64,000 nucleotides of DNA, from contig CAYYWI010000003.1 of assembly GCA_964475375.1 (NCBI GenBank), positions 1,719 to 65,718 of the forward strand. The letters run 5' to 3'. This document shows positions 1 to 64,000 of this stretch, in pieces. The position numbers were made by a program, and so were the translations under genes. The first letter of the stretch is position 1. Each line of letters begins with the position of its first letter. The stretch comes from an uncultured Dehalococcoidia bacterium (GTDB lineage Bacteria > Chloroflexota > Dehalococcoidia > UBA2247 > RBG-13-53-26). Below the pieces are notes generated by a model that searched no databases, was not told the origin of the DNA, and worked only from the letters and a program-made list of their open reading frames with translations.

Positions 1-570
1 CTGGCCGAGCGTTTCACCACGCCGGTGGCCAAGGCGCTTTCAAAAACGGGAGTTACCCCAAACACACTGACGGTGGTGGGTTTTCTGGTGAGCATAGCCG
101 CCGCCGTGCTGGTTGCCAGAGAGTTCTTCCTTGCCGCTGGGCTGGTGGTACTCCTGAGCGGAGCTTTCGATCTACTCGATGGTCCTCTGGCACGGGCTAC
201 CGGTAAAGCCACCCGTTTCGGAGCTTTCCTGGATTCAACGCTGGACCGCCTCTCTGAAGCGGCTGTAATCGCAGGAATCCTGGCCTACTATGCGTATCAC
301 GGAGGCACCTGGGAATCCATCCTGGCGTACGCCACCTTCACCGGCTCCGTCATGGTCAGCTACCTCAGAGCCAGAGCCGAAGGGCTGGGAGTCAAGTGTG
401 AGGTTGGGATATTCACCAGAGCCGAAAGAGTCATCGTTATGTCAATTGGACTCATGATCGGGCAGTGGATCAACATGGCGATACCTGTCATGCTGGGCAT
501 CATAACTGCGCTCGCCTTCGTCACTGTGATCCAGCGGCTGGTCCACGTCCAGAGAACTGAGAAGACCTAG
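1..570 (+). CDS. CDP-alcohol phosphatidyltransferase, phosphatidylinositol-phosphate-synthase-like (5' end lies outside the window)
   Basis: The frame is open from base 1 into listed ORF 25..570. The N-terminus LAERFTTPVAKALSKTGVTPNTLTVVG and the D..DG...AR..G..T..G..LD..D motif fit CDP-OH phosphatidyltransferases; from memory it is closest to actinobacterial PgsA1/PIP synthase. Confidence 0.8.
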   Translation: MAERFTTPVAKALSKTGVTPNTLTVVGFLVSIAAAVLVAREFFLAAGLVVLLSGAFDLLDGPLARATGKATRFGAFLDSTLDRLSEAAVIAGILAYYAYHGGTWESILAYATFTGSVMVSYLRARAEGLGVKCEVGIFTRAERVIVMSIGLMIGQWINMAIPVMLGIITALAFVTVIQRLVHVQRTEKT

Positions 571-798
571 CCAGGGTTGGATCGTGGCGCTCATCTCCCG
601 CTGTAACCCTGATAAACAACCCCTGTTATTCAATCCATGGCGGATCCGCTTCGCTTGATCCACCCCACGTCTCCAAAAATCTGGCGGCGGCTGAAACCAG
701 GAAATCCTCGGCTGGCAACCTCACAACCAATCCCTTCAAACGTGATTCAGATCAGACTTGCCAGCAACGCAAGCTTGTTCTACTATTGTAGGTGGCTT

Positions 799-820
799 CA
801 GCCCTGAAGGGCTGTTTTGG
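799..820 (+). terminator. Terminator-like hairpin CAGCCC-TGAA-GGGCTG followed by TTTT, about 30 nt upstream of the purA start
   Basis: Seen in sequence: a 6-bp GC-rich stem with a 4-nt loop and a T-run. An alternative pairing TTCAG/CTGAA overlaps it. Confidence 0.35.
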
Positions 821-849
821 CGCGTATTAAACGAGACAAGCGAATTCTG

Positions 850-2136
850 ATGTCAGTAGTTGTGATCATAGGGGCACAGTGGGGCGACGAAGGCAAAGGC
901 AAGATCATCGACATGCTTGCGGAGAAAGCCAGCATGGTGGTCCGCTTCTCCGGCGGGCCGAACGCCGGACACACCGTACACAACCCTTACGGTAAGTTCA
1001 GCCTGCATCTGGTGCCCTCCGGCATCTGCTATCCTCACACCGTCTGTATCATAGGCAACGGCGTAGTGGTCTCACCTACAGTACTCCTGGACGAACTGGA
1101 CCAGCTCACCGGCAAGGGCATAGACACCTCCCGCCTCTTCATAAGCGCTCGGGCCCACCTGATCATGCCCTACCACATTCTCCTGGACAAGCTTGAGGAA
1201 GAGGCCAAGGGTGCTAAAGCGCTGGGCACCACCCGGAGCGGAGTGGGACCGGCCTATATGGACAAGGTGGGCCGGCTGGGAATTCGCGCCGGGGACCTCA
1301 CCGACTTGGAAGGACTGCGCCATCGACTCGCCTTTGTTCTCAACCAGAAGAACGCTATCCTGACCAAGGTATACGGTGCTCCGCCGTTGTCACTTGACCA
1401 GGTCTATGATGATTGCTGCCGCTATGCTGAAAGACTGGTTCCCATGGTGCGCGAGACGGAGCCGATGGTGGCGGAAGCCATGGAGAAGAAGGAGTTGGTG
1501 CTGCTGGAAGGAGCACAGGGCACGCTGCTCGATGTTGATTTCGGCACGTACCCTTATGTCACGTCATCTTCAGTCATCGCTGCCGGAGCCTTTTCCGGAC
1601 TCGGCCTCAGCCCCAACAGGATCGACTACGTGCTGGGCGTGGTAAAGGCCTACACCACCAGAGTGGGTGCCGGACCCTTCCCCACGGAGTTGAATGATGA
1701 GACCGGGGAGAGGATCCGGAAGATAGCCCATGAATACGGAGCCACCACCGGGCGGCCCCGCCGCTGCGGCTGGTTCGATGCCGTGGCAACACGGTTCAGC
1801 ACCCGTATCAACGGCTTCACCGGCCTGGCGCTCACCCGACTCGATGTGCTGGATCACTTCTCTTCCATCAAGATATGCACCCGGTACAGGGTAGACAGCA
1901 ACACGACTACCGATCGGTTCCCCAGCAGCATAGCCACCCTCGAAAAGTGCCAGCCGATCTATGAGGAAGTGCCCGGCTGGCAGTGCGCCACCAGCCATGT
2001 TCGCCGGTACGATGACCTGCCGCCGCTGGCCAAGTCATACGTGAAGAGGCTTGAGGAACTGATGGGCAGCCCCATCAGCATCATCTCGGTAGGCCCTGAT
2101 CGAGAAGAGACCATCATGGTCAGGCCGATCCCGTAA
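850..2136 (+). CDS. purA: adenylosuccinate synthetase
   Basis: MSVVVIIGAQWGDEGKGKIIDMLAE...GGPNAGHTV is the canonical PurA P-loop and N-terminus. The internal ATG at 850 was chosen over listed ORF start 817. Confidence 0.93.
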   Translation: MSVVVIIGAQWGDEGKGKIIDMLAEKASMVVRFSGGPNAGHTVHNPYGKFSLHLVPSGICYPHTVCIIGNGVVVSPTVLLDELDQLTGKGIDTSRLFISARAHLIMPYHILLDKLEEEAKGAKALGTTRSGVGPAYMDKVGRLGIRAGDLTDLEGLRHRLAFVLNQKNAILTKVYGAPPLSLDQVYDDCCRYAERLVPMVRETEPMVAEAMEKKELVLLEGAQGTLLDVDFGTYPYVTSSSVIAAGAFSGLGLSPNRIDYVLGVVKAYTTRVGAGPFPTELNDETGERIRKIAHEYGATTGRPRRCGWFDAVATRFSTRINGFTGLALTRLDVLDHFSSIKICTRYRVDSNTTTDRFPSSIATLEKCQPIYEEVPGWQCATSHVRRYDDLPPLAKSYVKRLEELMGSPISIISVGPDREETIMVRPIP

Positions 2137-2162
2137 GAATCCTGCTGTTAAGCCCAGGCTCA

Positions 2163-2669
2163 CTATCCCCTGTCGCCGCCCGTTGATATTGATCCGTCAT
2201 CGTTAAACCTTGGCAGGCTGGCGCCGCACCAGTAGATCACGTTCGCTGCCTTCAAGCCACTCGGCCACCCTCCGCCAAAGACCAGCATTTCCGTTCGATA
2301 CGGTTTTCCCAGGCCATCGATCCCCGACAAGACCAATACTCGGCCGCCCAACTGATTCATTCCATTCTTGAACTTCCTGCCAGGGAGCAGATATGTGTCC
2401 ACGATTTCCGGAGGCTCGGCAGGAACCCCTGCCCATTCACCTGCAGCCCTCCACTGCGGCTCGCACATCCCGGTCGAACTGCCCAGCTTGCAGAGACCAT
2501 CGAGGTCATGTGACTGAGCGTATCCCACTGCACGATTCAGAAGATTTGTGGCCTGTTCAACACTGATTTCGCCGGAACGATTATTGGGCCATGCCCAGGC
2601 AATGACCGCCACTACGGCCGCCAGCAATAGAAAGGCAACTACGATCAGAACAAGTCTTCTTCGTTTCAT
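2163..2669 (-). CDS. hypothetical protein with N-terminal signal-anchor / transmembrane helix
   Basis: MKRRRLVLIVVAFLLLAAVVAVIAWAW hydrophobic N-terminus and no recognisable domain. The start was moved to the internal Met. Confidence 0.5.
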   Translation of the reverse strand: MKRRRLVLIVVAFLLLAAVVAVIAWAWPNNRSGEISVEQATNLLNRAVGYAQSHDLDGLCKLGSSTGMCEPQWRAAGEWAGVPAEPPEIVDTYLLPGRKFKNGMNQLGGRVLVLSGIDGLGKPYRTEMLVFGGGWPSGLKAANVIYWCGASLPRFNDDGSISTGGDRG

Positions 2670-2822
2670 TTTTTGAACTCCTCTGCATATCATGTCCTGT
2701 AGCAGAACACATTGCGGCATCATAACTTATGAGAATATAGCGACAAAACCCATTGCCTGCAACCCCGGCTGTCGATGTATCATACCCACTCGCTCTCAAA
2801 ACACGCTATAATAGTGGGCCAG

Positions 2823-3869
2823 ATGGCTGAGAACAAAGAGGAACGGATAATCTCCGGCAAGCCCAGGGAAGACGATACGGGGCAGGACAAGAGCCTGCGT
2901 CCCAAGCGTCTTTCTGAGTACATTGGACAGGACAAGGTCAAAGAGAACGTCAAGATCGCCATCGAGGCCACCAAAGCCAGGAAGGAAGCGCTCGACCACG
3001 TTCTCATCTACGGACCGCCAGGCCTCGGCAAGACGACCTTGGCGCACATCATCGCCGCAGAATTAGGGTCCAGCATTCGAATCACCTCAGGCCCGGCAAT
3101 CGAGCGTCCCGGTGACCTGGCGGCCATAATCACCAACCTCCACGAAGGCGACCTCCTGTTCATCGACGAGATCCACCGGCTCCCCAGAGTCGTGGAGGAG
3201 GTACTGTACCCCGCGATGGAGGACTTTGCCCTGGACATCGTGATCGGTAAAGGGCCGGGAGCCAAGAGCCTGCGCCTGCACCTGCAGCGCTTCACACTGG
3301 TCGGGGCCACCACGCGGTTCGCCATGCTCAGCTCCCCGCTCAGGGACAGGTTCGGCTCCATCTACCGGCTGGATTTCTACGACCAGCAGGCCATGGAGAC
3401 CATAGTTCAGCGCTCCGCCTCGATCCTGAAGGTGCAGGCCGAGGATGGCGGTGTGAAGGAAATCGCCTGCCGCGCCCGCGGGACACCGAGGGTAGCCAAT
3501 CGACTGCTGCGGCGGGTCAGAGACTATGCCCAGGTCAAGGCCAAGGGCGTGATCACCAAGGCGGTAGCTGTAGATGCGCTGGCCAAGCTGGAAGTGGACA
3601 AGATCGGCCTGGACCAGGTGGACCACCAGGTCTTGCGCACCATCGTGGAGAAGTTCGACGGCGGACCCGTTGGACTGGACACTATCGCCGCATCCATCAG
3701 CGAGGAAGCGGATACCATCATGGACGTCTATGAGCCGTATCTTCTCCAGTTGGGATTCCTGGAGCGGACACCGCGCGGCCGGGTGGCCACACGCCTGGCA
3801 TACGAGCACCTGGGTTTGAAGTACAGGAACAAACAGTCTCCCCAGTCATCTCAAGGACAGCTTCTCTAA
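2823..3869 (+). CDS. ruvB: Holliday junction branch migration DNA helicase RuvB
   Basis: [25 protein letters not shown]...[20 protein letters not shown]...DEIHRL: RuvB Walker A/B and sensor motifs. Confidence 0.95.
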
Positions 3870-3871
3870 TC

Positions 3872-4417
3872 ATGGCTTCTCTGCTTGTACACACCTGCTG
3901 CGGACCCTGCGCCTCCGGATGCTTTGAGCACTGGCGTCAGGAGGGCTTCGAGGTGACCGCATTCTGGTACAACCCCAACATCCATTCCTTCACCGAACAT
4001 CAGAAGAGGCTCCAGACGCTTCAGGATTTTCTCAAGAGGAACAACATCCCCCTCATCATCTCCGAGGGCTACGACGTCATCAACTACTTCCGGGCGGTTG
4101 TCGGCCATGAGCATCAGAACGAACGCTGCCGGTATTGCTTCCGCCTGCGCCTCACGGCCACGGCAGCAGCCGCAAAAGAGCGAGGGTTTGAAGCCTTCAC
4201 CACCACGCTGCTGATCAGCCCTTACCAGAACCAGGAGCTTCTCAAGGAGATCGGCGAAGAGATTGCCGCGAAAGCGGGGCTGCGGTTCATTTCCGAAGAC
4301 ATGAGGCCATGCTACAGCGACAGCCGGAGGATAAGTCAGGAGCTTGACCTCTACCGGCAGAAGTACTGCGGGTGCATCTACAGCGAGTGGGAGCGCTTCA
4401 GCAAGAAGAAACGCTAG
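3872..4417 (+). CDS. queH: epoxyqueuosine reductase QueH (DUF208)
   Basis: N-terminal LLVHTCCGPCAS motif and C-terminal CGCIYSEW motif typical of QueH. Lies 2 nt after ruvB. Confidence 0.8.
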   Translation: MASLLVHTCCGPCASGCFEHWRQEGFEVTAFWYNPNIHSFTEHQKRLQTLQDFLKRNNIPLIISEGYDVINYFRAVVGHEHQNERCRYCFRLRLTATAAAAKERGFEAFTTTLLISPYQNQELLKEIGEEIAAKAGLRFISEDMRPCYSDSRRISQELDLYRQKYCGCIYSEWERFSKKKR

Positions 4418-4439
4418 TTCTTTCATGGCACTCCCGAGC

Positions 4440-4465
4440 CACGAGCTATGAGCTCACAGCTCGTG
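4440..4465. terminator. Bidirectional hairpin CACGAGCT-N10-AGCTCGTG between the convergent queH and TauE genes
   Basis: 8-bp perfect stem seen in sequence, followed by ATTTCT. Its core GAGCTATGAGCTCA resembles the family C modules further down the window. Confidence 0.45.
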
Positions 4466-4469
4466 ATTT

Positions 4470-5276
4470 CTAGAATGCCCCCACCATCCTCAGCCCCACC
4501 ACCAGCATCACGATAACAAAGACTATCCTCAACACCCTGGCTGAGAGACGGTGAGCCGCCCAGGTGCCGACCTGGGTCATGGCGATACTGGTCGGCGTCA
4601 GACAGAGCCAGGCCGTCAGATTGAAGTAGCCCAGAGAGCCGCCCGGCGACCCCGCAACATGCAGGCCGTTGATGAAATAGCCCAGCGCCCCTGCAGCGCT
4701 GGTAAAGACCATCACCGCGGCCGAGGTGGCCACCGCCTGGTGCATCCTGAATCGGAGCACCGTGGTCATCACCGGCACCATCAGGATGCCTCCACCCACA
4801 CCGAGGAGACCGCTGAACATGCCCAGGAAAAAACCGAAGATACCCCAGAAGAGCGGCCTCTCCCTGGGGACTTCATGAGACTCGACCGGCTTTGCCGTCA
4901 GAAGTCGGACACTGGCCAGGATGACCATCACGCCGAAGACGATCTTCATGACCTCGCCGCCGATGACCTGCGTGGTGAGCGTGGAGCCCAGCAGAGCACC
5001 TGCGGCACCGGCGATACCGATCACGATAGCCGCCTTCCACCAGATCATCCCTCTCCGCTGATAGGCAAAAGTGGTCGCTACGGCAGCCGGGAAGATGACC
5101 AGCAGGCTGGTGCCGAAGGCTGTCTTCACTGTGATGTCCACGTCCCAGCCCAGATGACCGAACACCGCCACCATCACCGGAACCATGATGAAAGCGCCGC
5201 CGACACCCAGAAGCCCCTGGCCTAGGCCAACGACGATTCCGGTTACGAGCAAGACGATTATGAGACTCAACTCCAA
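4470..5276 (-). CDS. sulfite exporter TauE/SafE family membrane protein
   Basis: Two TM bundles with a repeated GxGGG motif (GVGGAFIMVP / GVGGGILMVP), characteristic of the TSUP family. Confidence 0.8.
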   Translation of the reverse strand: MELSLIIVLLVTGIVVGLGQGLLGVGGAFIMVPVMVAVFGHLGWDVDITVKTAFGTSLLVIFPAAVATTFAYQRRGMIWWKAAIVIGIAGAAGALLGSTLTTQVIGGEVMKIVFGVMVILASVRLLTAKPVESHEVPRERPLFWGIFGFFLGMFSGLLGVGGGILMVPVMTTVLRFRMHQAVATSAAVMVFTSAAGALGYFINGLHVAGSPGGSLGYFNLTAWLCLTPTSIAMTQVGTWAAHRLSARVLRIVFVIVMLVVGLRMVGAF

Positions 5277-5354
5277 GGGTGACTTCCCTCACTACTCAGT
5301 TCCAGTTATGCAGGCCGGCATTAGCTATCGCGTGTTCATGACCCCAGACTACCT

Positions 5355-5397
5355 GGGGACACCCCAAAACCCCGGCAGGAGATCCCTCCTGCACCTC
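5355..5397. repeat. Family B intergenic element, copy 1 (GGGGACACCCC..CCCCGGCAGG + hairpin + CACCTC)
   Basis: Seen in sequence: GGGGACACCCCAAAACCCCGGC, then hairpin GCAGGAG-ATCC-CTCCTGC, then ACCTC. See the other family B copies. Confidence 0.6.
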
Positions 5398-5543
5398 TCC
5401 AGATAACGCCAACGTAACCCTCCTGGTGCTGATCTGATAGCGTAGCACAAAGCCACAAATATCTGAACCAGAAGGAGACAGGACAGGATCAGAAACGTTG
5501 GTGAAAATGCGAGGGAGGGGAGATGCGCAACTTCTGAGGAGGG

Positions 5544-6500
5544 CTAAGCTTTCTTCCTGAGAACCGTGGCCTTTACCGCTTTCTCGATGTCGGCTGCAGT
5601 CAGACCATAGCGCTTCAGCAGTTCAGCAGGCGTGCCCGACTGGGCGTACATGTCCTTGATGGCCACGAATGAGACAGGCACGGGGTGATGTTGAGCCACC
5701 ACCTGAGCCACCCTCGCCCCCAGCCCGCCGTGCTCCAGGTGCTCCTCCGCGGTCACGATAGCGCCGGTCTCGGTGGCTGCCTTCACAACAGCGTCGGCAT
5801 CCAAAGGCTTGACGGTGGCCATGTTCAGCACCCGGCAATCGATCCCCTGTTTCGCCAGGTTCTCCGCCGCCTCCAGGGCCGGTGCCACCATGATCCCGTT
5901 GGCGATGATAGTGAGATCAGATCCATCTCTCAAGCGCGCCGCTTTGCCCAGAACAAACTGGTACCCGTCCTTGGACACCCGCGGCACCTTCGGCCGTCCC
6001 AGGCGCACGTAGAAAGGACCGGGAGTGGTTGCCACCACTCTGATCGCCTGAGTCGTCTCTTCGGCATCGGCTGGTACAATCACATTGAAACCGGGCAGCG
6101 AGCAGGCCAATGCCACATCCTCGATAGCGTGATGCGAGAGGCCATCCTCACCAACGCTGATGCCGCCATGCGTGGCCACCACCTTCACATCCAGCCGGGG
6201 CTGGGAGACGGACATGCGCAGTTGGTCGAAGCATCGTCCGGTAGCAAAAACGGCAAAGGTGCTGGCAAAGGCGATCTTGCCAGAAGCCGCCAGCCCGGCC
6301 GCAATCCCGATCATGTTCTGCTCCGCAATGCCGCAGTCGAAAAAGCGATTGGGGAACTCCTTGGCAAAGTGAAGGGTCATGGTTGACTTGGAAAGGTCCG
6401 CATCCAGGACAACGATGTTCGGGTTCTCTCGCCCCAAGACGACGAGCGCCTTGCCGTAGGCGTCTCTGGTAGCAGCCGGCGCTTCCTTCACGTTACCCAC
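5544..6500 (-). CDS. transketolase, C-terminal subunit
   Basis: Pyrimidine-binding and C-terminal domains (GIAEQNMIGIAAGLA..., GEDGLSHHAIEDVA). GTG start at 6500 overlaps the upstream stop by 1 nt. Confidence 0.9.
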   Translation of the reverse strand: MGNVKEAPAATRDAYGKALVVLGRENPNIVVLDADLSKSTMTLHFAKEFPNRFFDCGIAEQNMIGIAAGLAASGKIAFASTFAVFATGRCFDQLRMSVSQPRLDVKVVATHGGISVGEDGLSHHAIEDVALACSLPGFNVIVPADAEETTQAIRVVATTPGPFYVRLGRPKVPRVSKDGYQFVLGKAARLRDGSDLTIIANGIMVAPALEAAENLAKQGIDCRVLNMATVKPLDADAVVKAATETGAIVTAEEHLEHGGLGARVAQVVAQHHPVPVSFVAIKDMYAQSGTPAELLKRYGLTAADIEKAVKATVLRKKA

Positions 6501-7474
6501 TACGCCAACTCCCGCAGCGCCCGCTCAGTTTCCTCACGGTTTGGAGCCTTGCCGTGGAAATCCACGTTGTTCTCCATGAAGCTGACGCCCTTGCCTTTGA
6601 CGGTGTGCGCAATGATCATGGTCGGCTGTCCCTTGACACGCTCCGCCTGCTCATAAGCCGCGAGCAATTGAGACAGGTCATGGCCATCGACTTCGATGAT
6701 GTTCCAGCCGAACGCGCGCCACTTGTCGGGCAGCGGTTCGAGATTCATAACGTCCCTGTTCCAACCGTCGATCTGTAATCCGTTGTGATCGACGATGCCA
6801 ACGAGGTTGTCCAGCTTGAAGTGAGCAGCGGCCATAGCCGCTTCCCAGACCTGACCCTCATCGCACTCACCATCGCCCATCAAGACATATACCCGGTAGC
6901 TTTTGGCATCCAGACGCCCAGCCAAGGCAACGCCGACGCCAAAGGACAAACCCTGGCCCAGAGATCCGCACGTGGCTTCCACACCGGGAGTGCAGGTCCT
7001 GTCGGGATGCCCCTGCAAGCGGCTGTCGATCTTCCTCAGAGTGCACAGCTCATCACCAGCGAGGTAGCCCGACTCGGCCAGGACAGCATAGAGAAGCGGT
7101 GCAGCATGGCCCTTGCTCAGGATGAAGCGATCGCGATCCGGCCAATCAGGCTCCGAAGGCCGGTGCCGGAGGACACGGAAGTAGATAGCTGTGACAATCT
7201 CAACAGATGAAAGGGAGCCGCCGGGATGGCCGCTGCCTGCGATGGAAGTCATTTCAATGATGTGGCGGCGCAAAGTCTTGGCCATCGCCTGAAGGTCTTG
7301 GATGCTGACCAGACTCTTACCTGTGGAGGATAACTTCGCAGATGGGCCAACACTGGTTGGCCGAGGGCTGCTGCCGGGGATACTTTGTTCAAACATGGCT
7401 ATGAAAGAAGTCGGACTGTCATTATACATTAGCGCTGAGGCAGAAGGCAATTGCGCCAGCGCTGCCTCCTTCAC
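6500..7474 (-). CDS. transketolase, N-terminal (TPP-binding) subunit
   Basis: MTSIAGSGHPGGSLSSVEI...GDGECDEGQVWEAAMAA TPP-binding motifs. The 5' start is uncertain: GTG at 7474, or internal Met codons at 7396 or 7285. Confidence 0.85.
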   Translation of the reverse strand: MKEAALAQLPSASALMYNDSPTSFIAMFEQSIPGSSPRPTSVGPSAKLSSTGKSLVSIQDLQAMAKTLRRHIIEMTSIAGSGHPGGSLSSVEIVTAIYFRVLRHRPSEPDWPDRDRFILSKGHAAPLLYAVLAESGYLAGDELCTLRKIDSRLQGHPDRTCTPGVEATCGSLGQGLSFGVGVALAGRLDAKSYRVYVLMGDGECDEGQVWEAAMAAAHFKLDNLVGIVDHNGLQIDGWNRDVMNLEPLPDKWRAFGWNIIEVDGHDLSQLLAAYEQAERVKGQPTMIIAHTVKGKGVSFMENNVDFHGKAPNREETERALRELA

Positions 7475-7559
7475 TTTTGGTTTGGTTTTGGATTATACTG
7501 TGATGGTTCGCGTTGGCCCTATATATAGATTGTAGAACCTGTGAAAGGGGGATGGTTTA

Positions 7560-9632
7560 ATGCAGAGCTACAGCACTGACCACATACGCAACGTGGTCCT
7601 GCTCTCACACTGTGGAGCAGGTAAGACCTCGCTGTCGGAGGCGATGCTGTTCACGTCTGGGGCCATCCCGCGCCTGGGCCGGGTTGACGACGGCAGCAGC
7701 ACGTCTGACTTTGATCCGGACGAGATCAAGCGCAAGATCAGTATCAACCTTTCCGTACTCCCTTGCGAGTGGGATGGCAATAAGATCAATATTCTGGATG
7801 CTCCCGGCTATGCCGACTTCGTGTCCGGGGCGGTGGCCGGGGTGGCAGTAGCTGATGCGGCAGTGATCGCCATCTGTGCAGCGTCAGGAATCGAAGTGGG
7901 CACCGAGATGATGTGGAAGCTGGCCGATGGCAGGGCACTCTCCCGCATCATTTTCATCAACAAGATGGACAGAGAGAACGCTGATTTCAGCAAGGTGGTG
8001 GAGCAGATCCAGAAGAGGTTTGGCCGACATTGCGTGCCCCTGGCCATGCCCATAGGGGCTCATTCCACCTTTGAGGGTGTTGTGGACCTTCTGGCAATGA
8101 AGGCTTACAAGAAGGAGAAGAAGGAGGAAGCCATCCCAGCTTCGGTTGAGGCTCAGGCCAAGGCTTTAAGGGAGAAGATGGTTGAGGCAGTGGCGGAGAT
8201 GGATGATGAGCTCACCCTCAAGTACCTGGATGGACAGGAGATAGCAGCCGAGGAACTGAGCCGAGTTCTGATTCAGGGAGTGAAGGCAGGGAAGATAGTC
8301 CCCATCCTGACCGGCTCGGCGCTGCAGAACCTGGGCACCAACGGTCTGCTTGATGCGATCTGCAAGCTCCTGCCATCGCCGCAGGAAGTCCCGCCAGCGG
8401 AAGCGACCAACGCCAGCAACCAGGCCGAGTCCCTGAAGGCCGATGAGAACGCCTCTCTGGCTGCTCTGGTGTTCATGACCAGCGCTGATCCGTATGTAGG
8501 CAAAGTGACCCATTTCCGGGTCTACTCCGGCACCATCAGCAGCAACTCCCAGGTGTGGAACAGCACCAAGGCGCAGCTTGAGCGTATCGGTCAGCTCTTC
8601 ATGTTCAAAGGCAAGACCCAGGAGGCTGTTCCCAAGGTTATCGCCGGAGACATCGGCGCGGTGGGCAAGCTGGCGGCAACCGTTACCGGAGACACTCTGT
8701 CAGTCAAAGAGCATGCGGTCAAGTTGCCGTCTATCGTTTTCCCGGAGCCGATATACAGCGTGGCTCTGCATCCCAAGACCAAGACAGACGTGGACAAGCT
8801 GGGCACTGTGCTGCCCAGGCTGGCGGAAGAAGACCCCACCCTCCGCATTCGAAAGGACACGGATACCGCTGAAACCGTGCTGATGGGGATGGGAGACACG
8901 CATGTCGACGTGGTGGCCGAGAGGATGCAGCGCAAGTTCGGCGTGGGGGTCAAGCTGGAAATCCCCAAGGTTCCCTACAGAGAGACCATCACGGCGAAGG
9001 TCGAGGCTGAGCACAAGCACAAGAAGCAGACCGGTGGTCACGGACAATACGGGCATGTTCTGATCCGGGTGGAGCCGCTGCCGCGGGGCACCGGTTTCGA
9101 GTTCGCTGACCAGGTCGTGGGTGGCGCAGTGCCCCGGAACTTCATCCCGGCTGTGGAGAAGGGCGTTATGGAAGCGCGGCATGAGGGCGTCCTGGCCCGT
9201 TACCCGATCGTCGATGTCAGGGTCACTCTGTACGATGGCAGCGCCCACCCCGTGGACTCTTCGGAAATGTCCTTCAAGATTGCCTCATCGATGGCGCTGA
9301 AGAAAGCCCTTTCGCAGGGATTCACCGTCCTGCTCGAACCCATAATGAAACTCAAAGTCATGGTGCCGGAAACCTTCACCGGTGACATCATCTCCGACCT
9401 GAATACCAAGCGTGCCAGAGTGATGGGCATGATCCAGGAGGGCGGCCTGCAGGTAATTGATGCGCAGGCACCTCTGGCGGAAGTGCAGAAATACGCTGTG
9501 GATCTGAGGTCGCTGACTCAGGGCAGGGGCACCTACACCATGGATTTCGATCACTACGAAGAGGTGCCGTCCTTCCAGGCCCAGAAGATCATAGACGCGC
9601 GGGCCGAAGAGAAGGAAAAAGAGAAGGCCTAG
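7560..9632 (+). CDS. elongation factor G-like translational GTPase (divergent EF-G paralog)
   Basis: 690 aa with G domain plus EF-G domains II-V (ILDAPGYADF, GDTL motifs). The G1 motif is atypical: SHCGAGKTS. Confidence 0.85.
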   Translation: MQSYSTDHIRNVVLLSHCGAGKTSLSEAMLFTSGAIPRLGRVDDGSSTSDFDPDEIKRKISINLSVLPCEWDGNKINILDAPGYADFVSGAVAGVAVADAAVIAICAASGIEVGTEMMWKLADGRALSRIIFINKMDRENADFSKVVEQIQKRFGRHCVPLAMPIGAHSTFEGVVDLLAMKAYKKEKKEEAIPASVEAQAKALREKMVEAVAEMDDELTLKYLDGQEIAAEELSRVLIQGVKAGKIVPILTGSALQNLGTNGLLDAICKLLPSPQEVPPAEATNASNQAESLKADENASLAALVFMTSADPYVGKVTHFRVYSGTISSNSQVWNSTKAQLERIGQLFMFKGKTQEAVPKVIAGDIGAVGKLAATVTGDTLSVKEHAVKLPSIVFPEPIYSVALHPKTKTDVDKLGTVLPRLAEEDPTLRIRKDTDTAETVLMGMGDTHVDVVAERMQRKFGVGVKLEIPKVPYRETITAKVEAEHKHKKQTGGHGQYGHVLIRVEPLPRGTGFEFADQVVGGAVPRNFIPAVEKGVMEARHEGVLARYPIVDVRVTLYDGSAHPVDSSEMSFKIASSMALKKALSQGFTVLLEPIMKLKVMVPETFTGDIISDLNTKRARVMGMIQEGGLQVIDAQAPLAEVQKYAVDLRSLTQGRGTYTMDFDHYEEVPSFQAQKIIDARAEEKEKEKA

Positions 9633-9924
9633 TTATTCGGAGGGCGATCGGCATCAAACTGACCGCCCTATTTGTTCAATCGGCACTGCGAGACCCTACC
9701 AGTAGCGCGTTCCGGCCACGAAGGCTTCGGTACCCTGTTTCTTCAGCTTCCGCAGGTTCTTGACGTTGGCCGTGGATCGGCTTCAGAAAGTCCAGCTTCC
9801 GGCAGGTCTTGAACTCATCGCACTCCCAGCAGCCCTTGATGCCCCGCTTGTTGCAGCAGACTTAGGCAGGACTCGTCTTCAACCGCGTACCTTCCTGTCC
9901 CGAGGACAAAACCCGGTCTCCGTA

Positions 9925-9947
9925 GGGGCGAAGCTGGTGCTTCGCCC
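9925..9947. repeat. Family D variant: GGGGCGAAGC-tggt-GCTTCGCCC hairpin
   Basis: Seen in sequence: a 9-bp stem built from the GGGGCGAAGC half-site shared with the other family D copies. Confidence 0.45.
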
Positions 9948-10055
9948 TCGGGAGGCACCATCCTTCGGCCCGGTGGTAACATGGCGTTGTCTCCAGGCTC
10001 TGCCGTTCACCCCCTTCATCCCCCCACTGGGGATGGAGATAAGAGGGGAATCTGA

Positions 10056-10093
10056 GGGACACCCCCAGACCCCCGGCAGCGTTCCGCTGCACC
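10056..10093. repeat. Family B intergenic element, copy 2
   Basis: GGGACACCCCCAGACCCCCGGC followed by hairpin GCAGCG-TTC-CGCTGC then ACCG. The hairpin sequence differs from the other copies but stays complementary. Confidence 0.6.
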
Positions 10094-10226
10094 GTTATGC
10101 CACTCCATCTTCCTCGATGGCAGGGGACAGAGAGGTGAGGCGCAGCCCCCAAGCCCCGTCCGTTGGGAAAAGAGAAGGGGCCATGCTTTCGCGTGGCCCC
10201 TTGAAGCAACGAGTTTGATTCTCGAG

Positions 10227-11222
10227 CTATTCCTTCAGCAGTTCCTTGACCTTCGCAGTGAAGGCCGGCAGAGCCTGCTTCCAGTCGCCGACGATCCCGA
10301 ATCGAGCCTCTCGGAAGATGTTGGACTCGGGGTCTTTGTTGATGGCGACGATGGTCTTCGATCCGGAGCAGCCGGCCATGTGCTGGCTGGAGCCGGAGAG
10401 TGCGATTGCGATGTATAGTTCGGGAGCCACGATCTTGCCGGTCAAACCGACCTGGATGCTGGCGGGCACCCAGCCATTGTCCACTGCGGGTCTGGTGGCG
10501 CCAACAGCACCCTTGAACAGCTTCGCCAGCTCTTCGAGCTGCTTGAAGCCCTCGGGGCTTCCGATGCCGCGACCGCCAGCGATGACCGCCGGAGCATCCT
10601 CCAGCTTCACACCAGCGACCTCTTCCTTGACCTTCTTCACAAACTTGGTCTTGATCTTGGCCGCATCAATGCCGGACGGCACATCAACCACTTCACCCGT
10701 CTTCGCGGCATCGCGCGGGAGAGCAGTCATGGCCTTTGCGCGGACGGTAGCCATCTGCGGCAGGGCTTCGGTGGTGAAGATGGCTCTGGCATTGCCACCG
10801 TAGACCGGCCTGGTCTGGACGAGCAGCTTGTTGGCATCGACATCCAGGTCAACGCAGTCCATCGAAATGGCCGTGTTGAACCGGAAGGCCAGCCTTGGGG
10901 CCAGGTCGCGGCCCATGGTGCTCTGGCCGAACAGGACGATCCGGGGATTGGCCTGCTTGATCACGTTCTCTGCGGCCGTGACATAAGCATCGCTCTGGTA
11001 ATCCTTCAGATTGGCGTCATCAACCACGAACACCTTGCTGGCCCCGAAAGCGATGGCCTCGGCGGCCAAACCCTTGATGCCACTGCCCAGTAGAGCGGCG
11101 CAGAGCGGCTCACCCAGCTTGTCGGCCAGTTTCTTGCCAGCGCCAAGCATTTCTGCGGTAATGGCGGCGAGTTTACCCTCGACGATATCTCCAACAACTA
11201 GTACGCCTTTGTTGTCTGCCAT
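10227..11222 (-). CDS. etfA: electron transfer flavoprotein subunit alpha
   Basis: Full-length similarity to EtfA including the C-terminal FAD-binding region ([11 protein letters not shown]). Confidence 0.92.
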
Positions 11223-11232
11223 TCGTTCCTCC

Positions 11233-11400
11233 TTAAGTCGTTATCCTCTCTGAACCACTTTCCTCGGTTGGTGTCTGTCCTTCAGCCTCTGCAGGTTCCG
11301 GCACGTCAGCACAGGTAAGCTGGTCGAGGATCTTCTCGGCCTCTGCCGAGCCAGGCGCTCCGCTAGCCTTCATCCTGGCTATCAACTGATCGATTTGCAT
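11233..11400 (-). CDS. small hypothetical ORF (55 aa) between etfB and etfA
   Basis: ATG..TAA frame MQIDQLIARMKASGAPGSAEAEKILDQLTCADVPEPAEAEGQTPTEESGSERITT, read by hand on the minus strand; too short to appear in the ORF track. It fills the 235-nt etfB-etfA gap. No known domain. Confidence 0.25.
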   Translation of the reverse strand: MQIDQLIARMKASGAPGSAEAEKILDQLTCADVPEPAEAEGQTPTEESGSERITT

Positions 11401-11457
11401 TCCGCACGGCATTCCTGTAAGTCTCCTGCCCTCGACGCTTTCTGCCGACTCCTCTTC

Positions 11458-12261
11458 CTACAGGACCTTGGCCTCTCTCAGGCGGGCGGCCAGCTTGGCA
11501 GCAGCATCGGCTACATTCTCGCCCTCGACGATTTCGCACTTGCCCTCTTTGACCGGCTGGAAGAGCTTGACCAGCTTGGTTCGTCTGCCCTTGGCGCCGA
11601 TCTTGGCGGGATCGAGGCCGACATCGGCCGGCTTCCAGATAGTGGGCTGGATCTTGGCGGCCTTCATGATGCCCTTGAGCGGCGCATAGCGAGGCTCACC
11701 GAGTTCGTTGGTGACTGTGATAAGACAAGGCAGCGGAGCTTCGACGACTTCAAAGCCGTCGGCAACCACTCTCTCGACCTGCACCTTGCCGTCCATGACC
11801 GTGACCTTCTTGGCCAGGGTGATGCAGGGCAATCCCAGTATCTCAGCTATGCCGAGGCCAACCTGACCGGCGTCCCAGTCAGCGGCCTGGCGTCCGCAGA
11901 AGATGATGTCGAATTTGCCGATCTTCTTGATGGCCGCAGCCAGGGCGGTGGCGGTGGAGAAGCTATCGCCATCCTCGTAGGCTGGGTCTTCCAGAAGGAC
12001 CAGCGTGTCAGCGCCCATGGCCAAGGGCTTCTTGACGACGTCCCTTACCAGGTTGTTGCCCAAGCTGAGGACGGTCACCTTGCTGCCCGCTTTGGCATCC
12101 TTGACCTTGAGGGCTGCTTCCACAGCGGTCTCGTCGAAGGTGCTGACTACGGGGGCGACTCCGGGCGGGGGAACAACCTTGTTAGTGGCGGCATCAACTT
12201 TGAAACTGGCGGGAGGTGCTTCCGGATCGGGTACTTGCTTTACACAGACGATCAACTCCAT
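11458..12261 (-). CDS. etfB: electron transfer flavoprotein subunit beta
   Basis: MELIVCVKQVPD... is the typical EtfB N-terminus. Confidence 0.92.
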   Translation of the reverse strand: MELIVCVKQVPDPEAPPASFKVDAATNKVVPPPGVAPVVSTFDETAVEAALKVKDAKAGSKVTVLSLGNNLVRDVVKKPLAMGADTLVLLEDPAYEDGDSFSTATALAAAIKKIGKFDIIFCGRQAADWDAGQVGLGIAEILGLPCITLAKKVTVMDGKVQVERVVADGFEVVEAPLPCLITVTNELGEPRYAPLKGIMKAAKIQPTIWKPADVGLDPAKIGAKGRRTKLVKLFQPVKEGKCEIVEGENVADAAAKLAARLREAKVL

Positions 12262-12418
12262 AAACGACGTCCTCCTTTAGGTGGTCGATACAAATAGAGA
12301 TTTGTGTACAACAAACCAACCTAAAATTTAGCATTCAGCGTTGTTTACTGTCAAACAGACGCTGTGAGATACCCAAGACATGCTATGCAGTTTCAGCGGC
12401 TTAGACTTGCCGAGGCGG

Positions 12419-12745
12419 CTACCTGCGCACTGGAGAGGGAGCGAACAGGCCAACCAGAGCGCCCACAGAAGCCGAGCCCAAAGCTACCAATACCTCGGGG
12501 GTAGCTTTGTCTATGGCCACAAGCACAACAGAGCCAATGGCCGCAACCAGCGCCAGGATGCCGAGCACACAGACGGCGATACGGTAGAGCATCAAGTCAT
12601 CGGTCCAGGGCTGGGTATTCTCCTTGGCTTCATCTCGTATCTTCTCAAGCACGGGAATAGGGTCTGCCTTCATCTTGTCCACCAACTCCTTGTCCGCCTT
12701 GAGGAGTCTTACCATTTCATCTGCTGAACGTGTTTCTGGTTTCAT
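12419..12745 (-). CDS. small hypothetical membrane protein
   Basis: Charged N-terminal helix followed by a C-terminal TM segment (IAVCVLGILALVAAIGSVVLVAI). ATG at 12745 preferred over TTG at 12757 because of SD spacing. Confidence 0.5.
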   Translation of the reverse strand: MKPETRSADEMVRLLKADKELVDKMKADPIPVLEKIRDEAKENTQPWTDDLMLYRIAVCVLGILALVAAIGSVVLVAIDKATPEVLVALGSASVGALVGLFAPSPVRR

Positions 12746-12835
12746 TCTTCGGTCCAACCTCTTTCTTTGAATCTTTGCTGATTCTGCTTCCAGAGGACCT
12801 GCACCTTTGTGGCAAAGACATAAGCTTATTCTCGA

Positions 12836-15800
12836 CTAGATGGATTTACCACGACTGCGGTTCTGCAAGAGATCCCAGATATCGGAGGGAATGCCGATGC
12901 GTCGGTGGATAATCATATCACGAAGGAAAGTGGCATCACCCGGAGAGAGATTTATCGTCCAGACTTTCAATTTCTCCTCATTGGAGATCAAGCTCATGCG
13001 GATGCAGTTCAACTTATAGCGGTCATGACGATAGGTGGTGAGCAAGTCGCCAATCTCGTCTGCTGACATCGCCAGCAACCGGGATTGTGGATACTCGGGG
13101 TCCGGTGTCGGAGGTTTGTAGGAATCCCCGTGAATCGACTTCATCAGCGCTTGCCACGATTCTTCGGGCAGATGCAGCCTCGATCTCCGTATAGCCGGCA
13201 CCAGCCCGATGATGTTGTAGGGGGCAATGTTATGCAGACGAGCCTCGAAGGTCGGCAAGTCCAGCCGACCCCAGGTTCTCTCCAGCAAGGTACGGGCATC
13301 TTCTTTGTGATTCATTCGGCAAAGGCACATGAGCAGCACTCCCTGATCGTTCGGTGACGACTCAAACAGCGTGGCGACGAATAGCTCTCGATGCAGTAGA
13401 TCGGCGATCGCATTTTGGAGTTCCTTGTTCAGGCCCGCTCCGCCCAGATAGTCCAGGAAGGTGACCAGGCGGTTTGGCGGCATGCGCGCCAGCCGATCAT
13501 TGAATTCCACCATTGCCAGGAGGCGGCGAACGATGCCTGCACCAGCGAGTTCCCCGTTGCTCGCCTTGATCTGCCTGATGTCCAGATACTTCAGAAAGTT
13601 GACCACCACTTCACCCGCCGGGGAACGTGCCAGTGTTTGTGCGAACTGGTCGAGCGCCAGCAGGTGGTGAACGATGCCCGTGCTGACCAACTCTCCGTTG
13701 TCTGCCTTGATCTGCCTGATGTCCAGATACTTCAGGAAGTTGACCACGGAGAGCAGCGGCGTACGCGCCAGCGCTTGTGTGAACTGGTCGAGCGCCAGCA
13801 GGTGGCGAACGATGCCCGTGCTGATGAACTCTCCATTGTCTGCTTTGATCTGCCTGATATCCAAGTACCTCAGGAAGTTGACCACCTCCCCCGCCGGGGA
13901 ACGTGCCAGTGCTTGTACGAACTGGTCAAGTGCCAGCAGGCGGTGAACGATGCCCGTGCTGACAAGCTCTCCGTTGCCCGCCTTGATCTGCCTGCTGTCC
14001 AGATACTTCAGGAAGTTGGCCACCGCTGCCGCCGGTGAATGCGCCAGCGTCTGCGCGAACTGGTCGAGCGCCAGCAGGTGGTGAACAATGCCTGTGCTGA
14101 CAAGCTCTCCATTGTCCGCCTTGATTTGCTTGCCGTCCAGATACCTCAGGAAGTCCGCCACGTAGTTCGGCGGTACACGTACCAGATTGTTGAGAAGCAC
14201 AATGTAACCCGTGCCTGATTGCAGGGCGCACAGGCGCTGCCAGCTCCAAGGTATATCCCCTCTCTTGAGACTTCTTGCCGTATGGGGCGGCGCATTGCAC
14301 AGCGCGCGCTCCACAAGGCCATCTTCGTTCATCACTGCCTGAGACCATTGATCATGGCTCATCAGCTCGTTGTAGTCACCGGAAGCCAGACGGTAGTTCA
14401 CCAATCCCACCATGAATGGATAGCGTCGGCAGACTGCGAGGACGTGGCTGAGCCACAGACTGCTGAACTGCCGGTCATCAAAGCCACTCTGAGCTTGCAG
14501 TATGAGCTCTCCCAGGCTGGGATGGAACAACCGACAGTAGAGTCTCGGGCTGTTGCCTCGTATAGGAGCCCGCAGCACCGTGCCATTGGCGGTGAACTCG
14601 GGGAGGAGGGTTTCGATGCTCTGGCCCCAGATGGCGTTGTCCTCCGCATCCAGATCCAGGCTGCCAAGAACGCAGAGCTCGGAGAAGCATTTCCTTTGCC
14701 CCGGTGCTCTGTCCGCCGGTATCAGATAGCGCTGCTGCACCATGGACGTGATTGAACTGCGGCTCAGTGTCCCCGGGTTCCTGGGGTCAAAGGCGGTAGC
14801 GAATACCGCCAAGTCCCCACCACACTGTTTGACCCAACGGCGAGCCGAACCCGAGGCCACTTCACGATCTATCCCAAGGCGTTGGGTAAGCCTTCGGGCT
14901 ACGCATCGGAAGGCCTCCTCGGTCGCCCTCAGTTCCGTTATCTTGAGGGACTCCTCGTCGTAGAGACTGTTTCGATCAGTCACTCTGTGTTCGGAAAGAC
15001 GTCCAAGCAGCAACACATGTACCTGCATCCCTTGAGCACGGAGCGCTTGAGTGCGCTTCAGCAGGCGATGTGCCAGTTGCTGGTCGATATGCACATTGTC
15101 AAGGATCAGTAGCAGCGGCTGCTGCGTGGTGCGGACGAACCACTCGATGTCGCTGCGGGCATTTTCGAACGATTGAGCGCCGTGGAGATCGAGTTCCTTC
15201 AGATCCAGGAAGAGGCTCCGGCCATTCATCTCTGCCGCCCATTCAAATGCTACGGCCAAACCAAAGACGGTTTTGCCGCAGCCGCGTGCGCCTCTGACCC
15301 ACACATCGTTTGAAGCTTTGAGCAGAGAGAGCACCTCCTCGCGCTCGGTCTTCGGCAAGTAGACCTTGCGACCGGCAAACTCCTCGTACGAGGGGCTATG
15401 GGCGTTTCTGCCACCCATGCTAGCCCGAACCCAATCGGACAGGTCGGTTAAGATATGCAGTCCCGGCAGCCGTTCAGCGTGTTGGCACTCTCGCAGGAAC
15501 ATGCTCTGATCTTTCTGCTGCCACTCGGTGCCCGTCCATTCACAGACCATGCCGGTGTGGGGTCTGACGGGCAGATTCGGTCCTGCGCTTTTGATCACAT
15601 CCTCCGCTGGAGGCAGTGAGAAACACAGCAGCCATTCCCCTCGAGCAGAAAGCCGGAGGCGTTGAGCATAGTGTCCGAGGGATGGTGCATCTCTCACCAT
15701 TTCCCCGGTGCTTGGATCTTTGAGAACGGAAGCCAAAGTCCTCTCCCAAAGGCCCAATGCCGGGAGTTCGCTCTTGAACGGGCAGGTCACCAGCCAGCTG

Positions 15801-16708
15801 TGCCCGGCCTGCACCGCTTTGCTCTCCACATTGATATGAGCCACATTCGGGCTGACCACCCTCATCGTCTGTGTCTCAACCTGGGCATGGTGATACAGAT
15901 CCACGACAGCGCGCTGGAAGTTGTAATCGAGCGGTTCGTTATTGCATTGAGGGAGCAGTAGATAGTGAATCCCCCCATGCCCGGCTCGGGCATCCTGCAG
16001 CAGGTCGCTGATGAAGAGGCTCTTTCCTCCAGGTTGGGCGATCAGGTCGTAGCAAATGCTGGTCATGACATTGTGATCACCGATCTGGAGCACGTAGGTG
16101 AATCGGCCTTGCAGAAACCTCCCGCGACCCGGCTGTCGCTCCAATGGGTATGGATACCGCTTGGGTTGGAAGAAATACTGACCCGGAGCATCCGGCATGG
16201 CTGGATTGCAGGCCAGCAGGACAGCGACATTGACGAACGCGGTCGATTCCGATGCCGGGGGGACGAGGGCGAAAAGGCGCTGGCAGCCATCCGGTCCGGT
16301 GAGAGACCGATCGCCCGAAGCCAGGTTCTTGTTGTTGGACAGATCATCTCTCAACAGTTTCCTGAAGCGCGAAAAGCGGAGATACTCAACAGGGAGGCAG
16401 ATCAGACATGCTCCGGTTTCTGCAGGACGCGCGCGGACAAGCCCCCAGGCAAGCTCCATCAATTCCGGAAGCGAATCGGCCGGCACTGATATCTCCGGCA
16501 GCACGACTATGTTGGCCCAATGATCACGGATGGCGGTCGTCAATGCCTTGGAAAGCTTCATTGTGTGGGCGGATACGTCAGACAGACAGGATGGAGCACC
16601 GTCAGGTCCTCGCGCCGTCAGTGACACCGCAACCTGGACAGCCGCAACCCTGTGTTCTTCAGAGGGGAAGCTGCAGTTTTCGATTCTAAAGGCCGCAAGG
16701 CTGCTCAT
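12836..16708 (-). CDS. giant multidomain protein: N-terminal C-N hydrolase (nitrilase-superfamily) domain + central STAND/NLR-like P-loop NTPase + C-terminal 43-aa tandem repeats
   Basis: The N-terminal domain carries the nitrilase E-K-C triad pattern (VAAVQVAV; IVVLPEI; QPKRYPYPLE; TSICYDLIAQPG). A Walker A (VWVRGARGCGKTV) and Walker B (LLLILDNVH) follow. Then come 5 near-identical repeats of the form VNFLKYLDIRQIKADNGELVSTGIVHHLLALDQFAQTLARSPAGEV. Confidence 0.8.
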   Translation of the reverse strand: MSSLAAFRIENCSFPSEEHRVAAVQVAVSLTARGPDGAPSCLSDVSAHTMKLSKALTTAIRDHWANIVVLPEISVPADSLPELMELAWGLVRARPAETGACLICLPVEYLRFSRFRKLLRDDLSNNKNLASGDRSLTGPDGCQRLFALVPPASESTAFVNVAVLLACNPAMPDAPGQYFFQPKRYPYPLERQPGRGRFLQGRFTYVLQIGDHNVMTSICYDLIAQPGGKSLFISDLLQDARAGHGGIHYLLLPQCNNEPLDYNFQRAVVDLYHHAQVETQTMRVVSPNVAHINVESKAVQAGHSWLVTCPFKSELPALGLWERTLASVLKDPSTGEMVRDAPSLGHYAQRLRLSARGEWLLCFSLPPAEDVIKSAGPNLPVRPHTGMVCEWTGTEWQQKDQSMFLRECQHAERLPGLHILTDLSDWVRASMGGRNAHSPSYEEFAGRKVYLPKTEREEVLSLLKASNDVWVRGARGCGKTVFGLAVAFEWAAEMNGRSLFLDLKELDLHGAQSFENARSDIEWFVRTTQQPLLLILDNVHIDQQLAHRLLKRTQALRAQGMQVHVLLLGRLSEHRVTDRNSLYDEESLKITELRATEEAFRCVARRLTQRLGIDREVASGSARRWVKQCGGDLAVFATAFDPRNPGTLSRSSITSMVQQRYLIPADRAPGQRKCFSELCVLGSLDLDAEDNAIWGQSIETLLPEFTANGTVLRAPIRGNSPRLYCRLFHPSLGELILQAQSGFDDRQFSSLWLSHVLAVCRRYPFMVGLVNYRLASGDYNELMSHDQWSQAVMNEDGLVERALCNAPPHTARSLKRGDIPWSWQRLCALQSGTGYIVLLNNLVRVPPNYVADFLRYLDGKQIKADNGELVSTGIVHHLLALDQFAQTLAHSPAAAVANFLKYLDSRQIKAGNGELVSTGIVHRLLALDQFVQALARSPAGEVVNFLRYLDIRQIKADNGEFISTGIVRHLLALDQFTQALARTPLLSVVNFLKYLDIRQIKADNGELVSTGIVHHLLALDQFAQTLARSPAGEVVVNFLKYLDIRQIKASNGELAGAGIVRRLLAMVEFNDRLARMPPNRLVTFLDYLGGAGLNKELQNAIADLLHRELFVATLFESSPNDQGVLLMCLCRMNHKEDARTLLERTWGRLDLPTFEARLHNIAPYNIIGLVPAIRRSRLHLPEESWQALMKSIHGDSYKPPTPDPEYPQSRLLAMSADEIGDLLTTYRHDRYKLNCIRMSLISNEEKLKVWTINLSPGDATFLRDMIIHRRIGIPSDIWDLLQNRSRGKSI
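13542..14190. repeat. Five tandem, near-identical 129-bp repeats inside the giant CDS (encode the 43-aa repeats)
   Basis: Period 129 nt; units start about 13542, 13671, 13801, 13930 and 14059. The core GATGCCCGTGCTGAC..CTTGATCTGCCTGATGTCCAGATACTTCAGGAAGTTGACCAC is conserved across units. Confidence 0.85.
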
Positions 16709-16958
16709 TCCGGGATACCAACTGCTATAACGTCCAAGCTCTTGATTGACCGAGACTTGGCTTTCAATATCAGGCTATACATTGCTATGCGCATCCTACG
16801 ATATCGTCTACGAGGAAGTCAAATAATGACCGATCAAACCGGTTGCGCCGTCATTGCAGTGATCCCTGGTTCGGCCTACCCGGGAGTCACCAACCCTATA
16901 AATTGAACACCCAACGTGGGGTATGCCATAATAGAAAGTCATCCGGAGGATTGGGCTA

Positions 16959-17336
16959 TTGTTGTGTAGAGGAATCAGGGGAGCAACCGTGGCGACGGCC
17001 AACACCAAAGAGGATATTCTGTTGGCCACACGGGAACTGCTGGCTAGGATCGTGGAAGCCAATCAGGTGGACAAGCAGAGTGTGGCCTGCATGTTTTTCA
17101 GCACCAGTCCCGATCTCAACGCAGAGTTCCCCGCGCTGGCGGCGCGCCAGTTGGGCTGGACCGAGACGGCCTTGATGTGCAGCCAGGAGATCCCCGTTCC
17201 CGGAGGCTTGCAGCGGTGTATCCGGGTCATGGTTCTTTTCAACACGGATAAGAAGGCCGAAGAGATCAAGCATGTGTACATCAGGGGCGCTGAGGTGCTG
17301 AGGGATTTTCAGGGGGGACGAGGGAAGCAGACATGA
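16959..17336 (+). CDS. aroH: chorismate mutase, AroH class (monofunctional)
   Basis: MLCRGIRGATVA...CIRVMVLFNTD matches the B. subtilis AroH pattern (MMIRGIRGATT...CIRVMM). TTG start with GGAGGA 10 nt upstream. The gene overlaps the DAHP synthase start. Confidence 0.8.
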   Translation: MLCRGIRGATVATANTKEDILLATRELLARIVEANQVDKQSVACMFFSTSPDLNAEFPALAARQLGWTETALMCSQEIPVPGGLQRCIRVMVLFNTDKKAEEIKHVYIRGAEVLRDFQGGRGKQT

Positions 17337-18364
17337 TTGTGGTAATGAAGACGGGTTCACAGGCCAAAGAGATAGATATCGTCATGGATCGCCTGCACAG
17401 CCTGGGCTTGCAGGGGCATTTGTCCACGGGCGTGGAACGCACTGTCATAGGTGTTGTCGGCGTTATCTCGACCATCCCGGATCTGCGTGAGAGACTGGAG
17501 CTCGTCCCCGGTGTTGAAGAGGTGGTGCCCATCTCCAAGCCGTTCAAGCTCTCCAGCCGGGAGTTCAAGGCGGAGGACACGGTAATAGACGTCGGCGGGG
17601 TGAAGATAGGGGGCAAGGAACTGGTGGTGATGGCCGGTCCCTGTGCTGCGGAGACGCGGGACCAGGTGATGAGCACGGCGCGGGCGGTCAAGGCAGCCGG
17701 AGCCAGGATACTCCGGGGCGGCGCCTTCAAACCGAGCACTTCCCCGTATTCATTCCGCGGCTTGGGCGAAGAAGGACTGAAGCTGCTGGCCGAGGCCAAG
17801 CAGGAAAACGGCTTGCCTTTGATCACCGAGGTTCTCACGCCGCAAGACGTGGAACTGGTGGTCAAGTATGCGGACATCCTGCAGGTCGGCGCTCGCAACA
17901 TGCAGAATTTCACTCTCCTTGACGAGGTCGGACAAGCCGACAAGCCGGTGATGCTCAAGAGAGGGCTTTCGGCCACCATACAGGAATGGCTCCTGGCGGC
18001 GGAGTACATACTGGCGCAGGGGAACCGGCAACTGATACTCTGCGAGAGAGGCATCAGAACCTATGAGACGTACACCCGCAACACCATGGATGTGAGCTCA
18101 ATTCCCATTGTCCACAAGCTGAGCCATCTTCCCATCATAGCCGACCCCAGTCACGGTACTGGAAAGTGGTATCTGGTGGCACCGATGGCCATGGCCTCAG
18201 TAGCTGCCGGAGCCAACGGCTTGATGATCGAGGTTCATCCCACTCCGGACACAGCTCTGAAGGATGGCGCTCAGTCCCTTACCTTTGAGCACTTCGAGGA
18301 ACTGATGAAACGGGTGACTCCGATTGCCGCTGCTGTGGGGCGGACGGTGAATCAAACCAGGTAG
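17333..18364 (+). CDS. 3-deoxy-7-phosphoheptulonate (DAHP) synthase, class I-beta with N-terminal regulatory domain (paralog 1)
   Basis: KPRTSPYSFRGLG, GARNMQNF and IADPSHGTG motifs. About 60% identical to the second copy at 24514..25530. Confidence 0.9.
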   Translation: MIVVMKTGSQAKEIDIVMDRLHSLGLQGHLSTGVERTVIGVVGVISTIPDLRERLELVPGVEEVVPISKPFKLSSREFKAEDTVIDVGGVKIGGKELVVMAGPCAAETRDQVMSTARAVKAAGARILRGGAFKPSTSPYSFRGLGEEGLKLLAEAKQENGLPLITEVLTPQDVELVVKYADILQVGARNMQNFTLLDEVGQADKPVMLKRGLSATIQEWLLAAEYILAQGNRQLILCERGIRTYETYTRNTMDVSSIPIVHKLSHLPIIADPSHGTGKWYLVAPMAMASVAAGANGLMIEVHPTPDTALKDGAQSLTFEHFEELMKRVTPIAAAVGRTVNQTR

Positions 18365-18372
18365 AGGAACGC

Positions 18373-19302
18373 ATGAAGGTTGAGGAGGAGCTCCGGGAGT
18401 TCACGCCACAGCGTGATACTGTGCTCACCATCGGTGTATTCGACGGGGTTCACCTGGGCCACCAGCACCTCATGAACTATCTCAAGAGGCAAGCCATATC
18501 AGTCGACTGCATCCCCGGAGTGGTGACCTTCCGCAGCCATCCGCAGCATGTCATGTCACCCAGGACTCCGTTGTTTCGACTGGTGACTTTGGATGAGAGA
18601 GTCCGGCTGATCCGGCAGTTGGGCATCGATCTGGTGGTGCCGATCTCGTTTGACCTTGAAGTGGCCAAGGTCTCGGCTCGCGATTTCGTCGGCCTGCTGA
18701 AGAAGCACCTCAAGATGCGCGGTCTGGTGGTTGGACCGGACTTTGCGCTGGGCAAGGGGAGGGAAGGGGATGTGGTGGCCTTGCGGAAACTGGGGAAGGA
18801 AATGGATTTCTGGGTGGAGGTGGTTCCACCGGAGATAATAAACGGCGAAGTGATAAGCAGCACTTCGATCCGCCGGGCGCTGTCTAGTGGCGACATAGCA
18901 AAGGTAACCCGTCTGCTGGGCAGGCCGTTTGTGCTGCACGGCAGGATCGTTCATGGTGACGAGCGAGGCAAGCAACTGGGTTACCCGACCGCCAACCTGG
19001 CCTTTTCCAGAGGGCAAGCGCTGCCTGCAGATGGCGTATATGTCACCAAGGCCTACATTGGGCAGAATACCTATCCTTCGGTCACCAACATAGGCAAGCG
19101 GCCCACCTTTGGTAAAAATGAGCGGACCGTGGAAGTCTACCTCATCGGCTTCGCTGGTGAAGTCTACGGCGAGGACCTCAGAATAGAGTTGGTGGAGCGT
19201 TTGCGGGCCGAGAAGCGCTTCTCCAGTCCGGAGGAGCTGACGGCCCAGATCAGCCAGGATGTGGAAAAGGCAATTTCGATGTTGAAGAAGGTGGAGAGAT
19301 GA
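18373..19302 (+). CDS. ribF: bifunctional riboflavin kinase / FAD synthetase
   Basis: VLTIGVFDGVHLGHQ nucleotidyltransferase motif and a C-terminal riboflavin kinase domain (GYPTANL). Confidence 0.9.
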   Translation: MKVEEELREFTPQRDTVLTIGVFDGVHLGHQHLMNYLKRQAISVDCIPGVVTFRSHPQHVMSPRTPLFRLVTLDERVRLIRQLGIDLVVPISFDLEVAKVSARDFVGLLKKHLKMRGLVVGPDFALGKGREGDVVALRKLGKEMDFWVEVVPPEIINGEVISSTSIRRALSSGDIAKVTRLLGRPFVLHGRIVHGDERGKQLGYPTANLAFSRGQALPADGVYVTKAYIGQNTYPSVTNIGKRPTFGKNERTVEVYLIGFAGEVYGEDLRIELVERLRAEKRFSSPEELTAQISQDVEKAISMLKKVER

Positions 19303-20546
19303 CGGCCAAAGCACCGGCTTCGCTGCTGAAGCGGGGTGTAGCAGAGATCATAATTGAGCAGGAAATGTTGAAGCTCCTGGAGTCCGGTAAGCCGCTGCGG
19401 CTGAAGCAGGGATTCGATCCCAGCCGTCCCGATATCCACCTCGGACATGTGGTGGGCTTGAGGAAACTGCGCCAGTTCCAGGAAATGGGCCACCAGGTCG
19501 TGCTCATCGTCGGCGACTGGACGGCCCAGATCGGCGACCCCAGCGGCCAGTCGCTCACCCGGCCCATGCTGACTGCCGAAGAGGTCAAGCGCAATGCCGA
19601 AAGCTATCTGCTGCAGTTCTTCAAGGTGGTGGACAAGGACAAGACCGAGGTCAGGTTGCAAAGCGAGTGGTTCGGGAAGTTCAACCTGGCCGACATCATC
19701 AGGCTGACCAGCAAGTTCACCGTGGCCCAGTTCCTGGCCCGCGAAGATTTTGCCAAGCGCTATGCCGGTGGCCAGCCCATCGCCATCACTGAGCTTCTGT
19801 ACCCGCTGCTCCAGGCATATGACTCGGTAGCCATCAACTCCGACGTGGAGTTCGGAGGCATCGACCAGAAGTTCAACTGTCTGGTGGGGCGGGAGCTGCA
19901 GGGCATGATGGGGCAACGCCAGCAGCAGGTGTTCCTGATGCCGCTGCTGGTGGGCACGGACGGCGTGCAGAAGATGAGCAAGAGCCTTGGCAACTATATT
20001 GCGGTTGATGAGCCGCCGTATGGCATGTACGGCAAGGTGATGTCTGTACCGGACAACCTGATCATGCTTTACTTCGAGCTTCTGACCGACATTCCTGACA
20101 AAGAGCTGGCGGAAATGAAGCAACAGCTTGACGCCCAGTCAGTGAACCCCATGGACTTGAAGAAGCGTCTGGCTTTGGACATCGTGACCCAGTTCCACGG
20201 TGCCGTTGAAGCGCGTAAGGGAGGAGAGCGCTTCGCCAGGGAGGTGCAGAAAAAGGAGCTTCCTGACGATATGCCCGAGCGGAACGTCAAGGTGGCCGTC
20301 AAGGGCACCCCTGATTCTCAAACCGGACTGGTGCTGGTTTCTATGCCCGCACTGCTCGTAGAGACGCATATGGTAGCCGGCACAGGTGAGGCCAGAAGGC
20401 TCATCGCTCAGGGTGCGGTGGAAATTGACGGCGAGAAAGTTGCCGACAACGACTGGAAAGTCGCCTCCGGCATGGTAGTGAAAGTTGGAAAACGACGGTT
20501 TTGTCGTATAATGGTAGACATGAACGCTGGCAGTGGTAAAGTCTGA
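19299..20546 (+). CDS. tyrS: tyrosine--tRNA ligase
   Basis: Class I HIGH (PDIHLGH) and KMSKS motifs plus a C-terminal S4-like domain. Overlaps ribF by 4 nt. Confidence 0.92.
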   Translation: MTAKAPASLLKRGVAEIIIEQEMLKLLESGKPLRLKQGFDPSRPDIHLGHVVGLRKLRQFQEMGHQVVLIVGDWTAQIGDPSGQSLTRPMLTAEEVKRNAESYLLQFFKVVDKDKTEVRLQSEWFGKFNLADIIRLTSKFTVAQFLAREDFAKRYAGGQPIAITELLYPLLQAYDSVAINSDVEFGGIDQKFNCLVGRELQGMMGQRQQQVFLMPLLVGTDGVQKMSKSLGNYIAVDEPPYGMYGKVMSVPDNLIMLYFELLTDIPDKELAEMKQQLDAQSVNPMDLKKRLALDIVTQFHGAVEARKGGERFAREVQKKELPDDMPERNVKVAVKGTPDSQTGLVLVSMPALLVETHMVAGTGEARRLIAQGAVEIDGEKVADNDWKVASGMVVKVGKRRFCRIMVDMNAGSGKV

Positions 20547-20588
20547 ACCCGATATGGCCGGTCTTCTACAGTCCGACTGGAAGAGAAG

Positions 20589-20611
20589 GCAGGCCAAAGG
20601 CCTGCTTTTTT
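20589..20611 (+). terminator. Rho-independent terminator after tyrS (GCAGGCC-AAA-GGCCTGC + TTTTTT)
   Basis: Seen in sequence: 7-bp GC stem, 3-nt loop, then a 6-T run. Confidence 0.6.
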
Positions 20612-20638
20612 GTATTCTGTTAAAGATGGAGGCATAGG

Positions 20639-21721
20639 ATGCAACTACGTATTCCGGGGCCCACACCTTGCCCGGAGGAAGTGCTCCAGGCGCAATCCAG
20701 GCAGATGATCAACCACCGTGGAAAGGAATTCAGCGTCATCATCCGCAAGGTAACTGGGCAACTGAAGCGCTGTTTCCAGACCAAGGGTGATGTTCTGATT
20801 CTGACGGGCTCCGGTACGGGCGGCATGGAAGCCGCCGTCGTCAATACCCTTTCTCCCGGCGACAAAGTGCTCTGCGTCTCCATCGGTGCCTTCGGCGACC
20901 GTTTTGCCGATATCGCCAGAACCTATGGCGCTGAGACCAGGATGCTCTCCTTTGACTGGGGGACTGCGGCTGATCCGGATGCCGTACGAAACGCTCTGAA
21001 GGCCGATGCCGCTATCAAGGCCGTGATGGTAACCCATAACGAGACCTCCACCGGCGTCACTAACGACATCAAATCGATCGCCAAGGTTGCCAAGGATTTC
21101 GACAAGCTGCTTCTGGTTGACGGCGTCAGCAGCGTCGGCTCCATCGACATTCAGGTGGACGACTGGCAGTGCGATGTTGTAGTCACCGGCTCTCAGAAGG
21201 GCTGGATGACCCCGCCCGGCATGGCCATGGTGAGCATGAGCCAGAGGGCCTGGCAGGCATATGACAAGGCCAAGATGCCGAAGGTGTACTGGGACCTGGG
21301 CCGCGCCAGGAAGATCTTCGATGAGAAGGGACAGACGCCCTGGACTCCGGCAGTCTCGACGCTGTATGCCCTGGAGGTCGGCCTTGACCTGATCGAGAAA
21401 GAGGGGCTGCAGAATGTGTTTGCCCGTCATGCGAAGGTTGCCAAGGCAGCAAGAGAGGGAGCCAAGTCGCTGGGGTTGACTCTGTTCCCCAAGGAGTCCC
21501 ACGCCTCCAACACCGTGACGGCCATCAACTCGCCGCAGGGTGTCGATGCCAAGAAGCTTTTGCAGATTCTGCGGGAAGAGTACGGCGTGGTGCTGTCCGG
21601 CGGTCAACAGAAGCTGGAAGGGAAGATATTCCGTATCGGACACCTGGGCTGGGTCAACGAAGCTGATATGACCGAGGTTATCGCAGCCTTGAAAAAGGCG
21701 CTGCCTCGGGCGAAAGCCTGA
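20639..21721 (+). CDS. class V aminotransferase (serine-pyruvate / phosphoserine aminotransferase type)
   Basis: SQKGWMTPPG PLP-lysine region. Lies next to serA, as with archaeal-type SerC. Confidence 0.8.
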   Translation: MQLRIPGPTPCPEEVLQAQSRQMINHRGKEFSVIIRKVTGQLKRCFQTKGDVLILTGSGTGGMEAAVVNTLSPGDKVLCVSIGAFGDRFADIARTYGAETRMLSFDWGTAADPDAVRNALKADAAIKAVMVTHNETSTGVTNDIKSIAKVAKDFDKLLLVDGVSSVGSIDIQVDDWQCDVVVTGSQKGWMTPPGMAMVSMSQRAWQAYDKAKMPKVYWDLGRARKIFDEKGQTPWTPAVSTLYALEVGLDLIEKEGLQNVFARHAKVAKAAREGAKSLGLTLFPKESHASNTVTAINSPQGVDAKKLLQILREEYGVVLSGGQQKLEGKIFRIGHLGWVNEADMTEVIAALKKALPRAKA

Positions 21722-21787
21722 TATGTCCGGCCAAGCTACCCTTACAGTGGGCAGCCCACAGGAGGTTGCCCATGCATCCGGATTCCT

Positions 21788-21819
21788 GCCGGGGCGTGCA
21801 GAGGGGCGAAGCCCCTCTG
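21788..21819 (+). repeat. Family D module: CGGGGCGTGCAGAGGGGCGAAGCCCCTCTG (9-bp stem GCGAAGC mini-hairpin)
   Basis: Seen in sequence in the serA 5' leader. Near-identical to 51778..51803; the inverted copy is at 23658..23677. Confidence 0.6.
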
Positions 21820-21841
21820 AATACACACAATCCCCCAAGAG

Positions 21842-21864
21842 TGCGGGATTCGAGGGGGTTGAAA
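21842..21864 (+). repeat. Family A motif (..GAGGGGGTTGAAAG) in the serA leader
   Basis: Seen in sequence. Shares the GGGGGTTGAA core with 51841, 60184, 32033 (rc) and 34337 (rc). Confidence 0.5.
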
Positions 21865-21947
21865 GATCTTCCATCGGATTCCGGAACGTTGGCTTGATTC
21901 TGGTCCTGTTGACTCGGCGGAAGCCGAGTCAGAAGAGGTGAGGTTGC

Positions 21948-23522
21948 ATGAAAGTACTGGTTGCTGATCCCATAGCCGCAGAGGGAATCGACATTCTGAA
22001 GAAGGATGCCGAGGTTGATGTAAAGACGGGCTTGAAGCCCGAGGAACTTATCTCCATCATCGGCGAGTATGAAGGGCTGATGGTACGCAGTGAGACCAAG
22101 GTGACGGCCAAGGTAATCGAGGCCGGCAAGAAACTGCAGGTCATCGCGCGGGCCGGAGTGGGGATCGATAACATCGATGTTGAGGCAGCCACCCAGAGAG
22201 GCATTGTAGTGGTCAATGCCCCCACAGCCAACACCATGGCGGCGGCCGAACACAGCATAGCCCTGATGCTGGCCCTGGCCAGACACATTCCACAGGCGCA
22301 TGACAGCCTGAAGAACGGCGCTTGGAAGCGCCAGAGCTTCGTGGGGGTCGAGGTCCGAAACAAGACGCTGGGAATCGTTGGCTTGGGCAATGTAGGGTCG
22401 GAGGTGGCCCGCCGGGTGCAGGGATTCCAGATGAGGGTCCTGGGATATGACCCGTTTGTTTCTCCTGAGTACGCCCGCAATCTGCGGGTGGAGTTGGTGC
22501 CCCTGGAGCAGATCATAAAGGAGGCGGACTTCATTACTCTGCATGTGCCTCTGACGTCGCAGTCCAGGAACCTCATCGGCGCGAAGGAGCTCTCCATGAT
22601 GAAACCCAACGTCAGGATCATCAACTGCGCCCGCGGCGGTCTGGTTGATGAGCAGGCGCTGGACCAAGCCATTAAAGAAGGCAAAGTGGCCGGGGCCGCC
22701 CTGGACGTATTTGCACAGGAACCGCCCAAAGACAGCCCGCTACTCAAGAATGAGAGGGTGATCGTCACACCCCACCTGGGTGCTTCGACCCAGGAGGCGC
22801 AGACCAATGTGGCCATCGATGCCGCCCGGCAGATAATCTCGGTGTTCAAGAGTCAGCCTGTCAGATATGCTGTGAATGCCCCGCTCATCTCTGCCGAGAC
22901 AATGCCCATCCTGGCCCCCTATCTCAACGTGGCGACGGCTGTGGGCAGGATGATCGCCCAGCTTGCCGAGGGACAGATGAGCAGCATCGAAATAGAGTAC
23001 GAGGGTGAGATAGCCAAGTACGACATGACGGCAGCGAAGGCGGCTGTGATCGGCGGGTTGCTGGGAGAGATCAGCGAAGAGCGCATAAACGTGGTCAACG
23101 CCAATATCGTGGCCCAGCGGCGGGGGCTGCGGGTCACTGAGCACAAAGACATGGCTTGCGAAAACTACGCCAGCCTGATCACAGTGTCAGTCACCACGAG
23201 CGCCGGAGCCACCATTGTCGCCGGGACGGTGTTGCGCGGCGAACTGCATATCGTCCGGATCAACAACTACTGGATCAACATAGTCCCCAAGGGCGACTAC
23301 TTCCTGTTCAGCGACCACCGAGATCGCCCAGGACTCATCGGGGCGGTGGGGAACGTGACCGGCAGCGCGGACATCAACGTCAGTTCCATGCAGCTCGCTC
23401 GACTCAAACCGAGGGGCCAGGCATTGATGGTGCTGGAGTTGGATGAGCCTCTGAATGAGGTGCAGATCAAGCAGATACTGGCCATCCCGGACGTCTACAC
23501 AGCCAAGCTGGTGAAGCTTTAG
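21948..23522 (+). CDS. serA: D-3-phosphoglycerate dehydrogenase (long form with ASB and ACT domains)
   Basis: GLGNVGSEVARR NAD-binding motif and catalytic R/H/E residues. 524 aa including a C-terminal ACT domain. Confidence 0.92.
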   Translation: MKVLVADPIAAEGIDILKKDAEVDVKTGLKPEELISIIGEYEGLMVRSETKVTAKVIEAGKKLQVIARAGVGIDNIDVEAATQRGIVVVNAPTANTMAAAEHSIALMLALARHIPQAHDSLKNGAWKRQSFVGVEVRNKTLGIVGLGNVGSEVARRVQGFQMRVLGYDPFVSPEYARNLRVELVPLEQIIKEADFITLHVPLTSQSRNLIGAKELSMMKPNVRIINCARGGLVDEQALDQAIKEGKVAGAALDVFAQEPPKDSPLLKNERVIVTPHLGASTQEAQTNVAIDAARQIISVFKSQPVRYAVNAPLISAETMPILAPYLNVATAVGRMIAQLAEGQMSSIEIEYEGEIAKYDMTAAKAAVIGGLLGEISEERINVVNANIVAQRRGLRVTEHKDMACENYASLITVSVTTSAGATIVAGTVLRGELHIVRINNYWINIVPKGDYFLFSDHRDRPGLIGAVGNVTGSADINVSSMQLARLKPRGQALMVLELDEPLNEVQIKQILAIPDVYTAKLVKL

Positions 23523-23571
23523 TTTTTCTTCAACCCCTGTCCCCCGATCTCGGGGGGAAGAAAAGGATTTT

Positions 23572-23615
23572 GGGGGCACCCCAAGCCCCGGCAGGAGGAA
23601 GCCTCCTGCACCTCC
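23572..23615. repeat. Family B intergenic element, copy 3
   Basis: GGGGGCACCCCAAGCCCCGGC followed by hairpin GCAGGAGG-AAG-CCTCCTGC then ACCTCC. Confidence 0.6.
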
Positions 23616-23657
23616 TTTAGGATTTGGAATTTCAGATTTGCAGCGAACAGCCCGGCA

Positions 23658-23677
23658 AGGGGCTTCGCCCCTCTGCG
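23658..23677 (-). repeat. Family D module, inverted copy (AGGGGC-TTC-GCCCCTCTG)
   Basis: Its reverse complement equals the 3' part of the module at 21799..21819. Confidence 0.5.
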
Positions 23678-23823
23678 CGCCCCGAGGTCGAGTTTCGTGG
23701 CTGTCGGGTCGCCGACCCGACGCCGGGTCAGGTCGGGAGACCTGACACCCACAGAGCAGGTTCCGAACCTGCCTGGAAGCCATTTGTAGTGGGGAAGCGA
23801 AACCCGCCACTATTTCAGAAGGA

Positions 23824-24468
23824 TCACCCGGCGACCGCCAGCACAATGCTCTTGTAGATGAAGTAGATCCCGAATCCGACCAGTGTGAGGCCACAGACTA
23901 CTGATATGCCGCGTTGTATGTTGGCTGTCAAGAACCGCCTCATGAAGAACGCGATAGAGCTGATGATGAGAAGCCAAGTGGCATCGAACAGCCAGTGAAT
24001 GCCTCCTGTCAGCGCCACCCACCCACCACCGAAGGCTTTAGCGCCTGTCATGATGGTGACTCCCACTGTAGCCCACCAGAGGAAGAAGTAGGGGCTGGCC
24101 GTGGTGGTCGCCACTCCAGCCATTATGGCGTTCTTGTGAGTGCCCTCGCTCTTCACGTCCACGTCTACTGGTTTTGCCTTGAACACACCCACGGACAGCC
24201 AGATCAGGAGCAACCCGCCGGCCAGGCCCAGACCGATCTGAACGCCGTCGCTCTTCAGAAACTCGGAGACAGAGACTGCGAAGTAGATGAGAGCCATCAA
24301 TGGCAGTTCGATGATACCATGGCCAATGCCTACCATAAGGCCGGCCCACTTGCTCTGAACTCCCTTTGAGATGACGACGGCGGTAACCGGCCCGGGCATC
24401 ATTACACCGCTGGCAGATATGCCCATGACCCAGAGGAGGAACAGCGGAAGCGTTGATGGAGCAGTCAT
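23824..24468 (-). CDS. LysE/RhtB-family amino-acid exporter
   Basis: Six TM helices with an N-terminal MPGPV motif typical of LysE-type translocators. Confidence 0.7.
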   Translation of the reverse strand: MTAPSTLPLFLLWVMGISASGVMMPGPVTAVVISKGVQSKWAGLMVGIGHGIIELPLMALIYFAVSVSEFLKSDGVQIGLGLAGGLLLIWLSVGVFKAKPVDVDVKSEGTHKNAIMAGVATTTASPYFFLWWATVGVTIMTGAKAFGGGWVALTGGIHWLFDATWLLIISSIAFFMRRFLTANIQRGISVVCGLTLVGFGIYFIYKSIVLAVAG

Positions 24469-24513
24469 ATCAATGTCTGAGAGTTATTGTTGCCTCAGGG
24501 GAATCGACCCAGC

Positions 24514-25530
24514 CTAAATAGACCTGCCGACCGATTCCGCCAGCGGCTTCAGCTCTTTCATCAGTCTGGTGAAGTCTGATGGAGTCAGGGACTGGAGGCC
24601 GTCCACCAGCGCCTCTTTCGGGTTGGGGTGCACCTCGATGAGCAGCCCGTCAGCCCCGGCTGCTATGGCCGCCTTGGCTATGGCAGGTACGTAGGCGTAG
24701 TGTCCCGCAGCATGGCTGGGGTCCACGATCACCGGCAGATGGCTGAATCTCTTCAGCACCGGGATAGATGAGATGTCCAAAGAGAACCGTATGCTGTCCT
24801 CGAACGACCGAATCCCTCGTTCACACAGGATCACCTGATTGTTGCCTTCCGCGAGCAGATAGTCGGCAGCAGTCAACCATTCTGTAATAGTGGCTGACAG
24901 GCCCCTCTTGAGAATAACCGGGTGTCTGCTCTTGCCGATCTTGGTCAGGAGCGCATAGTTCTGCATGTTGCGAGCGCCCACCTGGAGGATGTCGGCGTAC
25001 TTGGAGACAAGCGGCACACCGCGGGGTTCGACCACCTCGGTGACGATCGGCAGTCCCATCTGCTGCTTGGCCCGGGCCAGAAGCTCCAGGCCAGCCTTCT
25101 CCAGACCCTGGAAGCTGAAGGGGGACGTTCTTGGCTTGAAGGCACCGCCTCGAAGGATAGAGGCTCCGGCTTTCTTTATGATCCTGGCTGCGTCCATGAG
25201 CTGCTTTTCGCTTTCTACAGCGCAGGGTCCAGCCATTACTACGACACGTTTACCGCCAATATCGATGCCGTTGACGGAGACGATGCTGTCTTTGGGCTTG
25301 AATTCCCGGGAAGCCAGTTTATAGGGCTTCATGATGCGAGAGACGCGCTCCACTCCCGGCAGCACGCCGAAAGCATCGGTGGAAAGCTGGCCTGTGTTGC
25401 TGCCCAGTATGGCCACCACGGTTTTGTCGGTGCCCAGGTTAAGCTGGACGTCCAGGTTCAACGACGTGGCCCGTTCGATTACGGCATCGATCTCCTTCTG
25501 AGTGGCACGGGTTCTCATCTCAACTATCAT
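24514..25530 (-). CDS. DAHP synthase, class I-beta (paralog 2)
   Basis: Collinear with the 17333..18364 product (KPRTSPFSFQGLE, GARNMQNY, VDPSHAAG). Confidence 0.9.
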   Translation of the reverse strand: MIVEMRTRATQKEIDAVIERATSLNLDVQLNLGTDKTVVAILGSNTGQLSTDAFGVLPGVERVSRIMKPYKLASREFKPKDSIVSVNGIDIGGKRVVVMAGPCAVESEKQLMDAARIIKKAGASILRGGAFKPRTSPFSFQGLEKAGLELLARAKQQMGLPIVTEVVEPRGVPLVSKYADILQVGARNMQNYALLTKIGKSRHPVILKRGLSATITEWLTAADYLLAEGNNQVILCERGIRSFEDSIRFSLDISSIPVLKRFSHLPVIVDPSHAAGHYAYVPAIAKAAIAAGADGLLIEVHPNPKEALVDGLQSLTPSDFTRLMKELKPLAESVGRSI

Positions 25531-25822
25531 GTTTTGTACTCCATCTTCTCATGATTCTCACGAAAGTACACAAATTCCCGATCAGGACCGCAGCACCGAT
25601 GGCAATTCCCTGGCCTTTCCCCTCTGCACGCCCCATATCCGATATCCTCATCCTTTGTGATGGGAGCTACAGACCAGAAGCGAATTCCTGCGGGGTCGGA
25701 TGTATTCAGATCGGCCGAGTTGTCTGCATGCTTTCCGACAATCATAGCACGAGTCCGATCGCCGACCAAACGAGTGAAGAGCAAGAGACTCCCCTTCCGA
25801 ATGCCGGCCCGAGTGGGAGACC

Positions 25823-26341
25823 CTATGTCCGCGGCAGAGGCTGTTCCACCTGGATCACCACCGTGTGGGCCATCATGTCCAGCGGTCTCTGCTTCTTCAC
25901 CGATATCCAGATGAATATGGGGCCGACAAATGTGTAGAAGAGGAGCAGTGCCACAACAAGCCTCGACACCGTTCCGGCGGCAGCGGGGTCTGCAGGCAGC
26001 GCCAGTCCCAGGAGGATATCGAACCGTCTGAGATTCCTTATGAGAGCTTCCTTGAGCGGCAGCCTGTCCTCGCGCTCGCTCCTGACTCTGATTCTGAACA
26101 GTGACTTGCCTACGGTCTGGCCTTTTCCGTGTTCGAAATACACGAAGTAGAGGTACCTGAAGAACGCTGCAGCGCCGAACAGTGCATAGGGCCATACGCC
26201 ACCAATACCAGCGCTCTGTACAATCAGGGCCGGCACGAACAGAGGGAGGGTGATGATCTCATCGAGAGTGACCGCCACGAACCTTTGCCAGAGGTAGGCA
26301 TATTTGACTTCTTCAGCCGGCGTGCTTGATGGCTGCATCAT
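25823..26341 (-). CDS. RDD-family membrane protein
   Basis: R...D...D pattern in the N-terminal region (RFVAVTLDEI) followed by 3 TM helices. Confidence 0.6.
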   Translation of the reverse strand: MMQPSSTPAEEVKYAYLWQRFVAVTLDEIITLPLFVPALIVQSAGIGGVWPYALFGAAAFFRYLYFVYFEHGKGQTVGKSLFRIRVRSEREDRLPLKEALIRNLRRFDILLGLALPADPAAAGTVSRLVVALLLFYTFVGPIFIWISVKKQRPLDMMAHTVVIQVEQPLPRT

Positions 26342-26423
26342 TGCGGATCTCGGTCCGTATCAGGGAACATGCTACGATTCTTCTCTGGCTCTCAGAGAGG
26401 CTTGTCTCAACCTGGTGAAAAAG

Positions 26424-27335
26424 CTACGTTGGAGTGATCTGGTACTTGCTCAGGATCACAGCATTCTTGTCATCAAAGAAGAGTCTCTTCATGTCGGAGA
26501 GTGGCTTCTCCCATAGCTTGTTCAGCATGACCTCAAGGGTCTGGATGTCCAGGAGCATCTGCTCTTTCATGTCTATGAAGTGACTCTGCAGCTTGTCCGG
26601 ATCTTCGGCCGCCTTGAACACGGCCGGCCATTTTCTGTAGTCCTGTATGTACTCCTTCCGGGGAACCAGCACGATATCGCCGACAACTATAACCCTGCCT
26701 ATCTGGAAGTTGCGCATAATCGCGTCCCTGAACTCCCGGAGCTTCCTCGTGTGCACCTTGTACTCTTTCCACTCGTTAGACCCTTCAAAATACTCATCCA
26801 GAACGTTCTGGCCTCCGGGCGACGCCACCGGTCTCACATTGCCTCTCCCAGGGAGGCTGTCGCAACGCTCCTCCGCGGGCTTCTGGAAATCCTCCCTCTT
26901 TGCCAGTTGTGGAATCACGCCTCTCCGGCCGGTGCTCTCCAGGACGACAGAATATGCCCCCTGCAGGAAGTCCTCCGCCAGATCACAGGCTGCCGCCAGA
27001 TGGGTGTAGAAATCCTCGAAGGACGACAGTCTCGGGCTCATCACGTGGTCATAGCCGCAGACCAGGTGCATGAACATGGAGTAGTGAAGAGAGGCCAGAT
27101 CCAGGATGTCTTCAGAAACATGCTGCCTCGGCAGACTCCTCTTGCACTGATCGGTGACATTAGCCTCCATCCTCTTTGTGATGGGGACCACAAAGTGCCT
27201 CCAGAAATCCTCGCAATGGGGGAACCTGTCCTTGAGCAAGGGCCAGTACGACTTCTCGTAGTAATCGCCGTCATTGGCGAAGTAGGTCTTCTTGATGGTC
27301 TCCATGGCGCTGCCTAGTGTGACAATGTACTCCAC
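26424..27335 (-). CDS. hypothetical protein (orphan, no recognisable domain)
   Basis: Clean 303-aa ORF with genome-like codon usage. No motif recognised. Confidence 0.5.
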   Translation of the reverse strand: MEYIVTLGSAMETIKKTYFANDGDYYEKSYWPLLKDRFPHCEDFWRHFVVPITKRMEANVTDQCKRSLPRQHVSEDILDLASLHYSMFMHLVCGYDHVMSPRLSSFEDFYTHLAAACDLAEDFLQGAYSVVLESTGRRGVIPQLAKREDFQKPAEERCDSLPGRGNVRPVASPGGQNVLDEYFEGSNEWKEYKVHTRKLREFRDAIMRNFQIGRVIVVGDIVLVPRKEYIQDYRKWPAVFKAAEDPDKLQSHFIDMKEQMLLDIQTLEVMLNKLWEKPLSDMKRLFFDDKNAVILSKYQITPT

Positions 27336-27425
27336 TTTCTCAGGCCTCCCTCGACTGTAGCTGGATAATATGTGGTTCCACCGGGCAAAAAGTCCATCGG
27401 CGGTGCAAAGCTCAGGTTGATCCCA

Positions 27426-27453
27426 TTGACAATTACTGTAGAGACTCTAACAT
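27426..27453 (+). promoter_or_regulatory. Sigma70-like promoter candidate (TTGACA-16-TAACAT) upstream of the CoA-binding gene
   Basis: Hexamers seen in sequence about 100 nt before the 27557 start. An alternative TTGCTA-18-TACAAT sits nearer the start. Confidence 0.3.
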
Positions 27454-27556
27454 GTGCAGGCTGGAGTATTCAACTTCGGGATGAGCAGGTGATAATGTGT
27501 ATGCTGGCCTTTCTTGCTATCGACGGCAACGCGCGAGTACAATCTAGCCTAGCGCG

Positions 27557-28996
27557 ATGTCACTCGATGCCATTTTCAACCCTCGCTCAATTGCGGTCGT
27601 CGGTGCCACAGGGACCCCGGTAGCCGCTCCGAATGCTCCTGCCACCTCCTTCAATGCCCATACCCAGATCTTCATGTATACACTGATTGACTGGGGCTAT
27701 CCAGGACACATCTACCCGGTCAACACCAAAGGCGATGAAATCCGCGGGTTGAAGGTCTACAGGAGCTTGAGAGATATCCCCGGGCCGGTGGATTATGTCA
27801 TCTGCATCGTCCCGGCGGAGGCTACTCCGGGATTGGTCCAGGACTGCGTGGCCAAGGGCGTGAAAGGCCTTCACCTGTACACGGCTGGTTTTGCTGAAAC
27901 CGGTCTGGCTGACAAGAGCACACTTCAGGCCGATCTGGTCAGGGTGGCCCGCAGCGGTGGAGTCCGCATGATCGGCCCCAACTGCATGGGCATATACTGC
28001 CCGAAGATGGGAATGACCTATGGTCCCAACTTCCCGAGGGAGCCCGGCAATGTGGCCTTCATCTCGCAGAGCGGCAGCTACACCCTGTTGCTGGTCCGGG
28101 CGGCGGCGGCACGCGGTTTGCGTTTCAGCAAGGTGGTAAGCTACGGCAATGCCAGCGACCTGAACGAGATTGATCTCCTGGACTACCTGGCGGATGATTC
28201 CGACACGGAGTTCATCGGGGCCTACATCGAGGGGACGAGGAATGGGCCGACCGTGGCGAGGGTACTGGCCAAAGCCGCTTCGAAGAAGCCGACGATAATC
28301 ATAAAGAGGGGCAGCACGGAGGCAGGGAAGAGGGGAGCCAACACTCACACCGGAGCCTTGGCCGGAGACGACTCAGTCTGGGACAGCATGCTCAGGCAGT
28401 GCGGCGCTATCCGGGTGGAGGACTTCGAGGAGATGGCCGATCTCCTGACAACGTTCGCTTTCTTCCGCCTGCCGCGGAGCCGCAGGGCGGTGCTGTTCGG
28501 TGTGGGCGGCGGGGCCGGGGTGCGGGCGTCGGACGAGTGTGAGGCCGGTGGTTTGACTTTGCCTCCGATACCGGAGGAGTTGAGGGCAGAGCTGGCGCGA
28601 TCGCTGACAACAGCGGGAACTATGCTCAGGAACCCCGTGGACCCGGGCCACTATGCACGCGACTGGACGGATATGATGCAGCGGCTGGATAAGTGGGAAG
28701 ATGCGGACATGCTGCTGTGGCAGATCGCCCCGGACATCGAGGCTCTACAAGCGGACGACTTCCTGCAGTACATATACATGATGAGGCTCAACACGCTCAA
28801 GACATTCAAGAGCTTGAGCAAACCCAAGGCCGTGATTGTGCATGCTGTGGAAAGTGACGTCGGCCTTCAGGCGTTGATCGAAACTCGGAAGGCATGCGCA
28901 CAGAACAAGGTGGCCTTCTACCCATCGATATACCGCGCGGCCCGCGCCATAGGGCGGTATATGGACTACTGCGAACGGCACGGTCGCAACACATAA
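27557..28996 (+). CDS. CoA-binding protein, acetate--CoA ligase (ADP-forming)-like
   Basis: N-terminal CoA-binding Rossmann motif (SIAVVGATG...YPVN...VDYVICIVP) and a succinyl-CoA-synthetase-alpha-like motif (GPNCMGIY...FISQSGS). Confidence 0.8.
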   Translation: MSLDAIFNPRSIAVVGATGTPVAAPNAPATSFNAHTQIFMYTLIDWGYPGHIYPVNTKGDEIRGLKVYRSLRDIPGPVDYVICIVPAEATPGLVQDCVAKGVKGLHLYTAGFAETGLADKSTLQADLVRVARSGGVRMIGPNCMGIYCPKMGMTYGPNFPREPGNVAFISQSGSYTLLLVRAAAARGLRFSKVVSYGNASDLNEIDLLDYLADDSDTEFIGAYIEGTRNGPTVARVLAKAASKKPTIIIKRGSTEAGKRGANTHTGALAGDDSVWDSMLRQCGAIRVEDFEEMADLLTTFAFFRLPRSRRAVLFGVGGGAGVRASDECEAGGLTLPPIPEELRAELARSLTTAGTMLRNPVDPGHYARDWTDMMQRLDKWEDADMLLWQIAPDIEALQADDFLQYIYMMRLNTLKTFKSLSKPKAVIVHAVESDVGLQALIETRKACAQNKVAFYPSIYRAARAIGRYMDYCERHGRNT

Positions 28997-29259
28997 GCGC
29001 TGGCATCCCCCAGCCGGAGTTCAAATCCAATCATGACTGTACTTTGAATTTCTTGCCGCCTTCCTGGCAGATGCGCTGGATGATTATCTTTCCCCAGTGT
29101 GCATTCTGGGCGATATCCGACACCATGGTGGCCCACGCTCCAACGAAGTAGAAATTCGATAGTTGAACCTCAACCTGGTTTTTATGCCGTGGGAGTGCCT
29201 CTACAGAATCTCGATTATCTGTTCGGCGACCCTCTGTTTTTCCTGATTGAGGCGAGGTG

Positions 29260-29289
29260 TTGACAAAAATTAATAATTAAGACTATGAT
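29260..29289 (+). promoter_or_regulatory. Strong sigma70-like promoter (TTGACA-18-TATGAT) in an AT-rich island upstream of the DUF2089 operon
   Basis: Consensus -35 and near-consensus -10 seen in sequence. A local AT-rich stretch (29265..29340) stands out in the GC-rich genome. Confidence 0.55.
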
Positions 29290-29346
29290 AGTTCAGACAA
29301 ATTAATACTGATATTAAGCTTTATGATATAAAACAGGTGATCGAGG

Positions 29347-29709
29347 ATGGCTAGAGACTGGCAAGAACTGACAAAGATGACTCAAGGCAAGCCGGTAACA
29401 GTGGAACGCGTGCGTGTGGCGGATACAGATATTACTATCGAGGGGAGTTTTTCGCTCCCGCCGCTGGCTAGTTTATCCGCCGAGGACCAGGTCTTCGTCA
29501 TGGCCTTCGTCCGCTGTCATGGCACCATCAAGGAGATGGAAGAGATGTTTGGCATAAGCTACCCCACAGTGAAGAATCGGCTTAACCGGATCGCCCGGCA
29601 GCTTGAGTTTGTTGAGACCGTGAAGGTCTCACCAGCGGAAGAAGCGATCGGCGGCCTTGAACGCGGTGAAATCTCTGTCGACGAGGCGATGAGGAGGCTA
29701 TCGGAATGA
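29347..29709 (+). CDS. DUF2089-family protein (zinc-ribbon + HTH-like)
   Basis: Size and architecture typical of DUF2089 (MAFVRCHGTIKEMEEMFGISYPTVKNRLNRI helix-turn-helix segment). Confidence 0.6.
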   Translation: MARDWQELTKMTQGKPVTVERVRVADTDITIEGSFSLPPLASLSAEDQVFVMAFVRCHGTIKEMEEMFGISYPTVKNRLNRIARQLEFVETVKVSPAEEAIGGLERGEISVDEAMRRLSE

Positions 29710-29984
29710 AGCGGCCACCCACGTTGATGCACATGAGAATCGAGGGGGAGAGAGGTGGATTCGGCTTATGGCTGCCGCTTTTCCTGATGCTGCCGCTGGC
29801 ACTGGTGGTGTTCACCATCCTGTCCCCGCTGATATTGGTGGCAACCATCGTTCTGTGGCCGACTGGCTGGGGGAAGAGAGCATTACTCACTCTGAGAGCC
29901 GCAATCGAGGTTTTCTGGTCGATACGTGGTCTCAGCGTCGATGTTCACAGTAGTCGTCAAAGCGTGTCGATTTCAGTCGTGTAG
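29706..29984 (+). CDS. small membrane protein (DUF2089 operon member)
   Basis: 4-nt overlap with the upstream gene; two TM helices. Confidence 0.5.
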   Translation: MKRPPTLMHMRIEGERGGFGLWLPLFLMLPLALVVFTILSPLILVATIVLWPTGWGKRALLTLRAAIEVFWSIRGLSVDVHSSRQSVSISVV

Positions 29985-30006
29985 CCGAGTGAAGGAGGAC
30001 AAAGTC

Positions 30007-30450
30007 ATGTCAGACAACAAGAGGAAAATCCTGGAGATGCTGGCTCAGAATAAGATCAGTGCCGACGATGCCTATCGCCTGCTCGGTGCGATAGAGGGGG
30101 GGGAGAGCAGAAGCGACAGCACTGGTAGGGCCGAGACTGCCGTCAAAGCCAAGCCGAAATACTTTCGCGTTACGGTAGTGCCGAACCCCGAAGAGGAGCG
30201 GTCCGGCAATTACGACCGGGTGAACATACGCGTGCCCATGTCGCTGATACGGGCCGGCATTAAGCTGACCTCTCTGATACCGTCCGAAGCCCGGGACAAG
30301 GTAGATTCGGCACTGCATGAAAAAGGCATTGACTTCGATATACGCCACATGAAACCCGAAGAAATCGAGGATCTCATCGGGGCCCTGAGCGATCTTGAAG
30401 TGGATGTCACAAGCAAGACAGGAGAGAAGGTTAGGGTGTTCGTTGAATGA
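30007..30450 (+). CDS. hypothetical protein with SHOCT-like N-terminal motif
   Basis: Perfect SD GAAGGAGGA before ATG 30007. ILEMLAQNKISADDAYRLLGAIE resembles the SHOCT motif. Confidence 0.55.
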   Translation: MSDNKRKILEMLAQNKISADDAYRLLGAIEGGESRSDSTGRAETAVKAKPKYFRVTVVPNPEEERSGNYDRVNIRVPMSLIRAGIKLTSLIPSEARDKVDSALHEKGIDFDIRHMKPEEIEDLIGALSDLEVDVTSKTGEKVRVFVE

Positions 30451-30618
30451 AAGCGCTTTCGATGGCGAAAACTGGCATGCGCCCGAGTGCGTGATTCGCA
30501 GTAATGAGGAGGTGCTTTGATATCTGAGATCAAGAAACCGTACCCGGCGAGCTGTTGGTGGACTATCCCGACCGCGAGCTGAACCGGCTGACTAAAAAAG
30601 GCTGAGTAGGAGGAGAAC

Positions 30619-30756
30619 GTGAAGGAAGCATCTATAGGAGGGACTCTCTGGTTTGCCGGGTGGCTGTTCACTATAGGCTTTGCCCATATGGTGTGGTGGA
30701 AGATCATTCTGGGAATAGTAGTTTGGCCGTTCTTCCTGGGTAATCATCTCGCCTAA
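30619..30756 (+). CDS. candidate 45-aa small membrane protein
   Basis: GTG start 8 nt after TAGGAGGAGAAC. Encodes VKEASIGGTLWFAGWLFTIGFAHMVWWKIILGIVVWPFFLGNHLA; found by hand-reading the + strand, too short for the ORF track. Confidence 0.25.
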   Translation: MKEASIGGTLWFAGWLFTIGFAHMVWWKIILGIVVWPFFLGNHLA

Positions 30757-31004
30757 GCCAAACCAGGACTTCTACTAAGATCGCTTCTCCACGGGGTCCG
30801 GGACAAGCGCCGAAATCCTGGTTTCCAGAGGCATTGATGGATCTTCAACTGGCGGAATAGCCAAACTAAGCCGAATGGACCATCTTCCAGACCAAATGCC
30901 GCAAAGCCTGGCGCGATGGCTCCGAGCGGACAGGCCTCCAGACACCACCCGCAGCCGGCACAACGGGCCTTGTCCAGCCTGATCGGCTTCATCACCGAGA
31001 CCAC
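30753..31004 (-). pseudogene. remnant / duplicated 3' fragment of the 4Fe-4S ferredoxin gene (32131..32556)
   Basis: About 70 nt near-identical to 32255..32330. Encodes IRLDKARCAGCGWCLEACP(L/F)GAIA and then diverges; no N-terminal part is present. Confidence 0.6.
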
Positions 31005-31167
31005 GGGCCCGCAGCAAGACGATCTGCGACGTAGTGGAGTTGCCTGCCGGCCACTGCACCCTCGCCGTCGGCTATCCGGCCGAGCAGTTCTTCCGGCTGG
31101 TGCCGTGAAATCCGCCGAATGTCCAGTCTGCCGAACGTGAGAGGACTGTGCGAGATACTCTATGAGT

Positions 31168-31572
31168 CTAATCCAGTTGCGGCCAGCCTTTGTTGTCGTT
31201 ACCGATGTGCAGTACCCCGTACAAACTGGCGATGCTAACCAGCACGGTTATAGTTGGCCATACCATGTTCAAGTCGAGCAGGATATCAACAATGAGCCCA
31301 GTCGCGTTTACCGCACAATATCCCCAGAACCCCCATTTCTTCCACTTGAACAGAGCAATGACGCAAATAATCTGCAGAATCAGCAATGCTATCAGAACCG
31401 GGGCTGTCCACTGCGGCGCATCCCTGGGCGTCAAAGATACAGCATCCCCGGCCAGATAGAGCGTTATGGCCACCATGCTGCTTGCGATGATTAGAACCAG
31501 CCATCCCGTGAGGCATCCGTGCCTTTTCTTTCTCCTGTCAGTCGCGGGAATTTCCGTAGAGCGTTGCATCAC
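31168..31572 (-). CDS. hypothetical membrane protein
   Basis: Four predicted TM helices; no domain recognised. Confidence 0.5.
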   Translation of the reverse strand: MMQRSTEIPATDRRKKRHGCLTGWLVLIIASSMVAITLYLAGDAVSLTPRDAPQWTAPVLIALLILQIICVIALFKWKKWGFWGYCAVNATGLIVDILLDLNMVWPTITVLVSIASLYGVLHIGNDNKGWPQLD

Positions 31573-31839
31573 ACAACTCCTTAGCAGATTGTCTCAGAGT
31601 CCCGCAGGGCTGTGCCCACCAATGCGCATCCTCATTCTCCGACGAAACCTTCAGGAAATGCAACCGCATCTCCTTCTTGAACATGGACCATCTCACGGAG
31701 TAGGAGCGAAACATGTTTCTTCCCTACGCGGGGCGTGGCCTATACGCAATGCAGGCGCTCCGGCAACACAACCCCGGCATCAACCCGGAAAGGACGGCTC
31801 TGCGCCGGGCGATTGCCCCAAGACGCGTAGCGTGGTATG

Positions 31840-31867
31840 TAGGCGCAACGCATGCGTTGCGCCTACG
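31840..31867. repeat. Perfect 28-bp palindrome GTAGGCGCAACGCATGCGTTGCGCCTAC
   Basis: Seen in sequence: the reverse complement equals the forward sequence, centred on GCATGC. Confidence 0.9.
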
Positions 31868-31871
31868 TCAT

Positions 31872-31897
31872 AGAGGCATGGCATGCCATGCCTCTAC
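31872..31897. repeat. Perfect 26-bp palindrome TAGAGGCATGGCATGCCATGCCTCTA
   Basis: Seen in sequence: lies 4 nt after the 28-bp palindrome and is also centred on GCATGC. Confidence 0.9.
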
Positions 31898-32032
31898 ACA
31901 AGGCGTATCGACCGGCGGTGGTGTTTGTCAGGGTCGTAGCCCATGTATGTTCAAGCAATCCATGTTCGCTGTGGGATCACCTGTGGTGGGCACAGCCCAC
32001 CCTGCGGGACTTGGCCTTCCTCTCATCAGAGT

Positions 32033-32063
32033 CTTTTCAACCCCCTGGCCCCCATTCTTGGGG
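32033..32063 (-). repeat. Family A motif, extended copy (rc: CCCCAAGAATGGGGGCCAGGGGGTTGAAAAG)
   Basis: 30-nt near-identity with the copy at 34337..34366. Confidence 0.6.
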
Positions 32064-32081
32064 AATAGGGAGAAGAGAACT

Positions 32082-32126
32082 GGGGGACACCCCCAGACCC
32101 CCGGCGGGACAAGTCCCTGCACCCTC
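32082..32126. repeat. Family B intergenic element, copy 4
   Basis: GGGGGACACCCCCAGACCCCCGGC followed by an imperfect hairpin GCGGGAC-AA-GTCCCTGC then ACCCTC. Lies 5 nt after the ferredoxin stop. Confidence 0.55.
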
Positions 32127-32130
32127 TTTT

Positions 32131-32556
32131 TTATCCCCTGGCTGAGACATGAAGGCTGAGCGCCTTCTGAGGGCAGAACGCAATGCAGGCAGGTTGAGTC
32201 TTGTTAGAGCACAGGTCACACATGATCACCGTTTTGGTGCTCTCGTCGATGGCGATGGCTCCGAACGGACAGGCCTCCAGACACCACCCGCAGCCAGCGC
32301 AGCGGGCCTTGTCCAGCCTGATCGTATTGGTGGAATCGTCCAGGCTCAAGGCGTTCCTGGGGCAGGCTTTGACGCAAGGTGTGTTACGGCAGACATGGCA
32401 GGAGACGACATCCAGCAGAGATGGTGCCGGCTGAAGCACCCTGATCCTGGACATCTCCAGGTCAAACCTGCCTCCTTTCGCTGCCGAGCAGACGAACTCG
32501 CAGATCATGCAGCCGGTGCACTTATCTCTGTCGCACTGTATGTGGCGGCGCTCCAT
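32131..32556 (-). CDS. 4Fe-4S dicluster ferredoxin-like protein (aldehyde oxidoreductase partner)
   Basis: Multiple CxxCxxCxxxCP motifs (CTGCMICEFVC, CAGCGWCLEACP, CDLCSNKTQPACIAFCP). Confidence 0.85.
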   Translation of the reverse strand: MERRHIQCDRDKCTGCMICEFVCSAAKGGRFDLEMSRIRVLQPAPSLLDVVSCHVCRNTPCVKACPRNALSLDDSTNTIRLDKARCAGCGWCLEACPFGAIAIDESTKTVIMCDLCSNKTQPACIAFCPQKALSLHVSARG

Positions 32557-34336
32557 GCCAGTTTCCTTTCAGCATCTCCATGATGTCGCTCATCCCCAAG
32601 GCTTCGAGCTTCTCTTTTGAGATGATACCTTCGGGGGTCCAGCCGCGAGCAGAGTAGTAGACGTCTATCGCGGCTCTCAGTTCTTCCTCGGAAAGAACAA
32701 CTCCATCGGCTTTGCCGGATGTTATCGGGTCTTTGAACAAGCGCGGCGGCAACCGGTCGTCGGCGCGCTTCCATCCCTCCCGGATGTTGTAGGCCTTCTT
32801 CAGGTTGTTGATCCTCTCGCCTGCCTGCCGGAGTTCGGCAGCGCTCATGGGCATCCCGGTAGCCAGGGCGTAGAGTCGGGCTGCCTCCTGCGGGAAGTCC
32901 TGGAAATGGTCCAGCACTCGCGGGCAGACGGCTATCGACTCACCAGCGGCAGCCAGGTCCTCTCGGTCCCTGAAGCTCATCGTGGGGTCTTGGTGCCCAT
33001 CCAGCATCGCCGTGCTGAGCCCGACCGCCAGATCCAGTGCCAGACCATCAGTGTTTCTTGGATCGCAGCCAGACATTTCCAGGCCTTTGACGTGCATTGC
33101 CCAGTGGTCGGCACCGTGGTCAACCCTGGCGGCTGCCCGACTGACACCCTCTGCCAGAAGATTGCCGATGCCACTTCGCTGTCCGATCCGGTGGATCGTC
33201 TCCAGGATGGCATCGGGGTTACCGAATGTGAGGTCCAGACCATCAGTATCCTTCCGAGACAAGAGTTCCTGCTCGAAGCTTTCCATGCCCCAGGCCAGGG
33301 ACGCGCCGGTGCTCACGGGATCGAGACCATAGGCCTGACACAGCCCCAAGGCTCGCAATATGACCGGCAGCGAGTACATCCCGCACAGCGGTCCCAGGGC
33401 TGCCAGTGCTTCCTGTTCCAGCACAGCTTCCTCGTCTGAATGCGGATCATCCGTTGTTCTGTACACATGTTGACACGCAACAGGACAGGCGGGACAGGCA
33501 ATCGTCTTGACCAGATGTTGTTTGTCAGCGCAGTCCGCAGCCAGGCTCCCGGCACCATCAACAATGGACTGCTGGTAGTTGCGGGCAGGCAGGGAACACC
33601 GCCGGCTGGTGGTGTTCAGACAAGACGCCGGCGTGAGATCATTGGCGCGTCTCTTCAGATCGGTGTTGAGTGCCGCGCACAGGTCCTGCATTGCGCCGAG
33701 ATCATGAACGCTGACAGGGCCGGTGCCTCTGACAGCCATGGCCTTCAGCTTCTTCGATCCCATAACCGCGCCCGGACCACCTCTATGCGAGAGGCGGAAG
33801 CTGTCTTTGATGGCGGCGAAACGTACCAGCTTCTCTCCGGCGGAGCCGATTGATGCCACCTGCACCCGGCTGTCGCCGGTCTCGTGCCTGATTGCGGCTT
33901 CCGTCTCCAAACAGCCTTTTCCTGCCAGACGGTCCGCTTTGCGGAAATGAACTATGTTGTCGTCCACGAACAGGTAGACGGGAGATTGAGCTGCCCCGGT
34001 GACAACTACCGCATCGTAGCCCGCTCTCTTCAGAGCTAAAGACCAGCGGCCTGAGGATATGGAGCAGTTCACCAGGCCGGTCAGCGGAGACTTGGTAACC
34101 ACGGCATGTACAGCAGAAGCCGGAGCCATGGTTCCAGAGAGCCCTCCGCAGGCAAAAACGATTGGATTGTCCGGGCTCAGCGCATCAGCGCCCGGCTTTG
34201 ACCATTCCACCACAAGCCGGATGCCCAGACCCGTACCGCCCAGGTAGTCCCTGAGCAGTCGCTCGGGGAGCTCCCTCACTTCTGTCTTCTGATTGGTTAG
34301 ATCGACAACAAGGTACTTTCCGCTATATGAATTCAT
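32522..34336 (-). CDS. aldehyde:ferredoxin oxidoreductase (tungsten-containing AOR family)
   Basis: MNSYSGKYLVVDLTNQKTEV...YLGGTGLG is an AOR N-terminal domain. About 600 aa with AOR-family C-terminal domains. Confidence 0.88.
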   Translation of the reverse strand: MNSYSGKYLVVDLTNQKTEVRELPERLLRDYLGGTGLGIRLVVEWSKPGADALSPDNPIVFACGGLSGTMAPASAVHAVVTKSPLTGLVNCSISSGRWSLALKRAGYDAVVVTGAAQSPVYLFVDDNIVHFRKADRLAGKGCLETEAAIRHETGDSRVQVASIGSAGEKLVRFAAIKDSFRLSHRGGPGAVMGSKKLKAMAVRGTGPVSVHDLGAMQDLCAALNTDLKRRANDLTPASCLNTTSRRCSLPARNYQQSIVDGAGSLAADCADKQHLVKTIACPACPVACQHVYRTTDDPHSDEEAVLEQEALAALGPLCGMYSLPVILRALGLCQAYGLDPVSTGASLAWGMESFEQELLSRKDTDGLDLTFGNPDAILETIHRIGQRSGIGNLLAEGVSRAAARVDHGADHWAMHVKGLEMSGCDPRNTDGLALDLAVGLSTAMLDGHQDPTMSFRDREDLAAAGESIAVCPRVLDHFQDFPQEAARLYALATGMPMSAAELRQAGERINNLKKAYNIREGWKRADDRLPPRLFKDPITSGKADGVVLSEEELRAAIDVYYSARGWTPEGIISKEKLEALGMSDIMEMLKGNWHGAPPHTVRQR

Positions 34337-34366
34337 TCAACCCCCTGGCCCCCAGTCTTGGGGGGA
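34337..34366 (-). repeat. Family A motif, extended copy abutting the AOR start codon (rc: CCCCAAGACTGGGGGCCAGGGGGTTGA-ATG)
   Basis: Seen in sequence; the GGGGG run lies 4 nt before the AOR ATG. Confidence 0.6.
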
Positions 34367-34476
34367 GGTTAAGGAATCGGGGTACATCAACCCCACGGCA
34401 GCATCCTGCTGCGCCGGTTCTGTCGGCACCATATCCACGCTTGCTTTCAACACGTCTCCCGCAGGGTGAATATCCA

Positions 34477-34869
34477 CTACTGGTTGATAGTCTTCTCTGC
34501 CTTGTCCGGATCGCTCACCTTCAGCACGATGCTGGCCTTGCCCGGAGCAGGATCAACAAAGGCATAGAAGTACTCCAGGTTAATCCCAGCCTTTGCCAGC
34601 GGCCTGGCCACGGTATCCAGAAGGCCACCAGGCTGATCCGATATCTCCTTCTGCAGCACCACTGTCTCTCTGACAGTGAAGCCGGCCTTTCTCAAGGCAT
34701 CAGCACCCTTTGCACTGTCTGACAGGACCATGCGCATGATGCCGAATTCGGATCCCTCCGCAACGCAAAGGGCCCGTATGTTGATGTTCTCGGCCTTGAG
34801 CGCTTCAAGCATAGCCTCAAGCCTCCCCGGCTGGTTCTCCACGAAGCAAGATACCTGTTTGATTTTCAT
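34477..34869 (-). CDS. ACT-domain protein
   Basis: Two tandem ACT-like beta-alpha-beta-beta-alpha-beta units. Sits directly after paaK. Confidence 0.7.
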   Translation of the reverse strand: MKIKQVSCFVENQPGRLEAMLEALKAENINIRALCVAEGSEFGIMRMVLSDSAKGADALRKAGFTVRETVVLQKEISDQPGGLLDTVARPLAKAGINLEYFYAFVDPAPGKASIVLKVSDPDKAEKTINQ

Positions 34870-34883
34870 CTCCGGCCTCCTCC

Positions 34884-36191
34884 CTACTTAAGTCCCATCT
34901 CGCGCTTGTCTACAACCCTCTTGGCTTTGCCTTCTGTCCGGGCTATGGACTTCGGCTCCACCAATTTCACCTTGACTCCAATGCCCAGCGTGCTTTCCAG
35001 CTCGTCGGTCACCTTCTTCTTCAGGGATTCCATCTTCTTCATCTCGTCAGAGAAGACTTCTTCCGAGACCTCGACCCACACTTCAAGGTCGTCGAGGTTA
35101 CGCGCCCGGTCGACGATGATAAGATACTGTGGTTCCACCCCTTCAACCTGCAGCAGGACGCTCTCGATCTGTGACGGGAAGACGTTGACGCCACGGATCT
35201 TGAGCATGTCGTCGGTCCTGCCGGTCACCTTGTCCATGCGCACCAGAGTACGACCGCACTTGCAGGGTTCGGCATGGAGCGTGGTGATATCTTTGGTGCG
35301 GAAGCGGATAACCGGCTGGGCCTCCTTGGTCAGTGTGGTCAGCACCAGTTCTCCTCTCTCGCCATAAGGCAGACTTTCGCCCGTCTGTGGGTTTATTATT
35401 TCAGGCAGGAAGTTGTCTTCAAATATGTGCAGGCCGCACCGGTGCTCGCACTCTACCGATACGCCCGGGCCCACCACCTCGGTGAGTCCATATATGTCTA
35501 CAGCCTTGATCGGTAACCTGGCCTCTATGTCCGCCCTCATCTGCTCTGACCAGGGCTCAGCGCCGCACACGGCCAGTCTGAGCTTGGTGGTCTTGAGGTC
35601 CAGTCCTATCTCCTTAGCGCCTTCTGCCAGGATGAGAGTGTAGGAAGGTGTGCAGGTGAGCACTGTGGTGCCGATATCCTGTATGAGCATGAGCTGTCTT
35701 TTGGTGTTGCCGGTGGAGGTCGGGATCACAGTGGCTCCGACCCTCTCGCCGCCGTAGTGGAAGCCCATGCCGCCGGTGAACAGGCCGTAGCCGTAGGAGT
35801 TCTGCATCACATCATCCTTGGTGACACCGGCACAGCTGAGAGTTCGAGCCATTACCTCGGTCCACATACGCAGGTCATTGGCAGTGTAAGGAGCCACCAC
35901 TGGTTTCCCCGTGGTGCCGCTTGAGGCGTGTACACGGCACACCTGATCCATGGGGACCGCCAGCAATCCCAACGGGTAGTTGTCCCTGAAGTCCTGTTTG
36001 CTGGTGAAAGGCAACCTGCGCAGATCGGTCAGAGACTTGATGCTGTCGGGCGTTATGCCTTTTTGCTGAAGGGTCTGCCTGTAAAACGGCACTTTCTCAT
36101 AGACCCGTGCTATGAGGGCCTTCAAGCGCTCCAACTGGAGCTTCTCCAGCTCTGCCCTGGGCATGGTCTCAAACTTGGGACTCCAAATCAT
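34884..36191 (-). CDS. paaK: phenylacetate--CoA ligase
   Basis: AMP-binding motif SSGTTGKP and the PaaK-specific N-terminus ([15 protein letters not shown]...YEKVPFY). Confidence 0.9.
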
Positions 36192-36214
36192 TCGGATCGC
36201 CTCCTAGATCAAAG

Positions 36215-36817
36215 TTATCCGGCTTGCTTCCTCGCCAAGGCTTCTTCTCTGCCTCTGGCGAAAGCCTTCAGATTCAATTGCAGCACCTTCTGCGGTACCC
36301 GGTGAGACAGGTCATCCAGGTAGTTCTTTTCTTCGATATCGAGGAACACGGACAGAAAACCCACCAGCAGCACGTTCAGAACCTGTGGGTTGCCCATCTC
36401 CTGGGCGATCTGTGTGCCGGGGATGACGTAGAGCCGGTCTGTGTATTCACGGATGATTTGCTCCACCTCTCCGGTGCTCGGGTATTTCGATGCTCCGCCC
36501 ACCGTTGAAAGCGGCGGGATAGCCAGGTCGTTGATAATGGCGATGCTATCTCTGTTCAGATACTCCGCCCAGCGAGCGCCCTCCAGCCTCTCGAAGGCCA
36601 GCAGGAAGTCTACCTCACCTTTCCTTATCATGGGAGAGAAGACCCGCTCACCCATCCTGAGGTGGCTGATGACACTGCCGCCTCTCTGGGACATGCCCAG
36701 CGAATCGGACTTCTTTACATCGTAGCCGGCTTTCATGGCGATCTCCGCCAAGGCATCGCTGGCCAGGATCACGCCCTGCCCCCCTACTCCGGTCATGAGA
36801 ATATCGTTCTTCTTCAT
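36215..36817 (-). CDS. iorB: indolepyruvate:ferredoxin oxidoreductase subunit beta
   Basis: ILMTGVGGQGVILAS is the pyruvate/ketoisovalerate oxidoreductase gamma-like fold typical of IorB. Start moved to the internal Met. Confidence 0.85.
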   Translation of the reverse strand: MKKNDILMTGVGGQGVILASDALAEIAMKAGYDVKKSDSLGMSQRGGSVISHLRMGERVFSPMIRKGEVDFLLAFERLEGARWAEYLNRDSIAIINDLAIPPLSTVGGASKYPSTGEVEQIIREYTDRLYVIPGTQIAQEMGNPQVLNVLLVGFLSVFLDIEEKNYLDDLSHRVPQKVLQLNLKAFARGREEALARKQAG

Positions 36818-38634
36818 TTCACTCGGATAGCCTTCTGGTGGCAGACTTGTGAGCAAACCGAGCACCTGTCACCTATGCAGAGGCCGGTGTCAATTATGAT
36901 TTCATCGCCGTCTCTGGTTACAGCCTGGCACCCCACTCTCAGGCAGTTGAAGCACTTGTCACACTTCGCCAGGTCAACCGTCATCGGCTTGCCCTTTTCT
37001 CTGACTCGAAGAGGACAGGCTCCCCGTATGATGATCACCGACGGCTCCTCAGTCTCCACGCATCGCCTGATGGTTTCTTCGATAAGCGGCAGATCAAAGG
37101 CACTTACGATATTCAAATCACGGATGCCGATACCCCGCACCAAGTCCTCTATTATCACTCTGGGAGCTTTCTCACCTCTGGCCGAGATGCCGGTGCCCGG
37201 ATGGCCCTGGTGGCCGGTCATAGCGGTAGTGCCATTGTCCAGAATTATCGTTGTGCCGCGTCCTCCGTTGTAAACAACATTGATCAGGTTGGTGATGCCT
37301 GAGTGGAGGAAGGTGGAATCGCCGATGACGCTGACGATCTTGTTTGTCACACCGGCCTTCTCCAGCCCGTGCGCTTGCCCGATGCTGGCACCCATGCAGG
37401 CGCACGTGTCCAGAGCCAGGAGCGGCGGATAGACCGCCAGCGTATAACAGCCGATGTCGCTGGCGGCGATGAGTCCCTGGCGCTTCCGGGCAACAACCTT
37501 TCTTCCTGAAACTGACGCATCCTCGGGCAGGGTGTGGTAGAAGCCCAGTCTCTTCAGGGCATAAGAGGTGGCTGCATGCGGACAGCCGGGGCAGAGGAGC
37601 GGGGGCCGCTGCGGCAATTCACGGGCAGATTTGTTTTCCACGACTGAACTGGTTGGTTTCGGCAGTATCCCCGCGGCGACGGCTCTCTCCTCCAGTATCT
37701 CAGGATTCAACTCGCCCATGATCGGCACAACCTCTTTGCCCATCACGATTATTCCCATGGCTCTCAGGATATCCTCAATGAAGGGGTCCAGCTCTTCTAC
37801 CACCAGAACCCTCTTCACTTCCGAGACAAACCTGCGAATGAGAGTCTGGGGAAGCGGATATGTGGTTACCAGCTTCAGGAAGCTGGCCTGTGGGAATACT
37901 TCACGGGCATGCTGATAGGCAGCGCCGCAGGAGATGATGCCCAGGCTGCGATCCTGGAGGATCACCTCGTTGAGCGGGAATGTCTCGACATATGAGGACA
38001 GCTTCCGGATGCGTTCCTCCATCAGAGGATGTCTGGGGCGGGCATTGGAAGGTACCATGACGAACTTGTATGGGTCCCTGGTGAAATGCGGCCGTTTTCT
38101 CTCAATCTCGGGCGCTTCCCCGAGCTCGACTACCGACTTGCAGTGGGAGATGCGCGTGGTACTGCGGAAAAGCAACGGCGTATCGAATTCCTCGCTGATT
38201 TTGAAAGCCCAGCCCATGAGATCATAAGCTTCCTGGCTGTCGGAGGGCTCCAGCACGGGGACTTTGGCGAACCGGGCGAAATGGCGATTGTCCTGCTCAT
38301 TCTGGGAGCTGTGCATGCCGGGGTCATCGCAGGATATGACTATCAAGCCGCCTCGCACCCCGGTCTGGGAAGCGGCGAAGAACGGATCGGCGGCCACGTT
38401 CAAGCCGACGTGCTTCATGGAGGCTATAGCCCGCACCCCGCCGTAGGAGGCTCCCATGGCTACCTCCATGGCCACCTTCTCATTGGTGGACCATTCGACG
38501 TAGATGCCGTCCATCTTGGCCAGGTTCTCCATAATCTCCGTACTGGGCGTTCCCGGATAGGCGGCAGCCACGCTCAAGCCGGCGTGGTACGCACCCAGCG
38601 CCATAGCTTCGTTGCCCGACAGCAGTTTCCTCAT
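36814..38634 (-). CDS. iorA: indolepyruvate:ferredoxin oxidoreductase subunit alpha
   Basis: N-terminal TPP-domain motifs (GNEAMALGAYHAGLSVAAAYPGTPSTEI) and two C-terminal CxxCxxCxxxC clusters. Confidence 0.9.
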   Translation of the reverse strand: MRKLLSGNEAMALGAYHAGLSVAAAYPGTPSTEIMENLAKMDGIYVEWSTNEKVAMEVAMGASYGGVRAIASMKHVGLNVAADPFFAASQTGVRGGLIVISCDDPGMHSSQNEQDNRHFARFAKVPVLEPSDSQEAYDLMGWAFKISEEFDTPLLFRSTTRISHCKSVVELGEAPEIERKRPHFTRDPYKFVMVPSNARPRHPLMEERIRKLSSYVETFPLNEVILQDRSLGIISCGAAYQHAREVFPQASFLKLVTTYPLPQTLIRRFVSEVKRVLVVEELDPFIEDILRAMGIIVMGKEVVPIMGELNPEILEERAVAAGILPKPTSSVVENKSARELPQRPPLLCPGCPHAATSYALKRLGFYHTLPEDASVSGRKVVARKRQGLIAASDIGCYTLAVYPPLLALDTCACMGASIGQAHGLEKAGVTNKIVSVIGDSTFLHSGITNLINVVYNGGRGTTIILDNGTTAMTGHQGHPGTGISARGEKAPRVIIEDLVRGIGIRDLNIVSAFDLPLIEETIRRCVETEEPSVIIIRGACPLRVREKGKPMTVDLAKCDKCFNCLRVGCQAVTRDGDEIIIDTGLCIGDRCSVCSQVCHQKAIRVK

Positions 38635-38641
38635 ATCCTTT

Positions 38642-39400
38642 TCAGCCCTTGACCTTACCCAGATAGGCCTGTTTTACACCATCATTGGAAAGCAGTTCCC
38701 GAGCGGCACCTTCAAGGACTATTCGACCTCTCTCCATGACATAGCCTCTATCAGCGATCTTCAGAGCAGCCACGGCATCCTGCTCGATAAGCAGCACCGT
38801 CATCCCTCCGTCTCTCAGCTTGGCCAGAAGAGAGAGTATCTCTTTCACCAGCATCGGTGCCAGACCCAGGGAAGGCTCGTCCAGCAGCAATATCTTTGGG
38901 GATGACATGAGCGCCCGCCCGATGGCCAGCATCTGCTGCTCTCCGCCGCTCAAGCTGCCCGCCTTCTGCTTTTGCCGCTCCTGGAGCCTTGGGAAGAGCT
39001 TGAGCACCTTATCCAGATTGGCCTTGACGGGGGCGTCGCGCAGTGCACCGGGTGCATAACCGAAGTTGCGATACCATTTCCGCGTGTACAACGGGTAGCT
39101 TCCCAGGATCAGATTATCCATTACTGACATAGACCCGAAGATCTGCCTTCCCTCCGGCACGTACCCTACACCTAATCTTACCGTTTTATGCGGCGGACGG
39201 CCAGAAAGGCGCACTTCATCGAGCCAGACGCTGCCGCTTTTTACGGGAACCGTGCCCGAGATGGCGTTGAGGAGGCTGGTCTTTCCGGCTCCGTTTGAGC
39301 CGACGATGGTGACTATCTCGCCATCATTCACCACGAGAGAGACTTCTCTCACCGCAGTGGAGAGACCGTAGGCTACCGTGACGTTATCGACGCGCAGCAT
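38642..39400 (-). CDS. livF: branched-chain amino acid ABC transporter ATP-binding protein (LivF-like)
   Basis: Walker A GSNGAGKTS, signature LSGGEQQ, Walker B LLLDEP. Confidence 0.88.
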   Translation of the reverse strand: MLRVDNVTVAYGLSTAVREVSLVVNDGEIVTIVGSNGAGKTSLLNAISGTVPVKSGSVWLDEVRLSGRPPHKTVRLGVGYVPEGRQIFGSMSVMDNLILGSYPLYTRKWYRNFGYAPGALRDAPVKANLDKVLKLFPRLQERQKQKAGSLSGGEQQMLAIGRALMSSPKILLLDEPSLGLAPMLVKEILSLLAKLRDGGMTVLLIEQDAVAALKIADRGYVMERGRIVLEGAARELLSNDGVKQAYLGKVKG

Positions 39401-40176
39401 TATTCTTCCGCCTGTTCCTCGCCTAGATAAGCCGCGATCACCTTCTTGTCCTTCTGGATCTGGGAGGCGGTGCCTTCAGCTATCTTCTGGCCGCTGTCCA
39501 GGACGATGACCCACTCGGCAATGCCCATAACCAGGTCCATATCGTGTTCCACCAGTATGATGGTGATGCCCATGTCCCGGATGCGTCTGATGAGCTCGCT
39601 GAGCCCCTGCTTCTCCAGCGCATTCAGACCGGCCCCCGGCTCGTCAAGCAAAAGCAGCTTGGGTTCGGTGGCCAGGGCTCGGGCTATGGTCAGGAGCTTC
39701 TGCTGGCCCAGCGGCAAGCTCATAGCATTCCGGTCGGCGTACATGCCCAAGCCGACCAGATTGAGGTATTTCACAGCGTTCAGTGAGATGGTCTCCTCTT
39801 CGCGATGCGCCTTGGGCAACCGTAGCGCAGCTTCGAAAAAGCCGTAGCGGCTTCTCGGGTGCTGACCGGTCATCACGTTCTCCAGAGCCGTCATGTTGTC
39901 AAAGAGCAGGATGTTCTGGAAGGTGCGGGCGATGCCCAGGGAGGCTCTCTTGTGAGGTGGAACCTTGCTCATGGGCTTCCCCTGGAACAGTATCTCTCCG
40001 CTGGTTGGGATGTACACCCCGGCGATGAGATTGAACAAGGTGGTCTTACCGGCACCGTTCGGCCCGATGACGGAGGTGATCTTGCCGGCTTCCACCGACA
40101 GGTCAATCTTGTCAACGGCGGTCAGGCCGCCGAAGGCCTTGCAGAGACCTTTAATCTCCAGAATAGGACCGCTCAA
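39400..40176 (-). CDS. livG: branched-chain amino acid ABC transporter ATP-binding protein (LivG-like)
   Basis: Walker A GPNGAGKTT, signature, Walker B LLLLDEP. Confidence 0.88.
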   Translation of the reverse strand: MSGPILEIKGLCKAFGGLTAVDKIDLSVEAGKITSVIGPNGAGKTTLFNLIAGVYIPTSGEILFQGKPMSKVPPHKRASLGIARTFQNILLFDNMTALENVMTGQHPRSRYGFFEAALRLPKAHREEETISLNAVKYLNLVGLGMYADRNAMSLPLGQQKLLTIARALATEPKLLLLDEPGAGLNALEKQGLSELIRRIRDMGITIILVEHDMDLVMGIAEWVIVLDSGQKIAEGTASQIQKDKKVIAAYLGEEQAEE

Positions 40177-41156
40177 GGCACGGCTCCTTTATGAGCGCGC
40201 TTCAGCCGCCAGCGTTCAAATGCGTCTCTCATACCAACAAACAAGCCCTGAGGCACGAATATCATCACTACCATAAGTACTAGGCCGTAGACTATGATGT
40301 CCAATCCTCCGAACCTGAGCAATACTTCATTACTGAGTATGCGGACGACTGCCGTGCCGAAGAGGGCGCCCCAGATGCTGGCCAGTCCTCCCACGACTGC
40401 CATAGTAACTATCATTACCGAAGCCATGAACCCGAAGGGCTGGGGGTTGACGGAGCGGAAAGTATGGACGAACAGGCTCCCGGCAATCGAGGCGTAAACG
40501 GCGCTCAGGACGAATATCTTGATCTTGTATCTGCTCAGGTCAATGCCAACGGACTCCGCCGCAGGCTCGCTGCCGTGGATGGCCCTGAGGGCCCGCCCTG
40601 TTCGTGATCTGATGATGTTATGGGACACGAGCAAGGCCGCCAGGCAGAAAAACCAGACCAGGAAGTACTTCATCATAGAATTCTTGAACGCAATGCCGCC
40701 GATGGAGAGATAGGGGATGCCTGCCATGCCATCAGGACCACCAGTGTATTCGGTAAGTTCTCTGAACAGGACATAGACGACCAGTACCAGGCCAAGGGTA
40801 GCCATGGCCAGGTAGTTGCCCTTGAGCCTGAATATGGGAAAGCCTATGACATAGGCGAAGATTCCTGTGGCTGCAGCCGCAATGAGCATTGCCAGCCACG
40901 GATTAACGCCATAGGTTTTGCTGAGGATGGCAGAGACGTATGCGCCGATACCATAGAAAGCTGTTTGCCCCAGCGACACCTGGCCCGTGTAGCCCATTAG
41001 AAGACAGAGGCCCACAGTGACCATGGTGTTTATGGCAATAAATGTCATCAACATGGTGTAGTCGTCCAACTTTGGATGGAAGGGCACGATTGCCAGAAGG
41101 ATCAGCAATGCGCCGAATGCGAGGTAAGTCCACTTGTTCTTAGAAAGGGCTTTCAC
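40173..41156 (-). CDS. livM: branched-chain amino acid ABC transporter permease (LivM-like)
   Basis: Polytopic membrane protein in liv operon position 3. Confidence 0.8.
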   Translation of the reverse strand: MKALSKNKWTYLAFGALLILLAIVPFHPKLDDYTMLMTFIAINTMVTVGLCLLMGYTGQVSLGQTAFYGIGAYVSAILSKTYGVNPWLAMLIAAAATGIFAYVIGFPIFRLKGNYLAMATLGLVLVVYVLFRELTEYTGGPDGMAGIPYLSIGGIAFKNSMMKYFLVWFFCLAALLVSHNIIRSRTGRALRAIHGSEPAAESVGIDLSRYKIKIFVLSAVYASIAGSLFVHTFRSVNPQPFGFMASVMIVTMAVVGGLASIWGALFGTAVVRILSNEVLLRFGGLDIIVYGLVLMVVMIFVPQGLFVGMRDAFERWRLKRAHKGAVP

Positions 41157-41158
41157 TG

Positions 41159-42046
41159 TTAGCTTGTTCTCTCTTCTGTGGACAGGCTGCGAGACCTGAT
41201 CAGCAATATGATCAGGAGGACTATCAGGGCAATGGCGTCAGCATACTCGGACTGAAATGGTCCCCAGTTGATAGCCACTGTCATTGATTCGATGATTCCT
41301 ACAAGCAGGCCCCCGAAAAAGGCAATAGTGTAGCTTTTGAATCCACCGATTGCGGCGGCAACAAAGCCTTTCAAACCAAGCATCACTCCAGACTCGTAGG
41401 AAACGGTTGTGTGAGGAGCCATCACAGCGCCTCCGATGGCCCCGAGCGCCGCAGCCAATCCGAAGGCGATCAAGGCCATTGCTCTGGCATCAATGCCAAC
41501 CAACCCTGCGGCTCCTCTGCTGATGGAGCATGCTTTCAGTGCCTTACCGAGCATGGTGTAAGAGAAGAAGACATGCAGCATGATCATGGCCACGAGGGCA
41601 GTACCCATTATCCACAGGACCTGAGGTTGAATGTAGGCTCCTGCGAAAGAAAGAGATTCGCTTCCGGAGAAGTAAGGGGGCCGCACGGGGTCCCTTGTCC
41701 AAATCTGTCCGGCAACGCCTCGAATGAAGATAGAGGCTCCGATGGTGATGACGATCAAGCTGACTGCTGAGGCTTTTCTGGCTGGACGAATGCCGAGGAG
41801 GTAGAGCACAATGCCCACCAACGCCGCTACGGCGATGGAAAGCGGGATCGCCAGACCGATCGGCAGGCCAAAGGAAGTGAAGAGTATGTAAGAGAGCATG
41901 CCGCCGAGCATCACGAACTCGCCCTGCGCGAAGTTGATGATGCCGGTAACGGTGAAGATTATGGTGAACCCCAAGGCAACCAGAGCGTATATACTGCCCA
42001 TGGTGAGCCCGGAGATCAGATACTGCAGCAATTGGCCTGTTTCCAT
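41159..42046 (-). CDS. livH: branched-chain amino acid ABC transporter permease (LivH-like)
   Basis: Polytopic membrane protein with the ABC permease conserved loop. Confidence 0.8.
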   Translation of the reverse strand: METGQLLQYLISGLTMGSIYALVALGFTIIFTVTGIINFAQGEFVMLGGMLSYILFTSFGLPIGLAIPLSIAVAALVGIVLYLLGIRPARKASAVSLIVITIGASIFIRGVAGQIWTRDPVRPPYFSGSESLSFAGAYIQPQVLWIMGTALVAMIMLHVFFSYTMLGKALKACSISRGAAGLVGIDARAMALIAFGLAAALGAIGGAVMAPHTTVSYESGVMLGLKGFVAAAIGGFKSYTIAFFGGLLVGIIESMTVAINWGPFQSEYADAIALIVLLIILLIRSRSLSTEERTS

Positions 42047-42138
42047 CAGATGAACCCCATTGCCATCTCAGAAAGAGAAGGGGAAAGGTGTACCTTTCCC
42101 CTTCTGACAGCATCAGTGATTGCGATTCAGTTGAGCTT

Positions 42139-43302
42139 CTACGACGACTTGAGCCAGCTCCACACCCCGTTCTTGACCTCGACCATGATGAAGCATCCCT
42201 CAGTCAAACCGTTGTGGTCATCAAGGGACATGTTGAAAATGCCGCCTGTGCCCGGCCAGGCGGTGATCTTGTTCTCGATGTAGTCCCTGATCTTGGCCTT
42301 GTCCGGTCCCACCTTTTCGAGAGCCTCGACTACTATACTGAGTGCGTCATATGCATGACCGCCAAAGGTATCCGCTGTCTTGCCTGAATATTCCGCTTCA
42401 AAGTCCGTCTTGTACTTCAGCAGGACGGCTTTCTGGGGATCCGTATCATCCAACTGGTCAGCCACGAGCAGCTTTCCAGCGGGGAAGATGACCCCATTGG
42501 CAGAACTGCCGGCGTTGTTGATGAAAGTCATATTGGCCACACCATGGCTGCAGAAGAGCGGCATGGTCATATTGATATCAGTCCTGTTCTTGGCTACGAT
42601 TGCCGCCCCCTGGCTGGTGGTCCAGCAGACAAAGGCCTGGGCTGTGGTGTTCCTGATATTGGTCAATTGCGCCGTCATGTCGGTTCCAGCCGGGTCAAAG
42701 GTCTCTTTAGCCACTATGGTAATTCCGTAGCTGGCGGCCTCTGACTCCAGGAACGCCTTCCCTCCCTGGCCATAGCCTCCGGTGTCAGTCAATATGGCAA
42801 TGTTGGTGTAACCCTTGCTCTTCATGCATTTGTAGAGCTCCCTGACAGCCAGCACGTCGGATTGCGGCGTCTTGAAGACCCACTTGTTGGGAGCAGCCAC
42901 AATTGTTGCTCCCGCAGCGCAGGATATGAATGGTATCTCGCTATCGAGGATGGTCTGCTTGATGAAATTACTCTCGCCAGTGGAGCTGGGGCCGATGATA
43001 GCCAAAACCTGATCTTGCTCAATTAGACGCGCGGTCACCAAGGCGCATTCATTCGAGTCACTCTTAGTATCGTAGGCAATGACCTCCAACTTATGGCCGT
43101 TAATGCCGCCATTGTCGTTTATCTGCTTCACCATCATGTCAACGGTCTGTCGCTCGGGAGTGCCCAGTGATGAGTTGACGCCTGTCTCTGCAAAGATCGC
43201 CCCTACTTTATAGGACTCTTTCTCGCCGCATCCCGCCAGCGGGATCGCTGCCGCCAGTATGACCGCGACCAGCAGCAGATAGAACCATTTCCTCATGCTC
43301 AC
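42139..43302 (-). CDS. livK: ABC transporter substrate-binding lipoprotein (LivK/LivJ-like)
   Basis: Lipoprotein signal (LAGCGEK) followed by a periplasmic binding fold. Confidence 0.8.
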   Translation of the reverse strand: MSMRKWFYLLLVAVILAAAIPLAGCGEKESYKVGAIFAETGVNSSLGTPERQTVDMMVKQINDNGGINGHKLEVIAYDTKSDSNECALVTARLIEQDQVLAIIGPSSTGESNFIKQTILDSEIPFISCAAGATIVAAPNKWVFKTPQSDVLAVRELYKCMKSKGYTNIAILTDTGGYGQGGKAFLESEAASYGITIVAKETFDPAGTDMTAQLTNIRNTTAQAFVCWTTSQGAAIVAKNRTDINMTMPLFCSHGVANMTFINNAGSSANGVIFPAGKLLVADQLDDTDPQKAVLLKYKTDFEAEYSGKTADTFGGHAYDALSIVVEALEKVGPDKAKIRDYIENKITAWPGTGGIFNMSLDDHNGLTEGCFIMVEVKNGVWSWLKSS

Positions 43303-43368
43303 ACCCTCCTTTTGTAGTCTCCCGCAACCTGCGAATGGCTATTATTTTGGGGAGACTTAATATCTGGC

Positions 43369-43398
43369 ATTATATCAATCTGGCTGTTTGACCTGCAA
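43369..43398 (-). promoter_or_regulatory. Candidate promoter for the liv operon: TTGCAG-18-TGaTATAAT (extended -10)
   Basis: Seen on the minus strand about 60 nt upstream of the livK start. Confidence 0.35.
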
Positions 43399-43625
43399 AT
43401 CTCCTCGCACTTCTTGCTCTTGGGCTAACCGTCCTCGAAGCACGGGCTGGAACATCGGAATAATTCGACAGATTCTCATTTGGCAGCATGACCTTAGGAA
43501 TGTTTTGCACCTCCTGCCTCCTCTGATGCCCTTCAGGCTTTTCGAGATAGGATGAAACGACCGAAGGCACGTTGCCGTACAGAAGAAGCCTCTGATATAA
43601 TCGGGCGCACAAGAGGGTTTCAGGC

Positions 43626-45173
43626 TTGAAGATCGTCACCGTCGAACAGATGCGGGCCATCGAGCAGGAGGCAGCTAGGGTCGGACTGCCCTCTGAAGTG
43701 CTCATGCAGAACGCAGGACTGGCCGTAGCCCGGCACACCAGGAAATGGCTGGGCAGCGTGCTCGGCCGTCACTTCCTGATACTCATAGGCCCGGGCAATA
43801 ATGGCGGCGACGGACTGGTGGTCGCCCGGCATCTTCATGACTGGGGCGCTGAAGTCCATCTCTACTCACCATCGCCGAGAGCCGAGTTGGACGAGAATCT
43901 CCAGCTTTGCCGGAAAAGAGGCATCGCCATTGCTGACGACCATGCATCGTTGAAGAGCCTGCTGTCATCGGTGGACGTGATCATTGATGCATTCTTCGGC
44001 ACCGGCAAGTCCAGGCCTCTGGACGGCGCTTTCAAGCAAGCTCTGCTGACACTCAAAGAGGCCCGAAGCAGAGACAAGAAACTGAAGGTTGTGGCGCTGG
44101 ACCTGCCATCGGGGCTGAATGCGGATACAGGCGCAGTCGATGATGCCTGCGTCCCGGCCGATCTCACGATTACCCTCGGCTACCCCAAGCAAGGTCTGTT
44201 CACCTTCCCCGGCGCCGGCGTGCTCGGGCAACTGGTTATCGCCGACATCGGGATACCGGACCGCCTGGCGGATCACGTTGCCACCGAGCTTATTGACAGA
44301 GACAAGGTCAGAGCCATCCTGCCAAGGCGATCCCCGGATGCCAACAAGGGAACGTTTGGCCGGGTGCTCATCTGCGGCGGCTCCATCAACTACATCGGGG
44401 CCATGTACCTGGCCTGCGAGGCTGCCGCACGGGTGGGCGCAGGAGTGGTGACGCTGGCAACACCGAAGAGCCTCCAGCCCATCCTGGCCTCCAAGCTGAC
44501 AGAGATCACCTATGCCCCGCTGCCGGAGTCAGAGTACGGAATTGTAGCCTCAGATGCAGCCGAGGCCATCCGGCCGTTCTTGTCCAGCTCCGATGTTCTG
44601 CTCCTCGGCTGCGGCCTCGGACAAAGCGCGGCAGCGTTGTCCTTTGTAGAATCGTTGTTGCTAGGAACCGCTGATCTTCCCAAGCTGGTCCTGGATGCTG
44701 ATGCCCTCAACCTGCTGCCAAAGATCCCTCAGTGGTGGCAGAAAGCACCCGGTGATGCTATACTCACTCCACATCCGGGGGAGATGTCAAGACTCACAGG
44801 GCTGTCTGTACAAGAAATCCAAACAAGAAGACGCAGTGTAGCCAGAGATGCAGCGATGTCGTGGCGGAAGGTGATCGTACTTAAAGGGGCGTGTACCGTA
44901 GTCGCCAGCCCGGACGGCAAGGTCAGCATCAATCCCACAGTCAATCCGGGACTGGCTTCGGCCGGCACGGGTGATGTTCTGGCCGGAGCGATAGCCGGGC
45001 TAGCTGCCCAGGGACTTTCCCTGCATGATGCTGCTGCCAGCGGGGTATTTCTTCATAGCCAGGCCGGTGAGATGGCCAGGAAGAACCTGGGGGATGCCGG
45101 AATGCTGGCCAGCGATCTCTTGCCGCTTCTCCCCGCAGCCATCAAGGCCACCAAGGAAAATGGCCCCGCCTGA
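43626..45173 (+). CDS. nnr: bifunctional NAD(P)H-hydrate repair enzyme Nnr (epimerase + ADP-dependent dehydratase)
   Basis: YjeF N-terminal (LILIGPGNNGGDG) and C-terminal (carbohydrate kinase-like) domains. TTG start. Confidence 0.88.
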   Translation: MKIVTVEQMRAIEQEAARVGLPSEVLMQNAGLAVARHTRKWLGSVLGRHFLILIGPGNNGGDGLVVARHLHDWGAEVHLYSPSPRAELDENLQLCRKRGIAIADDHASLKSLLSSVDVIIDAFFGTGKSRPLDGAFKQALLTLKEARSRDKKLKVVALDLPSGLNADTGAVDDACVPADLTITLGYPKQGLFTFPGAGVLGQLVIADIGIPDRLADHVATELIDRDKVRAILPRRSPDANKGTFGRVLICGGSINYIGAMYLACEAAARVGAGVVTLATPKSLQPILASKLTEITYAPLPESEYGIVASDAAEAIRPFLSSSDVLLLGCGLGQSAAALSFVESLLLGTADLPKLVLDADALNLLPKIPQWWQKAPGDAILTPHPGEMSRLTGLSVQEIQTRRRSVARDAAMSWRKVIVLKGACTVVASPDGKVSINPTVNPGLASAGTGDVLAGAIAGLAAQGLSLHDAAASGVFLHSQAGEMARKNLGDAGMLASDLLPLLPAAIKATKENGPA

Positions 45174-45200
45174 GGCGGAGTCGATTCGAGGAAAAAAGAG

Positions 45201-45968
45201 ATGTTACTTGCCATCGACATAGGTAATACCAAAACTGCCTGCGGCATTTTCGAAGGCAACAAGCTGAAGTCCAACCTGTCGATTGCCACCAGTATCCACA
45301 GGTCAGCAGATGAGTATGCTGCCCTTTTGTTCAATCTGCTTCCCCATCACAAAGTGGCTAAAGAAGACATCAAAGAGGCTGTCATGTGCGGCGTCGTACC
45401 TCCTCTGGTTCCTGTGTTCGAGGAGCTGTGCCAGAATTACCTGGGGATCACGCTGCTCGTGGTTGAGGCGGGAGTAAAGACCGGCGTACGAATCAGCATG
45501 GAGAACCCGCGAGAGGTGGGCCCCGACCGCATCGTCAACGCCGCCGCCGCCTACCGCCTCTATGGCGGCCCGGCCATCGTCATCGACATGGGCACGGCCA
45601 CCACGTTCGACGTCATCTCCGAAGAGGGCGACTATATAGGCGGCGCAATTGCGCCGGGCATGGAGATGGCCAGCGAGGCCCTCTTCACCCGCACCGCCAG
45701 GCTGCCGCGCATAGAGCTGGTTCGACCGGCCAATGCCATCGGCAAGAACACCGTGGCCGCCATGCAGTCAGGAGTCATCTTCGGATACACAGGCCTCGTT
45801 GATGGTCTGGTGAACCGAATCACCAAGGAGATGGGCGCCAAGCCCAAGGTCATCGCCACCGGTGGCTATGCTCACGTCATCGCCAAGGAAACAAGCGTCA
45901 TAGAGGTGGTGAATCGCCACCTCACCCTGTATGGACTGCAACTGATCTACGACCTCAACAGGCGCTAG
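45201..45968 (+). CDS. coaX: type III pantothenate kinase
   Basis: MLLAIDIGNTKTACGIF is the type III PanK signature N-terminus. Confidence 0.9.
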   Translation: MLLAIDIGNTKTACGIFEGNKLKSNLSIATSIHRSADEYAALLFNLLPHHKVAKEDIKEAVMCGVVPPLVPVFEELCQNYLGITLLVVEAGVKTGVRISMENPREVGPDRIVNAAAAYRLYGGPAIVIDMGTATTFDVISEEGDYIGGAIAPGMEMASEALFTRTARLPRIELVRPANAIGKNTVAAMQSGVIFGYTGLVDGLVNRITKEMGAKPKVIATGGYAHVIAKETSVIEVVNRHLTLYGLQLIYDLNRR

Positions 45969-46177
45969 GCCGACCCGCCTGCCGCCCCCCTGGACTCTCA
46001 CCGGGTATCATTGCGAGGAGTCCGCCTCAAGCGGACGACGAGGCAATATCGCCCAGCCCGAGAATGGCTCGCAATGACAGTTTGGATGGGGCCCGAGTGA
46101 CCGCCGGGTTTGACATGGTCTCCGTTTCACGCACTCGGAGATGGAGTTTTTACCATGTTTAGGTTAATATTGGAGCG

Positions 46178-47404
46178 ATGATACAAGATAGAATCGTGCT
46201 CCTGGGAGTCACAGGCAGCATAGCGGCTTACAAGGCAGTGGAACTGGCCAGCAAGATGACACAGGCCGGGGCCAAGGTGGACGTAGTGATGACCAAATGC
46301 GCCACTGAGTTCGTGACGCCCCTCAGCTTCAGCAGCATCACCCATCGGCCCGCGGTCACAGATATGTTTGAAACGCCCGATGAGTACGAGATCGAGCACA
46401 TTGCCCTTGCGGAGCGCGCCAACGTGGTCGTCATCGTTCCCGCCACAGCCAACATCATCGCCAAGCTGGCGGCTGGCATTGCCGATGACATGCTCACCTG
46501 CTCGGTGCTGGCAACCAGGGCACCTGTCATCCTGGCACCGGCCATGAACGTGAACATGTGGGAGAACAAAATCACTCAGGAGAACCTGAGAAGGCTCCAG
46601 GCGAGGGGATTCAAAGTGGTTGAACCGGGAGCCGGATCACTGGCCTGCGGTGCACAAGGGAAAGGGCGTCTGGCTGATATCGAAGACATCCTTTCGGCCA
46701 TCAACCAGGTCTTGAACCAGAAAAACGATCTGGCAGGCAAGCGCGTTATCGTCACCGCCGGCGGCACCCAGGAGCCAATCGACCCGGTGCGCTACGTGGG
46801 CAACCGCAGCTCCGGCAAGATGGGCTTTGCGCTGGCTGAGGCTGCCCGTGACCGGGGAGCCTCGGTGACCCTGATCACCGGCCCTGTCGCGCTGCCCGAT
46901 CCGGCTGATGTTGAGGTCATTCATGTTCAGACCGCGCTGGAAATGCGCGATGCCATTTTCGAGACTGCCAAGAAGTCAGATGCCATCATCATGTCCGCTG
47001 CCCCTGCCGATTTCCGTCCGGCGATGGTGGCCAAGAACAAGATCAAGAAGGAGTCAACCCCCAGCTTAAGCCTGGAGTTGATCTCCAACCCCGATATCAT
47101 CAGCGAAGTGAAAACCGACATCATCAAGGTGGGATTTGCCGCCGAAAGTGAAAACCTGATAGACAACGCCACAGCCAAGTTGAAGAGAAAGAGCCTCCAT
47201 CTCATAGTGGCGAACGACATAACGGAGGCCCACAGTGGCTTTGGGACCGACACTAACAGGGTCACTCTGATCGACTGCCAGGGCAAGATCGAAGCCTTGC
47301 CGCTCATGCCCAAATCGGAGGTGGCCCATAAGGTTCTGGACAAGGTGGTCAACCTGCTGAATGCCAGCCGGACGAGCCAGAACAAGACCAGACGTCAGAA
47401 GTAG
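46178..47404 (+). CDS. coaBC: bifunctional phosphopantothenoylcysteine decarboxylase / phosphopantothenate--cysteine ligase
   Basis: N-terminal flavoprotein domain (LLGVTGSIAAYKA) and the C-terminal CoaB domain. Confidence 0.9.
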   Translation: MIQDRIVLLGVTGSIAAYKAVELASKMTQAGAKVDVVMTKCATEFVTPLSFSSITHRPAVTDMFETPDEYEIEHIALAERANVVVIVPATANIIAKLAAGIADDMLTCSVLATRAPVILAPAMNVNMWENKITQENLRRLQARGFKVVEPGAGSLACGAQGKGRLADIEDILSAINQVLNQKNDLAGKRVIVTAGGTQEPIDPVRYVGNRSSGKMGFALAEAARDRGASVTLITGPVALPDPADVEVIHVQTALEMRDAIFETAKKSDAIIMSAAPADFRPAMVAKNKIKKESTPSLSLELISNPDIISEVKTDIIKVGFAAESENLIDNATAKLKRKSLHLIVANDITEAHSGFGTDTNRVTLIDCQGKIEALPLMPKSEVAHKVLDKVVNLLNASRTSQNKTRRQK

Positions 47405-47434
47405 CCTGGTTTGACCTGTTCATAGAAGCAAACA

Positions 47435-50086
47435 ATGAGTCTGACAGACCTGCCCAAAGCCTACGAGCCCAGACAAGTTGAAGACAGAATCTATCAATTC
47501 TGGCTGGAGAAGGGCTACTTCACGCCCAAGATCGACCATACGAAGAAGCCTTTCACTATCATCATGCCGCCGCCCAACGTGACCGGTGAGCTTCACCTGG
47601 GACACGCACTGACAGCCACGCTGGAAGACATCATGATCCGGTGGCACCGCATGAAGGGCGACCCCTCCCTCTGGCTGCCCAGCACCGATCACGCCGGCAT
47701 CGCCACCCAGGTGGTGGTGGAGCGGCAGTTGGCCGCTGAAAAGAAGTCCAGGCATGACATCGGCCGGGAGCAGTTCGAGAAGCTGGCCTGGCAATGGGCC
47801 ACCAAGTGCCGGCAGCGGATCAATGACCAGCACAAGAAGCTGGGCATTTCCTGCGACTGGACCAGGGACACCTTCACCCTGGACCCGAAGCCGAGCCGGG
47901 CAGTGGCCACCACCTTCGTCAATCTCTACAACAAGGGCCTTATCTATCGCGGCGAGCGGATCACGAACTGGTGCCCTCGCTGCCAGACAGCCCTCTCCGA
48001 TCTGGAAACAGTGCACGAAGACACCACCGGCCACCTGTACCACATCAAGTATCCCCTGGTCGGGCAGTCCGGTTACGTCATCGTGGCTACCACGCGGCCC
48101 GAGACCATGTTCGGCGATGTGGCCGTGGCGGTGCATCCTGAAGAGAAGAAATACGCCGACATCGTAGGCAAGACGGTGGCCATTCCGGTGATCGACCGCC
48201 CCATTCCGGTGATAGCCGACGAAGCTGTCGAGCGCGGCTTCGGCACGGGTGCGCTCAAGATCACGCCAGCCCATGACCCGGTGGACTTCCAGATCGCCCA
48301 GCGGCACAACCTGCCCCTGGTTAATATCCTGAACAAAGACGCCACCTTGAACAAGGAAGCCGGGCCGTACCAGGGATTCGACCGTTTCGACTGCCGCAAA
48401 GACCTGCTTCACCGGCTTGAGAAGGAAGGTATCCTGGTGAAAGAGGAACCGCACCTTCACGCCGTGGGACATTGCCAGCGGTGCGGCACCGTGGTGGAGC
48501 CTTGGGCCAGCAAGCAGTGGTTCGTCAAGACCAAGCCGCTGGCAGAGCCGGCCATCGAAGCCGTCAAGGGCGGACAGATAACCATCATCCCGGACCAGTT
48601 TACCAAGGTCTACCTCAACTGGATGGAGAATATCCGTGACTGGTGCATCAGCCGCCAGTTGTGGTGGGGACACAGAATCCCGGCCTGGTATTGCGATGAC
48701 TGCGGCGAGACCACTGTGGCGGTTGGCAAGCCCGGCAAGTGCGCCAAGTGCGGTTCGACCAGAATCCAGCAGGACCCCGACGTTCTTGATACCTGGTTCA
48801 GTTCAGGGCTGTGGCCGCACTCCACGCTCGGCTGGCCGGAAGATACTGAAGACCTGCGGTACTTCTACCCGACGACGGTCATGGAGACGGCCTACGATAT
48901 CCTCTTCTTCTGGGTGGCCCGCATGATCATGATGGGCATCGAGAATACGGGCCAGGTTCCGTTTCGCTGGGTCTACCTTCACGGCCTGATCAGGGACGAG
49001 AAGGGCGCTAAGATGAGCAAGACCCGGGGCAATGTCATCAACCCGCTGGACAGCATCCAGCAATACGGCGCTGATGCCCTCCGCTTCTCCGTGGTCATGG
49101 GCACCTCCGCGGGCAATGATGTTCCGCTGAGCAGCGGCAAGATGGAATCCGGCCGCAACTTCGCCAACAAGCTGTGGAATGCCTCCCGATATGTCATGAG
49201 AAGCCTGCCTTCGGGCACGGTTGATCTGGCACTGGCGCGTGATCTCCCGGTCGAGGACCGCTGGATACTCAGCCGCCTGGACCAGGTGGTGGGAAAGGTC
49301 AACAAGTTCCTGGAGGAGTTCCGCTTCGGTGAAGCCGAGGCCGAGGTGTACGAGTTCATCTGGGGCGAGTTCTGCGACTGGTATATCGAACTGGCCAAGA
49401 TACGCCTAAGCCAGCCCGATTCGCCCTCGCCGATACCGGTGCTGGTCCGAACGCTGGAGACCTCTTTGCGATTGCTGCACCCGTTCATGCCATTCATAAC
49501 CGAGGAGATTTGGCAGAACCTGGTCGCCCGCCTGCCGAGCGATGAGGCGAGACCCGATTCTCTCATGATAGCCAAATACCCCGCGAGCACCGGATTTGCC
49601 GATGCCGAAGCAGAGCGGGAGATCAGCTTGGTGATCGAAATCGTCCGCTCCATCCGCAATGCCAGAGCCGAGTCCAAGATCGATCCGGCGAAGCGAATCG
49701 AAGCCCGGATTCATACAGGCAATCACCCGGCCCTTGAGTCACAGCGGCAGGCGATCGAGACGCTGGCCAGGGTGCAGCCTCTGCACATCCTGGGACCCAG
49801 AGAGGGCAAAGTTGAGGGAGCCCAAGTCCTCCACGTCGGAGAACTGGACATCATCCTGCCCGTGACGGTGGACGTCGATGCTGAGAAACAGCGCCTGGAG
49901 CAAGAACGGGATTCTCTGCAAAACAGGATCGCCGGCCTGAAGACCAGGCTGAGCGATCAGGCCTTCCTGTCCAAAGCACCTCAGCAGGTGGTGGAAAAAG
50001 AGCGTAGCAAACTGCAGGATTGGCAAGCCAGATTGCAGAAGATAGATGAGAGGCTGGCGGAACTGATTCGGATGAACCCCCGCTGA
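47435..50086 (+). CDS. valS: valine--tRNA ligase
   Basis: HIGH (PNVTGELHLGHA) and KMSKS motifs, plus a C-terminal coiled coil. Confidence 0.93.
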   Translation: MSLTDLPKAYEPRQVEDRIYQFWLEKGYFTPKIDHTKKPFTIIMPPPNVTGELHLGHALTATLEDIMIRWHRMKGDPSLWLPSTDHAGIATQVVVERQLAAEKKSRHDIGREQFEKLAWQWATKCRQRINDQHKKLGISCDWTRDTFTLDPKPSRAVATTFVNLYNKGLIYRGERITNWCPRCQTALSDLETVHEDTTGHLYHIKYPLVGQSGYVIVATTRPETMFGDVAVAVHPEEKKYADIVGKTVAIPVIDRPIPVIADEAVERGFGTGALKITPAHDPVDFQIAQRHNLPLVNILNKDATLNKEAGPYQGFDRFDCRKDLLHRLEKEGILVKEEPHLHAVGHCQRCGTVVEPWASKQWFVKTKPLAEPAIEAVKGGQITIIPDQFTKVYLNWMENIRDWCISRQLWWGHRIPAWYCDDCGETTVAVGKPGKCAKCGSTRIQQDPDVLDTWFSSGLWPHSTLGWPEDTEDLRYFYPTTVMETAYDILFFWVARMIMMGIENTGQVPFRWVYLHGLIRDEKGAKMSKTRGNVINPLDSIQQYGADALRFSVVMGTSAGNDVPLSSGKMESGRNFANKLWNASRYVMRSLPSGTVDLALARDLPVEDRWILSRLDQVVGKVNKFLEEFRFGEAEAEVYEFIWGEFCDWYIELAKIRLSQPDSPSPIPVLVRTLETSLRLLHPFMPFITEEIWQNLVARLPSDEARPDSLMIAKYPASTGFADAEAEREISLVIEIVRSIRNARAESKIDPAKRIEARIHTGNHPALESQRQAIETLARVQPLHILGPREGKVEGAQVLHVGELDIILPVTVDVDAEKQRLEQERDSLQNRIAGLKTRLSDQAFLSKAPQQVVEKERSKLQDWQARLQKIDERLAELIRMNPR

Positions 50087-50113
50087 CTCGCCTCTTCCAT
50101 AAGGAGATAGCTC

Positions 50114-51664
50114 ATGTCGATCGAAGAGAAGCTGAACAATCTAGTCAAGATGAGAGAGCAAGCCATGCAGGGCGGCGGTGCCAAGCGCATCGAGTCCCAG
50201 CACTCAAAGAACAAGCTCACCGCCAGGGAGAGGATCGGCCTTCTCTTCGACCCGGACACGTTTGAGGAGATAGACACCTTCGTAATGCATCGCACCACCG
50301 ACTTCGGTCTGGACAAGGAAAAGTTCCTGGGGGACTCGGTGGTCATCGGCTATGGCAAGATCAACGGCAGGCCGGCCTTTGCATACGCCCAGGATTTCAC
50401 CGTGATCGGGGGCACGCTTTCGCTGGTAGCTTCGGAGAAGATCTGCAAGGTGATGGACCTGGCAGCCAAGAATGGCGCACCATGCATCGGTTTGCTGGAT
50501 TCGGGTGGAGCGCGAATTCAGGAGGGCGTGGACAGTCTGAAGGGCTATGGAGAGATTTTCAGCCGCAACACGCTGTACTCCGGCGTTGTTCCTCAGATCT
50601 CTGTGGTGATGGGACCTGCTGCCGGAGGCGCCACTTACTCACCGGCGATCACCGACTTCATCTTCATGGTCAAGGGCACAGGCCAGATGTACATTACCGG
50701 TCCTGATGTCATAAAGACGGTGAGCGGTGAAGAGGTCAGCCACGAGGATTTGGGCGGGGCCATGGTCCATGCCAGAGTCAGCGGCAACTGCCATTTCGTA
50801 GCCGATGATGAGAAGGAAGTCCTAGGTATGGTCCGCCGCCTGCTGACCTTCCTGCCTCAGAACAACATGGAGGACACGCCTCTGGTGGCCACTAGCGACA
50901 GCCCCAACCGCCGTGACCAGGATTTGATGCACATTGTGCCGGTCGAACCCACCAAGGCCTACAACATGAAAGACATCATCATCAGGGTGTTCGATAACGG
51001 TGACTTCATGGAAGTGCACGAGCACTGGGCTAATAACCTCATCGTGGGATTTGCCCGCCTCAACGGGCAGAGCGTGGGCATCGTGGCTCAGCAGCCGGCC
51101 TATCTGGCCGGTTCCATAGACATCAATGCCTCCGACAAAGGGGCCAGGTTCGTCCGCTTCTGCGACTGCTTCAATATACCGGTGATCACCTTCGTCGATG
51201 TGCCGGGGTATATGCCGGGGACTGACCAGGAGTTTGGCGGTATCATCAGGCACGGTGCCAAGTTCCTCTACGCGTATGCGGAGGCAACAGTGCCCAAGAT
51301 CAGCGTGATTACCCGCAAGGCATACGGCGGAGCCTACGTCGTGATGAGCAGCAAGGGACTGCGGGGCGACGTCAACTACGCCTGGCCGACGGCCGAGATT
51401 GCCGTCATGGGACCCGACGGAGCCGTCAACATCGTGTTCCGCTCAGAGATATCCAAGGCTGAGAAACCGGATGATAAGAAGCGGGAACTCGTCGAAGAGT
51501 ACAGAAACAAGTTCGCCAACCCATATGTGGCGGCCGCGAGGGGTTACATCGATGACGTGATTGATCCCCGCGATACGCGGCCCAAGCTGATCAAGGCCTT
51601 GGAGATGCTGCGGAACAAAGTAGACAGCCTGCCTTCCAAGAAGCACGGGAACATCCCGCTGTAG
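50114..51664 (+). CDS. acyl-CoA carboxylase carboxyltransferase subunit (propionyl-CoA carboxylase beta / methylmalonyl-CoA decarboxylase alpha family)
   Basis: Collinear with PccB/MmdA (GKLTARERI...SGGARIQEG). Confidence 0.88.
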   Translation: MSIEEKLNNLVKMREQAMQGGGAKRIESQHSKNKLTARERIGLLFDPDTFEEIDTFVMHRTTDFGLDKEKFLGDSVVIGYGKINGRPAFAYAQDFTVIGGTLSLVASEKICKVMDLAAKNGAPCIGLLDSGGARIQEGVDSLKGYGEIFSRNTLYSGVVPQISVVMGPAAGGATYSPAITDFIFMVKGTGQMYITGPDVIKTVSGEEVSHEDLGGAMVHARVSGNCHFVADDEKEVLGMVRRLLTFLPQNNMEDTPLVATSDSPNRRDQDLMHIVPVEPTKAYNMKDIIIRVFDNGDFMEVHEHWANNLIVGFARLNGQSVGIVAQQPAYLAGSIDINASDKGARFVRFCDCFNIPVITFVDVPGYMPGTDQEFGGIIRHGAKFLYAYAEATVPKISVITRKAYGGAYVVMSSKGLRGDVNYAWPTAEIAVMGPDGAVNIVFRSEISKAEKPDDKKRELVEEYRNKFANPYVAAARGYIDDVIDPRDTRPKLIKALEMLRNKVDSLPSKKHGNIPL

Positions 51665-51777
51665 AGAGTCTGTTGCATGAGGGATGCAGCAACCTGCTGC
51701 CGGGGTCCAGGGTACTGCAGCACGGGCTTGATTCATCAAGCCGCTATTCGACTTCGCTTTGCCTGTGTCATACCCAT

Positions 51778-51803
51778 CGGGGCGTGCAAGGGGCGAAGCC
51801 CAG
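51778..51803 (+). repeat. Family D module (CGGGGCGTGCAAGGGGCGAAGCCCA) in the fumarase leader
   Basis: Near-identical to 21788..21815. Confidence 0.55.
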
Positions 51804-51808
51804 GCTTA

Positions 51809-51840
51809 CGAGCTATCAGCTCATGGCTCATAGCCTCAGA
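51809..51840 (+). repeat. Family C module (GAGCTATCAGCTCATGGCTCATAGCCTCAGA), left arm truncated
   Basis: Near-identical to 60150..60182. Confidence 0.6.
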
Positions 51841-51862
51841 GTGGGGGCAAGGGGGTTGAAAG
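51841..51862 (+). repeat. Family A motif (GTGGGGGCAAGGGGGTTGAAAG) in the fumarase leader
   Basis: Seen in sequence, 28 nt before the ATG at 51890. Confidence 0.6.
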
Positions 51863-51889
51863 CCTCTAGACCCCAAGTGAAGGAGCAAC

Positions 51890-52741
51890 ATGGCAGTGAG
51901 AAAGATTCACGCTGAAGACATCACGCAAGCTGTGGCTTCCATGTGCCAGGAGGCCAATTTCTTCCTGCCTGAAGACGTCCTCGATGCCATCAAGAAAGCC
52001 ATAGACACCGAAGTATCGCCCCTGGGAAAGACCACCCTGGAGCGCATTGCGGAGAATGCGTCCATCGCCGCCCGAGAGCGCGTCCCTTTGTGCCAGGACT
52101 GCGGCGTAGCAGTGGTTCTCCTCAGATTAGGGCAGGAGGTCCACGTCACGGGAGGCCACCTCTACAAGGCCATCGAGGAAGGCGTGCATAGAGGCTATGC
52201 CGACGGATACTTGCGCAAGTCGATGGTCCGGCACCCATTCTCATCAAGAACAAACACCAAGGACAACTGCCCGCCGGTCGTCCACACCGAGATCGTGCCA
52301 GGAGACAAGCTTACCATCATAGTCATGCCTAAGGGCGGAGGATCAGAGAACATGAGCCGCCTCGCCATGCTTCCACCGGCTCAGGGAAGGGAGGGGGTGA
52401 TCGACTTCGTGGTGAAAGCTGTCGATGAAGCCGGCAGCAATCCCTGCCCGCCTGTGATCGTAGGAGTCGGCATCGGCGGCACTATTGAGAAAGCATCGCT
52501 TCTGGCCAAAGAAGCCCTGCTGCGGCCACTGAGCCAGCCAAATGCAGACCCTGAAGTGGCTGATATCGAAGAGGATCTGCTGAAGAAGATCAATTCCCTC
52601 GGGATCGGACCGCAGGGATTCGGCGGCAGCACCACCGCCCTGGCCGTCCACGTGGAGGTCTTCCCCTGCCACATAGCCAGCCTGCCGGTCGCGGTTAACA
52701 TTCAGTGTCACAGCGCCCGCCACAAGGAAGTCACACTTTAG
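51890..52741 (+). CDS. Fe-S hydro-lyase, class I fumarate hydratase / L(+)-tartrate dehydratase alpha subunit
   Basis: Collinear with FumA N-terminal / TtdA (CQDCG..., cluster-ligand cysteines). No beta-subunit gene follows. Confidence 0.8.
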   Translation: MAVRKIHAEDITQAVASMCQEANFFLPEDVLDAIKKAIDTEVSPLGKTTLERIAENASIAARERVPLCQDCGVAVVLLRLGQEVHVTGGHLYKAIEEGVHRGYADGYLRKSMVRHPFSSRTNTKDNCPPVVHTEIVPGDKLTIIVMPKGGGSENMSRLAMLPPAQGREGVIDFVVKAVDEAGSNPCPPVIVGVGIGGTIEKASLLAKEALLRPLSQPNADPEVADIEEDLLKKINSLGIGPQGFGGSTTALAVHVEVFPCHIASLPVAVNIQCHSARHKEVTL

Positions 52742-52928
52742 AGACGGCTTGACGGTTGCGAGTGCGTACACCGACGGAAGCCTGGCTGGAAGCATCCTAA
52801 GTCCGAAAATAAAGTTTCCCTAGTTCTTGTGAATGGATTCCCCGAACAAAAGCGCACAAAATCAATTTGACAAGGTCAGCGAACCACGCATAGAATTAGG
52901 TCGAACTCCAAGAGGTGGAGATAGATAC

Positions 52929-53498
52929 ATGGTTGAGATGAGTGTTGACAGTATCCGAGTGAGCGTGATGAATTCGCAGAGAGTGGTGATCCTGAAAGAG
53001 AGCCACTCGGATCGTTATTTGCCCATCTGGATCGGGCCTGCCGAAGCAGATGCTATAGCAGTCAAACTTCAGGGCATATCAGTTCCGCGGCCGCTGACGC
53101 ATGACCTGCTCTACTCGATGGTCAACGCGCTGGGGGCTAAGATCAAATCGATTCTAGTTAATGACCTCCAGAACGATACCTTCTTTGCCAGGATTTATGT
53201 CATGGTCAACGGCAAGGAGATTGAGATTGACTCTCGACCCAGTGATGCAATCGCCATCGCCGTGCGGGCCAAGGTGCCCATCTTCGCCGCAGAGGAGGTT
53301 CTGGACAAGGCAGGGATCATCTTCGACCAGCAGACGGGCAAGCCGATGCACAGCCACGGTGAGGCAGAGAAGCAGGCAATCAGCGACGAGGAGTTGCGCA
53401 AACTCTCCGCCTTCACCGACTTCATAAACAGCCTGGACATGAAAGACCTCGGAGAATCGAAAGATCAGCCCGATAAGGACAAGGATTCGGGAGAGTAG
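52929..53498 (+). CDS. bifunctional nuclease (BFN / DUF151 domain) protein
   Basis: The core RVVILKE...RYLPIWIG..EA..I...L.....PRPLTHDL...RPSDAIA matches the BFN domain. Start placed at the internal Met. Confidence 0.65.
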   Translation: MVEMSVDSIRVSVMNSQRVVILKESHSDRYLPIWIGPAEADAIAVKLQGISVPRPLTHDLLYSMVNALGAKIKSILVNDLQNDTFFARIYVMVNGKEIEIDSRPSDAIAIAVRAKVPIFAAEEVLDKAGIIFDQQTGKPMHSHGEAEKQAISDEELRKLSAFTDFINSLDMKDLGESKDQPDKDKDSGE

Positions 53499-53506
53499 CT
53501 TGCATC

Positions 53507-53824
53507 ATGGATGAGAAGTTCATCAAGAAACTGCTGTCCACGATGAAGTGTGGAATGTGCGGCAACCACTATTCGTCCGGCAACCTCAATATCCTGGGGC
53601 ACAAAGAGGACCTGTGGTTTCTTTCTGTTTTCTGTCCTTCATGCAAGAGCCAGGGATTGGTAGCTGCAGTGGTCAGAGAAGGTAAGGCAGCCGAGGCACT
53701 CACCGAGCTTACGCAAGAAGAGCAGAAGAAACTGTCTACCCCACTGAGTTCCGACGACCTGATAGACATGCACGCTTTCCTCACGGACTTCAACGGGAAT
53801 TTCTCGTCGCTGTTCGGGAAGTAG
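53507..53824 (+). CDS. hypothetical zinc-ribbon protein
   Basis: CGMCGN...CPSCKS paired CxxC motifs. Confidence 0.45.
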   Translation: MDEKFIKKLLSTMKCGMCGNHYSSGNLNILGHKEDLWFLSVFCPSCKSQGLVAAVVREGKAAEALTELTQEEQKKLSTPLSSDDLIDMHAFLTDFNGNFSSLFGK

Positions 53825-53871
53825 CTCCTCCCACGCTGACGTAAGAACTCTGCATACTTACGTCGGTCGTA

Positions 53872-55122
53872 TCATCGCTTCAACCTCCCAATAACCTCAT
53901 CCACCGAAAGCTGAACCTGCTCTCCCTTGGCCATATCTCGCAGCACAACGGAGCCGCTCCTCAGTTCCTCTTCCCCAATTATCACGGCGTGGGAGAAACC
54001 CAGAGCGTTGGCCTGCTTCAACTGCGCTTTCAGGCTCCGGCTCTCAACAGCCAGCGTGGCTCCGATCCCAGCCTGCCTCAGCCTGGCACTCAGCTTCACG
54101 GCTTCTTTTCGAGCCTCCGGCCCCAGATGGGCCACATAGACCCTTGCACCGTCCGCCGGCGGCGGAACGATGCCCTGCTTCTGCAGGTTCAGAATGATCC
54201 TCTCCATGCCGGTGGCAAAGCCCACCGCCGGAGTCGGCTTTCCGTCGAGTATCTCGATGAGGTTGTCGTACCGCCCCCCACCGCCAACCGTGCTCTGCCC
54301 CCCCACTTCAACCGGCTGGATCTCGAAGACGGTCCTGGTGTAGTAGTCCAGACCGCGAACCAGATAGGGATTCACCTCGTAGGGTATCTGCAGAGCTTCG
54401 AGACAGTTCTTGAGCGCAGCGAAGTGAGCCTGGCAATCGGGGCAGATGTAGTCTGTGATCCGAGGGGCGCCCTTGACCTGTTCCTGACAGGCCGGGTTCT
54501 TGCAGTCCAGCAACCGCAGAGGGTTGCGCGACAACCGCCCTTTGCAGTCACGGCACAGCGACTCCTCATGACTCAGATAGTAGTCCTTCAGGCGCTGGAG
54601 GTACTCCCGGCGGCAGGTCCGGCACCCGATGCTGTTGAGCTGGAGGTTAAGGTTCTTCAAACCCAGAGACGCATAGAGATGCCACGCCATGTTGATGATC
54701 TCGGCATCCAGAGCCGGGTCTGCCGCGCCTATCGCCTCGCAGCCAAACTGCTGGTGCTGCCGGAACCTCCCGGCCTGCGGTCTCTCATATCTGAAGATAG
54801 GGCCGAAGTAGTAGAGCCTGACCGGCTGAGGCAGATTGTGCATGCCGTGCTCGATGTACGCCCGGCACACCGGCGCAGTGCCTTCAGGGCGCAACGTGAT
54901 CTTGTCGCCGCCTCGATCGTCAAAGGTATACATCTGCTTTTCCACGATATCGGTCTCGTCACCGACGCTGTGGAGAAACAGCCCGGTGTCCTCAAAGACG
55001 GGGGTGTCAATCCGCTGATACCCGTAAAGCCGGCAAATCTCGCCGGCCTTCTCCGTGATCCACTTCCAGTATGACTGCTCGGACGGCAGGATGTCTTTGG
55101 TGCCTCTGGGTGCCTTGAACAA
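53872..55122 (-). CDS. hisS: histidine--tRNA ligase
   Basis: Class II motifs. The start is reassigned to TTG at 55122 (MFKAPRGTKDILP), 6 nt after AAGGAGG; the listed ORF extends 17 codons further upstream. Confidence 0.9.
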   Translation of the reverse strand: MFKAPRGTKDILPSEQSYWKWITEKAGEICRLYGYQRIDTPVFEDTGLFLHSVGDETDIVEKQMYTFDDRGGDKITLRPEGTAPVCRAYIEHGMHNLPQPVRLYYFGPIFRYERPQAGRFRQHQQFGCEAIGAADPALDAEIINMAWHLYASLGLKNLNLQLNSIGCRTCRREYLQRLKDYYLSHEESLCRDCKGRLSRNPLRLLDCKNPACQEQVKGAPRITDYICPDCQAHFAALKNCLEALQIPYEVNPYLVRGLDYYTRTVFEIQPVEVGGQSTVGGGGRYDNLIEILDGKPTPAVGFATGMERIILNLQKQGIVPPPADGARVYVAHLGPEARKEAVKLSARLRQAGIGATLAVESRSLKAQLKQANALGFSHAVIIGEEELRSGSVVLRDMAKGEQVQLSVDEVIGRLKR

Positions 55123-55698
55123 GTCGAACCTCCTTGCCTTAGCAAGGATATATTCGCAAATTGGCCAAGTCAAGAAACGTGAGAAGGCACGGAAACAGGA
55201 TTCTCTCCCTCGAAGGAAGAGGGGCGTGCAGCCTGCAACGGGTCTCGACAGCGCCTCTGCGTTGCAGGAAGGAACGTGTGATATGTGTGGAGACTAGCGA
55301 GACTCTGCGCTAGACACAACGTGGCCCCGCTCCTCATCTCAAAAAGTACGCTCATGTGGCGTCATTCTCGCTCCATGGGGATACAAGCCTAATAGACGGC
55401 ATCCTTGCTTTCTCCTCCTTTTTATACTACGATCATTGAGGATATTCTCCCACTAAAGCATTCGCTCGGCAATGAAAGGAATACACCAAATCCCACGAGG
55501 TAACGTCACTTGGTCAGGACAAGTGAACGCAAGGCCCCATGGTGCCTCCACCTGGAATGCTTCAGCATCCACGTCCTCGACTCTCACAAGAAAGGAGGTA
55601 CAAGACAGAAGCGGCTAGCTTTGCACGGACGACCTATTGGCTATGCCCAAGGGATACCACCGCAGATCAAATCGAATAATTGATGAAGGAGGTTGACG

Positions 55699-57150
55699 AT
55701 GAAGAAATGGAAGACCATTGCCTTGCTGATAGTGGTCGTTGTCCTGGCAAGCACGTCGCTGGGCTTCGCAACAAAGGCTTTCGTACAGGGTAGCAGTCCG
55801 TCCCCAGCACCCATAAAGGTCAAGGTAATTGGCGAAGACGGCAAAGCGCTGGAGATACAATCGGCGATTGCGAAGCGAGAAGGAGATATCAGAACCCTTG
55901 ATCACATCGACAGATGGACTCTTCGGGAATTAGGATACAAGGAACTAGTGTTCCCTTGCTCCAATAGGTTCGAGGCTATCTCGACAAACTACCTCCTGCC
56001 AGATGACGCCGCACAGGGCCCAGACACCTGGTACATCCTGCGATTCGAGTTTACCATTGATTTCAGTGAGGACTGCCAGGACGGTCGTGTAGAAATCGCG
56101 GCGCTTACCAACGATGCTGCTTGTGGGAGAGTTCTCTTCAACACCGGAATGCGAGATGGATCGCTGTCAATCCAATACGCCACCTCAAGCGGAGACAAGC
56201 AGTGTACGACAGAGAGAAGCGTGCAGGTCAGTACGTCGGGGTATCTTCGGGACGCCCTTCTGTTCGCTACAGGGGTCAAGCCAGGTCAAAACACGCTAAC
56301 CTTCAGACTGGCACAGTATGGCGGAGCCAAAGTAGATGCCCTGCGGGTCTCCAACGTGAGCAGCATAGAAGTCACCACATCCCCTCCACCGGGGAGCAAC
56401 AAGCAGGCCGTGTCTGATTTGCCATTGTTGTCGTCCCAGGATGCGGCCAAGGCTCAAATGATAGCCATGGCCGACGCGAACCTTCAGGAGATCCTGTGTG
56501 ACAAGGAATACACGGTCTCAAGTGCCACCGCATGCAACTGGCCTCGAAATGCAGGAAATGCCAGGCTGGACTTGGTCTTCAAAGTCCCGCAGCAGATCAG
56601 CTTCGATTGGCCTTGGCCTCCCAACGCGACAATGCCAGGGCTCTTCTGGGTTAGGACCATAACCATCGCCATTGATCTTGACAACAACAAGGTAACCGGA
56701 ATATCTCCCGTTGCTCAGCCATTTGCCAAAACAGGTAGCGAATCCTTAGAGGCAAAGGCGTCCACCCTCACCGAGGCAGAGAAGATTCGAGCGAAAGAGA
56801 TCGTGTTGAACGATCCTGAGATAAGGGAGTTGCTCGCGGGACGCGTCTACGAGGTTGCATGCCGATACGGCGAGAAGTCGCCCGATACTCTCATCGGCGT
56901 TTGGGAAACGGAGGACTCGCGCAAGCTAGGGGCAGCGCTGGAGATATGGTTCCAGAGTCCTATTGCTATCCGCCACGACTGGCCCATCGCAAAGCTCAGC
57001 GAAAGTGACCCTCTTCAGTATAGTGTAGAACGAACCTCAAGGGAGATCACCGTCAGCGCATTGTGCGTGAGTGTGGACCTAGCAGAGGGAAAAGTCGTTC
57101 AGATAGCACCCTTGGGCACAGACACAAGAGAAGGAGGTATAGTGAAATGA
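55699..57150 (+). CDS. hypothetical secreted protein
   Basis: SD GAAGGAGG before ATG 55699; signal peptide (MKKWKTIALLIVVVVLASTSLGFA). No known domain. Confidence 0.6.
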   Translation: MKKWKTIALLIVVVVLASTSLGFATKAFVQGSSPSPAPIKVKVIGEDGKALEIQSAIAKREGDIRTLDHIDRWTLRELGYKELVFPCSNRFEAISTNYLLPDDAAQGPDTWYILRFEFTIDFSEDCQDGRVEIAALTNDAACGRVLFNTGMRDGSLSIQYATSSGDKQCTTERSVQVSTSGYLRDALLFATGVKPGQNTLTFRLAQYGGAKVDALRVSNVSSIEVTTSPPPGSNKQAVSDLPLLSSQDAAKAQMIAMADANLQEILCDKEYTVSSATACNWPRNAGNARLDLVFKVPQQISFDWPWPPNATMPGLFWVRTITIAIDLDNNKVTGISPVAQPFAKTGSESLEAKASTLTEAEKIRAKEIVLNDPEIRELLAGRVYEVACRYGEKSPDTLIGVWETEDSRKLGAALEIWFQSPIAIRHDWPIAKLSESDPLQYSVERTSREITVSALCVSVDLAEGKVVQIAPLGTDTREGGIVK

Positions 57151-57809
57151 AGTTGAAGACGGCTTATGTCTTGGTACTGGCAACAGTGCTTCTTGCCGCT
57201 GCGCTCCTGCCATCGACGGCCTCCGCGTGGACAACTGCTTCGGGTTCTGTAGAGATAATCTACAATGGTAACCTGTCACCAGGGCCTCTTGAAGACGAGG
57301 AGTTCTATAACTATGACTTCAAGTATGAGAACCAACCTTATGGCAACAAGGTTGACTACACGGTGAACATGCTGTTCCTCAACAACGGCACGCTGGAGAA
57401 TGTATACGAGACCTATTGGGGTCGGTCTTCGCATTCAGTAATGTGGATGGAGGTCTGCGAATACGGGGACCGCGGGTGGGAGGCAAACCGCGGGACTAGA
57501 CAGGGTGGCAACTTGGCTGAACAAGCCAACCACATGAGATTGTACGCATACAACTCGGACTACTTCATAAGTCCCGCGGGTGGAAAGTTCTCCATAGGCA
57601 CCACGCATTTTGACTACGAATGGCAGCAGACCGGATGGAGTGAGACTGTGGAAGGAGGCTGCTGCCAGTGGGCGTCTGAACAGGGTCTGCAGGTAGCGCC
57701 TGATCTGTATTTTCTGTACAATGAGGAACCCTACCGCAAGCAGAGCACTTGGATAGAAGACCACTACTGGTTGAATGATGGGTACGCTTCTGTGGTTTGG
57801 ATTCCCTGA
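57147..57809 (+). CDS. hypothetical secreted protein (W/Y-rich)
   Basis: SD AAGGAGG before ATG 57147, overlapping the upstream stop. Signal peptide (MKLKTAYVLVLATVLLAAALLPSTASA). Confidence 0.6.
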   Translation: MKLKTAYVLVLATVLLAAALLPSTASAWTTASGSVEIIYNGNLSPGPLEDEEFYNYDFKYENQPYGNKVDYTVNMLFLNNGTLENVYETYWGRSSHSVMWMEVCEYGDRGWEANRGTRQGGNLAEQANHMRLYAYNSDYFISPAGGKFSIGTTHFDYEWQQTGWSETVEGGCCQWASEQGLQVAPDLYFLYNEEPYRKQSTWIEDHYWLNDGYASVVWIP

Positions 57810-57904
57810 GTTCCATGCATCGGACGCGCATCGGCGAAATGGGTGCCACGTAGCCAACAGACTGGCCGACAGCAGCGAATGATGCGCTTTGTGCAGAGGC
57901 ACAG

Positions 57905-57931
57905 GGAGGGGGTTACAACCTAACCCCCTCC
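57905..57931. terminator. 10-bp GC-rich hairpin GGAGGGGGTT-N7-AACCCCCTCC downstream of the secreted-protein pair (no T-run)
   Basis: Seen in sequence; contains the GGGGGTT core shared with family A. Confidence 0.35.
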
Positions 57932-58109
57932 GCATCTTGACTTCGCATGTGCCGAATCGCAGTCGCAAACGGTTGAGTAACAGAACCACGTGGCCCGATG
58001 TAACGCAAGCCCCGCAATCTTGATTCAGTCCATTAATGACTCACGCACATGTCGTCTCTACGCTCAATACCCGTCGGAATAGTATATAGTATTCGGAAGG
58101 AGTTCTGAT

Positions 58110-58502
58110 ATGCAGCCGTCGGTTTCCTCCCCAAGCGAGATCAGTCGGATGATTGAGATCGGTTTCACGGCATTCTCGGTTGTGTGCCTCCTACTCGCAG
58201 GCTCCACTGGGGTTCTGCTGACTAGAAGTGACGAGTTCATTCGGCGCCACTCCCTCGCAGTGGCATCCTATGGAGTACTGAGTCTCCTGCTTGGTGCTGC
58301 AGTCCTTGCATACAATCTGCTGGTCTTCGTATCCCCCCCTGAGCAGATATTGGAAGAGCCTGTCAACTGGATGCCAAAGGATAACCTGGGGTTCTTCTTC
58401 TTCACTTGCCTTGCACTGTTGGCTATCGCGTTGGGAATCGCTCTGTTCGCGAGGGTACGCCGTGCACGTCGCCGCCAGAGCGATGATGATGTACCGACAT
58501 AG
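58110..58502 (+). CDS. hypothetical membrane protein
   Basis: Three TM helices and a basic C-terminus (RVRRARRRQ). Confidence 0.45.
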   Translation: MQPSVSSPSEISRMIEIGFTAFSVVCLLLAGSTGVLLTRSDEFIRRHSLAVASYGVLSLLLGAAVLAYNLLVFVSPPEQILEEPVNWMPKDNLGFFFFTCLALLAIALGIALFARVRRARRRQSDDDVPT

Positions 58503-58635
58503 GCTACACAGCAGGCGTTTGATATCAATCCCTTTCTTCTGATATCCTTTTTGTTGCTCGCCCGAGAACGAGCTGATCAGGCTACTGTGAGAATGATTCG
58601 CTGACTACAACGGTGTTGTAGAGACTGGGGGCAAC

Positions 58636-59763
58636 TTGGATCTAGAGCTTTCCGAAGACCAGAAAATGCTGCGCAAGACGGCCCGGGACTTCCTGGTGAA
58701 TGAGTGCACCAAGGCTTTCGTCCGGGAGATGGAACGGGACGAGAAGGGTTACTCGCCGGAACTGTGGCGGAAGATGGCCGACCTGGGGTGGATGGGACTC
58801 CCGTTCCCTGAGCAATACGGCGGCTGGGGCGGGAGCTTCCTGGACCTCGTGGTGCTGATGGAAGAGATGGGACGGGCCTGCCTGCCGGGTCCCTTCATGT
58901 CCAGCGTCGTGCTGAGCGGCCTGACCATCCTCAAGACCGGCAGTGAAGCCCAGAAGCAGCAATATCTGCCGGCTATAGCCCAGGGAGACATTCTTACCCT
59001 GGCGCTCACTGAGCCGAACGGCGGCTATGATGCCGCTTCCATTCATACGAAAGCCACGGCGTATGGCGATGAGTTCGTCATCACCGGAACCAAGTTCTAT
59101 GTCCCCGATGCCCAGATTGCCAGCCACATGCTGGTGCTGGCCAGAACGAAAGATGGTGCCAGGGAAGACGGCCTGACCTTGTTCATAGTCGATGCCAGGA
59201 GCCCCGGCATCAAGTACACACCACTCAAGACCATAGGCAGCGACAAGCAGCACGAGGTTGTCTTCGACAACGTCAAGGTGCCAAAGACCAACCTGGTAGG
59301 ACAACTCAACCATGGCTGGCATGCTGCACAGAGGGCGCTTCAGTTGGCGGCAGTGGCCAAGTGCGCCGAGATGGTAGGGGCAGCCCAGCAGGTCCTGGAA
59401 ATGACGACAGCCTATGCCAAGGAGAGGATACAGTTCGACAAGCCCATCGGCAGCTTCCAGGCTATCCAGCATCACTGCGCCAATATGCTGATCGATATCG
59501 ACGGCATGAGAATGTTGACCTATGAGGCGGCCTGGCTGCTGAGTATGGGCCTCCCGGCGGACAAAGAGGTCGCCATGGCCAAGGCCTGGGTCAGCGATGC
59601 CGTCGTCCGGGTGGCCAAGCTGGGTCATCAGGTGCACGGCGGCGTCGGCTATACCATTGACCATGACCTTCAGCTATACTATCGGCGTGGGAGAGCGGCC
59701 CAGTTCCTGTTCGGCGATGCTAACTACCATCGGGAGACGGTAGCTTCGAAGCTGGGCCTCTAG
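58636..59763 (+). CDS. acyl-CoA dehydrogenase
   Basis: ACAD N-terminal, middle and C-terminal domains (YGGWGGSFLD...; C-terminal catalytic-base region). TTG start, or ATG at 58666. Confidence 0.88.
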   Translation: MDLELSEDQKMLRKTARDFLVNECTKAFVREMERDEKGYSPELWRKMADLGWMGLPFPEQYGGWGGSFLDLVVLMEEMGRACLPGPFMSSVVLSGLTILKTGSEAQKQQYLPAIAQGDILTLALTEPNGGYDAASIHTKATAYGDEFVITGTKFYVPDAQIASHMLVLARTKDGAREDGLTLFIVDARSPGIKYTPLKTIGSDKQHEVVFDNVKVPKTNLVGQLNHGWHAAQRALQLAAVAKCAEMVGAAQQVLEMTTAYAKERIQFDKPIGSFQAIQHHCANMLIDIDGMRMLTYEAAWLLSMGLPADKEVAMAKAWVSDAVVRVAKLGHQVHGGVGYTIDHDLQLYYRRGRAAQFLFGDANYHRETVASKLGL

Positions 59764-59772
59764 CGGGGTGAA

Positions 59773-60123
59773 ATGCAGAAGTGCATCTTCTGTGACATCG
59801 TGACCGGCAAGATACCGGCAACAATCCTCTACCAGGATGATCAGGCTATTGCGTTCAGAGACATCCATCCCCAGGCACCGACACATGTACTGGTGATTCC
59901 CAAAGAGCACGTGCCAACGGTAGCCGAGCTCAGCAGCCAGCACAAAGAACTGGCAGCTCACCTGATTTTCGTGGGCCACGAAGTGGCCAGACGTGAAGGG
60001 CTGACAAAGGCGGAAAAAGGGTACCGCCTGGTAATAAACTACGGGCGCGAAGGCGGTCAGGAAGTGCAGCACGTTCACCTTCACGTCATTGGCGGTCGAC
60101 CTCTGAACGGGACCATGGGTTAG
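59773..60123 (+). CDS. HIT-family (histidine triad) protein
   Basis: CIFCDI N-terminus and HVHLHVIGG histidine triad. Confidence 0.9.
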   Translation: MQKCIFCDIVTGKIPATILYQDDQAIAFRDIHPQAPTHVLVIPKEHVPTVAELSSQHKELAAHLIFVGHEVARREGLTKAEKGYRLVINYGREGGQEVQHVHLHVIGGRPLNGTMG

Positions 60124-60142
60124 CTGTGCTGACGAAGCCCTC

Positions 60143-60182
60143 TATGAGCCATCAGCTATCAGCTCATGGCTCATAGTCTCAG
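60143..60182 (+). repeat. Family C module, full copy: inverted repeat TATGAGCCAT-N13-ATGGCTCATA followed by GTCTCAGA
   Basis: 10-bp perfect inverted repeat seen in sequence; the inner part GAGCT/AGCTC is also palindromic. Confidence 0.65.
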
Positions 60183-60183
60183 A

Positions 60184-60203
60184 GTGGGGCGGGGGTTGAA
60201 TAG
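60184..60203 (+). repeat. Family A motif (GTGGGGCGGGGGTTGAATAG) in the pyrF leader
   Basis: Seen in sequence, 7 nt before ATG 60210. Confidence 0.6.
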
Positions 60204-60209
60204 GAACAG

Positions 60210-61028
60210 ATGACATTCAACGCTAAGCTCATCCAGGCAGCCCGGAAGAACAAGAGCCTCGTTTGCCTCGGTTTGGACCCCGACCCTCAGTTAATGCCCA
60301 AGATGGGTATCTTCGAGTTCAACAAAGCCATCATCGATGCCACCTCCGACCTGGTCTGCGCCTATAAGCCCAACCTGGCCTTCTATGAGGCCCTGGGCAT
60401 CGACGGGCTGGCGGCCCTGCAGAAGACAGTGGAACACATCGCCGGGAAGGTGCCGGTCATCGGCGATGCCAAGCGCGGCGACATCGGCAACACGGCCAAA
60501 GCCTACGCCAGGTCGCTCTTCGAGGTCTTCGGTTTTGACGCCGCCACGGTCAACCCCTACCTGGGCTTCGACTCGATAGAACCCTTCCTCGCCTACAAGG
60601 ACAAGGCTGCGTTCGTCCTCTGCCGCACTTCCAACCCCGGCGGCGCCGACTTCCAGGATCTGGCCTGTTCATCAGCCAAGGCAGGCGACAGACAGCCGCT
60701 CTACAAGTTCGTGGCTCAGAAGGCACGCGAATGGAACAAGGCGGACAACGTCGGTCTGGTAGTAGGAGCCACCTATCCCGAAGAACTACAGGAGGTGAGG
60801 CGGCTCTGTCCGAACATGACGCTGCTGATTCCAGGGATCGGAGCGCAAGGGGGCAGCCTGGATCTCGCCGTCAAATACGGGGTAGATACCCAGGGCAAGG
60901 GGGCTTTGTTCGCCAGTTCCAGACAGATCCTCTATGCGGCGTCGCGGGGCAGTGACTTCGACAAAGCGGCCAGAGAAGCTGCCGACAAGATGCGCCGGCA
61001 GATCAACCAGATACTCTCCTCCGGTTGA
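60210..61028 (+). CDS. pyrF: orotidine 5'-phosphate decarboxylase (type 2, long form)
   Basis: LVCLGLDPD...KRGDIGNT motifs of type 2 OMP decarboxylase. Confidence 0.88.
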   Translation: MTFNAKLIQAARKNKSLVCLGLDPDPQLMPKMGIFEFNKAIIDATSDLVCAYKPNLAFYEALGIDGLAALQKTVEHIAGKVPVIGDAKRGDIGNTAKAYARSLFEVFGFDAATVNPYLGFDSIEPFLAYKDKAAFVLCRTSNPGGADFQDLACSSAKAGDRQPLYKFVAQKAREWNKADNVGLVVGATYPEELQEVRRLCPNMTLLIPGIGAQGGSLDLAVKYGVDTQGKGALFASSRQILYAASRGSDFDKAAREAADKMRRQINQILSSG

Positions 61029-61261
61029 TATTGCGCACCATCCATCCAGGCGATATACTGCACTTAAAGCTGCGTCCTTTGCGGCTGATGACTGGAGGTT
61101 GTGGGGCTTCGGGGTGGAAACCATCAAGTATCTGAACTGCCACACCGTTTGATTGAGAGAGCCGTTCTGCGAGGCGGTTGAAGGGTCCCACTGATCAGAA
61201 CCAGCAATCGAAGCTGAGCCTTTCAGTTCTGAAATGTGATCGATCTGTTGGAGAGGGGGTG

Positions 61262-61525
61262 ATGCAAATGGCTACAGAGGTAGAAGTAGGATTGGTGACC
61301 GATTTCTTCGCTCGGCCGGTAGTCGCCGGAGTCAACCTGACCGCAGACCTCAGGGCAGGTGAGAAGATCCACATCAAGGGCCACACCACGGATCTGGAAA
61401 TGGTAGTGGAATCGATGCAGATTCACAATGCCAACGTGGGGGAGGCCAAACCGGGAGACTCCATAGGCGTGAAAGTCCCTGATCGCGTGCGGCGAGGCGA
61501 CAAGGTCTACAAGGTTGTTGAGTAG
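61262..61525 (+). CDS. small hypothetical protein, possible beta-barrel (EF-Tu domain-2-like / PRC-like)
   Basis: SD GGAGAGGGGG before ATG 61262. GEKIHIKG...GDSIGVKV...GDKVY pattern. The function is not recognised. Confidence 0.4.
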   Translation: MQMATEVEVGLVTDFFARPVVAGVNLTADLRAGEKIHIKGHTTDLEMVVESMQIHNANVGEAKPGDSIGVKVPDRVRRGDKVYKVVE

Positions 61526-61529
61526 GTTG

Positions 61530-62006
61530 CTACGGCCCTATGGACTTGAGCAGGTTGGCCATCTCGATGGCGCTCATTGCAGCCTTGGCACCCATGTTGC
61601 CTTCCTTTACGCCCGCTCGTTCGATGGCCTGCTCCAGGGTATCGGCCGTGATTATCCCGAAGATCACGGGCACGCCGGTATCGAGCGATACTTTGGCGAC
61701 GCCCTTGCTAGCTTCGGCAGCAACATAATCGAAATGGGGCGTGCCTCCCCTGATGATAGCGCCAAGACAGATGACGGCACTGTACTTCTTCAACCCGGCC
61801 ATCTTCTGGGCGATCAGCGGTATTTCAAAGGATCCGGGCACCCAGGCGATATCGATATCTGCTTCCTTGGCTCCGTGGCGGAGTAACGCATCCTGAGCAC
61901 CCGCGAGTAGCCTGGAGGATATGAACTCGTTAAATCGTGACACGACCACTACGAACTTGTGCCCCTCGGCCAGCAGTGATCCTTCATAAGTCTTTTTCGC
62001 CATCAC
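61530..62006 (-). CDS. ribH: 6,7-dimethyl-8-ribityllumazine synthase
   Basis: [10 protein letters not shown]...[10 protein letters not shown] lumazine synthase motifs. Confidence 0.93.
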
Positions 62007-62012
62007 TCCCTC

Positions 62013-63221
62013 CTAGTCTTTGTTGGGCACAAAATGGTGCCCCAGCTTTGCGCCCTTCGTCTTGAGATAAGAAGCATTATACGAGTTTGGCGGGGCCACA
62101 ATAGGCACCGTCTCTGTCACCTTGAGACCGTGCCCTTCCAGGCCCACAACCTTCCTGGGGTTGTTGGTCAAAAGACGAATGCGCTCCAGACCGATATCAG
62201 CCAGAATCTGAGCTCCGATACCGTAGTCTCTCAGGTCCGCGGCAAATCCCAGCAGCTCATTGGCCTCGACCGTGTCCATTCCCTGATCCTGCAGGGCATA
62301 AGCCCGCAGTTTGTTGTGAAGGCCGATGCCGCGACCTTCCTGCCTCATGTAGAGAAGCACCCCCTTCCCCTCCTTGACTATGGCCTGCATCGCCATGGCC
62401 AGTTGCTGACCGCAATCGCAACGCAGGCTGCCGAAGACGTCGCCGGTAAGGCACTCACTATGCACCCGCACCAGCACCGGATCTCCGGCTGCCACATCTC
62501 CCAGCACCAGAGCAACATGTTCATCAGGATCGACAGTGCTTCTATAAGCTATGATGGTAAACTCACCGAACTTGGTGGGCAGCTTGGCTTCCGCCACACG
62601 GTTGACCAGTTTCTCATGACGGCGGCGATACGTGATCAGGTCGGCCACGCTGACCATCTTCATCTTGTACTTGGCCGCCATTTCCTCCAACTGGGGCAGG
62701 CGGGCCATAGAGCCATCCTCATTCATGATCTCGCAGATCACGCCTGCCGGGTAGAGCCCGGCAAGTCTGGCCAGATCGACCGAAGCTTCCGTATGCCCGG
62801 CGCGCACCAGGACCCCCCCCGGCCTGGCCTTGATCGGAAAAACGTGACCGGGCCGCGCGATGTCTTCCGGCTTGGTGGCGGGGTTGATCACGGTCTTTAT
62901 GGTGGTGGCCCTGTCCTTAGCTGATATGCCGGTGGTCACGCCATGCTTGGCTTCAATGGAGATAGTGAATGCAGTGGAGAACCTGGCGGTATTATCCTGA
63001 ACCATCATGGGGATTCTGAGCTCTTCCAGCCGCTCGCCGATGACGGGCATACAAATCAACCCGCGAGCCTCTTTGGCCATGAAGTTGACAGCCTCAGGCG
63101 TCACTTTCTCAGCCGCTATAACCAGATCCCCCTCGTTCTCCCGGCCTTCGTCATCAACTATGATGATGATCTTGCCGGCCTTGATGTCTTCAATTGCCTC
63201 TGGGATAGTAGCCAATGCCAT
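62013..63221 (-). CDS. ribBA: bifunctional 3,4-dihydroxy-2-butanone-4-phosphate synthase / GTP cyclohydrolase II
   Basis: DHBP synthase N-terminal half and GCHII C-terminal half with the CxC...C zinc motif (CDCGQQ). Confidence 0.93.
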
Positions 63222-63239
63222 ATAAATCTTCTCCTCGGA

Positions 63240-63878
63240 TCAAGCACCGGGACTGGTGGCACTGAAACCATGCTCCGACAGAAAATCGAGAGTAACGCCA
63301 CCCCGGCTCTCTTTGAATTTCTCAACATACTTGGCGATGATGTCCACTTCCAAGTTTACGTGATCTCCCGCCTTCTTGCCACCAAGAACCGTGTTCTTTA
63401 GAGTATAGCCAACAAGCGAAACGCTGAAAGAGCTCTTGTCATATCCAACGACGGTGAGGCTGGCTCCATCAACAGCAATGAACCCTTTTTCCACCACATA
63501 CCGCAGGATTTCCGGAGGAGCAGCAAACCTGGCGACAACAGCTCCACCTTCCGGCACCAGCGAGATGACCGTGCCGGTGGCGTCCACATGCCCCTGAACC
63601 AGATGACCACCAACCCGCCCTCCCACCATCAGGGAGCGCTCCAGGTTCACGCTGGAGCCGGGGTGCAACCGACCAAGATTGGTACGCCGGAGCGTCTCAG
63701 GCATCACATCTACAGAAAAAGAAGAGCTGGTCATTGCGGTGATGGTAAGGCAGGCTCCATTGACGGCAATGCTGTCGCCAAGGCGAGTCCCATCCAGCAC
63801 GGTCGAAGCAGCGATAGTCAGCTTGCCTGAGCCGATCGACTTGACGATACCCACTTCCTCAACAATACCGGTGAACAA
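63240..63878 (-). CDS. ribE: riboflavin synthase
   Basis: MFTGIVEEVG... with the duplicated lumazine-binding repeat. TTG start after GGAGGA. Confidence 0.9.
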   Translation of the reverse strand: MFTGIVEEVGIVKSIGSGKLTIAASTVLDGTRLGDSIAVNGACLTITAMTSSSFSVDVMPETLRRTNLGRLHPGSSVNLERSLMVGGRVGGHLVQGHVDATGTVISLVPEGGAVVARFAAPPEILRYVVEKGFIAVDGASLTVVGYDKSSFSVSLVGYTLKNTVLGGKKAGDHVNLEVDIIAKYVEKFKESRGGVTLDFLSEHGFSATSPGA

Positions 63879-63931
63879 GATTTCCTCCAGTTGCTTATTA
63901 CCGCATCGGCCGAGCAGCGGTTCGGGGCGGG

Positions 63932-64000
63932 CTAGCGAGCGACATATCCACTGATCAGGACGTCGCTTCCCACAATCTCCGTTTTCACACGGGTGAAAGC
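63932..64000 (-). CDS. ribD: riboflavin biosynthesis deaminase/reductase RibD, 3' end (remainder outside the window)
   Basis: Reading from the window edge gives ...VGSDVLISGYVAR-stop; frame chosen by its C-terminal RibD-like pattern and the rib operon context. Confidence 0.45.
   Translation of the reverse strand, partial: AFTRVKTEIVGSDVLISGYVAR

Follow-up and report, generated by a model that had tools for sequence, protein, structure and literature searches.

What repeated sequence lies between the genes of this locus, and which of its features are under selection? The locus is a 64,000-nucleotide stretch of a contig from an uncultured Dehalococcoidia bacterium (referred to here as the window). 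An earlier note, made from the letters alone, had described four copies of a 42-nt intergenic element with one hairpin (family B) and had proposed a structured RNA or a REP-like element. We conclude that the best reading is a REP/BoxC-like structured interspersed repeat, to which we assign no biological role. On the sequence evidence below, we consider the chances about even that family B forms the core of a larger repeat of ~100 nt, which is modular, interspersed, and strand asymmetric and has the layout of an intrastrand triplex (a putative triplex).

Copies in the window and modular architecture

All four copies were found on the plus strand where they had been placed. The pattern CACCCC-N2-6-CCCCGGC-N6-20-CTGCACC has exactly four matches in the window (0.00 expected; 100 shuffles), and a covariance model scored these strong copies at 48.8 to 62.1 bits (E values, 2e-13 to 4e-10). 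At least four degenerate copies are also present in the window. The single-hairpin unit of 42 nt gave way to a modular unit of ~100 nt. Each module places three blocks on one strand: R, made of purines; Y, the Watson-Crick complement of R, with which it forms the hairpin; and Z, which mirrors Y. The core, written on the C-rich strand, is (G4-5 ACA C4-5 N1-3 C4-5) GGC (A-R-loop-Y-TGCA-Z), in which the P2 hairpin is xyGGGG(G)-ACA-(C)CCCCy'x' and P3 is the hairpin originally quoted; P1 is an optional upstream module (C5 N3 C5 loop G5). Read on the G-rich strand, the modules have the class I order (third, purine, and pyrimidine strand) two times and then the class II order (pyrimidine, purine, and third strand). 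The linker letters ACA, CCGGCA, and TGCA are strongly conserved, which suggests that sequence-specific recognition by some protein is also involved. The covarying P2, the third C-run that tracks P2 length, P1, and the further copies were absent from the earlier note. The features in the window are as follows.

5342..5399, plus strand: copy 1, 50.6 bits (covariance model); upstream C4 at 5342-5345
5354-5366, plus strand: P2 of copy 1, T-GGGG-ACA-CCCC-A; third C-run at 5370-5373
5375-5392, plus strand: P3 of copy 1, GCAGGAG-ATCC-CTCCTGC; mirror segment Z at 5394-5399 (CCTCTC)
10011..10097, plus strand: copy 2, 48.8 bits; P1 at 10011-10033 (CCCC-TTCAT-CCCCCC-ACT-GGGGA)
10052-10069, plus strand: P2 of copy 2; third C-run at 10070-10074; P3 at 10076-10090 (GCAGCG-TTC-CGCTGC); Z at 10092-10097
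21790..21862, minus strand (G-rich strand on plus): degenerate flipped copy, CGGGGCG-TGCA-GAGGGGC-GAA-GCCCCTC, then CCCCC-AAGAGT-..-GGGGGTTGA; P2 lost
23524..23616, plus strand: copy 3, 62.1 bits; P1 as a long hairpin at 23524-23564
23534-23558, plus strand: inner part of P1 of copy 3, CCCC-TGT-CCCCC-GATCTC-GGGGGG
23570-23584, plus strand: P2 of copy 3; third C-run at 23586-23589
23591-23609, plus strand: P3 of copy 3, GCAGGAGG-AAG-CCTCCTGC; Z at 23611-23616 (CCTCCT)
23651..23685, plus strand: P3-only extra unit ~40 nt past copy 3, CCCGGCAAGGGGCTTCGCCCCTCTGC then GCGCCCC; 11.7 bits, E value of 0.29
32036..32127, plus strand: copy 4, 57.4 bits; P1 at 32036-32063 (TTCAA-CCCCC-TGG-CCCCC-ATTCTT-GGGG)
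32080-32096, plus strand: P2 of copy 4, CTGGGGG-ACA-CCCCCAG; third C-run at 32098-32102
32104-32120, plus strand: P3 of copy 4; Z at 32122-32127
34337..34415, plus strand: copy 5, degenerate, 6.7 bits; P1 at 34341-34365
34379-34394, plus strand: decayed P2 of copy 5; P3 at 34398-34412 (GCAGCA-TCC-TGCTGC)
51680..51721, minus strand (G-rich strand on plus): degenerate flipped copy, 14.1 bits, E value of 0.078; GGGA-TGCA-GCAAC..
51687-51700: hairpin of the preceding copy, GCAGCA-ACC-TGCTGC, then C-GGGG-TCCA-GGG

The hairpin arms quoted previously hold for copies 1 to 3, but those of copy 4 (GCGGGAC/GTCCCTGC) require a bulge, and a better fit to the family is GCGGG/CCTGC, which includes a G.T pair. 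The P3-only unit is a member of a subfamily with an A.C pair. Pfam confirmed the identities of the minus-strand genes reported beside the four strong copies (transketolase C subunit, EtfA, LysE, and 4Fe-4S ferredoxin); 4 to 6 nt separate the start of copy 4 from the stop of the ferredoxin gene on the opposite strand. P1 of copy 5 abuts the ATG of an AOR gene (34336, minus strand; GGGGGTTGA-ATG), whose protein has its named relatives in Dehalococcoidia/Chloroflexota MAGs. The copy at 21790 to 21862 is flanked by two plus-strand genes (aminotransferase and serA), and that at 51680 to 51721 begins 16 nt past the stop of a plus-strand gene (50114..51664). Thus, the statement that all copies share the plus orientation is true of the four strong copies, whereas these two degenerate copies beside plus-strand genes are flipped.

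A search of Rfam 15 gave 0 matches for the window at the gathering score and none on the element at an E value of ≤1 in eight loci. A literature search with the core sequence returned irrelevant matches only. A CRISPR array was ruled out, the 20 to 35 nt between the cores of tandem arrays being itself repeated.

Watson-Crick pairing

Among 62 distinct copies, 88.7% of the cells were paired, compared with 47 to 58% when the partner was slid. Double changes were observed at eight pairs, 95 cells were changed on both sides, and none of 500 shuffles reached the observed pairing or covariation values. Compensatory changes are present in both P2 and P3, and the P2 outer pairs use TA/CG/AT and TA/CG/GC/AT. 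The hairpins are therefore selected, as had been argued for P3 from four copies. Regarding the non-Watson-Crick pairs of P3 on the C-rich strand, A.C (23) outnumbered G.T (11); these counts lean toward the G-rich strand as the folding strand, without settling the matter. Folding energies did not separate the two strands.

Mirror relation of the third segment

The strongest signal is in the third segment: Z mirrors the 3' arm (Y) of its own hairpin and is neither its complement nor a direct repeat of it. With copies collected by a pattern that leaves Z unconstrained, the mirror model matched at 262 of 309 positions (84.8%), while a direct-repeat model matched at 54.4% in the same comparison. 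Shuffling Z among copies gave a mean of 178.8 matches (58%; standard deviation, 6.7; maximum, 204; 2,000 permutations), and shifting the Z/Y register lowered the match to 37 to 49%. The identity between Y level i and Z level j was 0.79 to 0.97 on the diagonal and 0.40 to 0.85 off it. There were 41 distinct Y strings and 21 distinct perfect mirrors, with at most one mismatch in 45 of 63 combinations; for example, locus L237 pairs Y CCGTCCCTC with Z CTCCCTGCC (9/9 mirror match), and the mirror is 7/7 in L194, L207, and L236. A mismatch in R does not break the agreement of Z with Y ([A,C,C] in 15 cases). At A-T levels, Z is T in 63 cases, A in 7, G in 2, and C in 1; A, the most frequent departure from T, matches the T.A-T triad permitted in the purine motif, while four T-A.G triads agree with the pyrimidine-motif rule instead.

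Similar behavior was found in P2, whose two C-runs are equal in length in 113 of 129 copies (permutation mean, 57; maximum, 81). The run lengths were (4,4,4) in 55 copies, (5,5,5) in 41, and (6,6,6) in 4. A strict scan of the window for the triplex layout detected 6 sites (~0.55 expected), 5 of which are inside the element. The mirror relation is selected and position-specific, and Watson-Crick pairing cannot explain it. The three-block mirror layout is that of an intrastrand triplex, as in the BoxC/PIT/TMECO repeats of Escherichia coli.

It was also observed that the 3' ACC(T)C tail covaries with the hairpin, a relation absent from the earlier note. An alternative Watson-Crick pairing of the third block (i.e., a switch) was ruled out because the mirror fits Z far better than a direct repeat does. 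Also ruled out was a tRNA-like element or a mimic of the 16S 3' end (anti-Shine-Dalgarno; CACCTCCTTT), because the tail changes along with the stem (CCCC, CTCCCC, CCTCT, etc.).

These results bear on a simpler reading, namely, a plain REP-like hairpin repeat acting in RNA, with P3, P2, and P1 as intercistronic stem-loops on a G-rich transcript. The hairpins would shield the message upstream of them against 3' exonucleases or influence read-through, and the mirror would be a by-product (spare G-runs or Shine-Dalgarno-like runs) with no triple helix. The covariation supports hairpins, the G-rich strand is preferentially sense, the A.C pairs of the C-rich strand become G.U in the G-rich RNA (twice as frequent as the reverse), and the tandem arrays are BIME-like; moreover, purine-motif triplexes do not form in RNA (PMC4666352). 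We nevertheless regard this reading as rather unlikely. Ordinary RNA secondary structure, as originally proposed, leaves the strongest signal unaccounted for, in that Z is a position-specific mirror and not a direct repeat, which alternative Watson-Crick pairing would favor; the third C-run tracking P2 length is likewise left unexplained.

The putative triplex stems are short (4 to 7 triads, rarely 9). The outer Watson-Crick pairs (P2 xy/y'x' and P3 GCA/TGC) covary or are invariant, yet they occupy the positions at which a triplex would need to turn from the third strand into the purine strand. Hence, the full hairpin and the register needed for the triplex may not coexist in a single structure but represent two alternative states.

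Distribution and turnover

Every class of Chloroflexota that was sampled (Dehalococcoidia, Anaerolineae, Chloroflexia, and Ktedonobacteria) contained the element, as did some Clostridia. Its copies are dispersed, in tandem arrays of up to 8 to 9 units, or in close inverted pairs with a shared central hairpin. "REP-like" thus holds in the broad sense of a short, intergenic, multicopy sequence that at times forms tandem or inverted arrays. Dispersed copies within one locus were mostly concordant in orientation (~18 versus 3 discordant). Locus L360 holds an intact orthologue of copy 5 at the same site with the same P3. One copy has retained its specific P3 sequence at an orthologous site across ~72% protein identity; presence or absence also differs at orthologous sites. 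Some copies persist at orthologous sites, and others have been gained or lost.

Such turnover could indicate a nonautonomous mobile element (MITE/REP type) that moves via single-stranded DNA with an enzyme supplied in trans (e.g., a Y1 HUH transposase), for which the conserved letters and the fold would be recognition features. The many dispersed copies, tandem arrays, inverted pairs with a common central hairpin, differences at orthologous sites, and spread over two phyla are in keeping with this view. So is the co-orientation of dispersed copies, given that IS200/IS605 and REP systems act on the lagging-strand template and show similar orientation behavior (PMC6006769). We consider this origin improbable. 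No larger repeat, insertion sequence, or terminal inverted repeat, which the earlier note had named as a competing explanation, surrounds the copies; as a MITE, the element was rejected because similarity between copies stops at ~95 to 115 nt and its two ends do not form an inverted repeat. The consensus has no GTAG/CGTC tag, and no transposase gene was found between oppositely oriented copies (L047, L077, and L105) or near the sampled loci. Retention of a specific P3 at an orthologous site and the tracking of local gene direction in the window also count against mobility, as does the finding that only 2 of 120 pattern matches on viral contigs were true copies, by which a phage origin was ruled out.

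Genomic context and orientation

Gene context was taken from GC3-filtered open reading frame (ORF) calls, two earlier ORF-based analyses having been too noisy; these calls are crude. The copies are intergenic and biased, with the G-rich strand being the sense (nontemplate) strand of the neighboring genes. At tandem-gene sites, it was sense at 21 and antisense at 7 (by the crude ORF calls). In the window, it was sense at all five informative sites, including the two flipped degenerate copies, and syntenic loci with called genes agreed. GC skew of the window was uninformative for replication direction.

The earlier note had remarked that transcription from the minus strand would yield 3'-end stem-loops. 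The remark agrees with this orientation bias, but a consistent 3'-end or terminator role was not seen. GC-rich hairpins near gene ends, and a T-run past the element in some clades (Dehalococcoidales, ..CCTGCACCTCTTTTTC; copy 4 of the window), would fit an intrinsic (Rho-independent) or bidirectional terminator. In place of a GC-rich stem-loop with an immediate U-tract, however, at least 5 T in 8 nt were found in only 31 of 125 copies in the G-rich orientation and 39 of 125 in the C-rich orientation (25 to 31%), and the T-run, if any, lies 4 to 7 nt from the stem. With gene starts abutted at 35 of 51 sites, 14 sites between divergent genes, and a sequence conservation across phyla that is unexpected for terminators, we judge this role very improbable.

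The same 35 of 51 sites, at which the downstream gene is co-oriented in the G-rich orientation (crude ORF calls), might instead point to a cis-regulatory structured RNA (a leader, riboswitch-like element, or translational operator) for that gene. P1 can abut a start codon, as at the AOR gene, and the blocks resemble Shine-Dalgarno and anti-Shine-Dalgarno sequences (GGAGG/CCTCC). Yet the neighbors in the window share no function (transketolase, TauE, EtfA, LysE, SerA, and AOR), start codons lie anywhere from 0 to >1,000 nt away, copies also occur between convergent genes and in the long arrays, and Rfam offered no match in the window or the eight loci. We give this possibility almost no credence; the element is not a ligand-sensing or gene-specific regulator.

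Proposed mechanism and significance

Once transcription or a replication fork has opened the duplex, the G-rich DNA strand would be free to form hairpins in tandem, with the mirror strand of each one holding it in a purine-motif triplex (G.G-C, A.A-T, and T.A-T), and a transcript of the G-rich strand would carry at least the hairpins. The most likely consequence would be that of a REP/BoxC-type gene-boundary element, in which a structural obstacle or end protection could affect read-through, transcript ends, or local genome stability. A more specific version, which we put forward tentatively and think unlikely, is that the mirror blocks are maintained since a purine-motif triplex forms on the G-rich nontemplate strand as RNA polymerase or the fork passes; the family would then serve gene boundaries across the phylum through its structure, as a roadblock, R-loop anchor, or insulator.

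Knowledge of the intrastrand triplex repeats BoxC/PIT/TMECO goes back 25 years. Their copies are almost identical and so carry no evolutionary evidence for the importance of the triplex itself; probing in vivo gave a negative result. What is new here is the three-way relation, and the family offers dozens of variants that keep both the Watson-Crick and the mirror relations. This variant set makes the question of whether triplexes matter in bacteria testable, and culturable carriers exist (Ktedonobacter racemifer and Dictyobacter). If a triplex does form on the G-rich strand, this would be the first natural covariation documenting selection for a nucleic acid triplex in bacteria. For the annotation of Chloroflexota, the element explains a common intergenic repeat that gives spurious ORFs.

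Comparison with known systems

H-DNA requires a homopurine/homopyrimidine mirror repeat, and Y-TGCA-Z is such a repeat. Its arms (4 to 9 bp), however, are far below typical tracts, and their coupling to an inverted repeat of the same strand argues for single-strand folding rather than supercoiled duplex.

Like the REP/BIME (REPIN) sequences associated with RAYT, the element is a short, multicopy, intergenic imperfect palindrome, single, tandem, or inverted, with stems that vary yet remain complementary. REP families are defined by a GTAG or CGTC tag (PMC3733652), whereas the consensus of 62 copies has neither beside its stems. No association with a RAYT gene was seen at the loci sampled, the family spans classes and two phyla instead of being species-specific, and the third mirror block has no REP counterpart.

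BoxC/PIT/TMECO is an intergenic repeat, occasionally in inverted pairs (Hoyne et al. 2000; Holder et al. 2015, PMC4666352). As single-stranded DNA, TMECO forms a stable triplex in vitro, with loops of N3-6 and N3. In vivo, the triplex escaped detection; neither promoter nor terminator activity was detected, and the function is not known (PMC4666352). The Chloroflexota element resembles these repeats of E. coli and other Proteobacteria in being intergenic, interspersed, multicopy, and not tied to gene function. It also shares three successive one-strand blocks (pyrimidine, purine, and a second purine by mirror symmetry), as seen in P3 (84.8% mirror), P2 (equal runs in 113/129), and P1 (C5-N3-C5-loop-G5), together with a hairpin loop of 3 to 6 nt, a second loop of ~3 nt, and occasional inverted pairs. 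In L363, at a site where relatives carry the element, there is a motif of TMECO layout (CCCTCTCCCC-AG-CCCTCTCCC-ATCGA-GGGAGAGGG), an unrelated neighbor motif.

The TMECO consensus, 5'-CCCTCNCCC N3-6 GGGNGAGGG N3 GGGNGAGGG, has 9-nt stems and shows no similarity to the element, whose blocks are G4-6 runs or of the GGAGG/GAGGGG type (4 to 9 nt) with other linkers. TMECO has nine triads in one class II module; the element has triad runs of 4 to 7 in two class I modules and an optional class II module, with extra Watson-Crick pairs at the hairpin foot and the strongly conserved linkers. The phyla differ, and a gene-orientation bias is present here, with none reported for TMECO. Finally, whereas TMECO copies are nearly identical, the element consists of many sequence variants that keep the mirror rule.

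Copies and anatomy of the element

The four Family B copies on the + strand had been placed correctly in the earlier note. Their shared-letter pattern has exactly four matches in the 64 kb (shuffles predict 0.00), and covariance model scores of the copies are 48.8 to 62.1 bits. Pfam confirmed the neighboring genes (transketolase C subunit, TauE, EF-G-like protein, EtfA, SerA, LysE, 4Fe-4S ferredoxin, and ACT protein). Flank alignment and a comparison of five intergenic regions showed that the similarity spans ~95 to 115 nt and ends there; thus, the copies lie outside any insertion sequence or longer repeat, the circumstance named earlier as an alternative origin. Written on its C-rich strand (+ for these four copies), a full unit reads as follows.

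P1, optional upstream module: TCAA-C5-TGG-C5-loop-G4-6
Spacer between P1 and P2: purine-rich
P2, first core hairpin: xy-G4-5-ACA-C4-5-y'x'
Linker: 1 to 3 bases, the last usually A
Third C-run, then GGC
P3, the hairpin described earlier: A-R-loop-Y-TGC (R, purine block; Y, its Watson-Crick complement)
3' end: A plus a pyrimidine tail, Z

The units in the window are as follows.

5355, +: copy 1
10056, +: copy 2
21790-21862, opposite orientation: decayed copy
23572, +: copy 3
23651-23685: P3-only unit
32082, +: copy 4
34337-34415: fifth copy, degenerate; its P1 abuts the start codon (ATG) of the aldehyde:ferredoxin oxidoreductase (AOR) gene
51680-51721, opposite orientation: decayed copy

At 34337-34345, GGGGGTTGA of P1 immediately precedes the AOR start codon. 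Given that relatives have a conserved CGGGAGTSAC Shine-Dalgarno region between P1 and ATG, the P1 G-run seems to be the likely AOR ribosome-binding site in the window, apparently via a deletion. P1-type units also exist without the core: a 36-nt repeat (AGCTATCAGCTCATGGCTCATAGyCTCAGAGTGGGG; 51811-51846 and 60154-60189, 97% identical) is followed each time by a P1-like G-run/G-run/TTGA unit (GGGGGCAAGGGGGTTGA, GGGGCGGGGGTTGA), 30 to 50 nt before a + gene start. Repeat and unit together may act as a promoter or leader module common to both sites.

Other features of the window were also recorded. Copy 2 lies in a 595-nt gap (9633-10226) that separates the convergent genes for the EF-G-like protein and etfA and contains no Pfam-supported ORF. 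About five tandem 138-nt repeats (13444-14162; 62 to 84% identical) in the minus-strand ORF 12836..16708 (1,290 aa) encode a repeated 46-residue protein domain. Two 73-nt stretches (30913-30985 and 32252-32324) are 95% identical; one belongs to the interior of the ferredoxin gene, and the other, at a distance of 1.3 kb where no long ORF is present, may be a relic of a duplicated ferredoxin gene.

Pairing and mirror symmetry

Among 62 distinct copies, P2 and P3 were paired in 88.7% of cells, versus 47 to 58% when the 3' partner was slid by 1 to 3 columns. Two-sided changes affected eight pairs (95 cells), and none of 500 shuffles reached the observed values; at the P2 foot, the two pairs occur as TA/CG/AT and TA/CG/GC/AT variants. 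Selection for pairing, the central claim of the earlier note, is therefore correct, although it acts on two hairpins rather than one. The description as a structured element with compensatory changes was right, and "REP-like" was a fair first label.

The 3' tail had been described as a shared ACC(T)C. It is not constant: the tail after P3 varies with the stem.

Stem GGAGG/CCTCC: then TGCA-CCTCC
Stem GGGG/CCCC: then TGCA-CCCC
Stem GAGGGG/CCCCTC: then TGCA-CTCCCC
Stem GGAGA/TCTCC: then TGCA-CCTCT

Read outward from TGCA, Z equals Y base for base, forming a mirror repeat. Metagenome copies were used for the statistics; the pattern that retrieved them ends at TGCA, leaving Z unconstrained. The mirror matched at 262 of 309 positions (84.8%), compared with 54.4% for a direct-repeat model on the same copies, 57.9% when Z was shuffled among copies (mean, 178.8; SD, 6.7; maximum, 204 in 2,000 permutations), and 37 to 49% after register shifts. 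The match is position-specific, the identity of Y level i and Z level j being 0.90, 0.92, 0.97, 0.94, and 0.79 on the diagonal and 0.40 to 0.85 off it. Because it spans 41 distinct Y strings and 21 different perfect mirrors (the longest, 9/9, in L237, a locus outside the window), it is not due to one lucky, often-copied founder. P2 follows the same rule in its run lengths: 113 of 129 copies had a third C-run and a paired C-run of equal length (permutation mean, 57; maximum, 81), and the combinations 4/4/4, 5/5/5, and 6/6/6 accounted for 55, 41, and 4 copies, respectively. The three blocks also make up P1, where they are ordered Z-Y-R.

The sole Watson-Crick partner of a mirror copy is its own complement, and mirror repeats are not what a symmetric protein dimer would recognize, its targets being direct or inverted repeats. 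Only one structural reason for a hairpin-plus-mirror layout is known: a third strand that occupies the hairpin's major groove.

Which strand folds

On balance, but not decisively, the evidence favors the G-rich strand. Non-Watson-Crick pairs in P3 comprised 23 A.C (G.T or G.U on the G-rich strand) versus 11 G.T on the C-rich strand. Y and Z still agree where R carries a mismatching A ([A,C,C] in 15 copies); thus, wobble in the pyrimidine partner leaves the mirror relation of the two G-rich blocks intact. Where the level was A-T, Z was T 63 times, A 7 times, G twice, and C once, the A giving a T.A-T triad that is permitted in the purine motif. Against the G-rich strand, Z was G at T-A levels four times, and the G.T-A triad follows the pyrimidine-motif rule. 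Folding energies did not distinguish the two strands. One geometric problem persists: the foot pairs (xy/y'x' and GCA/TGC) sit where the third strand has to turn, so the complete hairpin may alternate with the triplex rather than coexist with it.

Gene context

In GC-rich loci with GC3-filtered ORF calls, and with the C-rich strand taken as reference, the element was antisense to tandem genes at 21 sites, between divergent genes at 14, between convergent genes at 9, and sense to tandem genes at 7. The G-rich strand is thus the sense strand three times in four at tandem-gene sites, and in this orientation a gene start follows the element at 35 of 51 sites. All five informative sites in the window (including the two flipped degenerate copies among + genes) and the syntenic loci whose genes were properly called obey the same rule, so element orientation follows the local direction of transcription. 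A general intrinsic terminator was rejected, because only 25 to 31% of copies have T-rich tails in either orientation. The adjoining genes have unrelated functions. We infer the cellular role of the element: most likely it would serve as a structural obstacle, or as an end structure, at the borders of genes, acting through the opened G-rich strand and/or its transcript.

Turnover and distribution

Four metagenomic relatives share synteny across the IOR-PaaK-ACT-AOR-ferredoxin cluster (AOR, 69 to 75% identical; the named relatives of the AOR protein are Dehalococcoidia/Chloroflexota MAGs). The ACT-AOR gap differs among them.

Window: element present, decayed
L360: element intact, with the same unusual P3 as the window, GCAGCAGGATGCTGC
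L361: element present, with a different P3 type
L362: element absent; DUF559/MTES_1575 gene (very-short-patch-repair-like endonuclease) inserted, 2838-3482
L363 (Chloroflexota-like metagenomic contig), 3439-3500: element absent; TMECO-layout motif CCCTCTCCCC-AG-CCCTCTCCC-ATCGA-GGGAGAGGG

After the ferredoxin gene, the element occurs only in the window and L363. Copies can therefore last long, and gain or loss occurs as well. The surroundings of oppositely oriented copies showed no transposase. A second intergenic hairpin repeat, GGATTCCCGC...GCGGGAATGAC, lies beside Family B copies in related contigs (L360, ~5790-5870; L361, ~2920-2975 and ~5430-5490; L363, ~5840-5865) and was not found within the window.

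Scanning species-representative genomes with the core pattern gave at least 118 loci. About half of the matches listed are chance, inside genes of high-GC Actinobacteria; the remaining listed loci represent clear homologues from Dehalococcoidia, Anaerolineae, Chloroflexia, Ktedonobacteria (Ktedonobacter racemifer and Dictyobacter), and a few Clostridia, including "Candidatus Limiplasma," where TTCCA forms the P2 loop. A looser pattern added ~60 true copies from metagenomes, and only 2 of 120 matches on viral contigs were true. Copies occur singly, in tandem arrays of up to 8 to 9 units, and as close inverted pairs with a common central hairpin. No Rfam family matched the element (window at gathering score; eight loci at E ≤ 1). 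Family B is a widespread Chloroflexota repeat built of hairpin-plus-mirror modules.

Comparison with BoxC/PIT/TMECO

The Escherichia coli BoxC/PIT/TMECO repeat has the same design, CCCTCNCCC-N3-6-GGGNGAGGG-N3-GGGNGAGGG (Holder et al. 2015, PMC4666352, and earlier work reviewed there). It is intergenic, at times in inverted pairs, and is linked with local genome instability; as single-stranded DNA it forms a very stable purine-motif triplex in vitro, DMS did not detect the triplex in vivo, and neither promoter nor terminator activity was found (PMC4666352). Chloroflexi are not mentioned in that article. On its G-rich strand, Family B corresponds to a pair of class I modules (order: third, purine, and pyrimidine strand) with a class II module after them, and its loop sizes resemble those of TMECO; it has no sequence in common with TMECO, and its triad runs are shorter (4 to 7, rarely 9). 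Family B is best filed among interspersed repeats of the intrastrand-triplex type (BoxC/PIT/TMECO), and the comparative evidence that points to a three-block constraint is unusually strong.

Follow-up and report, generated by a model that had tools for sequence, protein, structure and literature searches.

The inserted cassette and its genes

In the window, the 64000-nucleotide stretch of DNA analysed here, a single open reading frame on the minus strand (positions 12836–16708) encodes a protein of 1290 residues, in which a nitrilase-like domain, a STAND-like P-loop NTPase and an array of 46-residue repeats follow one another in one polypeptide. The first-pass annotation had proposed both this frame and the effector–NTPase–repeat layout, and both were borne out; the motifs that it listed were all in place, with VAAVQ at residue 21, IVVLPEI at 67, QPKRY at 181, SICYDL at 217, GARGCGKT at 473 and LLLILDNVH at 532. 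The gene lies in a cassette of 4545 bp (positions 12357–16901, no strand assigned). Blastn comparison with the syntenic relatives L011 and L010 showed the same break in both: the homologous sequence ends at 12356 and picks up again at 16902. L011 has an empty slot (152 bp), L010 has an Mrr restriction nuclease in it and L012 has the same cassette, with identical boundaries. The gene is thus accessory, as had been supposed, inserted at a chromosomal slot whose content varies, and it is horizontally acquired. No flanking repeats were found at the cassette edges. A promoter-like site (TTGACT-18-TAGGAT; positions 16793–16822, minus strand) lies inside the insert ~85 nt upstream of the start codon, and promoter-like sites abut both edges, although four sites against 2.0 expected make the consensus scan weak evidence. 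The cassette fills the spacer between the predicted divergent promoters of etfB and the chorismate mutase gene; in this uncultured Chloroflexota lineage the locus appears to be a small slot for cargo, delimited precisely by these two housekeeping promoters.

A second gene in the same insert, 78 nt downstream (positions 12419–12757, minus strand), encodes a 112-residue protein with two predicted TM (transmembrane) helices (hydrophobic residues 52–70 and 87–105), for which no Pfam or PADLOC match was obtained. Beyond the window it was found only in L012 (97% EF-G) and was absent beside the distant homologues. The co-directional arrangement with this small protein and etfB/etfA had been described correctly, as had the housekeeping character of the flanks (EF-G, chorismate mutase, DAHP synthase, ribF and tyrS).

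The family of the 1290-residue protein is very rare and patchy. Nine homologous protein clusters were obtained among 5.8 billion proteins, and relatives were present in three of 185579 species representatives (from Chloroflexota, Planctomycetota and Ca. Argoarchaeum) and at three metagenome loci; none was found on viral contigs. Most homologue loci lie among housekeeping genes, outside recognisable defence islands, and the lack of conserved neighbours at these loci points to a single-gene system. One homologue sits beside an Hhe-type defence helicase, and a transposase and a MazG-like gene are among the neighbours at some loci.

The nitrilase-like domain and its relatives

Residues 18–310 (positions 15779–16657, minus strand) form the proposed effector. 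In the predicted model they have the alpha-beta-beta-alpha sandwich by which the nitrilase superfamily is recognised, and alignment located the Glu-Lys-Cys triad together with the second glutamate residue. Pro71, Glu72, Asn160, Lys183, Glu190, Cys219 and Pro259 were invariant in alignment A4 (33 sequences, identity down to 17%). The predicted catalytic residues, all encoded on the minus strand, are Glu72 of the VVLPE motif (positions 16493–16495) and Lys183 of the QPK motif (16160–16162), with the second glutamate, Glu190, seven residues past the lysine (16139–16141), the three codons being confirmed; the predicted nucleophile is Cys219 of the SICYD motif (16052–16054), which was invariant in alignments A1 and A2 as well. 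Against solved nitrilase-superfamily enzymes, the glutamate segment aligned with the FPE motif and the cysteine segment with the ICxD motif found in the glutaminase domain of NAD+ synthetase, and the model places Cys219 at a strand–helix junction (strand 212–216, helix 219–223). The mean pLDDT of this domain was 73, the AF2 models of the protein having been built from nine sequences only. The Pfam CN_hydrolase profile, which the first-pass annotation had put forward as a check, gave no match to the protein even at E≤1 and none at E≤0.01 among ten relatives; predicted structure and remote homology, not a standard profile, are the grounds for the nitrilase assignment. On this basis, residues 18–310 are predicted to adopt a nitrilase-superfamily fold with an invariant Glu-Lys-Glu-Cys active site and to be catalytic. 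The C-N hydrolase domain annotated at the N-terminus therefore stands with respect to its E/K/C motifs and fold, but not to its extent of ~400 residues, since the core covers about residues 18–310 and residues 311–425 (positions 15434–15778, minus strand) are a separate strand-rich extension or linker. This extension contains many invariant residues, has low to medium pLDDT and is limited to the family of the 1290-residue protein and a few relatives. Identity to Nit2/omega-amidase, Nta1 and the aliphatic amidases was only 12–19%, and Pfam PF00795 is blind to the domain. Compared with the nitrilase/C-N hydrolase enzymes, it adds a helical insertion (about residues 112–150) as well as the 115-residue extension and, unlike them, sits within a 1290-residue signalling protein.

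The domain matched the PADLOC LmuA model PDLC03850 with an E-value of 1.3e-8 (residues 159–310 against profile positions 142–304), and its relatives matched LmuA with values down to 2.6e-31. Downstream of an LmuA-like relative used as a control (P0053) lies an SMC-type LmuB gene; no SMC-like LmuB or LmuC was found beside the window gene or at the homologue loci examined. DefenseFinder lists an 'amidase' class of LmuA effector. The window protein resembles Lamassu LmuA in having a homologous N-terminal effector domain with the same invariant catalytic residues, but the match ends at position 304 of the 604-position profile and the protein is without the C-terminal region of LmuA. Relatives of the domain also matched the PADLOC RT_UG5-nitrilase (about 1e-5) and CARF_nitrilase models. 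Fusions of the domain to Walker-A NTPases, NB-ARC+TPR and NACHT+HEAT types among them, were present in about 26 cluster representatives, and hsdM lies 40 nt from one such fusion gene.

A nitrilase-superfamily domain is likewise the toxic anti-phage output of the RT-nitrilase systems (DRT1/UG1, UG5-large/DRT11 and Rst_RT-nitrilase-Tm). In DRT1 the nitrilase is the effector, its activity needs oligomerisation, and the output is gated by oligomeric state (PMC13275509). The same structural study, from 2026, gave the nitrilase substrate as unknown and remarked on how few precedents there are for nitrilases in defence (PMC13275509). UG5-large RT-nitrilase systems often have a small TM protein alongside (PMC13436386, PMC9122126), and a gene for a small TM protein is also present in the window cassette. 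By analogy, the 112-residue protein may be an accessory component, but no such TM partner is conserved in the family of the window protein. A further difference is that the window nitrilase domain is N-terminal and its controller is a STAND NTPase; the Pfam and PADLOC results contained no reverse-transcriptase domain beyond a 23-residue match of the RTasNitrilase model to the window protein (E 0.035). Nitrilase-type defence effectors are already known, namely those of DRT1 and the UG5 RT-nitrilases and the PADLOC LmuA model that matches the window domain. The suggestion that a nitrilase effector would be new here was thus right only in part: we found no description of a nitrilase–STAND fusion in the literature, but such effectors exist in defence systems, as do the NB-ARC/TPR and NACHT/HEAT fusions.

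The NTPase module and the repeat array

The P-loop nucleotide-binding domain (residues 450–610; positions 14879–15361, minus strand) was identified by sub-threshold Pfam matches, hhalign and a model with pLDDT of about 90. Its Walker A motif GARGCGKT (residues 473–480; positions 15269–15292, minus strand) has invariant Gly473, Gly478, Lys479 and Thr480, and its Walker B motif LLLILDNVH (residues 532–540; positions 15089–15115, minus strand) has invariant Asp537 and Asn538; the codons of both motifs were confirmed. The invariant Walker B pair, Asp-Asn, lacks a second acidic residue, so the protein may hydrolyse ATP weakly. Structural alignments, secondary structure and invariant residues divided residues 611–840 (positions 14189–14878, minus strand) into a helical, a winged-helix-like and a second helical domain. 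Two invariant motifs are found there, CGGDL (residues 629–633, with invariant Gly630, Asp632 and Leu633) and LFHPSLGE (residues 727–734, with invariant Leu727, Phe728, His729 and Ser731), and a beta-hairpin is predicted at residues 711–727. Both occur where the helical-domain and winged-helix signatures of STAND proteins would be expected, and the former may correspond to the GLPL motif of NB-ARC and the latter to the FxHxSxxE motif of NACHT proteins.

Sub-threshold Pfam matches were obtained to AAA_14, nSTAND_NTPase5 (6.7e-4), nSTAND3, NPHP3_N and NACHT (0.069), with NPHP3_N and nSTAND3 sub-threshold in four of the nine members, and no curated STAND profile (NACHT, NB-ARC or nSTAND) was above threshold in Pfam. 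Hhalign matched the domain to NTPases from NB-ARC-type relatives with a probability of 96.9% and gave no significant match to a single NACHT protein. In the structural comparison recommended in the first-pass annotation, the predicted structure of residues 426–1290 was closest to SAMD9, an archaeal STAND-TPR protein, Avs4 and Avs5, and in two independent structural methods STAND proteins were both the top matches and the only ones to align over more than 300 residues. The proposed STAND-type NTPase was thus supported by its Walker motifs and structural matches, but STAND, NACHT and NB-ARC profiles remained below threshold. A search with PADLOC defence models, likewise recommended, did not find the expected relationship, as residues 426–1290 of all nine members gave nothing except PDC-S01 at 8e-4 in one of them, and no named Avs family (Avs1–5) or other PADLOC defence NTPase was matched. 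Taken together, residues 450–840 are predicted to combine a P-loop NTPase domain and helical and winged-helix-like domains in one module, whose nearest structural matches are STAND proteins. SAMD9, Avs5, Avs6 and Avs9 have been reported as one structural group (PMC12680541). The window protein has the layout of Avs4, Avs5/AVAST type 5 and SAMD9, in which one gene encodes an enzymatic effector at the N-terminus, a P-loop NTPase plus helical and winged-helix domains in the centre, and a sensor of helical repeats at the C-terminus. In contrast, the Avs effectors are SIR2, nuclease, PNP or protease domains where the window protein has a nitrilase-superfamily hydrolase, and its sensor is a homogeneous array of 41–46-residue ARM-like repeats, unlike those of Avs and SAMD9.

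This array, the proposed sensor (residues 841–1130; positions 13319–14188, minus strand), was located by TRF, by anchor positions and in the model. TRF reported a period of 138 nt at positions 13562–14154 (4.3 copies, 82% matches), and the anchors lie at residues 853, 899, 945, 991, 1038 and 1084, giving five clear copies and a degenerate one. Five almost identical 43-residue repeats had been annotated; the period is in fact 46 residues and the copies are 70–80% identical, copies 1–4 having 32–37 of 46 residues in common; identity falls to about 55% in the fifth copy, and the sixth is degenerate. Each unit consists of three helices in the predicted model. Copy number varied from three to about 11 among homologues, repeats were more similar within a protein than between proteins, and every copy in the window protein carries a 5-residue insertion; between two near-identical proteins (96% identity) the differences were not concentrated in the repeats. 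Residues 841–1130 are thus a solenoid of three-helix repeats, and the number of copies has turned over separately from lineage to lineage. The protein ends in a predicted helical domain (residues 1131–1290; positions 12839–13318, minus strand), which is conserved in the family (alignment A1) with PDxEYPQ and YKLNC motifs.

Proposed function and competing explanations

Overall, the first-pass annotation was accurate on the reading frame, motifs and gene context and erred on the repeat period, the repeat identity and the extent of the nitrilase-like domain. Its interpretation as a STAND-like effector–NTPase–sensor protein was supported, and none of the three outcomes that it had named as contrary (no alignable triad, no NTPase fold, or homologues that are core metabolic genes) was observed. 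The evidence supports the 1290-residue protein as a variant of the Avs/NLR-like kind, with a putative function and substrate. Its combination of a nitrilase-type hydrolase, an NLR-like ATPase switch and fast-evolving repeats makes a single-protein antiviral sensor with an unusual warhead the most likely identity, and we consider it probable that a single-chain, Avs-type intracellular immune sensor is carried on this small mobile cassette. At rest, the protein would be a closed, nucleotide-bound monomer. Binding of a phage protein or other invader-derived protein by the repeat solenoid and C-terminal domain would free the NTPase module to oligomerise, and the N-terminal domains thus gathered would be switched on for hydrolysis, since nitrilase-superfamily enzymes generally need homo-oligomeric interfaces. 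The enzyme would then hydrolyse a protein amide or some essential metabolite with an amide or nitrile group, and growth arrest or cell death would abort the infection. More tentatively, the N-terminal domain could belong to a defence-dedicated nitrilase clade, missed by Pfam, that has repeatedly been plugged into Lamassu LmuA and into NB-ARC/TPR, NACHT/HEAT and SAMD9/Avs5-like STAND controllers, an oligomerisation-gated amidase that might kill via one essential amide-bearing molecule.

A conflict or cell-suicide module aimed at something other than phage would fit the architecture and accessory status equally well. It could serve plasmid or mobile-element exclusion or kin discrimination, or be one of the programmed-cell-death NLRs that are enriched in multicellular-type bacteria, and its trigger would be a signal of cellular stress or a different mobile element rather than a virion protein. 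The hosts (Chloroflexota, Planctomycetota and a consortium-forming archaeon), the absence of the family from viral contigs, and the transposase and MazG-like gene near some loci are in keeping with such a module. However, the characterised proteins closest in NTPase structure (Avs4, Avs5 and SAMD9) are antiviral, Lamassu carries the same effector domain and a relative has a restriction nuclease in the same chromosomal slot, and we regard this explanation as unlikely.

Many bacterial STANDs are regulators, metabolic genes surround many of the loci and etfBA adjoins the window gene, which together could suggest a ligand-gated amidase that senses a metabolite or protein state for host physiology, analogous to MalT-like regulators or to the Nta1-like N-terminal amidases of protein turnover. 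Such a role is quite improbable given that a syntenic close relative with otherwise identical flanks lacks the gene, that the distribution is extremely sparse and cross-domain, that Pfam detected no DNA-binding output domain, that conserved metabolic neighbours are absent at the homologue loci, and that the effector clade is common to Lamassu and DRT-type nitrilases. The domain assignments themselves might mislead, the nitrilase-like domain being a non-catalytic oligomerisation scaffold and the NTPase a generic AAA+ or ORC-Cdc6-type ATPase, as the failure of Pfam CN_hydrolase and STAND profiles to match above threshold and the non-significant hhalign result with the single NACHT protein would allow. 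An invariant Glu-Lys-Glu-Cys set at 17–50% identity is hard to explain without catalysis, though, STAND proteins top both structural methods with the sole alignments over 300 residues, and effector, NTPase and repeats together are the STAND layout; we therefore give this reading very little weight.

Nitrilase domains are among the least understood anti-phage outputs. That a related catalytic domain with a conserved active site is wired to STAND/NLR switches as well as to Lamassu suggests a general immune warhead rather than a peculiarity of RT systems, and induced proximity of an enzyme active only as an oligomer would explain how it is switched on. A single-gene, ligand-triggered version offers a handy route to the substrate via metabolomics. 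If the N-terminal domain does belong to a defence-dedicated nitrilase clade, then, since a STAND switch is cleanly triggerable, its family could reveal the substrate of the DRT1 and UG5 nitrilases, and an oligomerisation-gated amidase would represent a new immune-effector chemistry, which the member in an ethane-oxidising archaeon would extend to archaeal immunity.

The giant gene and its chromosomal slot

The open reading frame of the giant protein lies at 12836..16708 on the minus strand and encodes 1290 amino acids, exactly as called in the first-pass annotation, and the motifs quoted there were all found (at aa 21, 67, 181, 217, 473 and 532). The true start codon is somewhat uncertain, because the annotated start of P0087, a 96%-identical orthologue, lies 9 codons farther upstream (L012 12383; MDVIAVGLG...), whereas the equivalent stretch of the window (16708-16740) is in another frame and is closed by a TGA that overlaps the ATG. 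Base composition along the gene showed no sharp anomaly, and an Rfam scan of the window gave zero matches.

The host was assigned to Chloroflexota from its EF-G, whose relatives of named source are all Chloroflexota or Dehalococcoidia. Syntenic contigs of relatives were located via their EF-G. In L011 (EF-G 83% identical) the slot is empty, and chorismate mutase, DAHP synthase, ribF and tyrS come straight after etfA-etfB. In L010 (EF-G 88%), the same slot (19335-21307) contains a DUF2196 gene, a 178-aa ORF with no Pfam match and a Mrr_N/Mrr_cat restriction-type nuclease, and in L012 (EF-G 97%) it contains, like the window, the small 2-TM gene together with an orthologue of 1298 aa. The comparison of close relatives proposed in the first-pass annotation revealed one empty slot and one with other cargo. 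By blastn, homology to both L011 and L010 breaks off at window 12356 and returns at 16902, so the cassette spans 12357-16901, a length of 4545 bp compared with 152 bp at the empty site. A promoter-like site abuts each edge of the insert, TTGACA-18-TAAATT (12354-12325) on the etfB side and TTGAAC-18-CATAAT (16903-16932) on the chorismate-mutase side, and no terminal direct or inverted repeats were found at the edges. That the giant gene is a core metabolic gene tied to etfBA was rejected, as homology to relatives and the promoter-like site of etfB both start directly beyond the insert edge.

A second variable slot was observed in the EF-G/etfA gap (window 9633-10226). L012 has DUF3795 and AlkZ-like genes at this position, L010 has additionally a DUF4268 gene and a N6_N4_Mtase+Mrr_cat gene, and the window retains homology over only ~230 nt (as far as 9862), with no convincing gene. 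Between etfB and etfA, a 59-aa ORF is present at window 11233-11412 (minus strand); genes of 50-61 aa are called at its position in L010, L011 and L012, and the ORF may encode a genuine micro-protein that is conserved in the etf operon.

The N-terminal nitrilase-like domain and its relatives

The proposal that the N-terminal domain belongs to the nitrilase superfamily held for the catalytic residues, although not for detection by Pfam: a scan of the full window protein gave no CN_hydrolase match even at E<=1, and an NCBIfam scan gave nothing relevant. PADLOC matched aa 159-310 significantly to the LmuA model PDLC03850 (E 1.3e-8), together with a faint match of the protein to an RT-associated nitrilase model. 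An exhaustive search with the N-domain profile HMM, covering 1.84 billion cluster representatives, yielded 83 proteins at E<=1e-3. In a broadened alignment of 33 diverse N-domains (17-50% identity to the window protein), seven residues were invariant, P71, E72, N160, K183, E190, C219 and P259, among them the catalytic Glu, Lys and Cys of nitrilases along with their second glutamate. The spacing of the catalytic residues is one that we take to be typical of amidases, and in the predicted model E72 and K183 are each at a strand end with C219 at a strand-helix junction. Sequence-profile searches of the PDB with the family N-domain and C-part profiles gave nothing useful. The broadened N-domain profile gave weak matches (E 0.016-2), 14 of 17 being nitrilase-superfamily proteins, in which the FPE and ICxD segments lined up with the catalytic Glu and Cys segments. 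Because of the invariant residues, their positions in the model and these PDB matches, the domain is placed in the nitrilase superfamily as a divergent member, and it is very probably competent for catalysis.

Relatives of ~600 aa matched the PADLOC LmuA model strongly (down to 2.6e-31). A SMC_N/AAA_23 gene of 1202 aa follows and overlaps that of one such relative, P0053, giving the LmuA-LmuB arrangement of Lamassu. Several relatives also matched the PADLOC RT_UG5-nitrilase (~1e-5) and CARF_nitrilase models. A Walker A motif was present at ~aa 400-515 in ~26 representatives of 900-1300 aa, and Pfam detected NB-ARC together with TPR in P0021 and P0029 and, in P0025, NACHT together with HEAT. 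Counting these NB-ARC/TPR and NACHT/HEAT fusions, the nitrilase-like effector clade has been joined to STAND-type NTPases at least three times independently, the window protein being one such fusion. A further nitrilase-like, NB-ARC-like NTPase and TPR fusion, P0018 (contig JGI 3300047160, genes 956-2452 and 2492-5530), starts 40 nt 3' of the type I restriction-modification gene hsdM.

The STAND-like NTPase and the repeat array

The predicted model of the minus-strand-encoded aa 426-1290 was confident (mean pLDDT 85.7). It contains a five-stranded P-loop core and then a helical domain, a helix-rich, winged-helix-like domain with a beta-hairpin and further helices after it, a regular solenoid of three helices per 46-aa unit, and a helical domain at the C-terminal end. 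The first-pass annotation had assigned the middle part to the STAND NTPases, and profile searches did detect P-loop matches in Pfam (AAA_14, nSTAND_NTPase5, nSTAND3, NPHP3_N and NACHT), but all were sub-threshold. Local hhalign to the NTPases of NB-ARC-type relatives gave a probability of 96.9% for the P-loop core alone, hhalign of the C-part with one NACHT-HEAT relative was not significant, and PADLOC contains no model for the middle and C-terminal part. Sequence-level support for the STAND part is weaker than that from the predicted structure. The Walker B pair is Asp-Asn in every family member, and the motifs CGGDL (aa 629-633) and LFHPSLGE (aa 727-734) are invariant in the family alignment. 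These two motifs lie where the GLPL-like motif and the conserved histidine of STANDs would be expected, and may be their equivalents.

The C-terminal repeats had been described as near-identical units of 43 aa. The tandem array was confirmed, but its period is 46 aa (138 nt) and copies 1-4 have 32-37 of 46 residues in common, with the fifth copy sharing about half and the sixth degenerate. TRF gave 4.3 copies of the 138-nt period with 82% matches at 13562-14154, and the repeats are anchored in the protein at aa 853, 899, 945, 991, 1038 and 1084. The period is 41 aa in all eight homologues compared with 46 aa in the window protein. Every window copy (13319-14188) has the same 5-aa insertion, so the insertion preceded the amplification, and a single modified unit gave rise to the whole array anew. 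The family has 3 to about 11 copies, and the mean repeat identity is higher within a protein (0.35-0.82) than between proteins (0.25-0.37). Lineage-specific repeat turnover is also seen in NLR sensor arrays. Differences between the window protein and P0087 were not concentrated in the repeats, with no diversifying excess there.

Distribution and comparison with known defence systems

The family comprises nine clusters among 5.8 billion proteins. Of 185,579 species representatives, three have a relative: two MAGs, one from Chloroflexota and one from Planctomycetota, and the archaeon Candidatus Argoarchaeum ethanivorans. Three loci were found in 241 million metagenome records, and a search of viral contigs gave zero relatives. 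The neighbours of the giant gene differ at every homologue locus, and no conserved partner genes were found in six homologue loci, nor in L015 and L008. At L005 (784-6339) and L006 (150-5681), a 1851-aa DUF4011/AAA_11/AAA_12/DUF3320 helicase is encoded two genes upstream of the homologue P0005. In PADLOC this helicase matches the models Hhe (5e-169) and PDC-S37 (E=0), so that homologue and helicase form a small defence cluster. Another homologue has Transposase_31 and MazG-like genes beside it. In the Planctomycetota MAG, a 1195-aa TPR protein (L008 91-3678) is encoded upstream of the homologue, with a weak, below-threshold match (E 9e-6) to a PIN-TPR-GreABC conflict-system domain.

The interpretation of the first-pass annotation, an effector-NTPase-sensor protein, was supported, and a candidate Avs/NLR-like immune sensor is the best-fitting reading of the giant protein because of its conserved nitrilase active site, STAND-like switch and turnover-prone repeats, its place as an accessory gene in a slot occupied by a restriction nuclease in a relative, its patchy cross-domain distribution, its single-gene organization and the homology of its effector to a Lamassu effector. 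Enzymes of the nitrilase superfamily generally require assembly into homo-oligomers to be active, a requirement exploited by DRT1 (PMC13275509), so that STAND oligomerization upon ligand binding would supply the proximity of nitrilase domains required for activity. In this predicted mode of action the protein resembles an Avs, but it belongs to none of the named Avs families checked. It has an effector in common with one LmuA type, although the system itself is not Lamassu, and effector chemistry in common with the RT-nitrilase DRTs, whereas it has no RT.

Nitrilases are uncommon in defence according to the DRT1 study (PMC13275509), and in the literature searched the word 'nitrilase' is absent from the main texts of the principal STAND/NLR defence surveys, although the supplementary tables of the 2026 survey may list such fusions. 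Public sequence data already contain nitrilase-STAND fusions, and a specialist would not be astonished by a STAND scaffold with yet another effector. That one nitrilase clade links Lamassu with DRT-type and NLR-type systems is worth following, and a clean single-gene switch offers a prospective route to the nitrilase substrate.

The small 2-TM gene of the cassette is an uncertain component of the system. It was absent beside distant homologues and, because it is present only beside the copy of the near-identical relative, we do not take it as defining. A TM protein often accompanies UG5-large RT-nitrilases (PMC13436386, PMC9122126), and the 2-TM gene is a suggestive parallel to it.

What the first reader, a model, noticed from the sequence alone, without database searches (positions are those of the whole stretch)
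13542..14190. Five near-identical 129-bp tandem repeats inside the giant gene: potential repeat-number variation in the putative sensor region
At the DNA level the units are ~90% identical with an exact 129-nt (43-codon) period. That suggests recent expansion or ongoing homogenisation by recombination. In-frame gain or loss of units would alter the putative sensor region without a frameshift. Repeat-number heterogeneity of this kind is a known mechanism of variation in surface and sensor proteins.
Basis: seen in the sequence. Interest (0 to 1): 0.55.

Follow-up and report, generated by a model that had tools for sequence, protein, structure and literature searches.

The report
Helical repeat array in immune-type sensor
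The tandem repeat is real but mis-measured (138-bp units, 63-91% alike, not 129 bp and ~90%); it encodes a stack of helical repeats in the probable sensor end of a rare NLR-like ATPase, and it has changed unit number between distant relatives but not between the two close strains available.

Summary
The array exists, but the numbers differ. It has five in-frame units of 138, 138, 138, 141 and 138 nt (46-47 codons) at 13469-14161 on the minus strand. A sixth, degenerate 129-nt unit lies at 13340-13468. Pairwise DNA identity is 63-91% (mean 76%).

The array lies in a 1290-aa gene (12836-16708, minus strand). The gene encodes a nitrilase-fold N-terminal domain, a STAND-type P-loop NTPase, this repeat array as a confident three-helix ARM-like solenoid, and a helical C-terminal domain.

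Only about nine clusters of this exact family turned up among 5.8 billion proteins. They come from Ca. Argoarchaeum, Chloroflexota and Planctomycetota MAGs and from metagenomes.

Wider relatives keep the NTPase and repeats but swap the N-terminus for TIR, HNH, PNP, SIR2-like or Mrr-like domains. That swapping is typical of immune receptors.

Relatives have 41-aa units and 2-9 internal copies, which resemble each other more within a protein than between proteins. All five internal units here share a 5-aa insertion found in no relative, so they descend from one founder unit.

The expansion is not recent. Unit-to-unit dS is 0.2-1.0, against 0.03-0.07 between this gene and a 97.5%-identical syntenic orthologue. 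That orthologue has the same units one-to-one. This is a new member of a known kind.

The parts
12836..16708 (-). Whole gene: 1290 aa plus stop codon. It encodes a nitrilase-fold domain, a STAND NTPase, a helical repeat array and a helical C-terminal domain.
   Evidence: ORF list and translation. An intact syntenic orthologue in L008 has gene-wide dN/dS of 0.19.
15854..16708 (-). N-terminal nitrilase-superfamily (carbon-nitrogen hydrolase) fold, about aa 1-285. Candidate Glu-Lys-Cys triad: E72 (16493-16495), K183 (16160-16162), C219 (16052-16054). Presumed effector.
   Evidence: In the AF2 model, blocks 1-280 mostly have pLDDT 70-93. The top ten Foldseek PDB hits are all nitrilase-superfamily enzymes, E about 1e-6, probability 1.0. 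E72, K183 and C219 are conserved in every homologue that covers them. There are weak PADLOC hits to an LmuA model and to RT-nitrilase. There is no Pfam CN_hydrolase hit.
15389..15853 (-). Conserved linker region, aa 286-440, of unresolved fold.
   Evidence: The region has many invariant columns in the family alignment, but AF2 pLDDT is mostly below 50.
14162..15388 (-). STAND-type P-loop NTPase and helical arm, aa 441-849. Walker A is GARGCGKT (aa 473-480, nt 15269-15292). Walker B is LLLILD (D537, nt 15098-15100).
   Evidence: Sub-threshold Pfam hits to AAA_14, nSTAND_NTPase5 and NACHT at aa 469-579. G473, G478, K479, T480, D537 and N538 are invariant in the family. The same core occurs in relatives with TIR, HNH, PNP or NACHT N-termini.
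14024..14161 (-). Repeat unit 1 (aa 850-895, 46 aa).
   Evidence: Unit dissection. 99% identical to unit 1 of L008.
13886..14023 (-). Repeat unit 2 (aa 896-941, 46 aa).
   Evidence: Its closest paralogue is unit 4 (90.6% nt identity, dS 0.20).
13748..13885 (-). Repeat unit 3 (aa 942-987, 46 aa).
13607..13747 (-). Repeat unit 4 (aa 988-1034, 47 aa). The extra GTG (Val) codon at its 3' junction is absent from the orthologue.
   Evidence: The 3-nt indel falls at aa 1033-1034.
13469..13606 (-). Repeat unit 5 (aa 1035-1080, 46 aa), the most diverged internal unit (63-70% nt identity to the others).
13340..13468 (-). Degenerate sixth 'cap' unit (aa 1081-1123, 43 aa). It lacks the 5-aa insertion, and its nearest relative is the cap unit of another protein.
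   Evidence: nearest neighbour is P0002_u7.
12839..13339 (-). C-terminal helical domain (aa 1124-1290) with the family-conserved PDxEYPQ motif (aa 1202-1208).
   Evidence: AF2 pLDDT is about 85-95. P1202, D1203 and Q1208 are invariant. The domain also occurs in relatives with other N-termini: P0016, P0019, P0021, P0024.

Best explanation
The repeat is the coding sequence of an alpha-solenoid. It consists of five 46-47-residue units plus a degenerate capping unit. Each unit is predicted to form three helices, like an armadillo (ARM) repeat, plus a short loop closed by a beta-bridge.

The solenoid sits in the C-terminal part of a single-gene, NLR-like STAND NTPase whose N-terminus has a nitrilase-superfamily fold.

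By analogy with characterised antiviral STAND (Avs) and NLR proteins, the repeat surface would bind a trigger such as a foreign protein. Binding would drive NTP-dependent oligomerisation, which would switch on the N-terminal hydrolase. This step is inferred, not shown.

The array evolves by duplication and loss of whole units, often two at a time, with concerted evolution of the internal units while the cap unit escapes. In this lineage, one founder unit that had acquired a 5-residue insertion (within QIKADNGELVSTG) gave rise to all five internal units.

That expansion is old relative to strain divergence. Today the array is a stable domain under purifying selection, not a hypervariable or phase-variable locus.
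For: Shown:
- Period and register of the array.
- AF2 model of aa 781-1290: mean pLDDT 90.1, pTM 0.75. Each unit has three helices of 13, about 11 and 9 residues, plus a beta-bridged loop at the insertion. The cap unit has three helices and no such loop.
- Foldseek returns only generic solenoids: designed ARM 4rv1, beta-catenin, SYS-1, APC-ARM, PPR and TPR proteins.
- Walker A and B motifs are invariant, with weak STAND Pfam hits.
- The N-terminus has a nitrilase fold with conserved E72, K183 and C219.
- A profile of the C-terminal region finds 66 proteins among 1.84 billion. Those inspected (about 33) mostly share a recognisable NTPase core plus repeats but carry TIR/SEFIR, HNH, PNP_UDP or NACHT N-termini. 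Mrr-like, SIR2-like and trypsin-like N-termini were also read from the sequences. Many of these domains match CBASS, Thoeris or Lamassu effector models in PADLOC.
- Homologues have a 41-aa period and 2-9 internal units.
- For 45 of 55 units the nearest neighbour is in the same protein, against 5.9 expected and a maximum of 18 in 10,000 permutations.
- The 5-aa insertion occurs only in the five internal units.
- Several cap units (those of this protein, P0004 and P0006) have another protein's cap as nearest neighbour; the caps of P0003, P0009 and P0012 are nearest to units of their own protein.
- A two-unit periodicity appears here (TRF period 276), in P0002 (perfect 246-nt super-units) and in P0005 (alternating pattern).
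- Stability: the orthologue L008 has the same units one-to-one; array dS is 0.029 and dN 0.008, against unit-to-unit dS of 0.20-1.0.
- P0005 is identical in three samples.

Background from papers:
- NLRs of fungi and bacteria with internally conserved repeats evolve by repeat reshuffling (PMC4986451; bioRxiv 10.1101/2020.01.06.895854).
- Avs sensors are mostly alpha-helical repeats (PMC13581612).
- A nitrilase domain serves as the effector in the DRT1 defence system (PMC13275509).
Against: - No experiment or binding partner links the repeats to sensing.
- The gene's neighbours in the window are housekeeping genes (split transketolase, an EF-G-like GTPase, ETF alpha and beta, AroH, DAHP synthase, RibF, TyrRS, SerA). 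This is not a defence island, and the gene's GC content equals that of its flanks.
- All STAND Pfam hits are below their gathering cut-offs, and PADLOC has no model for the core.
- The nitrilase assignment rests on a model with mean pLDDT of only 64.6 and has no Pfam CN_hydrolase hit.
- No sign of diversifying selection was found, but with five units and two alleles the power is low.
- The stability claim rests on one close relative.
Confidence: 0.7

Rival explanations
1. One reading: an actively variable locus in which recombination among near-identical units currently generates repeat-number heterogeneity within the population, tuning sensor specificity as in fungal nwd-type NLRs or surface-protein contingency loci.
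For: - The period is in frame.
- Unit number varies between 2 and 9 across the family.
- Units in the Argoarchaeum homologue are 100% identical.
- The Planctomycetota MAG contig ends inside the array, which is typical of unresolved repeats.
- One codon-sized indel lies at a unit junction between the two strains.
- Some exact tracts of 25-32 nt are shared between units.
Against: - The 97.5%-identical orthologue has the same number and order of units, with one-to-one orthology.
- Unit-to-unit dS of 0.2-1.0 is far larger than the between-strain dS of 0.03-0.07.
- The array is no more polymorphic than the rest of the gene.
- Pairwise dN/dS is 0.18-0.44.
- Mean amino-acid identity of the units is 71%, below the 85% criterion used for 'high internal conservation' (PMC4986451).
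Confidence: 0.1
2. A non-immune STAND signalling or metabolic-regulatory protein. The helical repeats would act as a protein-protein or small-molecule-binding scaffold controlling a genuine metabolic amidase or nitrilase, fixed in a housekeeping neighbourhood.
For: - Neighbours are housekeeping genes, conserved in synteny in both strains.
- GC content equals that of the flanks.
- Purifying selection acts over the whole gene.
- Non-defence STAND clades are interspersed with defence clades (PMC13581612, section 5).
- In Argoarchaeum the gene also sits among housekeeping genes.
Against: - The same core plus repeats is fused in relatives to TIR, HNH, PNP, SIR2-like, Mrr-like and protease-like domains that match known defence effectors.
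- The distribution is extremely sparse and scattered across Archaea, Chloroflexota and Planctomycetota.
- Two homologues lie next to defence-like genes: a DUF4011/AAA_11/AAA_12 helicase, and a PHP-plus-SMC-like ATPase.
- The protein has no DNA-binding or other regulatory output domain.
Confidence: 0.15
3. An assembly artefact: collapsed, expanded or chimeric repeats produced by short-read assembly.
For: The source is evidently a metagenome-type assembly. Repeats break assemblies elsewhere in the family: the L010 contig ends inside the array.
Against: - The units differ by 9-37% at the DNA level, so they are individually resolvable.
- An independent assembly (ENA ERZ25038436, L008) gives the same six units in the same order.
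- The reading frame is intact through the array in both assemblies.
Confidence: 0.02

Closest known systems
NLR-like STAND proteins with internally conserved superstructure-forming repeats (fungal nwd/HET-E/HET-D type; also reported for bacterial NB-ARC/TPR and NACHT/WD proteins)
   Same: - Both have a tripartite effector-NTPase-repeat layout.
- Repeat units are about 40 aa and are more similar within a protein than between orthologues.
- Unit number differs between relatives.
- N-terminal domains are shuffled, including PNP_UDP and TIR (PMC4986451; bioRxiv 10.1101/2020.01.06.895854).
   Different: - The units here are only 52-87% identical at the protein level (mean 71%), not 85% or more.
- No repeat-number polymorphism was found between the two strains available.
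- No positive selection was detected.
- The repeat is not a WD, ANK or TPR repeat by Pfam. It is an unmodelled three-helix unit.
- The effector has a nitrilase fold.
Antiviral STAND (Avs/AVAST) and bNACHT defence proteins
   Same: Both are single-polypeptide STAND NTPases with an N-terminal effector and a C-terminal alpha-helical repeat sensor. Relatives carry typical defence effectors (PMC13581612).
   Different: - There is no significant match to any Avs, NLR or other STAND-core model in PADLOC 2.0; the only hit over the NTPase region is a weak one to the candidate model PDC-S01 (E 0.0023).
- STAND Pfam hits are below threshold.
- The gene is not in a defence island here.
- A nitrilase-fold effector on an Avs or NLR protein was not found in the papers searched.
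- Defence activity is untested.
Armadillo (ARM) and HEAT alpha-solenoid repeats
   Same: The family unit is about 41-42 residues. The model predicts three helices per unit stacked into a superhelix. Beta-catenin, SYS-1, APC-ARM and a designed ARM protein are among the Foldseek hits.
   Different: - There is no Pfam Arm or HEAT hit.
- TM-scores are only 0.1-0.28, and TPR and PPR proteins score similarly.
- The five internal units carry a 5-aa insertion forming a beta-bridged loop that is not part of the ARM consensus.
Nitrilase-domain defence effectors (DRT1 and other class 3 UG/Abi reverse transcriptase-nitrilase fusions; an LmuA model in PADLOC)
   Same: Both have a nitrilase-superfamily fold with a Glu-Lys-Cys triad placed in the effector position of a presumed immune protein. 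There are weak PADLOC hits to LmuA (E 1.3e-8) and RT-nitrilase (PMC13275509).
   Different: The domain here is fused to a STAND NTPase and repeats, not to a reverse transcriptase or an SMC-like partner. Sequence similarity is marginal. The substrate is unknown in both cases.

Membership tests
STAND (NLR-like) P-loop NTPases | Walker A (GxxxxGK[ST]) and Walker B (hhhhD) motifs in a central NTPase domain | tested here: met
   GARGCGKT at aa 473-480 and LLLILD ending at D537. G473, G478, K479, T480 and D537 are invariant in nine homologues.
STAND (NLR-like) P-loop NTPases | Match to a curated STAND family model above its threshold | tested here: not met
   AAA_14 scores 21.4 bits (cut-off 27), nSTAND_NTPase5 19.9 (34), NACHT 13.4 (26.7). 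Relatives give similarly weak nSTAND3, nSTAND5 and NACHT hits.
STAND (NLR-like) P-loop NTPases | Tripartite architecture (N-terminal effector or adaptor, NTPase, C-terminal repeats) with modular N-terminal swapping among relatives | tested here: met
Nitrilase (carbon-nitrogen hydrolase) superfamily | The alpha-beta-beta-alpha sandwich fold of the superfamily | tested here: met
   The top ten Foldseek PDB hits are all members of the superfamily (AmiF 5g3p/5g3o, CPA 5h8l/5h8j/5h8k, CJ1056C 9wpo, NadE glutaminase domain 4f4h). E is 9e-7 to 6e-6, probability 1.0, target-normalised TM 0.29-0.57 (0.44-0.57 for nine of the ten; 0.29 is the 540-residue NadE chain). Caveat: mean model pLDDT is 64.6, with good confidence only for aa 1-280.
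Nitrilase (carbon-nitrogen hydrolase) superfamily | Catalytic Glu-Lys-Cys triad | tested here: inconclusive
   E72 (VLPEIS), K183 (QPKRYP) and C219 (SICYD) occur in the expected order and are conserved in every homologue covering them. Their equivalence to the catalytic residues was inferred from motifs, not from a residue-level structural superposition.
Nitrilase (carbon-nitrogen hydrolase) superfamily | Sequence match to the Pfam CN_hydrolase model | tested here: not met
   No such hit at E up to 1. The profile search against PDB sequences also found nothing.
Armadillo-type repeats | Units of about 42 residues with three helices, stacked into a right-handed superhelix | tested here: inconclusive
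   AF2 predicts three helices per unit at pLDDT of about 90, and the family period is 41 aa. However, there is no Pfam Arm hit, and Foldseek does not distinguish ARM from TPR or PPR solenoids (TM 0.28 or less).
NLRs with 'high internal repeat conservation' (criterion of Dyrka et al. 2014, PMC4986451) | Units more than 85% identical over at least 100 aa | tested here: not met
   Amino-acid identity between the internal units is 52-87%, mean 71%. The criterion is met in some relatives: P0002, P0040, P0060.
NLRs with 'high internal repeat conservation' (criterion of Dyrka et al. 2014, PMC4986451) | Repeat-number polymorphism between strains | tested here: not met
   Both available strains have the same 5+1 units. 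P0005 is identical in three samples. The sample is very small.
NLRs with 'high internal repeat conservation' (criterion of Dyrka et al. 2014, PMC4986451) | Positive selection at surface positions of the units | tested here: inconclusive
   Pairwise dN/dS between units is 0.18-0.44. Between strains it is 0.26 in the array. No site-wise test is possible with five units and two alleles.
Avs / defence-associated STAND | Defence-island context or a defence-type effector | tested here: inconclusive
   The window and Argoarchaeum loci have housekeeping neighbours. Two homologues neighbour helicase or PHP-SMC-like genes. Relatives carry TIR, HNH, PNP or SIR2-like effectors.
Avs / defence-associated STAND | Protection against phage, or trigger-dependent toxicity | not testable with these tools
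   This requires experiments.
Contingency (phase-variable) repeat loci | Highly identical units whose number changes at high frequency and alters or interrupts the product | tested here: not met
   Units are 138 nt long and 63-91% identical. The longest exact shared tracts are 10-32 nt. Unit number does not differ between the strains.

The most novel reading that the evidence does not exclude
The gene may represent an undescribed family of archaeal and bacterial NLR-like immune receptors. Its output would be a nitrilase-type hydrolase acting on an essential amide- or nitrile-bearing metabolite. Its sensor would be a previously unmodelled 41-residue three-helix repeat. In this lineage a 5-residue beta-bridged loop swept through every internal unit, rebuilding the whole ligand-binding surface in one evolutionary step and so switching specificity by concerted evolution.
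Probability: 0.25. Interest if true: 0.6.

Novelty: new member of a known kind. Interest (0 to 1): 0.35.

Why it matters
Internally similar repeat arrays in the sensor ends of NLR-like proteins are one recognised way in which immune receptors change specificity.

This case gives a clean natural example of how such an array is rebuilt. A single modified unit replaced all internal units while the capping unit kept the ancestral form.

It also shows that such an array can then stay stable for a long time. That is a caution against reading every tandem repeat as a currently variable locus.

The host gene is of some interest in its own right. It belongs to a very rare STAND family found in an ethane-oxidising archaeon MAG, in Chloroflexota and Planctomycetota MAGs and in metagenomes. 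It is not covered by Pfam or PADLOC models. It carries a nitrilase-fold effector, a domain whose role and substrate in defence are still open (DRT1; PMC13275509).

Tried and rejected
- **Unit-profile search.** The search for homologous proteins with a 51-unit profile returned nothing.
- **Array-region search.** The same tool with the array region of this protein also returned nothing, not even the protein itself. The tool appears blind to this repetitive query. Both searches are uninformative, and I could not fish for fragmentary alleles with other unit numbers.
- **PDB sequence searches.** Profiles of the full-length family and of the N-terminal region found no meaningful hits.
- **Viral contigs.** No relative was found, so there is no evidence that the gene is phage-borne.
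- **Rfam and tRNA scans of the window.** Both were empty, so no RNA feature explains the repeat.
- **Antisense ORFs in the array.** The ORFs at 13415-14038 (+) and 13926-14348 (-, off frame) are by-products of the repeat and not genes. The long minus-strand frame has homologues and a dN/dS of 0.19.
- **Recent horizontal transfer.** GC content is flat across the gene and its flanks.
- **Conserved partner gene.** The small membrane ORF downstream (12419-12757) also has a counterpart ORF of similar size and position in the close strain, but not at other family loci.
- **Organism of origin.** It could not be identified. The look-up of encoding contigs had no record of the exact protein, and the genome scan found only other lineages.
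- **Supplements of PMC13581612.** They are not held, so I could not check whether this clade is among its 589 STAND clades.
Full report
**1. Observation**

Tandem Repeats Finder reports one array at 13562-14154 with periods of 138 nt (4.3 copies, 82% matches) and 276 nt (2.1 copies, 84%). It does not report 129 nt. An ungapped repeat search gives start-to-start spacings of 141, 138, 138, 138.

The array lies in the only long ORF of the region, 12836-16708 on the minus strand, 1290 aa. In the protein register there are five units:
- aa 850-895
- aa 896-941
- aa 942-987
- aa 988-1034
- aa 1035-1080

These are 46, 46, 46, 47 and 46 residues long and span window 13469-14161. A degenerate sixth unit follows at aa 1081-1123 (13340-13468).

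Pairwise DNA identity is 63-91%. The mean is 76% for all five units and 82% for the first four. Only U2-U4 reaches 90.6%.

So the array is real and in frame, but the stated period, identity and borders are wrong.

**2. Selection and age of the units**

Nei-Gojobori estimates between units give dS of 0.20 (U2-U4) up to about 1.0 (pairs with U5). dN/dS is 0.18-0.44. The units are therefore under purifying selection and are not young.

The longest exact tracts shared by any two units are 10-32 nt. From general knowledge of RecA-dependent recombination, efficient exchange needs roughly 20-30 nt of exact identity. The array therefore offers only marginal substrate for unequal exchange.

**3. Comparison with a close strain**

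The 90% cluster of the protein holds one other member, P0010, from an ENA assembly. Its contig, L008, is syntenic with the window. Both carry chorismate mutase, DAHP synthase and FAD synthetase on one side, and ETF and an EF-G-like gene on the other.

The two genes are 97.5% identical, with 97 mismatches. The unit-by-unit matrix is strictly diagonal:
- 0.96-1.00 for orthologous units
- 0.33-0.91 for non-orthologous units

Unit number and order are the same. The only indel in the whole gene is one GTG codon at the U4/U5 junction.

Between the strains, dS is 0.067 and dN 0.013 for the gene. For the array, dS is 0.029 and dN 0.008. The array is thus no more variable than the rest.

The youngest unit duplication (dS 0.20) clearly predates the split of the strains, and no homogenisation has occurred since.

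A second, weaker stability datum comes from homologue P0005. It is encoded identically on contigs from three samples.

**4. The family**

A search of 5.8 billion clustered proteins found only nine clusters. Apart from the query's own cluster, these are:
- a Ca. Argoarchaeum ethanivorans MAG (45% identity)
- a Chloroflexota MAG
- six metagenome proteins

A scan of 185,579 species genomes found three loci: Chloroflexota, Planctomycetota and Argoarchaeum. The Planctomycetota contig ends inside the array. Metagenome contigs gave three loci. Viral contigs gave none.

Every homologue has the same FLKYLD...LARTP repeat, but with a 41-residue period. Internal unit numbers are 2, 2, 4, 5, 5, 6, 7 and 9, plus a cap unit in each.

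Units resemble each other more within a protein than between proteins:
- Mean identity is 0.35-0.78 within a protein, against 0.27-0.45 between proteins.
- For 45 of 55 units the nearest neighbour is in the same protein.
- The permuted mean is 5.9, with a maximum of 18 in 10,000 permutations.

Several cap units, including this protein's, have another protein's cap as their nearest neighbour, as expected if the array edges escape homogenisation.

At the DNA level the arrays span a wide range. In Argoarchaeum, 246-nt two-unit blocks are 100% identical. In the outer units of P0006, identity is about 60%.

A two-unit periodicity recurs in this gene (TRF period 276), in P0002 and in P0005.

**5. 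The founder unit**

All five internal units of the window protein, and of P0010, carry the same 5-residue insertion in the first inter-helix loop (within QIKADNGELVSTG). The insertion is absent from the protein's own cap unit and from all 49 units of the other homologues.

The simplest reading is that one unit acquired the insertion and then replaced, or gave rise to, all internal units in this lineage. Sections 2 and 3 show that it is not recent.

**6. Structure**

AlphaFold2 on aa 781-1290 with an eight-sequence alignment gave mean pLDDT 90.1 and pTM 0.75. Each internal unit has these elements:
- a 13-residue helix (previous unit's tail plus VxNFLKYLD)
- a loop closed by a single beta-bridge (K14-L20 of the unit, at the insertion)
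- an 11-residue helix
- a 9-residue helix

The cap unit has three helices and a short loop instead. This is an ARM-like three-helix repeat.

Foldseek against the PDB returns only generic solenoids with TM of 0.28 or less. They include the designed armadillo protein 4rv1, beta-catenin, SYS-1, APC-ARM, and PPR and TPR proteins. Pfam has no match to the repeat.

Among the five units, the invariant residues are the FLxYLD core, most of the inserted loop, GIV, LLA, F35, LA and P43. Variable residues cluster at helix ends and in the inter-unit linker.

**7. The rest of the protein**

- **NTPase.** Residues 469-579 give sub-threshold hits to AAA_14, nSTAND_NTPase5 and NACHT. Walker A (GARGCGKT) and Walker B (D537) are invariant.
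- **N-terminal domain.** AF2 gives mean pLDDT 64.6, with good confidence for aa 1-280. Its top ten Foldseek hits are all nitrilase-superfamily enzymes, with E about 1e-6 and probability 1.0. E72, K183 and C219 are conserved in every homologue that covers them.
- **PADLOC.** There is a weak LmuA match (E 1.3e-8, aa 159-310) and a marginal RT-nitrilase match.
- **Pfam.** There is no CN_hydrolase hit.

**8. Wider relatives and function**

An exhaustive hmmsearch with the C-terminal profile against 1.84 billion representatives found 66 proteins with E of 1e-3 or better, 23 of them at 1e-30 or better.

Most of the roughly 33 I inspected share a recognisable NTPase core (motifs such as SGKTVFG, LVLDNxH, GGDLxxF, LFHPSL) plus helical repeats with periods of 36-47 aa. 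They differ at the N-terminus:
- HNH_2
- TIR_2 / SEFIR
- PNP_UDP_1
- an extra NACHT domain
- Mrr-like, SIR2-like and trypsin-like domains (read from the sequences)
- transmembrane or coiled-coil regions (read from the sequences)

In PADLOC these N-termini match CBASS, Thoeris or Lamassu-type effector models, while the core and repeats match nothing. About a quarter have strongly self-similar repeats, with identity at the best period of 0.6 or more in a 160-aa window, up to 0.97.

Effector swapping on a constant NTPase-plus-repeat chassis is the signature of NLR-like immune receptors. Published work gives the background:
- Avs sensors are mostly alpha-helical repeats (PMC13581612).
- Fungal and bacterial NLRs with internally conserved repeats diversify by repeat reshuffling (PMC4986451; bioRxiv 10.1101/2020.01.06.895854).
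- A nitrilase domain serves as an antiphage effector of unknown substrate in DRT1 (PMC13275509).

I therefore infer, but have not shown, the following sequence. The array is the ligand-binding sensor. Ligand binding licenses NTP-dependent oligomerisation. Oligomerisation activates the nitrilase-fold domain.

**9. Against the immune reading**

- The window neighbourhood is housekeeping, not a defence island. The same holds in Argoarchaeum.
- GC content matches the flanks.
- Only two homologues sit beside defence-like genes.
- A non-immune regulatory STAND remains possible (about 0.15).

**10. Verdict**

The array is real, but the period, identity and borders given were wrong.

The array is a probable sensor module whose units arose from one founder, and unit number changes in frame over the history of the family. 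In this lineage, however, it is old, under purifying selection, and identical in arrangement in the only close relative available.

It is a new member of a known kind. Interest is modest. It comes mainly from the clean founder-unit signature and from the rare nitrilase-STAND host gene.

Noticed in passing
L001 12570-13500 approx. (P0002 aa 858-1150, Ca. Argoarchaeum ethanivorans): Units 1, 3 and 5 are 100% identical in DNA, as are units 2 and 4. This gives a perfect 246-nt two-unit block repeated about 2.5 times. It reflects either a very recent expansion or a copy number that a short-read MAG assembly cannot fix.
   Followed up: partly
L010 (Planctomycetota MAG JAHIKV010000382.1), locus end at 8679: The contig stops inside the repeat array; the match covers query residues 2-906 only. 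This suggests that highly similar units broke the assembly there.
   Followed up: no
L013 355-3589 (metagenome contig Ga0209013_10019418): tblastn finds a relative covering query residues 13-1281, but no ORF of 300 aa or more exists on that strand. It is probably a degraded or frameshifted copy of the gene.
   Followed up: partly
window 12419-12757 (-): A 112-aa ORF with two hydrophobic stretches that look like transmembrane helices (judged by eye; not tested) lies immediately downstream of the gene. A 108-aa ORF of similar size and position is called in the close strain (L008 7609-7935; its sequence was not compared), but no such ORF is seen next to other family members.
   Followed up: partly
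window 9859-10087 versus L008 10268-12735: The close strain carries about 2.4 kb (an AlkZ-like gene and a DUF3795 gene) that is absent from the window between the EF-G-like and ETF genes. This is an insertion or deletion difference between the strains.
   Followed up: no
window 13415-14038 (+) and 13926-14348 (-): ORFs of 207 aa (antisense) and 140 aa (off-frame) run through the array and are themselves repetitive. They are by-products of the repeat, not genes.
   Followed up: yes
window 13469-14161; L003 (P0005); L001 (P0002): Three lineages show a two-unit super-period: TRF period 276 here, alternating A/B units in P0005, and 246-nt blocks in P0002. This hints that units are duplicated in pairs.
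   Followed up: partly
L003/L004 1-4339 (-) and L007 1517-4168 (+): Two family members sit beside defence-like genes. One is a DUF4011/AAA_11/AAA_12/DUF3320 helicase of more than 1800 aa. The other is a PHP domain plus SMC-like ATPase (AAA_23/AAA_21), followed by a TPR protein.
   Followed up: no
P0040, P0060, P0061, P0058, P0047 (wider relatives): These are other STAND proteins with Mrr-like or protease-like N-termini. They carry 6-22 almost identical helical units of 37-44 aa (identity up to 0.97). They would be better candidates than this window for currently variable repeat arrays.
   Followed up: partly
window 5544-7474 (-): Transketolase is encoded as two adjacent ORFs, N-terminal and C-terminal halves whose coordinates share one base (5544-6500 and 6500-7474). 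This split arrangement is seen in some anaerobes and archaea. The organism of origin could not be identified.
   Followed up: no
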